Positions 1 through 64,000 of a stretch of 64,000 nucleotides of DNA are shown here, piece by piece. Below the pieces are notes generated by a model, which was not told where the DNA came from, searched no databases, and saw nothing but the letters and a program-made list of their open reading frames with translations. Numbering within the stretch: position 1 is the first letter of the stretch; every line of letters starts with the position of its first letter. Origin of the DNA: Eledone cirrhosa (taxonomy: Eukaryota); the NCBI GenBank assembly GCA_964016885.1, contig CAXHJY010000107.1:38208-102207 (forward strand). Direction: 5' to 3'. Both the position numbers and the translations under genes were made by a program.

Positions 1-3000
1 GGGGTACCCAAATAAAAAACGGGGCACCCAAATAAAAAACGGACTCCCCCATAAAAAAACGGGGCACCCAAATAAAAAACGGGGCACCCAAATAAAAAAC
101 GGGGTACCCAAATAAAAAACGGGGCACCCAGATAAAAAACGGACCCCCCCCATAAAAAAAACGGGGCACCCAAATAAAAAACTGACCCCCCCCATAAAAA
201 AACGGGGCACCCAAATAAAAAACGGGGTACCCAAATAAAAAACGGGGTACCCAGATAAAAAACGGACCCCCCCATAAAAAACGGGGCACCCAAATAAAAA
301 ACGGGGCACCCAAATATAAAACGGGGCACCCAAATAAAAAACGGGGTACCCAAATAAAAAACGGACCCCCCCATAAAAAAACGGGGCACCCAAATAAAAA
401 ACGGGGTACCCAAATAAAAAACGGACCCCCCCATAAAAAAACGGGGCACCCAAATAAATAACGGGACCCCCCCATAAAAAAACGGGGCACCCAAATAAAA
501 AACGGACCCCCCCCATAAAAAAACGGGGCACCCAAATAAAAAACGGACCCCCCCATAAAAAAACGGGGCACCCAAATAAAAAACGGGGCACCCAAATAAA
601 AAACGGACCCCCCATAAAAAAACGGGGCACCCAAATAAAAAACGGGACCCCCCCCATAAAAAAACGGGACACCCAAATAAAAAACGGGGTACCCAAATAA
701 AAAACGGACCCCCCCATAAAAAAACGGGGTACCCAAATAAAAAACGGGACCCCCCCATAAAAAAACGGGACACCCAAATAAAAAACGGACCCCCCCCATA
801 AAAAAACGGGGCACCCAAATAAAAAACGGGGTACCCAAATAAAAAACGGGGTACCCAGATAAAAAACGGACCCCCCCCATAAAAAAACGGGGCACCCAAA
901 TAAAAAACGGACCCCCCATAAAAAAACGGGGCACCCAAATAAAAAACGGGGTGCCCAAATAAAAAACGGACCCCCCCCATAAAAAAACGGGGCACCCAAA
1001 TAAAAAACGGGACCCCCCCATAAAAAAACGGGGCACCCAAATAAAAAACGGACCCCCCCCCATAAAAAAACGGGGCACCCAAATAAAAAACGGACCCCCC
1101 CCCATAAAAAAACGGGGCACCCAAATAAAAAACGGGACCCCCCCATAAAAAAAAGGGGCACCCAAATAAAAAACGGACCCCCCATAAAAAAACGGGGCAC
1201 CCAAATAAAAAACGGGTACCCAAATAAAAAACGGGGCACCCAAATAAAAAACGGACTCCCCCATAAAAAAACGGGGCACCCAAATAAAAAACGGGGCACC
1301 CAAATAAAAAACGGACCCCCCCCATAAAAAAAACGGGGCACCCAAATAAAAAACGGACCCCCCCCCTAAAAAAACGGGGCACCCAAATATAAAACGGGGT
1401 ACCCAAATAAAAAACGAGGTACCCAGATAAAAAACGGACCCCCCCATAAAAAAACGGGGCACCCAAATAAAAAACGGGGCACCCAAATATAAAACGGGGC
1501 ACCCAAATAAAAAACGGATCCCCCCCATAAAAAAACGGGGCACCCAAATAAAAAACGGGGCACCCAAATAAAAAACGGACCCCCCCATAAAAAAACGGGG
1601 CACCCAAATAAAAAACGGGGTACCCAAATAAAAAACGGACCCCCCCCATAAAAAAACGGGGCACCCAAATAAAAAACGGGACACCCCCATAAAAAAACGG
1701 GGCACCCAAATAAAAAACGGAACCCCCCCATAAAAAAACGGGGCACCCAAATAAAAAACGGACCCCCCCATAAAAAAACGGGGCACCCAAATAAAAAACG
1801 GGGTACCCAAATAAAAAACGGGGCACCCAAATAAAAAACGGGGTACCCAAATAAAAAACGGCCCCCCCCCATAAAAAAACTGGGCACCCAAATAAAAAAC
1901 GGACCCCCCCATAAAAAAACGGGGCACCCAAATAAAAAACGGGGTACCCAAATAAAAAACGGGGCACCCAAATAAAAAACGGACTCCCCCATAAAAAAAC
2001 GGGGCACCCAAATAAAAAACGGGGCACCCAAATAAAAAACGGGGTACCCAAATAAAAAACGGGGCACCCAGATAAAAAACGGACCCCCCCCATAAAAAAA
2101 ACGGGGCACCCAAATAAAAAACTGACCCCCCCCATAAAAAAACGGGGCACCCAAATAAAAAACGGGGTACCCAAATAAAAAACGGGGTACCCAGATAAAA
2201 AACGGACCCCCCCATAAAAAACGGGGCACCCAAATAAAAAACGGGGCACCCAAATATAAAACGGGGCACCCAAATAAAAAACGGATCCCCCCCATAAAAA
2301 AACGGGGCACCCAAATAAAAAACGGGGCACCCTAATAAAAAACGGACCCCCCCCATAAAAAAACGGGGCACCCAAATAAAAAACGGGGTACCCAAATAAA
2401 AAACGGACCCCCCCAGAAAAAAACGGGGCACCCAAATAAAAAACGGGACACCCAAATAAAAAACGGATCCCCCCATAAAAAAACGGGGCACCCAAATAAA
2501 AAACGGGGTACCCAAATAAAAAACGGACCCCCCCATAAAAAAACGGGGCACCCAAATAAAAAACGGGACCCCCCATAAAAAAACGGGTCACCCAAATAAA
2601 AAACGGACCCCCCCATAAAACAACGGGGCACCCAAATAAAAAACGGACCCCCCATAAAAAAACGGGGCACCCAAATAAAAAACGGGGTACCCAAATAAAA
2701 AACGGACCCCCCCATAAAAAAACGGGGCACCCAAATAAAAAACGGGACCCCCCCATAAAAAAACGGGGCACCCAAATAAAAAACGGACCCGCCCCATAAA
2801 AAAACGGGGCACCCAAATAAAAAACGAACCCCCCCATAAAAAAACGGGGCACCCAAATAAAAAACGGGGCACCCAAATAAAAAACGGACCCTCCCATAAA
2901 AAAACGGGGCACCCAAATAAAAAACGGACCCCCCCATAAAAAAACGGGGCACCCAAATAAATACGGGACCCCCCCATAAAAAAACGGGACACCCAAATAA

Positions 3001-6000
3001 AAAACGGGGCACCCAAATAAAAAACGGACCCCCCCATAAAAAAACGGGGCACCCAAATAAAAAACGGGGTACCCAAATAAAAAACGGGGTACCCAGATAA
3101 AAAACGGACCCCCCCATAAAAAAACGGGGCACCCAAATAAAAAACGGACCCCCCCATAAAAAAACGGGGCACCCAAATAAAAAACGGGGTACCCAAATAA
3201 AAAACGGACCCCCCCCATAAAAAAACGGGGCACCCAAATAAAAAACGGGACACCCCCATAAAAAAACGGGGCACCCAAATAAAAAACGGAACCCCCCCAT
3301 AAAAAAACGGGGCACCCAAATAAAAAACGGACCCCCCCATAAAAAAACGGGGCACCCAAATAAAAAACGGGGTACCCAAATAAAAAACGGGGTACCCAAA
3401 TAAAAAACGGACCCCCCCCATAAAAAAACGGGGCACCCAAATAAAAAACGGACCCCCCCATAAAAAAACGGGGCACCCAAATAAAAAACGGGACCCCCCA
3501 TAAAAAAACGGGTCACCCAAATAAAAAACGGACCCCCCCATAAAAAAACGGGGCACCCAAATAAAAAACGGACCCCCCATAAAAAAACGGGGCACCCAAA
3601 TAAAAAACGGGGTACCCAAATAAAAAACGGGGTACCCAGATAAAAAACGGACCCCCCCATAAAAAACGGGGCACCCAAATAAAAAACGGGGCACCCAAAT
3701 ATAAAACGGGGCACCCAAATAAAAAACGGGGTACCCAAATAAAAAACGGACCCCCCCATAAAAAAACGGGGCACCCAAATAAAAAACGGGGTACCCAAAT
3801 AAAAAACGGACCCCCCCATAAAAAAACGGGGCACCCAAATAAATAACGGGACCCCCCCATAAAAAAACGGGGCACCCAAATAAAAAACGGACCCCCCCCA
3901 TAAAAAAACGGGGCACCCAAATAAAAAACGGACCCCCCCATAAAAAAACGGGGCACCCAAATAAAAAACGGGGCACCCAAATAAAAAACGGACCCCCCAT
4001 AAAAAAACGGGGCACCCAAATAAAAAACGGGACCCCCCCCATAAAAAAACGGGACACCCAAATAAAAAACGGGGTACCCAAATAAAAAACGGACCCCCCC
4101 ATAAAAAAACGGGGTACCCAAATAAAAAACGGGACCCCCCCATAAAAAAACGGGACACCCAAATAAAAAACGGACCCCCCCCCATAAAAAAACGGGGCAC
4201 CCAAATAAAAAACGGGGTACCCAAATAAAAAACGGGGTACCCAGATAAAAAACGGACCCCCCCCATAAAAAAACGGGGCACCCAAATAAAAAACGGACCC
4301 CCCATAAAAAAACGGGGCACCCAAATAAAAAACGGGGTGCCCAAATAAAAAACGGACCCCCCCCATAAAAAAACGGGGCACCCAAATAAAAAACGGGACC
4401 CCCCCATAAAAAAACGGGGCACCCAAATAAAAAACGGACCCCCCCCCATAAAAAAACGGGGCACCCAAATAAAAAACGGACCCCCCCCCATAAAAAAACG
4501 GGGCACCCAAATAAAAAACGGGACCCCCCCATAAAAAAAAGGGGCACCCAAATAAAAAACGGACCCCCCATAAAAAAACGGGGCACCCAAATAAAAAACG
4601 GGTACCCAAATAAAAAACGGGGCACCCAAATAAAAAACGGACTCCCCCATAAAAAAACGGGGCACCCAAATAAAAAACGGGGCACCCAAATAAAAAACGG
4701 ACCCCCCCCATAAAAAAAACGGGGCACCCAAATAAAAAACGGACCCCCCCCCCTAAAAAAACGGGGCACCCAAATATAAAACGGGGTACCCAAATAAAAA
4801 ACGAGGTACCCAGATAAAAAACGGACCCCCCCATAAAAAAACGGGGCACCCAAATAAAAAACGGGGCACCCAAATATAAAACGGGGCACCCAAATAAAAA
4901 ACGGATCCCCCCCATAAAAAAACGGGGCACCCAAATAAAAAACGGGGCACCCAAATAAAAAACGGACCCCCCCATAAAAAAACGGGGCACCCAAATAAAA
5001 AACGGGACACCCCCATAAAAAAACGGGGCACCCAAATAAAAAACGGAACCCCCCCATAAAAAAACGGGGCACCCAAATAAAAAACGGACCCCCCCATAAA
5101 AAAACGGGGCACCCAAATAAAAAACGGGGTACCCAAATAAAAAACGGGGCACCCAAATAAAAAACGGGGTACCCAAATAAAAAACGGCCCCCCCCCATAA
5201 AAAAACTGGGCACCCAAATAAAAAACGGACCCCCCCATAAAAAAACGGGGCACCCAAATAAAAAACGGGGTACCCAAATAAAAAACGGGGCACCCAAATA
5301 AAAAACGGACTCCCCCATAAAAAAACGGGGCACCCAAATAAAAAACGGGGCACCCAAATAAAAAACGGGGTACCCAAATAAAAAACGGGGCACCCAGATA
5401 AAAAACGGACCCCCCCCATAAAAAAAACGGGGCACCCAAATAAAAAACTGACCCCCCCCATAAAAAAAACGGGGCACCCAAATAAAAAACGGGGTACCCA
5501 AATAAAAAACGGGGTACCCAGATAAAAAACGGACCCCCCCATAAAAAACGGGGCACCCAAATAAAAAACGGGGCACCCAAATATAAAACGGGGCACCCAA
5601 ATAAAAAACGGATCCCCCCCATAAAAAAACGGGGCACCCAAATAAAAAACGGGGCACCCTAATAAAAAACGGACCCCCCCCATAAAAAAACGGGGCACCC
5701 AAATAAAAAACGGGGTACCCAAATAAAAAACGGACCCCCCCATAAAAAACGGGGCACCCAAATAAAAAACGGGACCCCCCCATAAAAAAACGGGGCACCC
5801 AAATAAAAAACGGACCCCCCCCCATAAAAAAACGGGGCACCCAAATAAAAAACGGACCCCCCCCCCTAAAAAAACGGGGCACCCAAATAAAAAACGGGGC
5901 ACCCAAATAAAAAACGGGACACCCAAATAAAAAACGGACCCCCCCATAAAAAAACGGGACACCCAAATAAAAAACGGGGTACCCAAATAAAAAACGGACC

Positions 6001-9000
6001 CCCCCATAAAAAAACGGGGCACCCAAATAAAAAACGGGACCCCCCATAAAAAAACGGGGCACCCAAATAAAAAACGGACCCCCCCATAAAAAAACGGGGC
6101 ACCCAAATAAAAAACGGACCCCCCCCATAAAAAAACGGGGCACCCAAATAAAAAACGGGGTACCCAAATAAAAAACGGACCCCCCCATAAAAAAACGGGG
6201 CACCCAAATAAATAACGGGACCCCCCCATAAAAAAACGGGGCACCCAAATAAAAAACGGACCCCCCCCATAAAAAAACGGGGCACCCAAATAAAAAACGG
6301 ACCCCCCCATAAAAAAACGGGGCACCCAAATAAAAAACGGGGCACCCAAATAAAAAACGGACCCCCCATAAAAAAACGGGGCACCCAAATAAAAAACGGG
6401 ACCCCCCCCATAAAAAAACGGGACACCCAAATAAAAAACGGGGTACCCAAATAAAAAACGGCCCCCCCCATAAAAAAACGGGGCACCCAAATAAAAAACG
6501 GGGCACCCAAATAAAAAACGGGGCACCCAATTAAAAAACGGACCCCCCCATAAAAAAACGGGGCACCCAAATAAAAAACGGGGTACCCAAATAAAAAACG
6601 AACCCCCCCCATAAAAAAACGGGGCACCCAAATAAAAAACGGGACCCCCCCATAAAAAAACGGGGCACCCAAATAAAAAACGGACCCCCCCCATAAAAAA
6701 ACGGGGCACCCAAATAAAAAACGGGACCCCCCCATAAAAAAACGGGGCACCCAAATAAAAAACGGGACCCCCCATAAAAAAACGGGGCACCCAAATAAAA
6801 AACGACCCCCCCCCATAAAAAAACGGGGCACCCAAATAAAAAACGGGGTACCCCCATAAAAAAACGGGGCACCCAAATAAAAAACGGACCCCCCCATAAA
6901 AAAACGGGGCACCCAAATAAAAAACGGGGTACCCAAATAAAAAACGGACCCCCCCATAAAAAAAACGGGGCACCCAAATAAAAAACGGACCCCCCCCCCA
7001 TAAAAAAACGGGGCACCCAAATAAAAAACGGGGTACCCAGATAAAAAACGGTCCCCCCATAAAAAAACGGGGCACCCAAATAAAAAACGGACCCCCCCAT
7101 AAAAAAACGGGGCACCCAAATAAAAAACGGACCCCCCCCACAAAAAAACGGGGCACCCAAATAAAAAACGGCCCCCCCCATAAAAAAACGGGGCACCCAA
7201 ATAAAAAACGGGGTACCCAAATAAAAAACGGACCCCCCCCCATAAAAAAACGGGGCACCCAAATAAAAAACGGACCCCCCCCATAAAAAAACGGGGCACC
7301 CAAATAAAAAACGGACCCCCCCCATAAAAAAACGGGGCACCCAAATAAAAAACGGACCCCCCCCATAAAAAAACGGGGCACCCAAATAAAAAACGGGGTA
7401 CCCAAATAAAAAACGGACCACCCCCCATAAAAAACGGGGCACCCAAATAAAAAACGGACCCCCCCATAAAAAAACGGGACACCCAAATAAAAAACGGCGT
7501 ACCCAAATAAAAAACGGACCCCCCCCATAAAAAAACGGGGCACCAAAATAAAAAACGGGACCCCCCCAGAAAAAAACGGGGCACCCAAATAAAAAACGGG
7601 ACACCCAAATAAAAAACGGATCCCCCCATAAAAAAACGGGGCACCCAAATAAAAAACGGGGTACCCAAATAAAAAACGGACCCCCCCATAAAAAAACGGG
7701 GCACCCAAATAAAAAACGGGACCCCCCATAAAAAAACGGGTCACCCAAATTAAAAACGGACCCCCCCATAAAACAACGGGGCACCCAAATAAAAAACGGA
7801 CCCCCCATAAAAAAACGGGGCACCCAAATAAAAAACGGGGTACCCAAATAAAAAACGGACCCCCCCATAAAAAAACGGGGCACCCAAATAAAAAACGGGA
7901 CCCCCCCATAAAAAAACGGGGCACCCAAATAAAAAACGGACCCGCCCCATAAAAAAACGGGGCACCCAAATAAAAAACGAACCCCCCCATAAAAAAACGG
8001 GGCACCCAAATAAAAAACGGGGCACCCAAATAAAAAACGGACCCTCCCATAAAAAAACGGGGCACCCAAATAAAAAACGGACCCCCCCATAAAAAAACGG
8101 GGCACCCAAATAAATACGGGACCCCCCCATAAAAAAACGGGACACCCAAATAAAAAACGGGGCACCCAAATAAAAAACGGACCCCCCCATAAAAAAACGG
8201 GGCACCCAAATAAAAAACGGGGTACCCAAATAAAAAACGGGGTACCCAGATAAAAAACGGACCCCCCCATAAAAAAACGGGGCACCCAAATAAAAAACGG
8301 ACCCCCCCATAAAAAAACGGGGCACCCAAATAAAAAACGGGGTACCCAAATAAAAAACGGACCCCCCCCATAAAAAAACGGGGCACCCAAATAAAAAACG
8401 GGACACCCCCATAAAAAAACGGGGCACCCAAATAAAAAACGGAACCCCCCCATAAAAAAACGGGGCACCCAAATAAAAAACGGACCCCCCCATAAAAAAA
8501 CGGGGCACCCAAATAAAAAACGGGGTACCCAAATAAAAAACGGGGTACCCAAATAAAAAACGGACCCCCCCCATAAAAAAACGGGGCACCCAAATAAAAA
8601 ACGGACCCCCCCATAAAAAAACGGGGCACCCAAATAAAAAACGGGACCCCCCATAAAAAAACGGGTCACCCAAATAAAAAACGGACCCCCCCATAAAAAA
8701 ACGGGGCACCCAAATAAAAAACGGACCCCCCATAAAAAAACGGGGCACCCAAATAAAAAACGGGGTACCCAAATAAAAAACGGACCCCCCCATAAAAAAA
8801 CGGGGCACCCAAATAAAAAACGGGACCCCCCCATAAAAAAACGGGGCACCCAAATAAAAAACGGACCCGCCCCATAAAAAAACGGGGCACCCAAATAAAA
8901 AACGAACCCCCCCATAAAAAAACGGGGCACCCAAATAGAAAACGGGGCACCCAAATAAAAAACGGACCCTCCCATAAAAAAACGGGGCACCCAAATAAAA

Positions 9001-12000
9001 AACGGACCCCCCCATAAAAAAACGGGGCACCCAAATAAATACGGGACCCCCCCATAAAAAAACGGGACACCCAAATAAAAAACGGGGCACCCAAATAAAA
9101 AACGGACCCCCCCATAAAAAAACGGGGCACCCAAATAAAAAACGGGGTACCCAAATAAAAAACGGGGTACCCAGATAAAAAACGGACCCCCCCATAAAAA
9201 AACGGGGCACCCAAATAAAAAACGGACCCCCCCATAAAAAAACGGGGCACCCAAATAAAAAACGGGGTACCCAAATAAAAAACGGACCCCCCCCATAAAA
9301 AAACGGGGCACCCAAATAAAAAACGGGACACCCCCATAAAAAAACGGGGCACCCAAATAAAAAACGGAACCCCCCCATAAAAAAACGGGGCACCCAAATA
9401 AAAAACGGACCCCCCCATAAAAAAACGGGGCACCCAAATAAAAAACGGGGTACCCAAATAAAAAACGGGGCACCCAAATAAAAAACGGGGTACCCAAATA
9501 ATGAAACGGCCCCCCCCATAAAAAAACTGGGCACCCAAATAAAAAACGGACCCCCCCATAAAAAAACGGGGCACCCAAATAAAAAACGGGGTACCCAAAT
9601 AAAAAACGGGGCACCCAAATAAAAAACGGACTCCCCCATAAAAAAACGGGGCACCCAAATAAAAAACGGGGCACCCAAATAAAAAACGGGGTACCCAAAT
9701 AAAAAACGGGGCACCCAGATAAAAAACGGACCCCCCCCATAAAAAAAACGGGGCACCCAAATAAAAAACTGACCCCCCCCATAAAAAAACGGGGCACCCA
9801 AATAAAAAACGGGGTACCCAAATAAAAAACGGGGTACCCAGATAAAAAACGGACCCCCCCATAAAAAACGGGGCACCCAAATAAAAAACGGGGCACCCAA
9901 ATATAAAACGGGGCACCCAAATAAAAAACGGGGTACCCAAATAAAAAACGGACCCCCCCATAAAAAAACGGGGCACCCAAATAAAAAACGGGGTACCCAA
10001 ATAAAAAACGGACCCCCCCATAAAAAAACGGGGCACCCAAATAAATAACGGGACCCCCCCATAAAAAAACGGGGCACCCAAATAAAAAACGGACCCCCCC
10101 CATAAAAAAACGGGGCACCCAAATAAAAAACGGACCCCCCCATAAAAAAACGGGGCACCCAAATAAAAAACGGGGCACCCAAATAAAAAACGGACCCCCC
10201 ATAAAAAAACGGGGCACCCAAATAAAAAACGGGACCCCCCCCATAAAAAAACGGGACACCCAAATAAAAAACGGGGTACCCAAATAAAAAACGGACCCCC
10301 CCATAAAAAAAACGGGGTACCCAAATAAAAAACGGGACCCCCCCATAAAAAAACGGGACACCCAAATAAAAAACGGACCCCCCCCATAAAAAAACGGGGC
10401 ACCCAAATAAAAAACGGGGTACCCAAATAAAAAACGGGGTACCCAGATAAAAAACGGACCCCCCCCATAAAAAAACGGGGCACCCAAATAAAAAACGGAC
10501 CCCCCATAAAAAAACGGGGCACCCAAATAAAAAACGGGGTGCCCAAATAAAAAACGGACCCCCCCCATAAAAAAACGGGGCACCCAAATAAAAAACGGGA
10601 CCCCCCCATAAAAAAACGGGGCACCCAAATAAAAAACGGACCCCCCCCCATAAAAAAACGGGGCACCCAAATAAAAAACGGACCCCCCCCCATAAAAAAA
10701 CGGGGCACCCAAATAAAAAACGGGACCCCCCCATAAAAAAAAGGGGCACCCAAATAAAAAACGGACCCCCCATAAAAAAACGGGGCACCCAAATAAAAAA
10801 CGGGTACCCAAATAAAAAACGGGGCACCCAAATAAAAAACGGACTCCCCCATAAAAAAACGGGGCACCCAAATAAAAAACGGGGCACCCAAATAAAAAAC
10901 GGACCCCCCCCATAAAAAAAACGGGGCACCCAAATAAAAAACGGACCCCCCCCCTAAAAAAACGGGGCACCCAAATATAAAACGGGGTACCCAAATAAAA
11001 AACGAGGTACCCAGATAAAAAACGGACCCCCCCATAAAAAAACGGGGCACCCAAATAAAAAACGGGGCACCCAAATATAAAACGGGGCACCCAAATAAAA
11101 AACGGATCCCCCCCATAAAAAAACGGGGCACCCAAATAAAAAACGGGGCACCCAAATAAAAAACGGACCCCCCCATAAAAAAACGGGGCACCCAAATAAA
11201 AAACGGGGTACCCAAATAAAAAACGGACCCCCCCCATAAAAAAACGGGGCACCCAAATAAAAAACGGGACACCCCCATAAAAAAACGGGGCACCCAAATA
11301 AAAAACGGAACCCCCCCATAAAAAAACGGGGCACCCAAATAAAAAACGGACCCCCCCATAAAAAAACGGGGCACCCAAATAAAAAACGGGGTACCCAAAT
11401 AAAAAACGGGGCACCCAAATAAAAAACGGGGTACCCAAATAAAAAACGGCCCCCCCCCATAAAAAAACTGGGCACCCAAATAAAAAACGGACCCCCCCAT
11501 AAAAAAACGGGGCACCCAAATAAAAAACGGGGTACCCAAATAAAAAACGGGGCACCCAAATAAAAAACGGACTCCCCCATAAAAAAACGGGGCACCCAAA
11601 TAAAAAACGGGGCACCCAAATAAAAAACGGGGTACCCAAATAAAAAACGGGGCACCCAGATAAAAAACGGACCCCCCCCATAAAAAAAAACGGGGCACCC
11701 AAATAAAAAACTGACCCCCCCCATAAAAAAACGGGGCACCCAAATAAAAAACGGGGTACCCAAATAAAAAACGGGGTACCCAGATAAAAAACGGACCCCC
11801 CCATAAAAAACGGGGCACCCAAATAAAAAACGGGGCACCCAAATATAAAACGGGGCACCCAAATAAAAAACGGATCCCCCCCATAAAAAAACGGGGCACC
11901 CAAATAAAAAACGGGGCACCCTAATAAAAAACGGACCCCCCCCATAAAAAAACGGGGCACCCAAATAAAAAACGGGGTACCCAAATAAAAAACGGACCCC
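1..12000. repeat. Dispersed kb-scale duplicated blocks within satellite A (offsets ~3386, 5153, 9588, 925 bp)
   Basis: GGTGCCC variant with T at 952, 4338, 10540 and 12977; ACTGGG at ~1881/11469; CCTAAT at 2333/11922; GGGTCACCC near 2585, 3510, 7738 and 8663. Confidence 0.8.
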
Positions 12001-14347
12001 CCCATAAAAAACGGGGCACCCAAATAAAAAACGGACCCCCCCATAAAAAAAACGGGGCCACCCAAATAAAAAACGGACCCCCCCCCCATAAAAAAACGGG
12101 GCACCCAAATAAAAAACGGATCCCCCCCCATAAAAAAAACGGGGCACCCCAAATAAAAAACGGGGCCACCCAAATAAAAAACGGGACACCCAAATAAAAA
12201 ACGGACCCCCCATAAAAAAACGGGACACCCAAATAAAAAACGGGGTACCCAAATAAAAAACGGACCCCCCCATAAAAAAAACGGGGCACCCAAATAAAAA
12301 ACGGGACCCCCCATAAAAAAACGGGGCACCCAAATAAAAAACGGACCCCCCCCATAAAAAAACGGGGCACCCAAATAAAAAACGGACCCCCCCCATAAAA
12401 AAACGGGGCACCCAAATAAAAAACGGGGTACCCAAATAAAAAACGGACCCCCCCATAAAAAAACGGGGCACCCAAATAAATAACGGGACCCCCCCATAAA
12501 AAAACGGGGCACCCAAATAAAAAACGGACCCCCCCCATAAAAAAACGGGGCACCCAAATAAAAAACGGACCCCCCCATAAAAAAACGGGGCACCCAAATA
12601 AAAAACGGGGCACCCAAATAAAAAACGGACCCCCCATAAAAAAACGGGGCACCCAAATAAAAAACGGGACCCCCCCCATAAAAAAACGGGACACCCAAAT
12701 AAAAAACGGGGTACCCAAATAAAAAACGGACCCCCCCATAAAAAAACGGGGTACCCAAATAAAAAACGGGACCCCCCCATAAAAAAACGGGACACCCAAA
12801 TAAAAAACGGACCCCCCCCCCCATAAAAAAACGGGGCACCCAAATAAAAAACAGGGTACCCAAATAAAAAACGGGGTACCCAGATAAAAAACGGACCCCC
12901 CCATAAAAAAACGGGGCACCCAAATAAAAAACGGACCCCCCCATAAAAAAACGGGGCACCCAAATAAAAAACGGGGTGCCCAAATAAAAAACGGACCCCC
13001 CCCATAAAAAAACGGGGCACCCAAATAAAAAACGGGACCCCCCCATAAAAAAACGGGGCACCCAAATAAAAAACGGACCCCCCCCCATAAAAAAACGGGG
13101 CACCCAAATAAAAAACGGACCCCCCCCCCATAAAAAAACGGGGCACCCAAATAAAAAACGGGACCCCCCCATAAAAAAACGGGGCACCCAAATAAAAAAC
13201 GGACCCCCCATAAAAAAACGGGGCACCCAAATAAAAAACGGGTACCCAAATAAAAAACGGGGCACCCAAATAAAAAACGGACTCCCCCATAAAAAAACGG
13301 GGCACCCAAATAAAAAACGGGGCACCCAAATAAAAAACGGACCCCCCCATAAAAAAAACGGGGCACCCAAATAAAAAACGGACCCCCCCCCTAAAAAAAC
13401 GGGGCACCCAAATATAAAACGGGGTACCCAAATAAAAAACGGGGTACCCAGATAAAAAACGGACCCCCCCATAAAAAAACGGGGCACCCAAATAAAAAAC
13501 GGGGCACCCAAATATAAAACGGGGCACCCAAATAAAAAACGGATCCCCCCCATAAAAAAACGGGGCACCCAAATAAAAAACGGGGCACCCAAATAAAAAA
13601 CGGACCCCCCCATAAAAAAACGGGGCACCCAAATAAAAAACGGGGTACCCAAATAAAAAACGGACCCCCCCCATAAAAAAACGGGGCACCCAAATAAAAA
13701 ACGGGACCCCCCCATAAAAAAACGGGGCACCCAAATAAAAAACGGACCCCCCCATAAAAAAACGGGGCACCCAAATAAAAAACGGACCCCCCCCCCATAA
13801 AAAAACGGGGCACCCAAATAAAAAACGGGGTACCCAAATAAAAAACGGACCCCCCCCATAAAAAAACGGGGCACCCAAATAAAAAACGGGACCCCCCCCC
13901 ATAAAAAAACGGGGCACCCAAATAAAAAACGGACCCCCCCCATAAAAAAACGGGGCACCCAAATAAAAAACGGACCCCCCCCATAAAAAAACGGGCCACC
14001 CAAATAAAAAACGGGGTACCCAAATAAAAAACGGACCCCCCCCCCATAAAAAACGGGGCACCCAAATAAAAAACGGACCCCCCCATAAAAAAACGGGACA
14101 CCCAAATAAAAAACGGGGCACCCAAATAAAAAACGGATCCCCCCATAAAAAAACGGGGCACCCAAATAAAAAACGGGGTACCCAAATAAAAAACGGACCC
14201 CCCCATAAAAAAACGGGGCACCCAAATAAAAAACGGACCCCCCCCATAAAAAAACGGGGCACCCAAATAAAAAACGGACCCCCCCATAAAAAACCGGGGC
14301 ACCCAAATAAAAAACGGGGTACCCAAATAAAAAACGGACCCCCCCCA

Positions 14348-14355
14348 TAAAAAAA
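14348..14355 (+). other. Left A/B junction; TAAAAAAA, first copy of a possible target-site duplication or microhomology
   Basis: Reads CCCCCCA-TAAAAAAA-TTATCTCCCC. The A-run is shared by the end of an A Y-monomer and the start of a B monomer (AAATTATC). Confidence 0.7.
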
Positions 14356-17300
14356 TTATCTCCCCTTGGCTGGCTGGAAATTATCTCCCCTTGGACGGCT
14401 GGAAATTATCTCCCCTTGGACGGCTGGAAATTATCTCCCCTTGATTTTTTTACAAATTATCTCCCCCTGATTTTTTTTTTACAAATTATCTCCCCCTGAT
14501 TTTTTTTTACAAATTATCTACCCCTGATTTTTTTTTACAAATTATCTCCCCTTGATTTTTTTTACAAATTATCTCCCCCTGATTTTTTTTTACAAATTAT
14601 CTCCCCCTGATTTTTTTTTACAAATTATCTCCCCCTGATTTTTGTTTACAAATTATCTCCGCCTGATTTTTTTTAAAAAATTATCTCCCCTTGGACGGCT
14701 GGAAATTATCTCCCCTTGATTTTTTTACAAATTATCTCCCCCTGATTTTTTTTTACAAATTATCTCCCCCTGATTTTTTTACAAATTATCTCCCCCTGAT
14801 TTTTTTTACAAATTATCTCCGCCTGATTTTTTTAAATATTATCTCTCCTTGGCTGGCGGGAAATTATCTCCCCTTGGACGGCTGGAAATTATCTCCCCTT
14901 GAAAGGATGGAAATTATCTCCCCTTGGACGGCTGGAAATTATCTACCCCTGATTTTTTTTACAAATTATCTCCCCCTGATTTTTTTACAAATTATCTCCG
15001 CCTGATTTTTTTAAATGTTATCTCTCCTTGGCTGGCGGGAAATTATCTCCCCTTGGACGGCTGGAAATTATCTCCCCTTGGAAGGATGGAAATTATCTCC
15101 CCTTGGACGGCTGAAAATTATCTACCCCTGATTTTTTTTACAAATTATCTCCCCCTGATTTTTTTTACAAATTATCTCCCCCTGATTTTTTTTACAAATT
15201 ATCTACCCCTGATTTTTTTTACAAATTATCTCCCCCTGATTTTTTTTACAAATTATCTCCCCCTGATTTTTTTTACAAATTATCTCCCCCTGATTTTTTT
15301 TTACAAATTATCTCCCCCTGATTTTTTTACAAATTATCTCCCCCTGATTTTTTTTACAATCTCCGCCTGATTTTTTAAAAAATTATCTTCCCTTGGCTGG
15401 CGGGAAATTATCTCCCCTTGGACGGCTGGAAATTATCTCCCCTTGGAAGGATGGAAATTATCTCCCCTTGGACGGCTGGAAATTATCTCCCCTTGCACGG
15501 CTGGAAATTATAGCCCCTTGGAGGGCTGGAAATTATCTCCCCTTGATATTTTTTACAAATTATCTCCCCCTGATTTTTTTTTCAAATTATCTCCCCCTGA
15601 TTTTTTTTACAAATTATCTCCCCCCTGATTTTTTTACAAATTATCTCCCCTTGGCTGGCTGGAAATTATCTCCCCTTGGAGGCTGGAACTTATCTCCCCT
15701 TGGACGGCTAGAAATTACCTCTCCTTGGACGGCTGGAAAATATGTCTCCTTGGACGGCTGGATATTATCTCCCCTTGGACGGTTGGAAATTATCTCCCCT
15801 TGGACGGCTGGAAATTATCTCCCCTTGGATGGCTAGATATTACCTCCCCTTGGACGGCTGGAAATTATCTCCCCTTGATTTTTTTTACAAATTATCTCCC
15901 CCTGATTTTTTTTTACAAATTATCTCCCCCTGATTTTTTTTTAAAAATTATCTCCCCCTGATTTTTGTTTACAAATTATCTCCGCCTGATTTTTTTTTTT
16001 AAATTATCTCCCCTTGGACGGCTGGAAATTATCTCCCCTTGGACGGCTGGAAATTATATCTCCTTGGACGGCTAGAATTTACCTCTCCTTGGACGGCTGA
16101 AAATTATCTCCCCTTGGACGGCTGGAAATTATCTCCCCTTGATTTTTTTTACAAATTATCTCCCCCTGATTTTTTTTTTACAAATTATCTCCCCCTGATT
16201 TTTTTTACAAATTATCTCCCCCTAATTTTTTTTTTACAAATTATCTCCCCCTAATTTTTTTACAAATTATCTCCCCTTGGCTGGCTGGAAATTATCTCCC
16301 CTTGGAGGCTGGAACTTATCTCCCCTTGGACGGCTAGAAATTACGTCTCCTTGGACGGCTGGAAAATATGTCTCCTTGGACGGCTGGATATTATCTCCCC
16401 TTGGACGGCTGGAAATTATCTCCCCTTGGACGGCTGGAAATTATCTCCCCTTGGATGGCTAGATATTACCTCCCCTTGGACGGCTGGAAATTATCTCCCC
16501 TTGATTTTTTTTACAAATTATCTCCCCCTGATTTTTTCTTTACAAATTATCTCCCCCTGATTTTTTTTTACAAATTATCTCCCCCTGATTTTTTTTTACA
16601 AATTATCTCCCCCTGATTTTTGTTTACAAATTATCTCCGCCTGATTTTTTTTAAAAAAATTATCTCCCCTTGGACGGCTGGAAATTATCTCCCCTTGGAC
16701 GGCTAGAAATTACCTCTCCTTGGACGGCTGAAAATTATCTCCCCTTGGACGGCTGGAAATTATCTCCCCTTGATTTTTTTACAAATTATCTCCCCCTGAT
16801 TTTTTTTTTACAAATTATCTCCCCCTGATTTTTTTTTACAAATTATCTACCCCTGATTTTTTTTTACAAATTATCTCCCTCTGATTTTTTTTACAAATTA
16901 TCTCCCCCTGATTTTTTTTTTACAAATTATCTCCCCCTGATTTTTTTACAAATTATCTCCCCCTGATTTTTTTTTACAAATTATCTCCGCCTGATTTTTT
17001 TAAATATTATCTCTCCTTGGCTGGCGGGAAATTATCTCCCCTTGGACGGCTGGAAATTATCTCCCCTTGGAAGGATGGAAAATTATCTCCCCTTGGACGG
17101 CTGGAAATTATCTACCCCTGATTTTTTTTACAAATTATCTCCCCCTGATTTTTTTACAAATTATCTCCCCCTGATTTTTTTAAATGTTATCTCTCCTTGG
17201 CTGGCGGGAAATTATCTCCCCTTGGACGGCTGGAAATTATCTCCCCTTGGAAGGATGGAAATTATCTCCCCTTCGACGGCTGAAAAATTATCTACCCCTG

Positions 17301-17799
17301 ATTTTTTTTACAAATTATCTCCCCCTGATTTTTTTTACAAATTATCTCCCCCTGATTTTTTTTACAAATTATCTACCCCTGATTTTTTCTACAAATTATC
17401 TCCCCCTGATTTTTTTTACAAATTATCTCCCCCTGATTTTTTTTTTTACAAATTATCTCCCCCTGATTTTTTTACAAATTATCTCCCCCTGATTTTTTTT
17501 TTACAAATTATCTCCCCCTGATTTCTTTACAAATTATCTCCCCTTGGCTGGCTGGAAATTATCTCCCCTTGGAGGCTGGAACTTATCTCCCCTTGGACGG
17601 CTAGAAATTATCTCTCCTTGGACGGCTGGAAAATATGTCTCCTTGGACGGCTGGATATTATCTCCCCTTGGACGGCTGGAAATTATCTCCCCTTGGACGG
17701 CTGGAAATTATCTCCCCTTGGATGGCTAGATATTACCTCCCCTTGGACGGCTGGAAATTATCTCCCCTTGATTTTTTTTACAAATTATCTCCCCCTGAT

Positions 17800-20700
17800 T
17801 TTTTTTTACAAATTATCTCCCCCTGATTTTTTTTTACAAATTATCTCCCCCTGATTTTTGTTTACAAATTATCTCCGCCTGATTTTTTTAAAAAAATTAT
17901 CTCCCCTTGGACGGCTGGAAATTATCTCCCCTTGGACGGCTAGAAATTACCTCCTTGGACGGCTGAAAATTATCTCCCCTTGGACGGCTGGAAATTATCT
18001 CCCCTTGATTTTTTTACAAATTATCTCCCCCTGATTTTTTTTTTACAAATTATCTCCCCCAGATTTTTTTTTACAAATTATCTACCCCTGATTTTTTTTA
18101 CAAATTATCTCCCCCTGATTTTTTTTACAAATTATCTCCCCTGATTTTTTTTTACAAATTATCTCCCCCTGATTTTTTTACAAATTATCTCACCCTGATT
18201 TTTTTTACAAATTATCTCCGCCTGATTTTTTTAAATATTATCTCTCCTTGGCTGGCGGGAAATTATCTCCCCTTGGACGGCTGGAAATTATCTCCCCTTG
18301 GAAGGATGGAAATTATCTCCCCTTGGACGGCTGGAAATTATCTACCCCTGATTTTTTTTACAAATTATCTCCCCCTGATTTTTTTTACAAATTATCTCCC
18401 CCTGATTTTTTTTACAAATTATCTACCCCTGATTTTTTTTACAAATTATCTCGCCCTGATTTCTTTTACAAATTATCTCCCCCTGATTTTTTTTTTACAA
18501 ATTATCTCCCCCTGATTTTTTTACAAATTATCTCCCCCTGATTTTTTTTACAAATTATCTCCGCCTGATTTTTTTAAATGTTATCTCTCCTTGGCTGGCG
18601 GGAAATTATCTCCCCTTGGACGGCTGGAAATTATCTACCCTTGGAAGGATGGAAATTATCTCCCCTTGGACGGCTGGAAATTATCTACCCCTGATTTTTT
18701 TTACAAATTATCTCCCCCTGATTTTTTTTACAAATTATCTCCCCCTGATTTTTTTTTACAAATTATCTACCCCTGATTTTTTTACAAATTATCTCCCCTT
18801 GGCTGGCTGGAAATTATCTCCCCTTGGACGGCTAGAAATTACCTCTCCTTGGACGGCTGAAAATTATCTCCCCTTGGACGGCTGGAAATTATCTCCCCTT
18901 GATTTTTTTACAAATTATCACCCCCTGATTTTTTTTTTACAAATTATCTCCCCCTGATTTTTTTTTACAAATTATCTCCCCCTGATTTTTGTTTACAAAT
19001 TATCTCCGCCTGATTTTTTTAAAAAAATTATCTCCCCTTGGACGGCTGGAAATTATCTCCCCTTGGACGGCTAGAAATTACCTCTCCTTGGACGGCTGAA
19101 AATTATCTCCCCTTGGACGGCTGGAAATTATCTCCCCTTGATTTTTTTACAAATTATCTCCCCCTGATTTTTTTTTTACAAATTATCTCCCCCTGATTTT
19201 TTTTTACAAATTATCTACCCCTGATTTTTTTTTACAAATTATCTCCCCCTGATTTTTTTTACAAATTATCTCCCCCTGATTTTTTTTTACAAATTATCTC
19301 CCCCTGATTTTTTTACAAATTATCTCCCCCTGATTTTTTTTACAAATTATCTCCGCCTGATTTTTTTAAATATTATCTCTCCTTGGCTGGCGGGAAATTA
19401 TCTCCCCTTGGACGGCTGGAAATTATCTCCCCTTGGAAGGATGGAAATTATCTCCCCTTGGACGGCTGGAAATTATCTACCCCTGATTTTTTTTACAAAT
19501 TATCTCCCCCTGATTTTTTTACAAATTATCTCCCCCTGATTTTTTTTACAAATTATCTCCGCCTGATTTTTTTAAATGTTATCTCTCCTTGGCTGGCGGG
19601 AAATTATCTCCCCTTGGACGGCTGGAAATTATCTCCCCTTGGAAGGATGGAAATTATCTCCCCTTGGACGGCTGAAAATTATCTACCCCTGATTTTTTTT
19701 ACAAATTATCTCCCCCTGATTTTTTTTACAAATTATCTCCCCCTGATTTTTTTTACAAATTATCTACCCCTGATTTTTTCTACAGATTATCTCCCCCTGA
19801 TTTTTTTTTACAAATTATCTCCCCCTGATTTTTTTTTACAAATTATCTCCCCCTGATTTTTGTTTACAAATTATCTCCGCCTGATTTTTTTAAAAAAATT
19901 ATCTCCCCTTGGACGGCTGGAAATTATCTCCCCTTGGACGGCTAGAAATTACCTCCTTGGACGGCTGAAAATTATCTCCCCTTGGACGGCTGGAAATTAT
20001 CTCCCCTTGATTTTTTTACAAATTATCTCCCCCTGATTTTTTTTTTACAAATTATCTCCCCCTGATTTTTTTTTACAAATTATCTACCCCTGATTTTTTT
20101 TACAAATTATCTCCCCCTGATTTTTTTTACAAATTATCTCCCCTGATTTTTTTTTACAAATTATCTCCCCCTGATTTTTTTACAAATTATCTCCCCCTGA
20201 TTTTTTTTACAAATTATCTCCGCCTGATTTTTTTAAATATTATCTCTCCTTGGCTGGCGGGAAATTATCTCCCCTTGGACGGCTGGAAATTATCTCCCCT
20301 TGGAAGGATGGAAATTATCTCCCCTTGGACGGCTGGAAATTATCTACCCCTGATTTTTTTTACAAATTATCTCCCCCTGATTTTTTTTACAAATTATCTC
20401 CCCCTGATTTTTTTTACAAATTATCTACCCCTGATTTTTTTTACAAATTATCTCGCCCTGATTTCTTTTACAAATTATCTCCCCCTGATTTTTTTTTTAC
20501 AAATTATCTCCCCCTGATTTTTTTACAAATTATCTCCCCCTGATTTTTTTTACAAATTATCTCCGCCTGATTTTTTTAAATGTTATCTCTCCTTGGCTGG
20601 CGGGAAATTATCTCCCCTTGGACGGCTGGAAATTATCTACCCTTGGAAGGATGGAAATTATCTCCCCTTGGACGGCTGGAAATTATCTACCCCTGATTTT

Positions 20701-21790
20701 TTTTACAAATTATCTCCCCCTGATTTTTTTTACAAATTATCTCCCCCTGATTTTTTTTTACAAATTATCTACCCCTGATTTTTTTACAAATTATCTCCCC
20801 TTGGCTGGCTGGAAATTATCTCCCCTTGGACGGCTAGAAATTACCTCTCCTTGGACGGCTGAAAATTATCTCCCCTTGGACGGCTGGAAATTATCTCCCC
20901 TTGATTTTTTTACAAATTATCACCCCCTGATTTTTTTTTTACAAATTATCTCCCCCTGATTTTTTTTTACAAATTATCTCCCCCTGATTTTTGTTTACAA
21001 ATTATCTTTTTAAAAAAATTATCTCCCCTTGGACGGCTGGAAATTATCTCCCCTTGGACGGCTAGAAATTACCTCTCCTTGGACGGCTGAAAATTATCTC
21101 CCCTTGGACGGCTGGAAATTATCTCCCCTTGATTTTTTTACAAATTATCTCCCCCTGATTTTTTTTTTACAAATTATCTCCCCCTGATTTTTTTTTACAA
21201 ATTATCTACCCCTGATTTTTTTTTACAAATTATCTCCCCCTGATTTTTTTTACAAATTATCTCCCCCTGATTTTTTTTTACAAATTATCTCCCCCTGATT
21301 TTTTTACAAATTATCTCCCCCTGATTTTTTTTACAAATTATCTCCGCCTGATTTTTTTAAATATTATCTCTCCTTGGCTGGCGGGAAATTATCTCCCCTT
21401 GGACGGCTGGAAATTATCTCCCCTTGGAAGGATGGAAATTATCTCCCCTTGGACGGCTGGAAATTATCTACCCCTGATTTTTTTTACAAATTATCTCCCC
21501 CTGATTTTTTTACAAATTATCTCCCCCTGATTTTTTTTACAAATTATCTCCGCCTGATTTTTTTAAATGTTATCTCTCCTTGGCTGGCGGGAAATTATCT
21601 CCCCTTGGACGGCTGGAAATTATCTCCCCTTGGAAGGATGGAAATTATCTCCCCTTGGACGGCTGAAAATTATCTACCCCTGATTTTTTTTACAAATTAT
21701 CTCCCCCTGATTTTTTTTACAAATTATCTCCCCCTGATTTTTTTTACAAATTATCTACCCCTGATTTTTTCTACAGATTATCTCCCCCTG
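17800..21790. repeat. ~2.0 kb tandem duplication within satellite B (offset 2002/1991 bp; ends approximate)
   Basis: Identical pseudo-ORFs at 18248/20250 and 18591/20593. Rare variant CTACAGATT has its G at 19785 and 21776. The offset drops by 11 after the deletion at ~21007. Confidence 0.85.
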
Positions 21791-24700
21791 ATTTTTTTTA
21801 CAAATTATCTCCCCCTGATTTTTTTTTTACAAATTATCTCCCCCTGATTTTTTTACAAATTATCTCCACCTGATTTTTTTTTTACAAATTATCTCCCCCT
21901 GATTTTTTTACAAATTATCTCCCCTTGGCTGGCTGGAAATTATCTCCCCTTGGAGGCTGGAACTTATCTCCCCTTGGACGGCTAGAAATTACCTCTCCTT
22001 GGACGGCTGGAAAATATGTCTCCTTGGACGGCTGGATATTATCTCCCCTTGGACGGCTGGAAATTATCTCCCCTTGGACGGCTGGAAATTATCTCCCCTT
22101 GGATGGCTAGATATTACCTCCCCTTGGACGGCTGGAAATTATCTCCCCTTGATTTTTTTTACAAATTATCTCCCCCTGATTTTTTTTTACAAATTATCTC
22201 CCCCTGATTTTTTTACAAATTATCTCCCCCTGATTTTTTTTACAAATTATCTCCGCCTGATTTTTTTAAATATTATCTCTCCTTGGCTGGCGGGAAATTA
22301 TCTCCCCTTGGACGGCTGGAAATTATCTCCCCTTGGAAGGATGGAAATTATCTCCCCTTGGACGGCTGGAAATTATCTACCCCTGATTTTTTTTACAAAT
22401 TATCTCCCCCTGATTTTTTTACAAATTATCTCCCCCTGATTTTTTTTACAAATTATCTCCGCCTGATTTTTTTAAATGTTATCTCTCCTTGGCTGGCGGG
22501 AAATTATCTCCCCTTGGACGGCTGGAAATTATCTCCCCTTGGAAGGATGGAAATTATCTCCCCTTGGACGGCTGGAAATTATCTACCCCTGATTTTTTTT
22601 ACAAATTATCTCCCCCTGATTTTTTTTACAAATTATCTCCCCCTGATTTTTTTTTACAAATTATCTACCCCTGATTTTTTTACAAATTATCTCCCCTTGG
22701 CTGGCTGGAAATTATCTCCCCTTGGACGGCTAGAAATTACCTGTCCTTGGACGGCTGAAAATTATCTCCCCTTGGACGGCTGGAAATTATCTCCCCTTGA
22801 TTTTTTTACAAATTATCTCCCCCTGATTTTTTTTTTACAAATTATCTCCCCCTGATTTTTTTTTACAAATTATCTACCCCTGATTTTTTTTTACAAATTA
22901 TCTCCCCTTGATTTTTTTTACAAATTATCTCCCCCTGATTTTTTTTTACAAATTATCTCCCCCTGATTTTTTTTTACAAATTATCTCCCCCTGATTTTTT
23001 TTAAAAAATTATCTCCCCTTGGACGGCTGGAAATTATCTCCCCTTGGACGGCTAGAAATTACCTCTCCTTGGACGGCTGAAAATTATCTCCCCTTGGACG
23101 GCTGGAAATTATCTCCCCTTGATTTTTTTACAAATTATCTCCCCCTGATTTTTTTTTTACAAATTATCTCCCCCTGATTTTTTTTTACAAATTATCTACC
23201 CCTGATTTTTTTTACAAATTATCTCCCCCTGATTTTTTTTACAAATTATCTCCCCTGATTTTTTTTTACAAATTATCTCCCCCTGATTTTTTTACAAATT
23301 ATCTCCCCCTGATTTTTTTTACAAATTATCTCCGCCTGATTTTTTTAAATATTATCTCTCCTTGGCTGGCGGGAAATTATCTCCCCTTGGACGGCTGGAA
23401 ATTATCTCCCCTTGGAAGGATGGAAATTATCTCCCCTTGGACGGCTGGAAATTATCTACCCCTGATTTTTTTTACAAATTATCTCCCCCTGATTTTTTTT
23501 ACAAATTATCTCCCCCTGATTTTTTTTACAAATTATCTACCCCTGATTTTTTTTACAAATTATCTCGCCCTGATTTCTTTTACAAATTATCTCCCCCTGA
23601 TTTTTTTTTTACAAATTATCTCCCCCTGATTTTTTTACAAATTATCTCCCCCTGATTTTTTTTACAAATTATCTCCGCCTGATTTTTTTAAATGTTATCT
23701 CTCCTTGGCTGGCGGGAAATTATCTCCCCTTGGACGGCTGGAAATTATCTACCCTTGGAAGGATGGAAATTATCTCCCCTTGGACGGCTGGAAATTATCT
23801 ACCCCTGATTTTTTTTACAAATTATCTCCCCCTGATTTTTTTTACAAATTATCTCCCCCTGATTTTTTTTTACAAATTATCTACCCCTGATTTTTTTACA
23901 AATTATCTCCCCTTGGCTGGCTGGAAATTATCTCCCCTTGGACGGCTAGAAATTACCTCTCCTTGGACGGCTGAAAATTATCTCCCCTTGGACGGCTGGA
24001 AATTATCTCCCCTTGATTTTTTTACAAATTATCACCCCCTGATTTTTTTTTTACAAATTATCTCCCCCTGATTTTTTTTTACAAATTATCTCCCCCTGAT
24101 TTTTGTTTACAAATTATCTCCGCCTGATTTTTTTAAAAAAATTATCTCCCCTTGGACGGCTGGAAATTATCTCCCCTTGGACGGCTAGAAATTACCTCTC
24201 CTTGGACGGCTGAAAATTATCTCCCCTTGGACGGCTGGAAATTATCTCCCCTTGATTTTTTTACAAATTATCTCCCCCTGATTTTTTTTTTACAAATTAT
24301 CTCCCCCTGATTTTTTTTTACAAATTATCTACCCCTGATTTTTTTTTACAAATTATCTCCCCCTGATTTTTTTTACAAATTATCTCCCCCTGATTTTTTT
24401 TTACAAATTATCTCCCCCTGATTTTTTTACAAATTATCTCCCCCTGATTTTTTTTACAAATTATCTCCGCCTGATTTTTTTAAATATTATCTCTCCTTGG
24501 CTGGCGGGAAATTATCTCCCCTTGGACGGCTGGAAATTATCTCCCCTTGGAAGGATGGAAATTATCTCCCCTTGGACGGCTGGAAATTATCTACCCCTGA
24601 TTTTTTTTACAAATTATCTCCCCCTGATTTTTTTACAAATTATCTCCCCCTGATTTTTTTTACAAATTATCTCCGCCTGATTTTTTTAAATGTTATCTCT

Positions 24701-26330
24701 CCTTGGCTGGCGGGAAATTATCTCCCCTTGGACGGCTGGAAATTATCTCCCCTTGGAAGGATGGAAATTATCTCCCCTTGGACGGCTGAAAATTATCTAC
24801 CCCTGATTTTTTTTACAAATTATCTCCCCCTGATTTTTTTTACAAATTATCTCCCCCTGATTTTTTTTACAAATTATCTACCCCTGATTTTTTCTACAGA
24901 TTATCTCCCCCTGATTTTTTTTACAAATTATCTCCCCCTGATTTTTTTTTTACAAATTATCTCCCCCTGATTTTTTTACAAATTATCTCCACCTGATTTT
25001 TTTTTTACAAATTATCTCCCCCTGATTTTTTTACAAATTATCTCCCCTTGGCTGGCTGGAAATTATCTCCCCTTGGAGGCTGGAACTTATCTCCCCTTGG
25101 ACGGCTAGAAATTACCTCTCCTTGGACGGCTGGAAAATATGTCTCCTTGGACGGCTGGATATTATCTCCCCTTGGACGGCTGGAAATTATCTCCCCTTGG
25201 ACGGCTGGAAATTATCTCCCCTTGGATGGCTAGATATTACCTCCCCTTGGACGGCTGGAAATTATCTCCCCTTGATTTTTTTTACAAATTATCTCCCCCT
25301 GATTTTTTTTTACAAATTATCTCCCCCTGATTTTTTTACAAATTATCTCCCCCTGATTTTTTTTACAAATTATCTCCGCCTGATTTTTTTAAATATTATC
25401 TCTCCTTGGCTGGCGGGAAATTATCTCCCCTTGGACGGCTGGAAATTATCTCCCCTTGGAAGGATGGAAATTATCTCCCCTTGGACGGCTGGAAATTATC
25501 TACCCCTGATTTTTTTTACAAATTATCTCCCCCTGATTTTTTTACAAATTATCTCCCCCTGATTTTTTTTACAAATTATCTCCGCCTGATTTTTTTAAAT
25601 GTTATCTCTCCTTGGCTGGCGGGAAATTATCTCCCCTTGGACGGCTGGAAATTATCTCCCCTTGGAAGGATGGAAATTATCTCCCCTTGGACGGCTGGAA
25701 ATTATCTACCCCTGATTTTTTTTACAAATTATCTCCCCCTGATTTTTTTTACAAATTATCTCCCCCTGATTTTTTTTTACAAATTATCTACCCCTGATTT
25801 TTTTACAAATTATCTCCCCTTGGCTGGCTGGAAATTATCTCCCCTTGGACGGCTAGAAATTACCTGTCCTTGGACGGCTGAAAATTATCTCCCCTTGGAC
25901 GGCTGGAAATTATCTCCCCTTGATTTTTTTACAAATTATCTCCCCCTGATTTTTTTTTTACAAATTATCTCCCCCTGATTTTTTTTTACAAATTATCTAC
26001 CCCTGATTTTTTTTTACAAATTATCTCCCCTTGATTTTTTTTACAAATTATCTCCCCCTGATTTTTTTTTACAAATTATCTCCCCCTGATTTTTTTTTAC
26101 AAATTATCTCCCCCTGATTTTTTTTAAAAAATTATCTCCCCTTGGACGGCTGGAAATTATCTCCCCTTGGACGGCTAGAAATTACCTCTCCTTGGACGGC
26201 TGAAAATTATCTCCCCTTGGACGGCTGGAAATTATCTCCCCTTGATTTTTTTACAAATTATCTCCCCCTGATTTTTTTTTTACAAATTATCTCCCCCTGA
26301 TTTTTTTTTACAAATTATCTACCCCTGATT
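19960..26330. repeat. ~3.12 kb tandem duplication within satellite B (offset 3112/3123 bp; ends approximate)
   Basis: Identical pseudo-ORFs at 20250/23362, 21374/24497, 21925/25048 and 22283/25406; shared TTACCTGTCC variant near 22740 and 25863. Confidence 0.85.
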
Positions 26331-29300
26331 TTTTTTTACAAATTATCTCCCCCTGATTTTTTTTTACAAATTATCTCCCCCTGATTTTTTTTTACAAATT
26401 ATCTCCCCCTGATTTTTTTACAAATTATCTCCCCCTGATTTTTTTTACAAATTATCTCCGCCTGATTTTTTTAAATATTATCTCTCCTTGGCTGGCGGGA
26501 AATTATCTCCCCTTGGACGGCTGGAAATTATCTCCCCTTGAAAGGATGGAAATTATCTCCCCTTGGACGGCTGGAAATTATCTACCCCTGATTTTTTTTA
26601 CAAATTATCTCCCCCTGATTTTTTTACAAATTATCTCCGCCTGATTTTTTTAAATGTTATCTCTCCTTGGCTGGCGGGAAATTATCTCCCCTTGGACGGC
26701 TGGAAATTATCTCCCCTTGGAAGGATGGAAATTATCTCCCCTTGGACGGCTGAAAATTATCTACCCCTGATTTTTTTTACAAATTATCTCCCCCTGATTT
26801 TTTTTACAAATTATCTCCCCCTGATTTTTTTTACAAATTATCTACCCCTGATTTTTTTTACAAATTATCTCCCCCTGATTTTTTTTACAAATTATCTCCC
26901 CCTGATTTTTTTTTACAAATTATCTCCCCCTGATTTTTTTTTACAAATTATCTCCCCCTGATTTTTTTACAAATTATCTCCCCCTGATTTTTTTTACAAT
27001 CTCCGCCTGATTTTTTAAAAAATTATCTTCCCTTGGCTGGCGGGAAATTATCTCCCCTTGGACGGCTGGAAATTATCTCCCCTTGGAAGGATGGAAATTA
27101 TCTCCCCTTGGACGGCTGGAAATTATCTCCCCTTGCACGGCTGGAAATTATAGCCCCTTGGAGGGCTGGAAATTATCTCCCCTTGATATTTTTTACAAAT
27201 TATCTCCCCCTGATTTTTTTTTCAAATTATCTCCCCCTGATTTTTTTTACAAATTATCTCCCCCCTGATTTTTTTACAAATTATCTCCCCTTGGCTGGCT
27301 GGAAATTATCTCCCCTTGGAGGCTGGAACTTATCTCCCCTTGGACGGCTAGAAATTACCTCTCCTTGGACGGCTGGAAAATATGTCTCCTTGGACGGCTG
27401 GATATTATCTCCCCTTGGACGGTTGGAAATTATCTCCCCTTGGACGGCTGGAAATTATCTCCCCTTGGATGGCTAGATATTACCTCCCCTTGGACGGCTG
27501 GAAATTATCTCCCCTTGATTTTTTTTACAAATTATCTCCCCCTGATTTTTTTTTACAAATTATCTCCCCCTGATTTCTTTTTAAAAATTATCTCCCCCTG
27601 ATTTTTGTTTACAAATTATCTCCGCCTGATTTTTTTTTTAAAATTATCTCCCCTTGGACGGCTGGAAATTATCTCCCCTTGGACGGCTGGAAATTATATC
27701 TCCTTGGACGGCTAGAATTTACCTCTCCTTGGACGGCTGAAAATTATCTCCCCTTGGACGGCTGGAAATTATCTCCCCTTGATTTTTTTTACAAATTATC
27801 TCCCCCTGATTTTTTTTTACAAATTATCTCCCCCTGATTTTTTTTACAAATTATCTCCCCCTAATTTTTTTTTACAAATTATCTCCCCCTAATTTTTTTA
27901 CAAATTATCTCCCCTTGGCTGGCTGGAAATTATCTCCCCTTGGAGGCTGGAACTTATCTCCCCTTGGACGGCTAGAAATTACGTCTCCTTGGACGGCTGG
28001 AAAATATGTCTCCTTGGACGGCTGGATATTATCTCCCCTTGGACGGCTGGAAATTATCTCCCCTTGGACGGCTGGAAATTATCTCCCCTTGGATGGCTAG
28101 ATATTACCTCCCCTTGGACGGCTGGAAATTATCTCCCCTTGATTTTTTTTACGAATTATCTCCCCCTGATTTTTTTTTACAAATTATCTCCCCCTGATTT
28201 TTTTTTACAAATTATCTCCCCCTGATTTTTTTTTACAAATTATCTCCCCCTGATTTTTGTTTACAAATTATCTCCGCCTGATTTTTTTAAAAAAATTATC
28301 TCACCTTGGACGGCTGGAAATTATCTCCCCTTGGACGGCTAGAAATTACCTCTCCTTGGACGGCTGAAAATTATCTCCCCTTGGACGGCTGGAAATTATC
28401 TCCCCTTGATTTTTTTACAAATTATCTCCCCCTGATTTTTTTTTTACAAATTATCTCCCCCTGATTTTTTTTTACAAATTATCTACCCCTGATTTTTTTT
28501 TACAAATTATCTCCCCCTGATTTTTTTTACAAATTATCTCCCCCTGATTTTTTTTTACAAATTATCTCCCCCTGATTTTTTTACAAATTATCTCCCCCTG
28601 ATTTTTTTTACAAATTATCTCCGCCTGATTTTTTTAAATATTATCTCTCCTTGGCTGGCGGGAAATTATCTCCCCTTGGACGGCTGGAAATTATCTCCCC
28701 TTGGAAGGATGGAAATTATCTCCCCTTGGACGGCTGGAAATTATCTACCCCTGATTTTTTTTACAAATTATCTCCCCCTGATTTTTTTACAAATTATCTC
28801 CCCCTGATTTTTTTTACAAATTATCTCCGCCTGATTTTTTTAAATGTTATCTCTCCTTGGCTGGCGGGAAATTATCTCTCCTTGGACGGCTGGAAATTAT
28901 CTCCCCTTGGAAGGATGGAAATTATCTCCCCTTGGACGGCTGAAAATTATCTACCCCTGATTTTTTTTACAAATTATCTCCCCCTGATTTTTTTTACAAA
29001 TTATCTCCCCCTGATTTTTTTTACAAATTATCTACCCCTGATTTTTTTTACAAATTATCTCCCCCTGATTTTTTTTACAAATTATCTCCCCCTGATTTTT
29101 TTTTTACAAATTATCTCCCCCTGATTTTTTTACAAATTATCTCCCTCTGATTTTTTTTTTACAAATTATCTCCCCCTGATTTTTTTACAAATTATCTCCC
29201 CTTGGCTGGCTGGAAATTATCTCCCCTTGGAGGCTGGAACTTATCTCCCCTTGGACGGCTAGAAATTACCTCTCCTTGGACGGCTGGAAAATATGTCTCC

Positions 29301-32300
29301 TTGGACGGCTGGATATTATCTCCCCTTGGACGGCTGGAAATTATCTCCCCTTGGACGGCTGGAAATTATCTCCCCTTGGATGGCTAGATATTACCTCCCC
29401 TTGGACGGCTGGAAATTATCTCCCCTTGATTTTTTTTACAAATTATCTCCCCCTGATTTTTTTTTACAAATTATCTCCCCCTGATTTTTTTTTACAAATT
29501 ATCTCCCCCTGATTTTTGTTTACAAATTATCTCCGCCTGATTTTTTTAAAAAAATTATCTCCCCTTGGACGGCTGGAAATTATCTCCCCTTGGACGGCTA
29601 GAAATTACCTCTCCTTGGACGGCTGAAAATTATCTCCCCTTGGACGGCTGGAAATTATCTCCCCTTGATTTTTTTACAAATTATCTCCCCCTGATTTTTT
29701 TTTTACAAATTATCTCCCCCTGATTTTTTTTTACAAATTATCTACCCCTGATTTTTTTTACAAATTATCTCCCCCTGATTTTTTTTACAAATTATCTCCC
29801 CCTGATTTTTTTTTACAAATTATCTCCCCCTGATTTTTTTACAAATTATCTCCCCCTGATTTTTTTTACAAATTATCTCCGCCTGATTTTTTTAAATATT
29901 ATCTCTCCTTGGCTGGCGGGAAATTATCTCCCCTTGGACGGCTGGAAATTATCTCCCCTTGGAAGGATGGAAATTATCTCCCCTTGGACGGCTGGAAATT
30001 ATCTACCCCTGATTTTTTTTACAAATTATCTCCCCCTGATTTTTTTACAAATTATCTCCCCCTGATTTTTTTTACAAATTATCTCCGCCTGATTTTTTTA
30101 AATGTTATCTCTCCTTGGCTGGCGGGAAATTATCTCCCCTTGGACGGCTGGAAATTATCTCCCCTTGGAAGGATGGAAATTATCTCCCCTTGGACGGCTG
30201 AAAATTATCTACCCCTGATTTTTTTTACAAATTATCTCCCCCTGATTTTTTTTACAAATTATCTCCCCCTGATTTTTTTTACAAATTATCTACCCCTGAT
30301 TTTTTCTACAAATTATCTCCCCCTGATTTTTTTTACAAATTATCTCCCCCTGATTTTTTTTTTACAAATTATCTCCCCCTGATTTTTTTACAAATTATCT
30401 CCCCCTGATTTTTTTTTTACAAATTATCTCCCCCTGATTTCTTTACAAATTATCTCCCCTTGGCTGGCTGGAAATTATCTCCCCTTGGAGGCTGGAACTT
30501 ATCTCCCCTTGGACGGCTAGAAATTATCTCTCCTTGGACGGCTGGAAAATATGTCTCCTTGGACGGCTGGATATTATCTCCCCTTGGACGGCTGGAAATT
30601 ATCTCCCCTTGGACGGCTGGAAATTATCTCCCCTTGGATGGCTAGATATTACCTCCCCTTGGACGGCTGGAAATTATCTCCCCTTGATTTTTTTTACAAA
30701 TTATCTCCCCCTGATTTTTTTTTACAAATTATCTCCCCCTGATTTTTTTTTACAAATTATCTCCCCCTGATTTTTGTTTACAAATTATCTCCGCCTGATT
30801 TTTTTAAAAAAATTATCTCCCCTTGGACGGCTGGAAATTATCTCCCCTTGGACGGCTAGAAATTACCTCCTTGGACGGCTGAAAATTATCTCCCCTTGGA
30901 CGGCTGGAAATTATCTCCCCTTGATTTTTTTACAAATTATCTCCCCCTGATTTTTTTTTTACAAATTATCTCCCCCTGATTTTTTTTTACAAATTATCTA
31001 CCCCTGATTTTTTTTACAAATTATCTCCCCCTGATTTTTTTTACAAATTATCTCCCCTGATTTTTTTTTACAAATTATCTCCCCCTGATTTTTTTACAAA
31101 TTATCTCCCCCTGATTTTTTTTACAAATTATCTCCGCCTGATTTTTTTAAATATTATCTCTCCTTGGCTGGCGGGAAATTATCTCCCCTTGGACGGCTGG
31201 AAATTATCTCCCCTTGGAAGGATGGAAATTATCTCCCCTTGGACGGCTGGAAATTATCTACCCCTGATTTCTTTTACAAATTATCTCCCCCTGATTTTTT
31301 TACAAATTATCTCCCCCTGATTTTTTTTACAAATTATCTCCGCCTGATTTTTTTAAATGTTATCTCTCCTTGGCTGGCGGGAAATTATCTCCCCTTGGAC
31401 GGCTGGAAATTATCTCCCCTTGGAAGGATGGAAATTATCTCCCCTTGGACGGCTGGAAATTATCTACCCCTGATTTTTTTTACAAATTATCTCCCCCTGA
31501 TTTTTTTTACAAATTATCTCCCCCTGATTTTTTTTACAAATTATCTACCCCTGATTTTTTTTACAAATTATCTCGCCCTGATTTCTTTTACAAATTATCT
31601 CCCCCTGATTTTTTTTTACAAATTATCTCCCCCTGATTTTTTTACAAATTATCTCCCCCTGATTTTTTTTACAAATTATCTCCGGCTGATTTTTTTAAAT
31701 GTTATCTCTCCTTGGCTGGCGGGAAATTATCTCCCCTTGGACGGCTGGAAATTATCTACCCTTGGAAGGATGGAAATTATCTCCCCTTGGACGGCTGGAA
31801 ATTATCTACCCCTGATTTTTTTTACAAATTATCTCCCCCTGATTTTTTTTACAAATTATCTCCCCCTGATTTTTTTTTACAAATTATCTACCCCTGATTT
31901 TTTTACAAATTATCTCCCCTTGGCTGGCTGGAAATTATCTCCCCTTGGACGGCTAGAAATTACCTCTCCTTGGACGGCTGAAAATTATCTCCCCTTGGAC
32001 GGCTGGAAATTATCTCCCCTTGATTTTTTTACAAATTATCACCCCCTGATTTTTTTTTTACAAATTATCTCCCCCTGATTTTTTTTTACAAATTATCTCC
32101 CCCTGATTTTTGTTTACAAATTATCTCCGCCTGATTTTTTTAAAAAAATTATCTCCCCTTGGACGGCTGGAAATTATCTCCCCTTGGACGGCTAGAAATT
32201 ACCTCTCCTTGGACGGCTGAAAATTATCTCCCCTTGGACGGCTGGAAATTATCTCCCCTTGATTTTTTTACAAATTATCTCCCCCTGATTTTTTTTTTAC

Positions 32301-35300
32301 AAATTATCTCCCCCTGATTTTTTTTTACAAATTATCTACCCCTGATTTTTTTTTACAAATTATCTCCCCCTGATTTTTTTTACAAATTATCTCCCCCTGA
32401 TTTTTTTTTACAAATTATCTCCCCCTGATTTTTTTACAAATTATCTCCCCCTGATTTTTTTTACAAATTATCTCCGCCTGATTTTTTTAAATATTATCTC
32501 TCCTTGGCTGGCGGGAAATTATCTCCCCTTGGACGGCTGGAAATTATCTCCCCTTGGAAGGATGGAAATTATCTCCCCTTGGACGGCTGGAAATTATCTA
32601 CCCCTGATTTTTTTTACAAATTATCTCCCCCTGATTTTTTTACAAATTATCTCCCCCTGATTTTTTTTACAAATTATCTCCGCCTGATTTTTTTAAATGT
32701 TATCTCTCCTTGGCTGGCGGGAAATTATCTCCCCTTGGACGGCTGGAAATTATCTCCCCTTGGAAGGATGGAAATTATCTCCCCTTGGACGGCTGAAAAT
32801 TATCTACCCCTGATTTTTTTTACAAATTATCTCCCCCTGATTTTTTTTACAAATTATCTCCCCCTGATTTTTTTTACAAATTATCTACCCCTGATTTTTT
32901 CTACAGATTATCTCCCCCTGATTTTTTTTTACAAATTATCTCCCCCTGATTTTTTTTTACAAATTATCTCCCCCTGATTTTTGTTTACAAATTATCTCCG
33001 CCTGATTTTTTTAAAAAAATTATCTCCCCTTGGACGGCTGGAAATTATCTCCCCTTGGACGGCTAGAAATTACCTCCTTGGACGGCTGAAAATTATCTCC
33101 CCTTGGACGGCTGGAAATTATCTCCCCTTGATTTTTTTACAAATTATCTCCCCCTGATTTTTTTTTTACAAATTATCTCCCCCTGATTTTTTTTTACAAA
33201 TTATCTACCCCTGATTTTTTTTACAAATTATCTCCCCCTGATTTTTTTTACAAATTATCTCCCCTGATTTTTTTTTACAAATTATCTCCCCCTGATTTTT
33301 TTACAAATTATCTCCCCCTGATTTTTTTTACAAATTATCTCCGCCTGATTTTTTTAAATATTATCTCTCCTTGGCTGGCGGGAAATTATCTCCCCTTGGA
33401 CGGCTGGAAATTATCTCCCCTTGGAAGGATGGAAATTATCTCCCCTTGGACGGCTGGAAATTATCTACCCCTGATTTTTTTTACAAATTATCTCCCCCTG
33501 ATTTTTTTTACAAATTATCTCCCCCTGATTTTTTTTACAAATTATCTACCCCTGATTTTTTTTACAAATTATCTCGCCCTGATTTCTTTTACAAATTATC
33601 TCCCCCTGATTTTTTTTTTACAAATTATCTCCCCCTGATTTTTTTACAAATTATCTCCCCCTGATTTTTTTTACAAATTATCTCCGCCTGATTTTTTTAA
33701 ATGTTATCTCTCCTTGGCTGGCGGGAAATTATCTCCCCTTGGACGGCTGGAAATTATCTACCCTTGGAAGGATGGAAATTATCTCCCCTTGGACGGCTGG
33801 AAATTATCTACCCCTGATTTTTTTTACAAATTATCTCCCCCTGATTTTTTTTACAAATTATCTCCCCCTGATTTTTTTTTACAAATTATCTCCCCCTGAT
33901 TTTTTTACAAATTATCTCCCCCTGATTTTTTTTACAAATTATCTCCGCCTGATTTTTTTAAATATTATCTCTCCTTGGCTGGCGGGAAATTATCTCCCCT
34001 TGGACGGCTGGAAATTATCTCCCCTTGGAAGGATGGAAATTATCTCCCCTTGGACGGCTGGAAATTATCTACCCCTGATTTTTTTTACAAATTATCTCCC
34101 CCTGATTTTTTTACAAATTATCTCCCCCTGATTTTTTTTACAAATTATCTCCGCCTGATTTTTTTAAATGTTATCTCTCCTTGGCTGGCGGGAAATTATC
34201 TCCCCTTGGACGGCTGGAAATTATCTCCCCTTGGAAGGATGGAAATTATCTCCCCTTGGACGGCTGAAAATTATCTACCCCTGATTTTTTTTACAAATTA
34301 TCTCCCCCTGATTTTTTTTACAAATTATCTCCCCCTGATTTTTTTTACAAATTATCTACCCCTGATTTTTTCTACAGATTATCTCCCCCTGATTTTTTTT
34401 ACAAATTATCTCCCCCTGATTTTTTTTTTACAAATTATCTCCCCCTGATTTTTTTACAAATTATCTCCACCTGATTTTTTTTTTACAAATTATCTCCCCC
34501 TGATTTTTTTACAAATTATCTCCCCTTGGCTGGCTGGAAATTATCTCCCCTTGGAGGCTGGAACTTATCTCCCCTTGGACGGCTAGAAATTACCTCTCCT
34601 TGGACGGCTGGAAAATATGTCTCCTTGGACGGCTGGATATTATCTCCCCTTGGACGGCTGGAAATTATCTCCCCTTGGACGGCTGGAAATTATCTCCCCT
34701 TGGATGGCTAGATATTACCTCCCCTTGGACGGCTGGAAATTATCTCCCCTTGATTTTTTTTACAAATTATCTCCCCCTGATTTTTTTTTACAAATTATCT
34801 CCCCCTGATTTTTTTACAAATTATCTCCCCCTGATTTTTTTTACAAATTATCTCCGCCTGATTTTTTTAAATATTATCTCTCCTTGGCTGGCGGGAAATT
34901 ATCTCCCCTTGGACGGCTGGAAATTATCTCCCCTTGGAAGGATGGAAATTATCTCCCCTTGGACGGCTGGAAATTATCTACCCCTGATTTTTTTTACAAA
35001 TTATCTCCCCCTGATTTTTTTACAAATTATCTCCCCCTGATTTTTTTTACAAATTATCTCCGCCTGATTTTTTTAAATGTTATCTCTCCTTGGCTGGCGG
35101 GAAATTATCTCCCCTTGGACGGCTGGAAATTATCTCCCCTTGGAAGGATGGAAATTATCTCCCCTTGGACGGCTGGAAATTATCTACCCCTGATTTTTTT
35201 TACAAATTATCTCCCCCTGATTTTTTTTACAAATTATCTCCCCCTGATTTTTTTTTACAAATTATCTACCCCTGATTTTTTTACAAATTATCTCCCCTTG

Positions 35301-38300
35301 GCTGGCTGGAAATTATCTCCCCTTGGACGGCTAGAAATTACCTGTCCTTGGACGGCTGAAAATTATCTCCCCTTGGACGGATTGAAATTATCTCCCCTTG
35401 ATTTTTTTACAAATTATCTCCCCCTGATTTTTTTTTTACAAATTATCTCCCCCTGATTTTTTTTTACAAATTATCTACCCCTGATTTTTTTTTACAAATT
35501 ATCTCCCCTTGATTTTTTTTACAAATTATCTCCCCCTGATTTTTTTTTACAAATTATCTCCCCCTGATTTTTTTTTACAAATTATCTCCCCCTGATTTTT
35601 TTTAAAAAATTATCTCCCCTTGGACGGCTGGAAATTATCTCCCCTTGGACGGCTAGAAATTACCTCTCCTTGGACGGCTGAAAATTATCTCCCCTTGGAC
35701 GGCTGGAAATTATCTCCCCTTGATTTTTTTACAAATTATCTCCCCCTGATTTTTTTTTTACAAATTATCTCCCCCTGATTTTTTTTTACAAATTATCTAC
35801 CCCTGATTTTTTTTTACAAATTATCTCCCCCTGATTTTTTTTTACAAATTATCTCCCCCTGATTTTTTTTTACAAATTATCTCCCCCTGATTTTTTTACA
35901 AATTATCTCCCCCTGATTTTTTTTACAAATTATCTCCGCCTGATTTTTTTAAATATTATCTCTCCTTGGCTGGCGGGAAATTATCTCCCCTTGGACGGCT
36001 GGAAATTATCTCCCCTTGAAAGGATGGAAATTATCTCCCCTTGGACGGCTGGAAATTATCTACCCCTGATTTTTTTTACAAATTATCTCCCCCTGATTTT
36101 TTTACAAATTATCTCCGCCTGATTTTTTTAAATGTTATCTCTCCTTGGCTGGCGGGAAATTATCTCCCCTTGGACGGCTGGAAATTATCTCCCCTTGGAA
36201 GGATGGAAATTATCTCCCCTTGGACGGCTGAAAATTATCTACCCCTGATTTTTTTTACAAATTATCTCCCCCTGATTTTTTTTACAAATTATCTCCCCCT
36301 GATTTTTTTTACAAATTATCTACCCCTGATTTTTTTTACAAATTATCTCCCCCTGATTTTTTTTACAAATTATCTCCCCCTGATTTTTTTTTACAAATTA
36401 TCTCCCCCTGATTTTTTTTTACAAATTATCTCCCCCTGATTTTTTTACAAATTATCTCCCCCTGATTTTTTTTACAATCTCCGCCTGATTTTTTAAAAAA
36501 TTATCTTCCCTTGGCTGGCGGGAAATTATCTCCCCTTGGACGGCTGGAAATTATCTCCCCTTGGAAGGATGGAAATTATCTCCCCTTGGACGGCTGGAAA
36601 TTATCTCCCCTTGCACGGCTGGAAATTATAGCCCCTTGGAGGGCTGGAAATTATCTCCCCTTGATATTTTTTACAAATTATCTCCCCCTGATTTTTTTTT
36701 CAAATTATCTCCCCCTGATTTTTTTTACAAATTATCTCCCCCCTGATTTTTTTACAAATTATCTCCCCTTGGCTGGCTGGAAATTATCTCCCCTTGGAGG
36801 CTGGAACTTATCTCCCCTTGGACGGCTAGAAATTACCTCTCCTTGGACGGCTGGAAAATATGTCTCCTTGGACGGCTGGATATTATCTCCCCTTGGACGG
36901 TTGGAAATTATCTCCCCTTGGACGGCTGGAAATTATCTCCCCTTGGATGGCTAGATATTACCTCCCCTTGGACGGCTGGAAATTATCTCCCCTTGATTTT
37001 TTTTACAAATTATCTCCCCCTGATTTTTTTTTACAAATTATCTCCCCCTGATTTCTTTTTAAAAATTATCTCCCCCTGATTTTTGTTTACAAATTATCTC
37101 CGCCTGATTTTTTTTTAAAAATTATCTCCCCTTGGACGGCTGGAAATTATCTCCCCTTGGACGGCTGGAAATTATATCTCCTTGGACGGCTAGAATTTAC
37201 CTCTCCTTGGACGGCTGAAAATTATCTCCCCTTGGACGGCTGGAAATTATCTCCCCTTGATTTTTTTTACAAATTATCTCCCCCTGATTTTTTTTTACAA
37301 ATTATCTCCCCCTGATTTTTTTTACAAATTATCTCCCCCTAATTTTTTTTTACAAATTATCTCCCCCTAATTTTTTTACAAATTATCTCCCCTTGGCTGG
37401 CTGGAAATTATCTCCCCTTGGAGGCTGGAACTTATCTCCCCTTGGACGGCTAGAAATTACGTCTCCTTGGACGGCTGGAAAATATGTCTCCTTGGACGGC
37501 TGGATATTATCTCCCCTTGGACGGCTGGAAATTATCTCCCCTTGGACGGCTGGAAATTATCTCCCCTTGGATGGCTAGATATTACCTCCCCTTGGACGGC
37601 TGGAAATTATCTCCCCTTGATTTTTTTTACGAATTATCTCCCCCTGATTTTTTTTTACAAATTATCTCCCCCTGATTTTTTTTTACAAATTATCTCCCCC
37701 TGATTTTTTTTTACAAATTATCTCCCCCTGATTTTTGTTTACAAATTATCTCCGCCTGATTTTTTTAAAAAAATTATCTCACCTTGGACGGCTGGAAATT
37801 ATCTCCCCTTGGACGGCTAGAAATTACCTCTCCTTGGACGGCTGAAAATTATCTCCCCTTGGACGGCTGGAAATTATCTCCCCTTGATTTTTTTACAAAT
37901 TATCTCCCCCTGATTTTTTTTTTACAAATTATCTCCCCCTGATTTTTTTTTACAAATTATCTACCCCTGATTTTTTTTTACAAATTATCTCCCCCTGATT
38001 TTTTTTACAAATTATCTCCCCCTGATTTTTTTTTACAAATTATCTCCCCCTGATTTTTTTACAAATTATCTCCCCCTGATTTTTTTTACAAATTATCTCC
38101 GCCTGATTTTTTTAAATATTATCTCTCCTTGGCTGGCGGGAAATTATCTCCCCTTGGACGGCTGGAAATTATCTCCCCTTGGAAGGATGGAAATTATCTC
38201 CCCTTGGACGGCTGGAAATTATCTACCCCTGATTTTTTTTACAAATTATCTCCCCCTGATTTTTTTACAAATTATCTCCCCCTGATTTTTTTTACAAATT

Positions 38301-41300
38301 ATCTCCGCCTGATTTTTTTAAATGTTATCTCTCCTTGGCTGGCGGGAAATTATCTCTCCTTGGACGGCTGGAAATTATCTCCCCTTGGAAGGATGGAAAT
38401 TATCTCCCCTTGGACGGCTGAAAATTATCTACCCCTGATTTTTTTTACAAATTATCTCCCCCTGATTTTTTTTACAAATTATCTCCCCCTGATTTTTTTT
38501 ACAAATTATCTACCCCTGATTTTTTTTACAAATTATCTCCCCCTGATTTTTTTTACAAATTATCTCCCCCTGATTTTTTTTTTACAAATTATCTCCCCCT
38601 GATTTTTTTACAAATTATCTCCCTCTGATTTTTTTTTTACAAATTATCTCCCCCTGATTTTTTTACAAATTATCTCCCCTTGGCTGGCTGGAAATTATCT
38701 CCCCTTGGAGGCTGGAACTTATCTCCCCTTGGACGGCTAGAAATTACCTCTCCTTGGACGGCTGGAAAATATGTCTCCTTGGACGGCTGGATATTATCTC
38801 CCCTTGGACGGCTGGAAATTATCTCCCCTTGGACGGCTGGAAATTATCTCCCCTTGGATGGCTAGATATTACCTCCCCTTGGACGGCTGGAAATTATCTC
38901 CCCTTGATTTTTTTTACAAATTATCTCCCCCTGATTTTTTTTTACAAATTATCTCCCCCTGATTTTTTTTTACAAATTATCTCCCCCTGATTTTTGTTTA
39001 CAAATTATCTCCGCCTGATTTTTTTAAAAAAATTATCTCCCCTTGGACGGCTGGAAATTATCTCCCCTTGGACGGCTAGAAATTACCTCTCCTTGGACGG
39101 CTGAAAATTATCTCCCCTTGGACGGCTGGAAATTATCTCCCCTTGATTTTTTTACAAATTATCTCCCCCTGATTTTTTTTTTACAAATTATCTCCCCCTG
39201 ATTTTTTTTTACAAATTATCTACCCCTGATTTTTTTTACAAATTATCTCCCCCTGATTTTTTTTACAAATTATCTCCCCCTGATTTTTTTTTACAAATTA
39301 TCTCCCCCTGATTTTTTTACAAATTATCTCCCCCTGATTTTTTTTACAAATTATCTCCGCCTGATTTTTTTAAATATTATCTCTCCTTGGCTGGCGGGAA
39401 ATTATCTCCCCTTGGACGGCTGGAAATTATCTCCCCTTGGAAGGATGGAAATTATCTCCCCTTGGACGGCTGGAAATTATCTACCCCTGATTTTTTTTAC
39501 AAATTATCTCCCCCTGATTTTTTTACAAATTATCTCCCCCTGATTTTTTTTACAAATTATCTCCGCCTGATTTTTTTAAATGTTATCTCTCCTTGGCTGG
39601 CGGGAAATTATCTCCCCTTGGACGGCTGGAAATTATCTCCCCTTGGAAGGATGGAAATTATCTCCCCTTGGACGGCTGAAAATTATCTACCCCTGATTTT
39701 TTTTACAAATTATCTCCCCCTGATTTTTTTTACAAATTATCTCCCCCTGATTTTTTTTACAAATTATCTACCCCTGATTTTTTCTACAAATTATCTCCCC
39801 CTGATTTTTTTTACAAATTATCTCCCCCTGATTTTTTTTTTACAAATTATCTCCCCCTGATTTTTTTACAAATTATCTCCCCCTGATTTTTTTTTTACAA
39901 ATTATCTCCCCCTGATTTCTTTACAAATTATCTCCCCTTGGCTGGCTGGAAATTATCTCCCCTTGGAGGCTGGAACTTATCTCCCCTTGGACGGCTAGAA
40001 ATTATCTCTCCTTGGACGGCTGGAAAATATGTCTCCTTGGACGGCTGGATATTATCTCCCCTTGGACGGCTGGAAATTATCTCCCCTTGGACGGCTGGAA
40101 ATTATCTCCCCTTGGATGGCTAGATATTACCTCCCCTTGGACGGCTGGAAATTATCTCCCCTTGATTTTTTTTACAAATTATCTCCCCCTGATTTTTTTT
40201 TACAAATTATCTCCCCCTGATTTTTTTTTACAAATTATCTCCCCCTGATTTTTGTTTACAAATTATCTCCGCCTGATTTTTTTAAAAAAATTATCTCCCC
40301 TTGGACGGCTGGAAATTATCTCCCCTTGGACGGCTAGAAATTACCTCCTTGGACGGCTGAAAATTATCTCCCCTTGGACGGCTGGAAATTATCTCCCCTT
40401 GATTTTTTTACAAATTATCTCCCCCTGATTTTTTTTTTACAAATTATCTCCCCCTGATTTTTTTTTACAAATTATCTACCCCTGATTTTTTTTACAAATT
40501 ATCTCCCCCTGATTTTTTTTACAAATTATCTCCCCTGATTTTTTTTTACAAATTATCTCCCCCTGATTTTTTTACAAATTATCTCCCCCTGATTTTTTTT
40601 ACAAATTATCTCCGCCTGATTTTTTTAAATATTATCTCTCCTTGGCTGGCGGGAAATTATCTCCCCTTGGACGGCTGGAAATTATCTCCCCTTGGAAGGA
40701 TGGAAATTATCTCCCCTTGGACGGCTGGAAATTATCTACCCCTGATTTCTTTTACAAATTATCTCCCCCTGATTTTTTTACAAATTATCTCCCCCTGATT
40801 TTTTTTACAAATTATCTCCGCCTGATTTTTTTAAATGTTATCTCTCCTTGGCTGGCGGGAAATTATCTCCCCTTGGACGGCTGGAAATTATCTCCCCTTG
40901 GAAGGATGGAAATTATCTCCCCTTGGACGGCTGGAAATTATCTACCCCTGATTTTTTTTACAAATTATCTCCCCCTGATTTTTTTTACAAATTATCTCCC
41001 CCTGATTTTTTTTACAAATTATCTACCCCTGATTTTTTTTACAAATTATCTCGCCCTGATTTCTTTTACAAATTATCTCCCCCTGATTTTTTTTTACAAA
41101 TTATCTCCCCCTGATTTTTTTACAAATTATCTCCCCCTGATTTTTTTTACAAATTATCTCCGGCTGATTTTTTTAAATGTTATCTCTCCTTGGCTGGCGG
41201 GAAATTATCTCCCCTTGGACGGCTGGAAATTATCTACCCTTGGAAGGATGGAAATTATCTCCCCTTGGACGGCTGGAAATTATCTACCCCTGATTTTTTT

Positions 41301-42380
41301 TACAAATTATCTCCCCCTGATTTTTTTTACAAATTATCTCCCCCTGATTTTTTTTTACAAATTATCTACCCCTGATTTTTTTACAAATTATCTCCCCTTG
41401 GCTGGCTGGAAATTATCTCCCCTTGGACGGCTAGAAATTACCTCTCCTTGGACGGCTGAAAATTATCTCCCCTTGGACGGCTGGAAATTATCTCCCCTTG
41501 ATTTTTTTACAAATTATCACCCCCTGATTTTTTTTTTACAAATTATCTCCCCCTGATTTTTTTTTACAAATTATCTCCCCCTGATTTTTGTTTACAAATT
41601 ATCTCCGCCTGATTTTTTTAAAAAAATTATCTCCCCTTGGACGGCTGGAAATTATCTCCCCTTGGACGGCTAGAAATTACCTCTCCTTGGACGGCTGAAA
41701 ATTATCTCCCCTTGGACGGCTGGAAATTATCTCCCCTTGATTTTTTTACAAATTATCTCCCCCTGATTTTTTTTTTACAAATTATCTCCCCCTGATTTTT
41801 TTTTACAAATTATCTACCCCTGATTTTTTTTTACAAATTATCTCCCCCTGATTTTTTTTACAAATTATCTCCCCCTGATTTTTTTTTACAAATTATCTCC
41901 CCCTGATTTTTTTACAAATTATCTCCCCCTGATTTTTTTTACAAATTATCTCCGCCTGATTTTTTTAAATATTATCTCTCCTTGGCTGGCGGGAAATTAT
42001 CTCCCCTTGGACGGCTGGAAATTATCTCCCCTTGGAAGGATGGAAATTATCTCCCCTTGGACGGCTGGAAATTATCTACCCCTGATTTTTTTTACAAATT
42101 ATCTCCCCCTGATTTTTTTACAAATTATCTCCCCCTGATTTTTTTTACAAATTATCTCCGCCTGATTTTTTTAAATGTTATCTCTCCTTGGCTGGCGGGA
42201 AATTATCTCCCCTTGGACGGCTGGAAATTATCTCCCCTTGGAAGGATGGAAATTATCTCCCCTTGGACGGCTGAAAATTATCTACCCCTGATTTTTTTTA
42301 CAAATTATCTCCCCCTGATTTTTTTTACAAATTATCTCCCCCTGATTTTTTTTACAAATTATCTACCCCTGATTTTTTCT
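24340..42380. repeat. ~8.5 kb near-identical block repeated at 9478 bp offset within satellite B (ends approximate)
   Basis: Rare variants recur at exactly +9478: 27577/37055, 28153/37631, 28303/37781, 31684/41162. Pseudo-ORFs 24497/33975 through 32504/41982 keep the same offset. Confidence 0.9.
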
Positions 42381-45100
42381 ACAAATTATCTCCCCCTGAT
42401 TTTTTTTACAAATTATCTCCCCCTGATTTTTTTTTTACAAATTATCTCCCCCTGATTTTTTTACAAATTATCTCCACCTGATTTTTTTTTTACAAATTAT
42501 CTCCCCCTGATTTTTTTACAAATTATCTCCCCTTGGCTGGCTGGAAATTATCTCCCCTTGGAGGCTGGAACTTATCTCCCCTTGGACGGCTAGAAATTAC
42601 CTCTCCTTGGACGGCTGGAAAATATGTCTCCTTGGACGGCTGGATATTATCTCCCCTTGGACGGCTGGAAATTATCTCCCCTTGGACGGCTGGAAATTAT
42701 CTCCCCTTGGATGGCTAGATATTACCTCCCCTTGGACGGCTGGAAATTATCTCCCCTTGATTTTTTTACAAATTATCTCCCCCTGATTTTTTTTTACAAA
42801 TTATCTCCCCCTGATTTTTTTACAAATTATCTCCCCCTGATTTTTTTTACAAATTATCTCCGCCTGATTTTTTTAAATATTATCTCTCCTTGGCTGGCGG
42901 GAAATTATCTCCCCTTGGACGGCTGGAAATTATCTCCCCTTGAAAGGATGGAAATTATCTCCCCTTGGACGGCTGGAAATTATCTACCCCTGATTTTTTT
43001 TACAAATTATCTCCCCCTGATTTTTTTACAAATTATCTCCGCCTGATTTTTTTAAATGTTATCTCTCCTTGGCTGGCGGGAAATTATCTCCCCTTGGACG
43101 GCTGGAAATTATCTCCCCTTGGAAGGATGGAAATTATCTCCCCTTGGACGGCTGAAAATTATCTACCCCTGATTTTTTTTACAAATTATCTCCCCCTGAT
43201 TTTTTTTACAAATTATCTCCCCCTGATTTTTTTTACAAATTATCTACCCCTGATTTTTTTTACAAATTATCTCCCCCTGATTTTTTTTACAAATTATCTC
43301 CCCCTGATTTTTTTTTACAAATTATCTCCCCCTGATTTTTTTTTACAAATTATCTCCCCCTGATTTTTTTACAAATTATCTCCCCCTGATTTTTTTTACA
43401 ATCTCCGCCTGATTTTTTAAAAAATTATCTTCCCTTGGCTGGCGGGAAATTATCTCCCCTTGGACGGCTGGAAATTATCTCCCCTTGGAAGGATGGAAAT
43501 TATCTCCCCTTGGACGGCTGGAAATTATCTCCCCTTGCACGGCTGGAAATTATAGCCCCTTGGAGGGCTGGAAATTATCTCCCCTTGATATTTTTTACAA
43601 ATTATCTCCCCCTGATTTTTTTTTCAAATTATCTCCCCCTGATTTTTTTTACAAATTATCTCCCCCCTGATTTTTTTACAAATTATCTCCTCTTGGCTGG
43701 CTGGAAATTATCTCCCCTTGGAGGCTGGAACTTATCTCCCCTTGGACGGCTAGAAATTACCTCTCCTTGGACGGCTGGAAAATATGTCTCCTTGGACGGC
43801 TGGATATTATCTCCCCTTGGACGGTTGGAAATTATCTCCCCTTGGACGGCTGGAAATTATCTCCCCTTGGATGGCTAGATATTACCTCCCCTTGGACGGC
43901 TGGAAATTATCTCCCCTTGATTTTTTTTACAAATTATCTCCCCCTGATTTTTTTTTACAAATTATCTCCCCCTGATTTTTTTTTAAAAATTATCTCCCCC
44001 TGATTTTTGTTTACAAATTATCTCCGCCTGATTTTTTTTTTTAAATTATCTCCCCTTGGACGGCTGGAAATTATCTCCCCTTGGACGGCTGGAAATTATA
44101 TCTCCTTGGACGGCTAGAATTTACCTCTCCTTGGACGGCTGAAAATTATCTCCCCTTGGACGGCTGGAAATTATCTCCCCTTGATTTTTTTTACAAATTA
44201 TCTCCCCCTGATTTTTTTTTACAAATTATCTCCCCCTGATTTTTTTTACAAATTATCTCCCCCTAATTTTTTTTTACAAATTATCTCCCCCTAATTTTTT
44301 TACAAATTATCTCCCCTTGGCTGGCTGGAAATTATCTCCCCTTGGAGGCTGGAACTTATCTCCCCTTGGACGGCTAGAAATTACGTCTCCTTGGACGGCT
44401 GGAAAATATGTCTCCTTGGACGGCTGGATATTATCTCCCCTTGGACGGCTGGAAATTATCTCCCCTTGGACGGCTGGAAATTATCTCCCCTTGGATGGCT
44501 AGATATTACCTCCCCTTGGACGGCTGGAAATTATCTCCCCTTGATTTTTTTTACAAATTATCTCCCCCTGATTTTTTTTTACAAATTATCTCCCCCTGAT
44601 TTTTTTTTACAAATTATCTCCCCCTGATTTTTTTTTACAAATTATCTCCCCCTGATTTTTGTTTACAAATTATCTCCGCCTGATTTTTTTAAAAAAATTA
44701 TCTCCCCTTGGACGGCTGGAAATTATCTCCCCTTGGACGGCTAGAAATTACCTCTCCTTGGACGGCTGAAAATTATCTCCCCTTGGACGGCTGGAAATTA
44801 TCTCCCCTTGATTTTTTTACAAATTATCTCCCCCTGATTTTTTTTTTACAAATTATCTCCCCCTGATTTTTTTTTACAAATTATCTACCCCTGATTTTTT
44901 TTTACAAATTATCTCCCCCTGATTTTTTTTACAAATTATCTCCCCCTGATTTTTTTTTACAAATTATCTCCCCCTGATTTTTTTACAAATTATCTCCCCC
45001 TGATTTTTTTTACAAATTATCTCCGCCTGATTTTTTTAAATATTATCTCTCCTTGGCTGGCGGGAAATTATCTCCCCTTGGACGGCTGGAAATTATCTCC

Positions 45101-48100
45101 CCTTGGAAGGATGGAAATTATCTCCCCTTGGACGGCTGGAAATTATCTACCCCTGATTTTTTTTACAAATTATCTCCCCCTGATTTTTTTACAAATTATC
45201 TCCCCCTGATTTTTTTTACAAATTATCTCCGCCTGATTTTTTTAAATGTTATCTCTCCTTGGCTGGCGGGAAATTATCTCCCCTTGGACGGCTGGAAATT
45301 ATCTCCCCTTGGAAGGATGGAAATTATCTCCCCTTCGACGGCTGAAAATTATCTACCCCTGATTTTTTTTACAAATTATCTCCCCCTGATTTTTTTTACA
45401 AATTATCTCCCCCTGATTTTTTTTACAAATTATCTACCCCTGATTTTTTCTACAAATTATCTCCCCCTGATTTTTTTTACAAATTATCTCCCCCTGATTT
45501 TTTTTTTACAAATTATCTCCCCCTGATTTTTTTACAAATTATCTCCCCCTGATTTTTTTTTTACAAATTATCTCCCCCTGATTTCTTTACAAATTATCTC
45601 CCCTTGGCTGGCTGGAAATTATCTCCCCTTGGAGGCTGGAACTTATCTCCCCTTGGACGGCTAGAAATTATCTCTCCTTGGACGGCTGGAAAATATGTCT
45701 CCTTGGACGGCTGGATATTATCTCCCCTTGGACGGCTGGAAATTATCTCCCCTTGGACGGCTGGAAATTATCTCCCCTTGGATGGCTAGATATTACCTCC
45801 CCTTGGACGGCTGGAAATTATCTCCCCTTGATTTTTTTTACAAATTATCTCCCCCTGATTTTTTTTTACAAATTATCTCCCCCTGATTTTTTTTTACAAA
45901 TTATCTCCCCCTGATTTTTGTTTACAAATTATCTCCGCCTGATTTTTTTAAAAAAATTATCTCCCCTTGGACGGCTGGAAATTATCTCCCCTTGGACGGC
46001 TAGAAATTACCTCCTTGGACGGCTGAAAATTATCTCCCCTTGGACGGCTGGAAATTATCTCCCCTTGATTTTTTTACAAATTATCTCCCCCTGATTTTTT
46101 TTTTACAAATTATCTCCCCCTGATTTTTTTTTACAAATTATCTACCCCTGATTTTTTTTACAAATTATCTCCCCCTGATTTTTTTTACAAATTATCTCCC
46201 CTGATTTTTTTTTACAAATTATCTCCCCCTGATTTTTTTACAAATTATCTCCCCCTGATTTTTTTTACAAATTATCTCCGCCTGATTTTTTTAAATATTA
46301 TCTCTCCTTGGCTGGCGGGAAATTATCTCCCCTTGGACGGCTGGAAATTATCTCCCCTTGGAAGGATGGAAATTATCTCCCCTTGGACGGCTGGAAATTA
46401 TCTACCCCTGATTTTTTTTACAAATTATCTCCCCCTGATTTTTTTTACAAATTATCTCCCCCTGATTTTTTTTACAAATTATCTACCCCTGATTTTTTTT
46501 ACAAATTATCTCGCCCTGATTTCTTTTACAAATTATCTCCCCCTGATTTTTTTTTTACAAATTATCTCCCCCTGATTTTTTTACAAATTATCTCCCCCTG
46601 ATTTTTTTTACAAATTATCTCCGCCTGATTTTTTTAAATGTTATCTCTCCTTGGCTGGCGGGAAATTATCTCCCCTTGGACGGCTGGAAATTATCTACCC
46701 TTGGAAGGATGGAAATTATCTCCCCTTGGACGGCTGGAAATTATCTACCCCTGATTTTTTTTACAAATTATCTCCCCCTGATTTTTTTTACAAATTATCT
46801 CCCCCTGATTTTTTTTTACAAATTATCTACCCCTGATTTTTTTACAAATTATCTCCCCTTGGCTGGCTGGAAATTATCTCCCCTTGGACGGCTAGAAATT
46901 ACCTCTCCTTGGACGGCTGAAAATTATCTCCCCTTGGACGGCTGGAAATTATCTCCCCTTGATTTTTTTACAAATTATCACCCCCTGATTTTTTTTTTAC
47001 AAATTATCTCCCCCTGATTTTTTTTTACAAATTATCTCCCCCTGATTTTTGTTTACAAATTATCTCCGCCTGATTTTTTTAAAAAAATTATCTCCCCTTG
47101 GACGGCTGGAAATTATCTCCCCTTGGACGGCTAGAAATTACCTCTCCTTGGACGGCTGAAAATTATCTCCCCTTGGACGGCTGGAAATTATCTCCCCTTG
47201 ATTTTTTTACAAATTATCTCCCCCTGATTTTTTTTTTACAAATTATCTCCCCCTGATTTTTTTTTACAAATTATCTACCCCTGATTTTTTTTTACAAATT
47301 ATCTCCCCCTGATTTTTTTTACAAATTATCTCCCCCTGATTTTTTTTTACAAATTATCTCCCCCTGATTTTTTTACAAATTATCTCCCCCTGATTTTTTT
47401 TACAAATTATCTCCGCCTGATTTTTTTAAATATTATCTCTCCTTGGCTGGCGGGAAATTATCTCCCCTTGGACGGCTGGAAATTATCTCCCCTTGGAAGG
47501 ATGGAAATTATCTCCCCTTGGACGGCTGGAAATTATCTACCCCTGATTTTTTTTACAAATTATCTCCCCCTGATTTTTTTACAAATTATCTCCCCCTGAT
47601 TTTTTTTACAAATTATCTCCGCCTGATTTTTTTAAATGTTATCTCTCCTTGGCTGGCGGGAAATTATCTCCCCTTGGACGGCTGGAAATTATCTCCCCTT
47701 GGAAGGATGGAAATTATCTCCCCTTGGACGGCTGAAAATTATCTACCCCTGATTTTTTTTACAAATTATCTCCCCCTGATTTTTTTTACAAATTATCTCC
47801 CCCTGATTTTTTTTACAAATTATCTACCCCTGATTTTTTCTACAAATTATCTCCCCCTGATTTTTTTTACAAATTATCTCCCCCTGATTTTTTTTTTACA
47901 AATTATCTCCCCCTGATTTTTTTACAAATTATCTCCCCCTGATTTTTTTTTTACAAATTATCTCCCCCTGATTTCTTTACAAATTATCTCCCCTTGGCTG
48001 GCTGGAAATTATCTCCCCTTGGAGGCTGGAACTTATCTCCCCTTGGACGGCTAGAAATTATCTCTCCTTGGACGGCTGGAAAATATGTCTCCTTGGACGG

Positions 48101-51100
48101 CTGGATATTATCTCCCCTTGGACGGCTGGAAATTATCTCCCCTTGGACGGCTGGAAATTATCTCCCCTTGGATGGCTAGATATTACCTCCCCTTGGACGG
48201 CTGGAAATTATCTCCCCTTGATTTTTTTTACAAATTATCTCCCCCTGATTTTTTTTTACAAATTATCTCCCCCTGATTTTTTTTTACAAATTATCTCCCC
48301 CTGATTTTTGTTTACAAATTATCTCCGCCTGATTTTTTTAAAAAAATTATCTCCCCTTGGACGGCTGGAAATTATCTCCCCTTGGACGGCTAGAAATTAC
48401 CTCCTTGGACGGCTGAAAATTATCTCCCCTTGGACGGCTGGAAATTATCTCCCCTTGATTTTTTTACAAATTATCTCCCCCTGATTTTTTTTTTACAAAT
48501 TATCTCCCCCTGATTTTTTTTTACAAATTATCTACCCCTGATTTTTTTTACAAATTATCTCCCCCTGATTTTTTTTACAAATTATCTCCCCTGATTTTTT
48601 TTTACAAATTATCTCCCCCTGATTTTTTTACAAATTATCTCCCCCTGATTTTTTTTACAAATTATCTCCGCCTGATTTTTTTAAATATTATCTCTCCTTG
48701 GCTGGCGGGAAATTATCTCCCCTTGGACGGCTGGAAATTATCTCCCCTTGGAAGGATGGAAATTATCTCCCCTTGGACGGCTGGAAATTATCTACCCCTG
48801 ATTTCTTTTACAAATTATCTCCCCCTGATTTTTTTACAAATTATCTCCCCCTGATTTTTTTTACAAATTATCTCCGCCTGATTTTTTTAAATGTTATCTC
48901 TCCTTGGCTGGCGGGAAATTATCTCCCCTTGGACGGCTGGAAATTATCTCCCCTTGGAAGGATGGAAATTATCTCCCCTTGGACGGCTGGAAATTATCTA
49001 CCCCTGATTTTTTTTACAAATTATCTCCCCCTGATTTTTTTTACAAATTATCTCCCCCTGATTTTTTTTACAAATTATCTACCCCTGATTTTTTTTACAA
49101 ATTATCTCGCCCTGATTTCTTTTACAAATTATCTCCCCCTGATTTTTTTTTACAAATTATCTCCCCCTGATTTTTTTACAAATTATCTCCCCCTGATTTT
49201 TTTTACAAATTATCTCCGCCTGATTTTTTTAAATGTTATCTCTCCTTGGCTGGCGGGAAATTATCTCCCCTTGGACGGCTGGAAATTATCTACCCTTGGA
49301 AGGATGGAAATTATCTCCCCTTGGACGGCTGGAAATTATCTACCCCTGATTTTTTTTACAAATTATCTCCCCCTGATTTTTTTTACAAATTATCTCCCCC
49401 TGATTTTTTTTTACAAATTATCTACCCCTGATTTTTTTACAAATTATCTCCCCTTGGCTGGCTGGAAATTATCTCCCCTTGGACGGCTAGAAATTACCTC
49501 TCCTTGGACGGCTGAAAATTATCTCCCCTTGGACGGCTGGAAATTATCTCCCCTTGATTTTTTTACAAATTATCACCCCCTGATTTTTTTTTTACAAATT
49601 ATCTCCCCCTGATTTTTTTTTACAAATTATCTCCCCCTGATTTTTGTTTACAAATTATCTCCGCCTGATTTTTTTAAAAAAATTATCTCCCCTTGGACGG
49701 CTGGAAATTATCTCCCCTTGGACGGCTAGAAATTACCTCTCCTTGGACGGCTGAAAATTATCTCCCCTTGGACGGCTGGAAATTATCTCCCCTTGATTTT
49801 TTTACAAATTATCTCCCCCTGATTTTTTTTTTACAAATTATCTCCCCCTGATTTTTTTTTACAAATTATCTACCCCTGATTTTTTTTTACAAATTATCTC
49901 CCCCTGATTTTTTTTACAAATTATCTCCCCCTGATTTTTTTTTACAAATTATCTCCCCCTGATTTTTTTACAAATTATCTCCCCCTGATTTTTTTTACAA
50001 ATTATCTCCGCCTGATTTTTTTAAATATTATCTCTCCTTGGCTGGCGGGAAATTATCTCCCCTTGGACGGCTGGAAATTATCTCCCCTTGGAAGGATGGA
50101 AATTATCTCCCCTTGGACGGCTGGAAATTATCTCCCCCTGATTTTTTTTACAAATTATCTCCCCCTGATTTTTTTACAAATTATCTCCCCCTGATTTTTT
50201 TTACAAATTATCTCCGCCTGATTTTTTTAAATGTTATCTCTCCTTGGCTGGCGGGAAATTATCTCCCCTTGGACGGCTGGAAATTATCTCCCCTTGGAAG
50301 GATGGAAATTATCTCCCCTTGGACGGCTGAAAATTATCTACCCCTGATTTTTTTTACAAATTATCTCCCCCTGATTTTTTTTACAAATTATCTCCCCCTG
50401 ATTTTTTTTACAAATTATCTACCCCTGATTTTTTCTACAAATTATCTCCCCCTGATTTTTTTTACAAATTATCTCCCCCTGATTTTTTTTTTACAAATTA
50501 TCTCCCCCTGATTTTTTTACAAATTATCTCCACCTGATTTTTTTTTTACAAATTATCTCCCCCTGATTTTTTTACAAATTATCTCCCCTTGGCTGGCTGG
50601 AAATTATCTCCCCTTGGAGGCTGGAACTTATCTCCCCTTGGACGGCTAGAAATTACCTCTCCTTGGACGGCTGGAAAATATGTCTCCTTGGACGGCTGGA
50701 TATTATCTCCCCTTGGACGGCTGGAAATTATCTCCCCTTGGACGGCTGGAAATTATCTCCCCTTGGATGGCTAGATATTACCTCCCCTTGGACGGCTGGA
50801 AATTATCTCCCCTTGATTTTTTTTACAAATTATCTCCCCCTGATTTTTTTTTACAAATTATCTCCCCCTGATTTTTTTACAAATTATCTCCCCCTGATTT
50901 TTTTTACAAATTATCTCCCCCTGATTTTTTTACAAATTATCTCCCCCTGATTTTTTTTACAAATTATCTCCGCCTGATTTTTTTAAATGTTATCTCTCCT
51001 TGGCTGGCGGGAAATTATCTCCCCTTGGACGGCTGGAAATTATCTCCCCTTGGAAGGATGGAAATTATCTCCCCTTGGACGGCTGGAAATTATCTACCCC

Positions 51101-54100
51101 TGATTTTTTTTACAAATTATCTCCCCCTGATTTTTTTTACAAATTATCTCCCCCTGATTTTTTTTTACAAATTATCTACCCCTGATTTTTTTACAAATTA
51201 TCTCCCCTTGGCTGGCTGGAAATTATCTCCCCTTGGACGGCTAGAAATTACCTGTCCTTGGACGGCTGAAAATTATCTCCCCTTGGACGGCTGGAAATTA
51301 TCTCCCCTTGATTTTTTTACAAATTATCTACCCCTGATTTTTTTTTACAAATTATCTCCCCTTGATTTTTTTTACAAATTATCTCCCCCTGATTTTTTTT
51401 TACAAATTATCTCCCCCTGATTTTTTTTTACAAATTATCTCCCCCTGATTTTTGTTTACAAATTATCTCCGCCTGTTTTTTTTTAAAAAATTATCTCCCC
51501 TTGGACGGCTGGAAATTATCTCCCCTTGGACGGCTAGAAATTACCTCTCCTTGGAAGGATGGAAATTATCTCCCCTTGGACGGCTGGAAATTATCTACCC
51601 CTGATTTTTTTTACAAATTATCTCCCCCTGATTTTTTTACAAATTATCTCCCCCTGATTTTTTTTACAAATTATCTCCGCCTGATTTTTTTAAATGTTAT
51701 CTCTCCTTGGCTGGCGGGAAATTATCTCCCCTTGGACGGCTGGAAATTATCTCCCCTTGGAAGGATGGAAATTATCTCCCCTTCGACGGCTGAAAATTAT
51801 CTACCCCTGATTTTTTTTACAAATTATCTCCCCCTGATTTTTTTTACAAATTATCTCCCCCTGATTTTTTTTACAAATTATCTACCCCTGATTTTTTCTA
51901 CAAATTATCTCCCCCTGATTTTTTTTACAAATTATCTCCCCCTGATTTTTTTTTTACAAATTATCTCCCCCTGATTTTTTTACAAATTATCTCCCCCTGA
52001 TTTTTTTTTTACAAATTATCTCCCCCTGATTTCTTTACAAATTATCTCCCCTTGGCTGGCTGGAAATTATCTCCCCTTGGAGGCTGGAACTTATCTCCCC
52101 TTGGACGGCTAGAAATTATCTCTCCTTGGACGGCTGGAAAATATGTCTCCTTGGACGGCTGGATATTATCTCCCCTTGGACGGCTGGAAATTATCTCCCC
52201 TTGGACGGCTGGAAATTATCTCCCCTTGGATGGCTAGATATTACCTCCCCTTGGACGGCTGGAAATTATCTCCCCTTGATTTTTTTTACAAATTATCTCC
52301 CCCTGATTTTTTTTTACAAATTATCTCCCCCTGATTTTTTTTTACAAATTATCTCCCCCTGATTTTTGTTTACAAATTATCTCCGCCTGATTTTTTTAAA
52401 AAAATTATCTCCCCTTGGACGGCTGGAAATTATCTCCCCTTGGACGGCTAGAAATTACCTCCTTGGACGGCTGAAAATTATCTCCCCTTGGACGGCTGGA
52501 AATTATCTCCCCTTGATTTTTTTACAAATTATCTCCCCCTGATTTTTTTTTTACAAATTATCTCCCCCTGATTTTTTTTTACAAATTATCTACCCCTGAT
52601 TTTTTTTACAAATTATCTCCCCCTGATTTTTTTTACAAATTATCTCCCCTGATTTTTTTTTACAAATTATCTCCCCCTGATTTTTTTACAAATTATCTCC
52701 CCCTGATTTTTTTTACAAATTATCTCCGCCTGATTTTTTTAAATATTATCTCTCCTTGGCTGGCGGGAAATTATCTCCCCTTGGACGGCTGGAAATTATC
52801 TCCCCTTGGAAGGATGGAAATTATCTCCCCTTGGACGGCTGGAAATTATCTACCCCTGATTTTTTTTACAAATTATCTCCCCCTGATTTTTTTTACAAAT
52901 TATCTCCCCCTGATTTTTTTTACAAATTATCTACCCCTGATTTTTTTTACAAATTATCTCGCCCTGATTTCTTTTACAAATTATCTCCCCCTGATTTTTT
53001 TTTTACAAATTATCTCCCCCTGATTTTTTTACAAATTATCTCCCCCTGATTTTTTTTACAAATTATCTCCGCCTGATTTTTTTAAATGTTATCTCTCCTT
53101 GGCTGGCGGGAAATTATCTCCCCTTGGACGGCTGGAAATTATCTACCCTTGGAAGGATGGAAATTATCTCCCCTTGGACGGCTGGAAATTATCTACCCCT
53201 GATTTTTTTTACAAATTATCTCCCCCTGATTTTTTTTACAAATTATCTCCCCCTGATTTTTTTTTACAAATTATCTACCCCTGATTTTTTTACAAATTAT
53301 CTCCCCTTGGCTGGCTGGAAATTATCTCCCCTTGGACGGCTAGAAATTACCTCTCCTTGGACGGCTGAAAATTATCTCCCCTTGGACGGCTGGAAATTAT
53401 CTCCCCTTGATTTTTTTACAAATTATCACCCCCTGATTTTTTTTTTACAAATTATCTCCCCCTGATTTTTTTTTACAAATTATCTCCCCCTGATTTTTGT
53501 TTACAAATTATCTCCGCCTGATTTTTTTAAAAAAATTATCTCCCCTTGGACGGCTGGAAATTATCTCCCCTTGGACGGCTAGAAATTACCTCTCCTTGGA
53601 CGGCTGAAAATTATCTCCCCTTGGACGGCTGGAAATTATCTCCCCTTGATTTTTTTACAAATTATCTCCCCCTGATTTTTTTTTTACAAATTATCTCCCC
53701 CTGATTTTTTTTTACAAATTATCTACCCCTGATTTTTTTTTACAAATTATCTCCCCCTGATTTTTTTTACAAATTATCTCCCCCTGATTTTTTTTTACAA
53801 ATTATCTCCCCCTGATTTTTTTACAAATTATCTCCCCCTGATTTTTTTTACAAATTATCTCCGCCTGATTTTTTTAAATATTATCTCTCCTTGGCTGGCG
53901 GGAAATTATCTCCCCTTGGACGGCTGGAAATTATCTCCCCTTGGAAGGATGGAAATTATCTCCCCTTGGACGGCTGGAAATTATCTACCCCTGATTTTTT
54001 TTACAAATTATCTCCCCCTGATTTTTTTACAAATTATCTCCCCCTGATTTTTTTTACAAATTATCTCCGCCTGATTTTTTTAAATGTTATCTCTCCTTGG

Positions 54101-57100
54101 CTGGCGGGAAATTATCTCCCCTTGGACGGCTGGAAATTATCTCCCCTTGGAAGGATGGAAATTATCTCCCCTTGGACGGCTGAAAATTATCTACCCCTGA
54201 TTTTTTTTACAAATTATCTCCCCCTGATTTTTTTTACAAATTATCTCCCCCTGATTTTTTTTACAAATTATCTACCCCTGATTTTTTCTACAAATTATCT
54301 CCCCCTGATTTTTTTTACAAATTATCTCCCCCTGATTTTTTTTTTACAAATTATCTCCCCCTGATTTTTTTACAAATTATCTCCCCCTGATTTTTTTTTT
54401 ACAAATTATCTCCCCCTGATTTCTTTACAAATTATCTCCCCTTGGCTGGCTGGAAATTATCTCCCCTTGGAGGCTGGAACTTATCTCCCCTTGGACGGCT
54501 AGAAATTATCTCTCCTTGGACGGCTGGAAAATATGTCTCCTTGGACGGCTGGATATTATCTCCCCTTGGACGGCTGGAAATTATCTCCCCTTGGACGGCT
54601 GGAAATTATCTCCCCTTGGATGGCTAGATATTACCTCCCCTTGGACGGCTGGAAATTATCTCCCCTTGATTTTTTTTACAAATTATCTCCCCCTGATTTT
54701 TTTTTACAAATTATCTCCCCCTGATTTTTTTTTACAAATTATCTCCCCCTGATTTTTGTTTACAAATTATCTCCGCCTGATTTTTTTAAAAAAATTATCT
54801 CCCCTTGGACGGCTGGAAATTATCTCCCCTTGGACGGCTAGAAATTACCTCCTTGGACGGCTGAAAATTATCTCCCCTTGGACGGCTGGAAATTATCTCC
54901 CCTTGATTTTTTTACAAATTATCTCCCCCTGATTTTTTTTTTACAAATTATCTCCCCCTGATTTTTTTTTACAAATTATCTACCCCTGATTTTTTTTACA
55001 AATTATCTCCCCCTGATTTTTTTTACAAATTATCTCCCCTGATTTTTTTTTACAAATTATCTCCCCCTGATTTTTTTACAAATTATCTCCCCCTGATTTT
55101 TTTTACAAATTATCTCCGCCTGATTTTTTTAAATATTATCTCTCCTTGGCTGGCGGGAAATTATCTCCCCTTGGACGGCTGGAAATTATCTCCCCTTGGA
55201 AGGATGGAAATTATCTCCCCTTGGACGGCTGGAAATTATCTACCCCTGATTTCTTTTACAAATTATCTCCCCCTGATTTTTTTACAAATTATCTCCCCCT
55301 GATTTTTTTTACAAATTATCTCCGCCTGATTTTTTTAAATGTTATCTCTCCTTGGCTGGCGGGAAATTATCTCCCCTTGGACGGCTGGAAATTATCTCCC
55401 CTTGGAAGGATGGAAATTATCTCCCCTTGGACGGCTGGAAATTATCTACCCCTGATTTTTTTTACAAATTATCTCCCCCTGATTTTTTTTACAAATTATC
55501 TCCCCCTGATTTTTTTTACAAATTATCTACCCCTGATTTTTTTTACAAATTATCTCGCCCTGATTTCTTTTACAAATTATCTCCCCCTGATTTTTTTTTA
55601 CAAATTATCTCCCCCTGATTTTTTTACAAATTATCTCCCCCTGATTTTTTTTACAAATTATCTCCGCCTGATTTTTTTAAATGTTATCTCTCCTTGGCTG
55701 GCGGGAAATTATCTCCCCTTGGACGGCTGGAAATTATCTACCCTTGGAAGGATGGAAATTATCTCCCCTTGGACGGCTGGAAATTATCTACCCCTGATTT
55801 TTTTTACAAATTATCTCCCCCTGATTTTTTTTACAAATTATCTCCCCCTGATTTTTTTTTACAAATTATCTACCCCTGATTTTTTTACAAATTATCTCCC
55901 CTTGGCTGGCTGGAAATTATCTCCCCTTGGACGGCTAGAAATTACCTCTCCTTGGACGGCTGAAAATTATCTCCCCTTGGACGGCTGGAAATTATCTCCC
56001 CTTGATTTTTTTACAAATTATCACCCCCTGATTTTTTTTTTACAAATTATCTCCCCCTGATTTTTTTTTACAAATTATCTCCCCCTGATTTTTGTTTACA
56101 AATTATCTCCGCCTGATTTTTTTAAAAAAATTATCTCCCCTTGGACGGCTGGAAATTATCTCCCCTTGGACGGCTAGAAATTACCTCTCCTTGGACGGCT
56201 GAAAATTATCTCCCCTTGGACGGCTGGAAATTATCTCCCCTTGATTTTTTTACAAATTATCTCCCCCTGATTTTTTTTTTACAAATTATCTCCCCCTGAT
56301 TTTTTTTTACAAATTATCTACCCCTGATTTTTTTTTACAAATTATCTCCCCCTGATTTTTTTTACAAATTATCTCCCCCTGATTTTTTTTTACAAATTAT
56401 CTCCCCCTGATTTTTTTACAAATTATCTCCCCCTGATTTTTTTTACAAATTATCTCCGCCTGATTTTTTTAAATATTATCTCTCCTTGGCTGGCGGGAAA
56501 TTATCTCCCCTTGGACGGCTGGAAATTATCTCCCCTTGGAAGGATGGAAATTATCTCCCCTTGGACGGCTGGAAATTATCTACCCCTGATTTTTTTTACA
56601 AATTATCTCCCCCTGATTTTTTTACAAATTATCTCCCCCTGATTTTTTTTACAAATTATCTCCGCCTGATTTTTTTAAATGTTATCTCTCCTTGGCTGGC
56701 GGGAAATTATCTCCCCTTGGACGGCTGGAAATTATCTCCCCTTGGAAGGATGGAAATTATCTCCCCTTGGACGGCTGAAAATTATCTACCCCTGATTTTT
56801 TTTACAAATTATCTCCCCCTGATTTTTTTTACAAATTATCTCCCCCTGATTTTTTTTACAAATTATCTACCCCTGATTTTTTCTACAAATTATCTCCCCC
56901 TGATTTTTTTTACAAATTATCTCCCCCTGATTTTTTTTTTACAAATTATCTCCCCCTGATTTTTTTACAAATTATCTCCACCTGATTTTTTTTTTACAAA
57001 TTATCTCCCCCTGATTTTTTTACAAATTATCTCCCCTTGGCTGGCTGGAAATTATCTCCCCTTGGAGGCTGGAACTTATCTCCCCTTGGACGGCTAGAAA

Positions 57101-57996
57101 TTACCTCTCCTTGGACGGCTGGAAAATATGTCTCCTTGGACGGCTGGATATTATCTCCCCTTGGACGGCTGGAAATTATCTCCCCTTGGACGGCTGGAAA
57201 TTATCTCCCCTTGGATGGCTAGATATTACCTCCCCTTGGACGGCTGGAAATTATCTCCCCTTGATTTTTTTTACAAATTATCTCCCCCTGATTTTTTTTT
57301 ACAAATTATCTCCCCCTGATTTTTTTACAAATTATCTCCCCCTGATTTTTTTTACAAATTATCTCCCCCTGATTTTTTTACAAATTATCTCCCCCTGATT
57401 TTTTTTACAAATTATCTCCGCCTGATTTTTTTAAATGTTATCTCTCCTTGGCTGGCGGGAAATTATCTCCCCTTGGACGGCTGGAAATTATCTCCCCTTG
57501 GAAGGATGGAAATTATCTCCCCTTGGACGGCTGGAAATTATCTACCCCTGATTTTTTTTACAAATTATCTCCCCCTGATTTTTTTTACAAATTATCTCCC
57601 CCTGATTTTTTTTTACAAATTATCTACCCCTGATTTTTTTACAAATTATCTCCCCTTGGCTGGCTGGAAATTATCTCCCCTTGGACGGCTAGAAATTACC
57701 TGTCCTTGGACGGCTGAAAATTATCTCCCCTTGGACGGCTGGAAATTATCTCCCCTTGATTTTTTTACAAATTATCTACCCCTGATTTTTTTTTACAAAT
57801 TATCTCCCCTTGATTTTTTTTACAAATTATCTCCCCCTGATTTTTTTTTACAAATTATCTCCCCCTGATTTTTTTTTACAAATTATCTCCCCCTGATTTT
57901 TGTTTACAAATTATCTCCGCCTGTTTTTTTTTAAAAAATTATCTCCCCTTGGACGGCTGGAAATTATCTCCCCTTGGACGGCTAGAAATTACCTCT
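45101..57996. repeat. 6448 bp head-to-tail tandem duplication within satellite B (45101-51548 and 51549-57996)
   Basis: Rare variants at exactly +6448 (CTTCGACG 45336/51784; GCCTGTTTT 51475/57923), matching pseudo-ORF offsets, and a chimeric monomer at the junction. Confidence 0.9.
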
Positions 57997-60900
57997 CCTT
58001 GGACGGCTGAAAATTATCTCCCCTTGGACGGCTGGAAATTATCTCCCCTTGATTTTTTTACAAATTATCTCCCCCTGATTTTTTTTTTACAAATTATCTC
58101 CCCCTGATTTTTTTTTACAAATTATCTACCCCTGATTTTTTTTTACAAATTATCTCCCCCTGATTTTTTTTACGAATTATCTCCCCCTGATTTTTTTTTA
58201 CAAATTATCTCCCCCTGATTTTTTTAAATGTTATCTCTCCTTGGCTGGCGGGAAATTATCTCCCCTTGGACGGCTGGAAATTATCTCCCCTTGGAAGGAT
58301 GGAAATTATCTCCCCTTGGACGGCTGAAAATTATCTACCCCTGATTTTTTTTACAAATTATCTCCCCCTGATTTTTTTACAAATTATCTCCGCCTGATTT
58401 TTTTAAATGTTATCTCTCCTTGGCTGGCGGGAAATTATCTCCCCTTGGACGGCTGGAAATTATCTCCCCTTGGAAGGATGGAAATTATCTCCCCTTGGAC
58501 GGCTGAAAATTATCTACCCCTGATTTTTTTTACAAATTATCTCCCCCTGATTTTTTTTACAAATTATCTACCCCTGATTTTTTTTACAAATTATCTCCCC
58601 CTGATTTTTTTTACAAATTATCTCCCCCTGATTTTTTTTTACAAATTATCTCCCCCTGATTTTTTTTTTACAAATTATCTCCCCCTGATTTTTTTACAAA
58701 TTATCTCCCCCTGATTTTTTTTACAATCTCCGCCTGATTTTTTAAAAAATTATCTTCCCTTGGCTGACGGGAAATTATCTCCCCTTGGACGGCTGGAAAT
58801 TATCTCCCCTTGGAAGGATGGAAATTATCTCCACTTGGACGGCTGGAAATTATCTCCCCTTGCACGGCTGGAAATTATAGCCCCTTGGAGGGCTGGAAAT
58901 TATCTCCCCTTGATATTTTTTACAAATTATCTCCCCCTGATGTTTTTTTCAAATTATCTCCCCCTGATTTTTTTACAAATTATCTCCCCCCTGATTTTTT
59001 TACAAATTATCTCCCCTTGGCTGGCTGGAAATTATCTCCCCTTGGAGGCTGGAACTTATCTCCCCTTGGACGGCTAGAAATTACCTCTCCTTGGACGGCT
59101 GGAAAATATGTCTCCTTGGACGGCTGGATATTATCTCCCCTTGGACGGCTGGAAATTATCTCCCCTTGGACGGCTGGAAATTATCTCCCCTTGGATGGCT
59201 AGATATTACCTCCCCTTGGACGGCTGGAAATTATCTCCCCTTGATTTTTTTTACAAATTATCTCCCCCTGATTTTTTTTTACAAATTATCTCCCCCTGAT
59301 TTTTTTTTAAAAATTATCTCCCCCTGATTTTTGTTTACAAATTATCTCCGCCTGATTTTTTTTAAAAAATTATCTCCCCTTGGACGGCTGGAAATTATCT
59401 CCCCTTGGACGGCTAGAATTTACCTCTCCTTGGACGGCTGAAAATTATCTCCCCTTGGACGGCTGGAAATTATCTCCCCTTGATTTTTTTTACAAATTAT
59501 CTCCCCCTGATTTTTTTTTACAAATTATCTCCCCCTGATTTTTTTTTACAAATTATCTCCCCCTGATTTTTTTTTACAAATTATCTCCCCCTGATTTTTT
59601 TACAAATTATCTCCCCCTGATTTTTTTTACAAATTATCTCCGCCTGATTTTTTTAAATATTATCTCTCCTTGGCTGGCGGGAAATTATCTCCCCTTGGAC
59701 GGCTGGAAATTATCTCCCCTTGGAAGGATGGAAATTATCTCCCCTTGGACGGCTGGAAATTATCTACCCCTGATTTTTTTTACAAATTATCTTCCCCTGA
59801 TTTTTTTTTACAAATTATCTCCCCCTGATTTTTTTTTACAAATTATCTCCCCCTGATTTTTGTTTACAAATTATCTCCGCCTGATTTTTTTAAAAAAATT
59901 ATCTCCCCTTGGACGGCTGGAAATTATCTCCCCTTGGACGGCTAGAAATTACCTCCTTGGACGGCTGAAAATTATCTCCCCTTGGACGGCTGGAAATTAT
60001 CTCCTCTTGATTTTTTTACAAATTATCTCCCCCTGATTTTTTTTTTACAAATTATCTCCCCCTGATTTTTTTTTACAAATTATCTACCCCTGATTTTTTT
60101 TACAAATTATCTCCCCCTGATTTTTTTTACAAATTATCTCCCCCTGATTTTTTTTTTACAAATTATCTCCCCCTGATTTTTTTGCAAATTATCTCCCCCT
60201 GATTTTTTTTACAAATTATCTCCGCCTGATTTTTTTAAATGTTATCTCTCCTTGGCTGGCGGGAAATTATCTCCCCTTGGACGGCTGGAAATTATCTCCC
60301 CTTGGAAGGATGGAAATTATCTCCCCTTGGACGGCTGGAAATTATCTACCCCTGATTTTTTTTACAAATTATCTCCCCCTGATTTTTTTTACAAATTATC
60401 TCCCCCTGATTTTTTTTTACAAATTATCTACCCCTGATTTTTTTACAAATTATCTCCCCTTGGCTGGCTGGAAATTATCTCCCCTTGGACGGCTAGAAAT
60501 TACCTCTCCTTGGACGGCTGAAAATTATCTCCCCTTGGACGGCTGGAAATTATCTCCCCTTGATTTTTTTACAAATTATCACCCCCTGATTTTTTTTTTA
60601 CAAATTATCTCCCCCTGATTTTTTTTTACAAATTATCTCCCCCTGATTTTTGTTTACAAATTATCTCCGCCTGATTTTTTAAAAAAAATTATCTCCCCTT
60701 GGACGGCTGGAAATTATCTCCCCTTGGACGGCTAGAAATTACCTCTCCTTGGACGGCTGAAAATTATCTCCCCTTGGACGGCTGGAAATTATCTCCCCTT
60801 GATTTTTTTACAAATTATCTCCCCCTGATTTTTTTTTTACAAATTATCTCCCCCTGATTTTTTTTTACAAATTATCTACCCCTGATTTTTTTTTACAAAT

Positions 60901-62297
60901 TATCTCCCCCTGATTTTTTTTACAAATTATCTCCCCCTGATTTTTTTTTACAAATTATCTCCCCCTGATTTTTTTACAAATTATCTCCCCCTGATTTTTT
61001 TTACAAATTATCTCCGCCTGATTTTTTTAAATGTTATCTCTCCTTGGCTGGCGGGAAATTATCTCCCCTTGGACGGCTGGAAATTATCTCCCCTTGGAAG
61101 GATGGAAATTATCTCCCCTTGGACGGCTGAAAATTATCTACCCCTGATTTTTTTTACAAATTATCTCCCCCTGATTTTTTTTACAAATTATCTCCCCCTG
61201 ATTTTTTTTACAAATTATCTACCCCTGATTTTTTCTACAAATTATCTCCCCCTGATTTTTTTTACAAATTATCTCCCCCTGATTTTTTTTTTACAAATTA
61301 TCTCCCCCTGATTTTTTTACAAATTATCTCCCCCTGATTTTTTTTTTACAAATTATCTCCCCCTGATTTTTTTACAAATTATCTCCCCTTGGCTGGCTGG
61401 AAATTATCTCCCCTTGGAGGCTGGAACTTATCTCCCCTTGGACGGCTAGAAATTACCTCTCCTTGGACGGCTGGAAAATATGTCTCCTTGGACGGCTGGA
61501 TATTATCTCCCCTTGGACGGCTGGAAATTATCTCCCCTTGGACGGCTGGAAATTATCTCCCTTTGGATGGCTAGATATTACCTCCCCTTGGACGGCTGGA
61601 AATTATCTCCCCTTGATTTTTTTTACAAATTATCTCCCCCTGATTTTTTTTTACAAATTATCTCCCCCTGATTTTTTTTTACAAATTATCTCCCCCTGAT
61701 TTTTGTTTACAAATTATCTCCGCCTGATTTTTTTTTAAAAATTATCTCCCCTTGGACGGCTGGAAATTATCTCCCCTTGGACGGCTAGAAATTACCTCCT
61801 TGGACGGCTGAAAATTATCTCCCCTTGGACGGCTGGAAATTATCTCCCCTTGATTTTTTTACAAATTATCTCCCCCTGATTTTTTTTTTACAAATTATCT
61901 CCCCCTGATTTTTTTTTACAAATTATCTACCCCTGATTTTTTTTTACAAATCATCTCCCCCTGATTTTTTTTACAAATTATCTCCCCTGATTTTTTTTTA
62001 CAAATTATCTCCCCCTGATTTTTTTACAAATTATCTCCCCCTGATTTTTTTTACAAATTATCTCCGCCTGATTTTTTTAAATATTATCTCTCCTTGGCTG
62101 GCGGGAAATTATCTCCCCTTGGACGGCTGGAAATTATCTCCCCTTGGAAGGATGGAAATTATCTCCCCTTGGACGGCTGGAAATTATCTACCCCTGATTT
62201 TTTTTACAAATTATCTCCCACTGATTTTTTTACAAATTATCTCCCCCTGATTTTTTTTACAAATTATCTCCGCCTGATTTTTTTAAATGTTATCTCA

Positions 62298-62313
62298 ATA
62301 ATTTGTAAAAAAA
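62298..62313 (-). repeat. 16 bp inverted fragment of a satellite B T-type monomer at the right junction
   Basis: ATAATTTGTAAAAAAA is the exact reverse complement of TTTTTTTACAAATTAT (nearest copy 62252-62267). Its last 8 bases double as the satellite A TAAAAAAA preceding CGGGGCACCC. Confidence 0.85.
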
Positions 62314-64000
62314 CGGGGCACCCAAATAAAAAACGGACCCTCCCCATAAAAAAACGGGGCACCCAAATAAAAAACGGGACCCCCCCATAAAAAAACGGGG
62401 CACCCAAATAAAAAACGGACCCCCCCCATAAAAAAACGGGGCACCCAAATAAAAAACGGGGTACCCAAATAAAAAACGGACCCCCCCCATAAAAAAACGG
62501 GGCACCCAAATAAAAAACGGGACCCCCCAATAAAAAAACGGGGCACCCAAATAAAAAACGGACCCTCCCCATAAAAAAACGGGGCACCCAAATAAAAAAC
62601 GGGACCCCCCCATAAAAAAACGGGGCACCCAAATAAAAAACGGACCCCCCCCATAAAAAAACGGGGCACCCAAATAAAAAAACGGGGTACCCAGATAAAA
62701 AACGGACCCCCCCATAAAAAAACGGGGCACCCAAATAAAAAACGGGGCACCCAAATATAAAACGGGGCACCCAAATAAAAAACGGATCCCCCCCATAAAA
62801 AAACGGGGCACCCAAATAAAAAACGGGGCACCCAAATAAAAAACGGACCCCCCCCATAAAAAAACGGGGCACCCAAATAAAAAACGGGATACCCAAATAA
62901 AAAACGGACCCCCCCATAAAAAAACGGGGCACCCAAAAAAAAAACGGACCCCCCCCATAAAAAAACGGGGCACCCAAATAAAAAACGGACCCCCCCCATA
63001 AAAAAACGGGGCACCCAAATAAAATACGGGGTACCCAAATAAAAAACGGCCCCCCCCATAAAAAAACGGGGCACCCAAATAAAAAACGGGACCCCCCCCC
63101 ATAAAAAAACGGGGCACCCAAATAAAAAACGGACCCCCCCATAAAAAAACGGGGCACCCAAATAAAAAACGGACCCCCCCCATAAAAAAACGGGGCACCC
63201 AAATAAAAAACGGGGTACCCAAATAAAAAACGGCCCCCCCATAAAAAAACGGGGCACCCAAATAAAAAACGGACCCCCCCATAAAAAAACGGGGCACCCA
63301 AATAAAAAACGGGGTACCCAAATAAAAAACGGGGCACCCAAATAAAAAACGGACTCCCCCATAAAAAAACGGGGCACCCAAATAAAAAACGGGGCACCCA
63401 AATAAAAAACGGGGTACCCAAATAAAAAACGGGGCACCCAAATAAAAAACGGACCCCCCCCATAAAAAAACGGGGCACCCAAATAAAAAACGGACCCCCC
63501 CCCATAAAAAAACGGGGCACCCAAATAAAAAACGGGTTACCCAAATAAAAAACGGGGTACCCAGATAAAAAACGGCCCCCCCCATAAAAAAACGGGGCAC
63601 CCAAATAAAAAACGGGGCACCCAAATATAAAACGGGGCACCCAAATAAAAAACGGATCCCCCCCATAAAAAAACGGGGCACCCAAATAAAAAACGGGGCA
63701 CCCAAATAAAAAACGGACCCCCCCCATAAAAAAACGGGGCACCCAAATAAAAAACGGGGTACCCAAATAAAAAACGGACCCCCCCATAAAAAAACGGGGC
63801 ACCCAAATAAAAAACGGGACCCCCCCATAAAAAAACGGGGCACCCAAATAAAAAACGGACCCCCCCATAAAAAAACGGGGCACCCAAATAAAAAACGGGG
63901 TACCCAAATAAAAAACGGACCCCCCCCATAAAAAAACGGGGCACCCAAATAAAAAACGGGACACCCCCATAAAAAAACGGGGCACCCAAATAAAAAACGG
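62306..64000. repeat. Satellite A tandem array, right arm, same orientation as left arm; runs off the window end
   Basis: Same X/Y monomers and same diagnostic variants as the left arm (GGATCC at 62784, AAATATAAAAC near 62753, CCCAGATAA near 62690, GGACTCCCCC at 63351). Confidence 0.97.

What the first reader, a model, noticed from the sequence alone, without database searches (positions are those of the whole stretch)
14348..62313. A 48 kb satellite nested inside another satellite, with a TSD-like 8 bp repeat and a perfectly restorable empty site
Seen: the left flank ends GGACCCCCCCCA-TAAAAAAA and the right flank starts TAAAAAAA-CGGGGCACCCAAAT. Deleting 14356-62313 gives GGACCCCCCCCATAAAAAAACGGGGCACCC, a canonical in-register Y-then-X step of satellite A. 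Both A arms share orientation and variants, and both junctions are base-sharp with no intermixing. Inference: a seed or block of B inserted into an A-tract of a pre-existing A array and then expanded in place. Possible routes are reintegration of circular satellite DNA or microhomology-mediated break repair. No transposase, LTR or long TIR is present. Caveat: TAAAAAAA occurs in nearly every Y monomer, so two independent microhomology joins would look the same as a TSD.
Basis: partly seen in the sequence, partly recalled or inferred. Interest (0 to 1): 0.75.

Follow-up and report, generated by a model that had tools for sequence, protein, structure and literature searches.

The report
Alternating two-satellite array from one founder
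The 48 kb block of one satellite inside another is real but not unique: the same two junctions recur nine and ten times in an alternating array, most likely copies of one old break-repair event multiplied by unequal exchange, a layout already known from beetles.

Summary
The coordinates, the sharp junctions and the two TAAAAAAA words are as described, but the reading as a single insertion with a target-site duplication fails. Both junctions recur exactly in this genome: A-to-B 9 times, B-to-A 10 times, alternating in a 343 kb A-[B-A]x8 contig on C7 and in C134. B blocks span 0.9-52 kb. All copies share both flanks, mostly within 1%, so they descend from one founder. The restored 'empty site' occurs at 0 of 20 intact copies of the right flank, whereas about 83% of comparable true steps recur. 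Inner A spacers are chimeras of the downstream and upstream arms, as unequal exchange predicts. Public reads neither confirmed nor excluded the junctions. Closest known: Tribolium minor-in-major satellite cassettes. The scan reported a founder-junction array elsewhere in this genome (e1-9589259). New member of a known kind.

The parts
1..14355 (+). Satellite A, left arm: the last 14.4 kb of a 35 kb A spacer that begins at another B-to-A junction 20.6 kb upstream of the window (C134:17560)
14348..14355 (+). A-tract tail of the last A monomer (the left 'TSD'); its last three A are also B's usual AAA before this monomer, a 3 bp microhomology
   Evidence: the B start word is preceded by an AAA-ending word in 202 of 202 internal occurrences at this locus
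14356..62296 (+). Satellite B block, 47.9 kb, two main monomer types with higher-order repeats; starts and ends at the same positions as the other B blocks of the locus
62252..62267 (+). Nearest forward copy that could have templated the inverted piece (45 bp from the join); one of 822 identical words in the block
62297..62297 (+). One A that neither forward B, inverted canonical B nor A explains (likely untemplated)
62298..62313 (-). 16 bp inverted piece of the B monomer; its last 8 bp (62306-62313, the right 'TSD') are shared with the A-tract of satellite A
   Evidence: chance of the 8 extra bases about 6e-5; present once in each of 10 B-to-A junctions
62306..64000 (+). Satellite A, right arm, starting with a rare variant pair (X then a Y with a C-to-T change); runs to the contig end

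Best explanation
This is one unit of an alternating A/B satellite array whose two junctions recur identically 9 and 10 times, likely because one founding piece of B was joined into an A array by microhomology-based, templated break repair and the A-B-A unit was then likely multiplied by unequal exchange between its A arms. Shown: junction counts, alternation, shared flanks, the inverted 16 bp piece, chimeric spacers, B lengths from 0.9 to 52 kb between fixed ends. Inferred: step 1, a piece of B (closest sampled relative: the array at C2 246.7 Mb) was captured at a break in A; the left end joined through 3 bp of AAA, the right end through short synthesis of an inverted B word that created an 8 bp match to an A-tract (polymerase-theta / SD-MMEJ style), with loss or rearrangement of A between the two arms, so no target-site duplication. 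Step 2, misaligned exchange between upstream and downstream A arms copied B with both junctions and left chimeric spacers. Step 3, exchange inside B changed each block's length. No function is implied.
For: Exact junction patterns: 9 A-to-B and 10 B-to-A, all on C7 29.53-29.78 Mb or C134 (relaxed pattern one search found no other place). Strict alternation in a gapless 343 kb contig. Flank identity among the 8 C7 copies: B start 0-2 substitutions in 800 for 7 of 8, B end 0-2 in 800 for 8 of 8, left A flank 0-4 in 1000 for 6 of 8; the larger counts coincide with monomer deletions. Window copy differs from C7 copies by about 0.5-1.5%. Spacers begin like the downstream arm and end like the upstream arm in the 9.3 and 11.1 kb spacers; the 2.8 kb spacer is the first two monomers of the downstream arm plus upstream arm. 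The right arm's best non-junction match is the next repeat of the downstream block, 96.7% against 92.5% identity in the upstream block's top hit. The 877 bp B block is B's start fused to B's end. Inverted word. B donor candidates: 77% of compressed 24-mers shared with C2 246.7 Mb against 27-59% for seven other sampled B loci.
Against: No read or contig was seen to span either junction: depth 0 at 62298-62301 in the contigs of X6 and X7 and in raw reads of X13, depth of one read in X12; no listed piece bridges the left junction. The nearest perfect template lies 45 bp from the join, outside the 30 bp criterion for SD-MMEJ (PMC5728401), and one base is unexplained. The C7 contig is bounded by gaps, so the true ends of the array and the place of C134 are unknown. 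Some C7 copies are identical over 2.5-3.6 kb, so part of the copy number could come from the assembler. Unequal exchange cannot be told from rolling-circle copying by sequence alone. Only 8 other B loci were sampled, so the donor is not settled.
Confidence: 0.74

Rival explanations
1. An A array once bordered a B array (A-to-B join first); the B-to-A join is a later duplication or rearrangement breakpoint that brought A back behind B, so there never was an insertion with two ends made at once.
For: The two joins look different (3 bp microhomology against a templated inverted piece); the arms were not adjacent; a relative of the right-flank string lies about 6 kb upstream of the first A-to-B join; an independent B-to-A join exists at C3 179.43 Mb, so the families meet more than once.
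Against: The C7 contig ends in 12.6 kb of A with its own higher-order repeat, to which the right arm belongs better than to the upstream block; no long terminal B array is seen, though gaps may hide one.
Confidence: 0.12
2. One reading: one insertion of B into an A-tract with a staggered cut (8 bp target-site duplication), then expansion in place.
For: Both 8-mers exist, in register; B is enclosed by A.
Against: Right 8-mer is part of a 16 bp inverted B word; empty step seen at 0 of 20 intact right-flank copies against 139 of 160 to 334 of 401 for true steps with rare right context; junctions are reiterated.
Confidence: 0.06
3. The alternation or the junctions are assembly errors.
For: No spanning reads seen; gaps on both sides of the C7 contig; some copies identical over kilobases.
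Against: The same non-satellite base string appears in two separate contigs and in 10 copies that carry private substitutions and at least five spacer lengths (2.6, 2.8, 9.3, 11.1, 35 kb); an assembler does not invent an inverted 16-mer.
Confidence: 0.05
4. B with fixed ends is a mobile cassette that inserted repeatedly and specifically into A-tracts of satellite A.
For: Fixed ends, variable inner length, ten copies.
Against: All copies sit in the same A context on both sides and at one locus plus one unplaced contig, although A arrays lie on at least six other scaffolds; no transposase, TIR or LTR.
Confidence: 0.03

Closest known systems
Tribolium madens TmSat2-in-TmSat1 'cassettes' (PMC13081366; abstract and passages read) and T. 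freemani TfSat03-in-TfSat01 cassettes (PMC12581902; passages read)
   Same: One satellite embedded repeatedly in another, bounded by two different conserved transitions, with a variable number of inner repeats; eccDNA and exchange proposed as spreading routes.
   Different: Those number in thousands (3,385 of 5,764 TmSat2 arrays complete), lie on many chromosomes and have macro-dyad symmetry. Here there are about ten, at one locus, in one orientation, under about 1.5% apart, with a base-sharp junction whose only inversion is 16 bp.
Interspersed non-homologous satellites in cactophilic Drosophila: pBuM with CDSTR130 or DBC-150 (PMC5555486; passages read; Kuhn et al. 2009 seen only as cited there)
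   Same: Arrays of two satellites alternate in one region.
   Different: I did not see junction sequences of those arrays; here all junctions trace to one founder pair.
SD-MMEJ / polymerase-theta snap-back junctions (PMC5728401; passages read)
   Same: A short insertion that is an inverted copy of nearby sequence and ends in a microhomology with the other side.
   Different: Nearest perfect template is 45 bp away (their criterion: 30 bp), one base is unexplained, and enzyme dependence cannot be tested on an old germline junction.
Meloidogyne composite higher-order repeats of different satellites (PMC3694981; abstract only)
   Same: Short shared motifs at joins between different satellites; illegitimate recombination proposed.
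   Different: Monomer-scale composites there; kilobase-scale blocks here.

Membership tests
Transposon-type insertion with target-site duplication | Flanking direct repeat that is target-derived and restores a pre-existing site | tested here: not met
   Right copy is part of an inverted B word; restored step at 0 of 20 intact copies
Transposon-type insertion with target-site duplication | Terminal inverted repeats, LTRs or a transposase | tested here: not met
   Window is satellite throughout; the only run of unique 11-mers is the right junction; long open frames are a stop-poor strand of A. The 7 bp AAATTAT/ATAATTT pair at the ends is the B core, present 1,566 times, and is out of register with the 8-mers
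Transposon-type insertion with target-site duplication | Copies at unrelated target sites | tested here: not met
   All 9 and 10 junction copies share their A flanks
SD-MMEJ-consistent junction (PMC5728401 criteria) | Repeat motif of at least 4 bp that includes a microhomology of at least 1 bp | tested here: met
   16 bp inverted motif, 8 bp microhomology with A
SD-MMEJ-consistent junction (PMC5728401 criteria) | Break-distal end of the motif within 30 bp of the join | tested here: not met
   Nearest perfect template starts at 62252, 45 bp away; a template in trans is not excluded
SD-MMEJ-consistent junction (PMC5728401 criteria) | Primer repeat of at least 1 bp | tested here: inconclusive
   Needs the extra A at 62297 and one further A to be added without template
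SD-MMEJ-consistent junction (PMC5728401 criteria) | Dependence on polymerase theta | not testable with these tools
   Historical germline event
Tribolium-type satellite cassette | One satellite repeatedly embedded in another with two conserved transitions and variable inner copy number | tested here: met
Tribolium-type satellite cassette | Macro-dyad symmetry inside the cassette | tested here: not met
   All blocks in one orientation; one inverted word per cassette, 8 on C7 and 2 on C134
Tribolium-type satellite cassette | Spread over many chromosomes in (peri)centromeric regions | tested here: not met
   Only C7 29.5-29.8 Mb and unplaced C134; centromere position not testable

The most novel reading that the evidence does not exclude
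A young and possibly still polymorphic two-satellite macro-array whose whole history can be read at base level: a polymerase-theta-type templated scar at the founding junction, then eight or more rounds of unequal exchange. It would show how conserved 'cassette' borders like those of Tribolium arise by descent alone, without selection for structure. The two satellites may in addition be re-united offspring of one older composite repeat found elsewhere in this genome.
Probability: 0.35. Interest if true: 0.5.

Novelty: new member of a known kind. Interest (0 to 1): 0.28.

Why it matters
It corrects a tempting reading: A-tract 'duplications' in satellites are not evidence of transposon-like insertion. 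It also gives a small, datable example that conserved satellite-satellite borders can simply be copies of one founder, a neutral alternative to the structural role proposed for Tribolium cassettes. It does not reveal a new mobile element or a new mechanism.

Tried and rejected
Read support: one run search (11 holders, 4 with half of the words or more, all one coded organism not shown to be the window's species) and two layings (4 runs each, 6 different runs of 14 listed). No listed piece bridged a junction. By hand: the junction is 10 of 1,771 copies of B's end word (0.56%), and 381 and 525 reads carry that variant in X12 and X13, so about 2 and 3 junction reads would be expected against 0-1 seen; size selection of restriction fragments, mates counted twice and species doubt make this inconclusive. 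Contig holes prove nothing. Closed-circle test (B end joined to B start): 1 of 263 end-words at the locus, in another context; 0 in eight other B loci; no support. An 8 bp microhomology at the left junction through B's own A7 variant (132 copies) was considered and dropped, because that variant continues differently from the junction. Local fold-back on the last monomer as the template was rejected: it would differ at four of the 16 positions (read). Hidden coding: 2,605-codon frame on the minus strand of A is compositional, A has 14 stop triplets on that strand against 720 on the plus strand. A genome-wide pattern for the empty step could not be run; the question was answered by inspecting all 30 genome-wide copies of the right-flank word. 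The human precedent of HSat1A inside alpha-satellite arrays is recalled only: the paper was not held and two searches plus one preprint's passages did not show it. Literature searches with no direct hit: 0 papers; 1; 9 listed, none on this satellite pair. Sequence look-up in earlier findings returned two unrelated microbial notes. No supplements were read.

Full report
Observation. The window holds satellite A (20 bp monomers; types X, Y, Z and rarer variants) at 1-14355 and 62306-64000 and satellite B (25 bp; 1,827 copies by TRF) between them. Neither satellite's words occur inside the other. The 8-mer is common (250 times in the left arm, 32 in the right, 26 in B) and 1,855 of 2,250 Y-type monomers are followed by X, so neither the repeat nor the register is beyond chance once both breaks fall in A-tracts.

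What was missed at the right junction. Forward B ends at 62296 in mid-monomer. One extra A follows, then 62298-62313, the exact reverse complement of a word found 822 times forward in this B block; it is the only inverted B word in the window. Its last 8 bp are the right 'TSD' and also fit the A-tract of satellite A. The 8 bases not explained by A would match inverted B by chance at about 6e-5. The nearest perfect template is at 62252-62267. At the left junction the B start word is preceded inside B by an AAA-ending word in 202 of 202 internal occurrences, a 3 bp microhomology. The two ends are thus two different microhomology joins, one with a templated inverted insert.

The junctions are not unique. 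The window is the last 64 kb of contig C134 (102 kb) of a 3.0 Gb genome. Exact patterns find the A-to-B junction 9 times and the B-to-A junction 10 times, only on C7 29.53-29.78 Mb and C134 (a relaxed pattern found 8 of the 9 and no other place). Painting 400 kb of C7 shows a gap-bounded 343 kb contig A-[B-A]x8: A 79 kb, then B blocks of 26.4, 26.2, 8.8, 30.3, 0.9, 52.1, 29.3 and 43.5 kb separated by A spacers of 9.3, 11.1, 2.8, 2.8, 2.8, 2.6 and 2.6 kb, then A 12.6 kb; C134 is B 17.6, A 35, B 48, A 1.7 kb. A third satellite lies beyond both gaps.

One founder. All copies share both flanks at both junctions. Among C7 copies the B ends differ by 0-2 substitutions in 800 bases, the B starts by 0-2 (7 of 8; the eighth is the 877 bp block, start fused to end), the left A flanks by 0-4 in 1000 (6 of 8; two carry a monomer-block deletion). 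The window's copy is about 0.5-1.5% from the C7 copies, so C134 is another haplotype or another part of the array; this is unresolved. Independent insertions would land in different A contexts; they do not.

The empty site. Coding A monomers as letters shows that the right arm starts with a rare variant pair. Genome-wide the word has 30 copies: 10 at junctions and 20 intact. None of the 20 is preceded by the left arm's last two monomers; the 15 at C7, C134 and C272 all follow a different monomer type. As a control, true Y-X steps with a rare right context recur elsewhere in 139 of 160 (3 monomers a side) to 334 of 401 (6 a side) cases, computed on five long A blocks and leaving out steps with unclassified monomers. 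The left arm's one intact relative continues differently. So the arms were probably not neighbours; turnover since the event could also have erased the site, so this is likely, not proven.

How it was multiplied. The 9.3 and 11.1 kb spacers begin like the terminal downstream A block and end like the upstream block; the short spacers are two monomers of the downstream arm plus upstream arm (three of seven C7 spacers and the C134 spacer were painted, the last with scattered matches only). The first 1.5 kb of the right arm matches best the next repeat inside the downstream block (96.7%). This is what unequal exchange between A arms flanking a B block gives; rolling-circle copying followed by exchange is not excluded. 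B lengths then varied 60-fold between fixed ends.

Where B came from. B has large arrays on C3 162.7-169.1 Mb, C2 and C4. Of eight sampled loci, C2 246.7 Mb shares most with the window (77% of compressed 24-mers; others 27-59%) and is the only one with the end-word variant; that word has 1,771 copies genome-wide. An older composite unit (AT-rich spacer, two A-like motifs, older B monomers) forms arrays on C1 and C3, and at C3 179.43 Mb older B joins an A array independently. A and B may share an ancestral repeat; I did not test this beyond motif likeness. The window's junctions use modern higher-order variants of both, so they are not inherited from that unit.

Against my reading. No public read or contig was seen to span a junction; raw restriction-fragment reads of other samples gave 0-1 where about 5 were expected, which is inconclusive and could mean absence in those individuals. 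The SD-MMEJ distance criterion is not met. Gaps hide the array's ends.

Comparison. Tribolium madens and T. freemani have minor satellites embedded in major ones as cassettes with conserved borders and variable inner copy number (PMC13081366; PMC12581902); cactophilic Drosophila have interspersed non-homologous satellites (PMC5555486); inverted templated inserts ending in microhomology define snap-back SD-MMEJ (PMC5728401). The present array works like a small, young cassette array but lacks dyad symmetry and spread, so it is not filed as a member of the Tribolium type in the strict sense. That the animal is an octopod comes from those notes and was not tested; a search for this satellite pair in print listed nothing relevant.

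Verdict. Real feature, wrong headline: not a TSD-bearing nested insertion but one unit of an alternating array copied from a single founder with a templated end-joining scar. New member of a known kind; interest 0.28.

Noticed in passing
G000 C1 251.77-252.21 Mb, C3 165.86-165.87 Mb, C21 17.716 Mb, C3 179.428 Mb (L061, L065-L069, L087): Older composite tandem unit: roughly 250 bp AT-rich spacer, two motifs resembling satellite A's core plus A-tract, then a run of an older B variant. Satellites A and B may both have grown out of it (350 candidates, 40 scored).
   Followed up: partly
G000 C3 179,429,169 (L088): Independent B-to-A join: older B runs directly into at least 39 kb of diverged A through a few shared G/C bases; single copy for that pattern.
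   Followed up: partly
G000 C21 17.715-17.717 Mb (L068): A B array that begins in unique-looking DNA and grades from the older B variant into the modern two-monomer B within 1.5 kb, a possible record of how modern B arose.
   Followed up: no
G000 C10 26.415-26.420 Mb (L082): Short A array that switches orientation 9 times in 4.5 kb. Similar flips suggested at C5 64.41-64.43 Mb by k-mer painting were not confirmed (183 forward, 0 reverse words).
   Followed up: partly
G000 C7 29.50-29.519 Mb and 29.863-29.90 Mb (L001, L002, L037-L040): A third, AT-rich satellite lies on both sides of the A/B contig across 200-base gaps, so the A/B array itself may be nested in a third satellite or only scaffolded there.
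   Followed up: no
window 6534-14348, minus strand: Open frame of 2,605 codons in satellite A; other frames are open for 800-2,000 codons too, because that strand has almost no stop triplets. Compositional.
   Followed up: yes
window 14356-62296: Higher-order periodicity inside B at 52, 107, 264 and 390 coded units.
   Followed up: no
G000 C3 169.1047 Mb (L057): A large B array ends abruptly in an AT dinucleotide microsatellite.
   Followed up: no

What the first reader, a model, noticed from the sequence alone, without database searches (positions are those of the whole stretch)
62278..62313. Inverted templated fragment at the right junction: fold-back or template-switch scar
Seen: B stops mid-monomer at TTATCTC (62296), followed by one A and then ATAATTTGTAAAAAAA, the only reverse-strand piece of B I found in the window. 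It is an exact reverse complement of 62252-62267. It also forms an imperfect 16 bp stem with 62278-62293 (3 mismatches, CTCA loop). Established: short locally templated inverted insertions that end in microhomology are signatures of polymerase theta-mediated end joining and of MMBIR/FoSTeS. Inference: inverting B's T-tract created the TAAAAAAA needed to anneal to satellite A.
Basis: partly seen in the sequence, partly recalled or inferred. Interest (0 to 1): 0.7.

Follow-up and report, generated by a model that had tools for sequence, protein, structure and literature searches.

The report
Repair scar copied through composite satellite
A nine-letter backwards copy of one repeat sits where two blocks of repetitive DNA meet and recurs identically at ten such borders; it is most likely the scar of a single DNA-break repair that was later copied along with the blocks, an ordinary process seen unusually clearly.

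Summary
The inverted piece is real, but only 62297-62305 (A + ATAATTTG) is foreign; TAAAAAAA is shared by satellite A and reversed B (chance about 1e-4 to 3e-3). It is not single-copy: the junction occurs 10 times (8 on C7, 2 on C134). It is not a recurrent terminus either. All 10 copies share the same B end and a rare A variant (12 of 2,621 other A dimers). All 9 opposite junctions match, and two 2,766-bp A spacers are identical. So one event was amplified into an alternating A/B macro-array of at least 340 kb. Two unrelated B-to-A junctions (C3, C5) lack the scar. Likeliest origin: hairpin-primed templated insertion of the polymerase-theta type. Size, AT content, template distance and 8-nt resolving homology fit, but there is no primer homology and 822 identical templates lie in the window. 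Rivals: priming from the A end on another B copy, or retroelement twin priming. Raw-read support is thin (one read, A side only). The scan noted a similar founder-junction reading for another satellite of this genome (e1-9589259). Low interest.

The parts
1..14355 (+). Satellite A (20/21-bp monomers), left block; ends in TAAAAAAA at 14348-14355
14353..14355 (+). Left (A-to-B) junction: AAA shared by A and the B monomer start; 9 exact copies of this junction in the genome
14356..62296 (+). Satellite B block (25-27-bp monomers of a T-run type and a GGACGGCTGG type, in higher-order repeats), 47.9 kb, one orientation
62252..62267 (+). Nearest exact template of the inverted piece (penultimate monomer, 31 nt from the junction); one of 822 identical 16-mers in the window
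62278..62296 (+). Terminal truncated B monomer of a common variant; normally continues TCCTTGGCTGGCGGG
62297..62305 (-). Filler: one A with no local template plus ATAATTTG, a reversed piece of B
62306..62313 (.). TAAAAAAA: 8-nt homology shared by reversed B and forward A
62306..64000 (+). Satellite A, right block, running to the end of contig C134
62335..62345 (+). Rare A variant GGACCCTCCCC, present downstream of all 10 junction copies; marks their common descent

Best explanation
The junction carries a 9-letter filler, 8 letters of it reversed satellite B, that recurs identically at all 10 B-to-A borders of one alternating A/B array, and it is most likely the scar of one end-joining repair, probably a fold-back of the polymerase-theta type, that was later copied with the blocks. 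Inferred steps: a B end resected to TTATCTC gained an A and folded back with little or no primer pairing onto a T7ACAAATTAT monomer, most simply the penultimate one. About 16 letters were copied, and the new TAAAAAAA annealed to an A end at its A-run. The other B end joined A through AAA. Unequal exchange in A flanks and within B then multiplied the unit and varied block lengths (B 0.9-52 kb). The scar has no shown function.
For: Shown: 10 exact copies, 0 in the reversed control. All 19 A/B transitions in the fetched C7 piece and C134 fall into one B-to-A and one A-to-B junction type. The B-side 24-mer and the head-to-head B pattern occur only at these 10 places. The rare variant follows 22 of 2,631 A dimers, 10 of them at junctions. 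Two neighbouring 2,766-bp A spacers are identical, and 9 of 10 copies differ by 0-8 edits over 500 homopolymer-compressed B-side letters. The penultimate monomer has T7, equal to the A7 after the filler, in 8 of 10 copies. Literature (PMC7165422, passages): templated insertions are 3-30 bp, first tracts are rarely over 10 bp and AT-rich, only 25% start at 2 bp or more of homology, inverted ones are read as hairpin-primed, and distal templates are under 0.1% of repair.
Against: Primer match is 0 at all three exact templates within 130 nt, so the snap-back primer repeat of SD-MMEJ is absent. The longer homology (8 nt) lies on the A side, which would also fit priming from A. The template is not identifiable (822 copies). 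An older B array on C5 holds 12 copies of a 22-nt reversed match that includes the 'untemplated' A. The two C134 copies have T8, not T7. No listed read or contig spans both sides of the filler. No enzyme can be named from sequence; yeast makes such fold-backs with polymerase delta and NHEJ. The 0.1% distal figure comes from repair of single breaks, not from captures of one satellite into another.
Confidence: 0.58

Rival explanations
1. One event, later amplified, but primed from the A side in trans. The T-run 3' end of a broken A array annealed to another B copy, copied 8-9 letters, let go, and was joined bluntly to a B end (MMBIR/FoSTeS-like template switch). The template could be any modern B monomer, or the older C5-type variant.
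For: Homology is 8 nt on the A side and 0 on the B side. In yeast fold-backs the primed side has the longer homology and the captured side 0-5 bp. With the C5 variant the homology grows to 13 nt and the extra A is templated: 12 copies among 963 cores.
Against: Distal templates are rare in polymerase-theta data. The C5 array has 120 flank combinations and resembles reversed A by low complexity, so a match there is weakly informative. No longer reversed-B-to-A parent junction was found. B is of the modern type up to the cut, unlike C5.
Confidence: 0.2
2. Twin priming by a retroelement reverse transcriptase. A transcript of B's purine-rich strand was primed at an internal A-run by the T7 end of a nicked A site (short arm, 8 nt) and again by the other A end (long inverted arm), leaving (T)AAAAAAA on both sides.
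For: Both A ends continue into the same strand of B. TAAAAAAA flanks the B block on both sides in register; only 7.5% of AAA-ending positions in A are ends of this run. The site reads TTTTTTT/A, like the L1 nick motif, and twin-primed inserts with very short non-inverted arms are described (PMC2837659, passages). In-array copies of the first two B monomers are preceded by T7ACAAA in 52 of 53 cases, so both arms could start at one donor site. An unchecked scan note reports a Penelope-type inverted insertion carrying satellite in this genome.
Against: A single blunt break in the A-run gives the same apparent duplication. About half of all B monomers contain this core (4,832 of 9,893). There is no poly(A) tail, no retroelement sequence inside the array and no homology at the inversion point. 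No exact empty site was found.
Confidence: 0.15
3. A recurrent terminus of a mobile or functional B element that inserts into A repeatedly.
For: 10 copies; AAATTAT...ATAATTT forms a 7-bp inverted pair at the block ends; the hairpin is stable.
Against: All copies lie in one array plus one unplaced contig and share rare flanking variants. The B end has no other partner. Independent B-to-A junctions on C3 and C5 lack it.
Confidence: 0.03
4. Assembly or fold-back-read artefact, or chance filler.
For: No listed record bridges both sides, and the tighter lay found nothing in 3 of 4 runs.
Against: 10 copies on two contigs with copy-specific flanking variants. One raw read from another sample joins filler to A at 99% or more. 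Chance is 3e-3 or less.
Confidence: 0.04

Closest known systems
Inverted templated insertions of polymerase-theta-mediated end joining (PMC7165422, passages; snap-back SD-MMEJ, PMC2943611, passages; stem-loop extension, PMC11292364, abstract and outline)
   Same: 8-nt AT-rich reversed copy of flanking DNA, template about 31 nt away, resolved by longer new homology.
   Different: No primer repeat. It joins two different satellites, was inherited and amplified tenfold, and the enzyme is untested.
Rsp-like/1.688 hybrid satellite junctions of the Drosophila simulans clade (PMC7403614, passages)
   Same: One microhomology junction between unrelated satellites shared by many clusters and read as a rare event spread as a higher-order unit.
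   Different: There it spread to many loci along a chromosome and the second junction varies. Here both junctions are fixed, the copies are tandem, blocks are tens of kb, and a reversed filler is present.
Intermingled TmSat1/TmSat2 arrays of Tribolium madens with conserved transition zones (PMC13081366, passages)
   Same: Alternating arrays of two satellites with two conserved junction types on opposite sides, built only from satellite derivatives.
   Different: There thousands of inversion sites give macro-dyads on all chromosomes. Here there is one locus, all blocks have one orientation, and the inversion is 16 nt.
Yeast local fold-back inversions at breaks (PMC11724301, passages)
   Same: Short inverted duplication captured by the second break end.
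   Different: Those start at a 10-bp imperfect inverted homology, absent here, and need polymerase delta and NHEJ.
L1 twin priming with short non-inverted arm (PMC2837659, passages)
   Same: Two arms in opposite orientation between apparent 7-8-nt duplications at a TTTT/A-like site.
   Different: No poly(A), no retroelement sequence, no internal deletion shown; the duplication is ambiguous in a tandem array.

Membership tests
Polymerase-theta inverted templated insertion | Insertion of 3-30 bp with 5 bp or more reverse-complementary to flanking DNA | tested here: met
   9-nt filler, 8 nt templated, nearest exact template 31 nt away
Polymerase-theta inverted templated insertion | Resolution at newly made microhomology with the other end | tested here: met
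   8-nt TAAAAAAA shared by reversed B and A; the direction of synthesis is inferred
Polymerase-theta inverted templated insertion | Template is the local flank rather than a distant copy | tested here: inconclusive
   822 identical templates in the window and a longer match on C5
Polymerase-theta inverted templated insertion | Genetic dependence on POLQ | not testable with these tools
   historical event
Snap-back SD-MMEJ (strict definition) | Inverted primer repeat P1/P2 on the folding side, so that the repeat covers the junction plus one base each side | tested here: not met
   primer match 0 at three exact templates; 62297 is outside the repeat
Twin-primed retroposition | Target-site duplication at a TTTT/A-type nick | tested here: inconclusive
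   (T)AAAAAAA on both sides, but no exact empty site and A is periodic
Twin-primed retroposition | Two arms of one template in opposite orientation | tested here: met
   long forward B arm and 8-nt reversed arm
Twin-primed retroposition | Poly(A) tail or retroelement sequence in the insert | tested here: not met
   only A and B motifs across all 19 transitions; no gaps over 60 nt between motifs in the C7 piece
Twin-primed retroposition | RNA template of the right strand | not testable with these tools
   no run on record as RNA was offered
Mobile element terminus (TIR/foldback type) | Same end in independent insertion sites | tested here: not met
   10 of 10 copies share flanks and a rare variant; no other partner
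Co-amplified composite satellite with conserved junctions | Alternating arrays whose junctions are near-identical | tested here: met

The most novel reading that the evidence does not exclude
A satellite B transcript was pasted into satellite A by twin priming with a retroelement reverse transcriptase, and that single retro-insertion seeded a composite macro-satellite of more than 340 kb. This would be a direct footprint of RNA-mediated movement of a major satellite.
Probability: 0.15. Interest if true: 0.6.

Novelty: new member of a known kind. Interest (0 to 1): 0.24.

Why it matters
It is a clean natural example of how one repair junction between two satellites can be inherited and multiplied into a large alternating array. 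It also cautions that conserved hairpin-forming satellite junctions need not be functional: common descent explains these ten. The two junctions are unique markers for placing contig C134 and for following unequal exchange in populations. If the twin-priming rival were right, it would show a satellite moving through RNA. Both ingredients of the best reading are already in print, so the interest is modest.

Tried and rejected
Longer reversed-B-to-A parent junction: 0 matches; one search found only C5 B variants and the 10 junctions. Exact empty site in A: 0 (one exact spelling only, so weak). Exact empty site in B, testing A inserted into one B monomer or a B circle: 0, and no consistent small offset between start and end contexts in B. 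Both B ends fall in a monomer class making up 717 of 9,893 monomers, so A-into-B is not excluded. TIR-plus-duplication, Helitron and MITE parses (features recalled, not from a call) do not fit the ends. CTCA-loop hairpin as sole template: gives the wrong letters. C5 61-copy hit: a B monomer variant, not a junction. Reads: X1 contigs show word depth 75 at 62298-62301, X4 and X22 show 0 there; the tighter lay gave 1 read in X21 and none in X1, X3, X23. No earlier scan note near this place. Four paper searches showed no report of this junction; none used a species name, so this is no claim of absence from print. No supplements were read.

Full report
Setting. The window is G000:C134:38208-102207, the end of a 102-kb contig made only of two satellites. 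It holds satellite A (20-bp unit) at 1-14355, satellite B (25-27-bp units) to 62296, and A again to the end. B is abundant genome-wide: one variant 24-mer has 16,531 exact copies. Telomere-like repeats lie near the C7 array. An unchecked scan note calls this genome an octopus; I did not test that.

Observation. Parsing against all fetched A and B shows forward B to 62296, forward A from 62306 and reversed B over 62298-62313. So the filler is 9 letters, of which 8 are reversed B, and TAAAAAAA belongs to both sides. A random 8-letter filler would continue some reversed B copy with probability 1.4e-4 to 3e-3. The top strand folds on the penultimate monomer with z -4.2, while the CTCA-loop stem is not significant. 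The 16-mer template has 822 copies in the window.

Copy number. The junction 29-mer has 10 exact copies: 8 on C7 between 29.53 and 29.76 Mb and 2 on C134. The opposite junction has 9. I fetched C7 29.45-30.05 Mb and the rest of C134. The C7 array is a 343-kb piece between two assembly gaps, with 8 B blocks of 868-52,082 bp separated by A spacers of 2.6-11 kb, A at both outer ends, and one orientation throughout. All 19 A/B transitions on C7 and C134 are of these two types.

One origin. All 10 B-to-A copies end in the same B monomer string and are followed by a rare A variant found after 22 of 2,631 A dimers, 10 of them at these junctions. Two neighbouring 2,766-bp spacers are identical, a third differs by 9 edits, and two 2,582-bp spacers differ by 14. 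Over 500 homopolymer-compressed letters of the B side, 9 copies differ by 0-8 edits; the tenth, the 868-bp block, differs by 21-25 because it is internally shortened. The B-side 24-mer has no other partner, and a head-to-head B pattern with up to 30 letters between arms hits only these 10 places. Two unrelated B-to-A junctions exist: on C5 between older diverged arrays, nearly blunt, and on C3 with a short CGG overlap. Neither has a reversed filler. These searches use exact anchors, so other diverged junctions may be missed. The scar is therefore one of at least three independent joins and was amplified recently; unequal exchange as the route is inference.

Reads. Four runs of one organism hold 68-72% of the sampled words and may be the assembly's own source. 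Contigs of X1 give word depth 75 over 62298-62301, X4 and X22 give none, and no listed piece spans the stretch. A tighter lay found one read of 99% or more in X21, another sample and study, covering 62300-62330, and nothing in X1, X3 or X23. That read supports the filler-to-A join only. The case against artefact rests mainly on ten copies with their own flanking variants.

Mechanism. Published polymerase-theta insertions are 3-30 bp, with first tracts rarely over 10 bp and AT-rich. Only a quarter start at 2 bp or more of homology, and inverted ones are read as hairpin-primed (PMC7165422, passages). The enzyme extends stem-loops from two terminal pairs and shifts register (PMC11292364, abstract). 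The filler fits: 8 nt, 7 of them A or T, nearest exact template 31 nt away, T7 matching A7 in the 8 C7 copies, and 8-nt resolving homology. Against it, the primer match is zero, so the strict snap-back definition (PMC2943611, passages) is not met. The terminal monomer alone would give ATAACATT; a 4-nt hairpin followed by a slip to the previous monomer is possible but inferred. Yeast makes similar products with other enzymes (PMC11724301, passages). I put the cis fold-back at 0.58.

Rivals. Priming from A's T-run on another B copy leaves the same letters and puts the long homology on the primed side. A C5 variant even matches 22 letters including the extra A (12 of 963 cores), but that array is diverse and lies on another chromosome; 0.2. 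Twin priming explains why both A ends run into the same B strand, the in-register TAAAAAAA on both sides and the TTTTTTT/A site (PMC2837659, passages). A single break inside the A-run explains them too, and no tail or retroelement sequence is present; 0.15. Element terminus 0.03; artefact or chance 0.04. That it is a real templated junction of single origin, whatever the enzyme, I put above 0.9.

Comparison. Shared junctions between unrelated satellites spreading as higher-order units are described in Drosophila (PMC7403614, passages), and conserved transition zones in intermingled arrays in Tribolium madens (PMC13081366, passages). This locus works like those, with a repair filler preserved at one border. 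A scan note reached a like founder-junction reading for another satellite here; I had stated my reading before seeing it. Verdict: a new member of a known kind, interest 0.24.

Noticed in passing
G000:C5:64,243,330-64,350,000+ (L079-L089): An older, diverged 60-kb B array with only T-run monomers directly abuts a diverged A array; an independent junction without filler.
   Followed up: partly
L105 1120-1520 (G000:C3 about 179,429,180): About 400 bp of a B variant (TTGGCCGGCTGG) joined to diverged A through a CGG overlap. All three independent B-to-A junctions found have the same polarity, which is unexplained.
   Followed up: partly
C5 B array versus satellite A: A common C5 monomer read backwards shares 13 letters (TAAAAAAACGGGG) with A, hinting at kinship of A and reversed B or at low-complexity convergence.
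   Followed up: no
L079 1845-3290, minus strand: A 481-aa open frame ends at the start of the C5 B array. It has a weak RVT_1 hit (E 0.001, below cut-off); its YVDD and YIGE motifs suggest a Penelope-like retroelement fragment (label recalled, not from a call).
   Followed up: partly
G000:C7:29.45-29.52 Mb and 29.86-30.05 Mb: Interstitial TTAGGG-type repeats, then an AT-rich satellite of roughly 277 bp that flanks the A/B piece on both sides across 200-N gaps; the placement of the piece rests on scaffolding.
   Followed up: no
window 14356-14377 and 62278-62296: The first B monomer and the truncated last one both belong to the GGCTGGC class (7% of monomers) and both show TTATCTC at the border; an A-into-B reading is possible, but no empty B site was found.
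   Followed up: partly
C134 versus C7: The two C134 junction copies share variants (T8, CCCTTGG) absent from the eight C7 copies (T7, CCCTCGG), and C134 has a 35-kb spacer that C7 lacks: another haplotype or an unplaced part of the array.
   Followed up: partly
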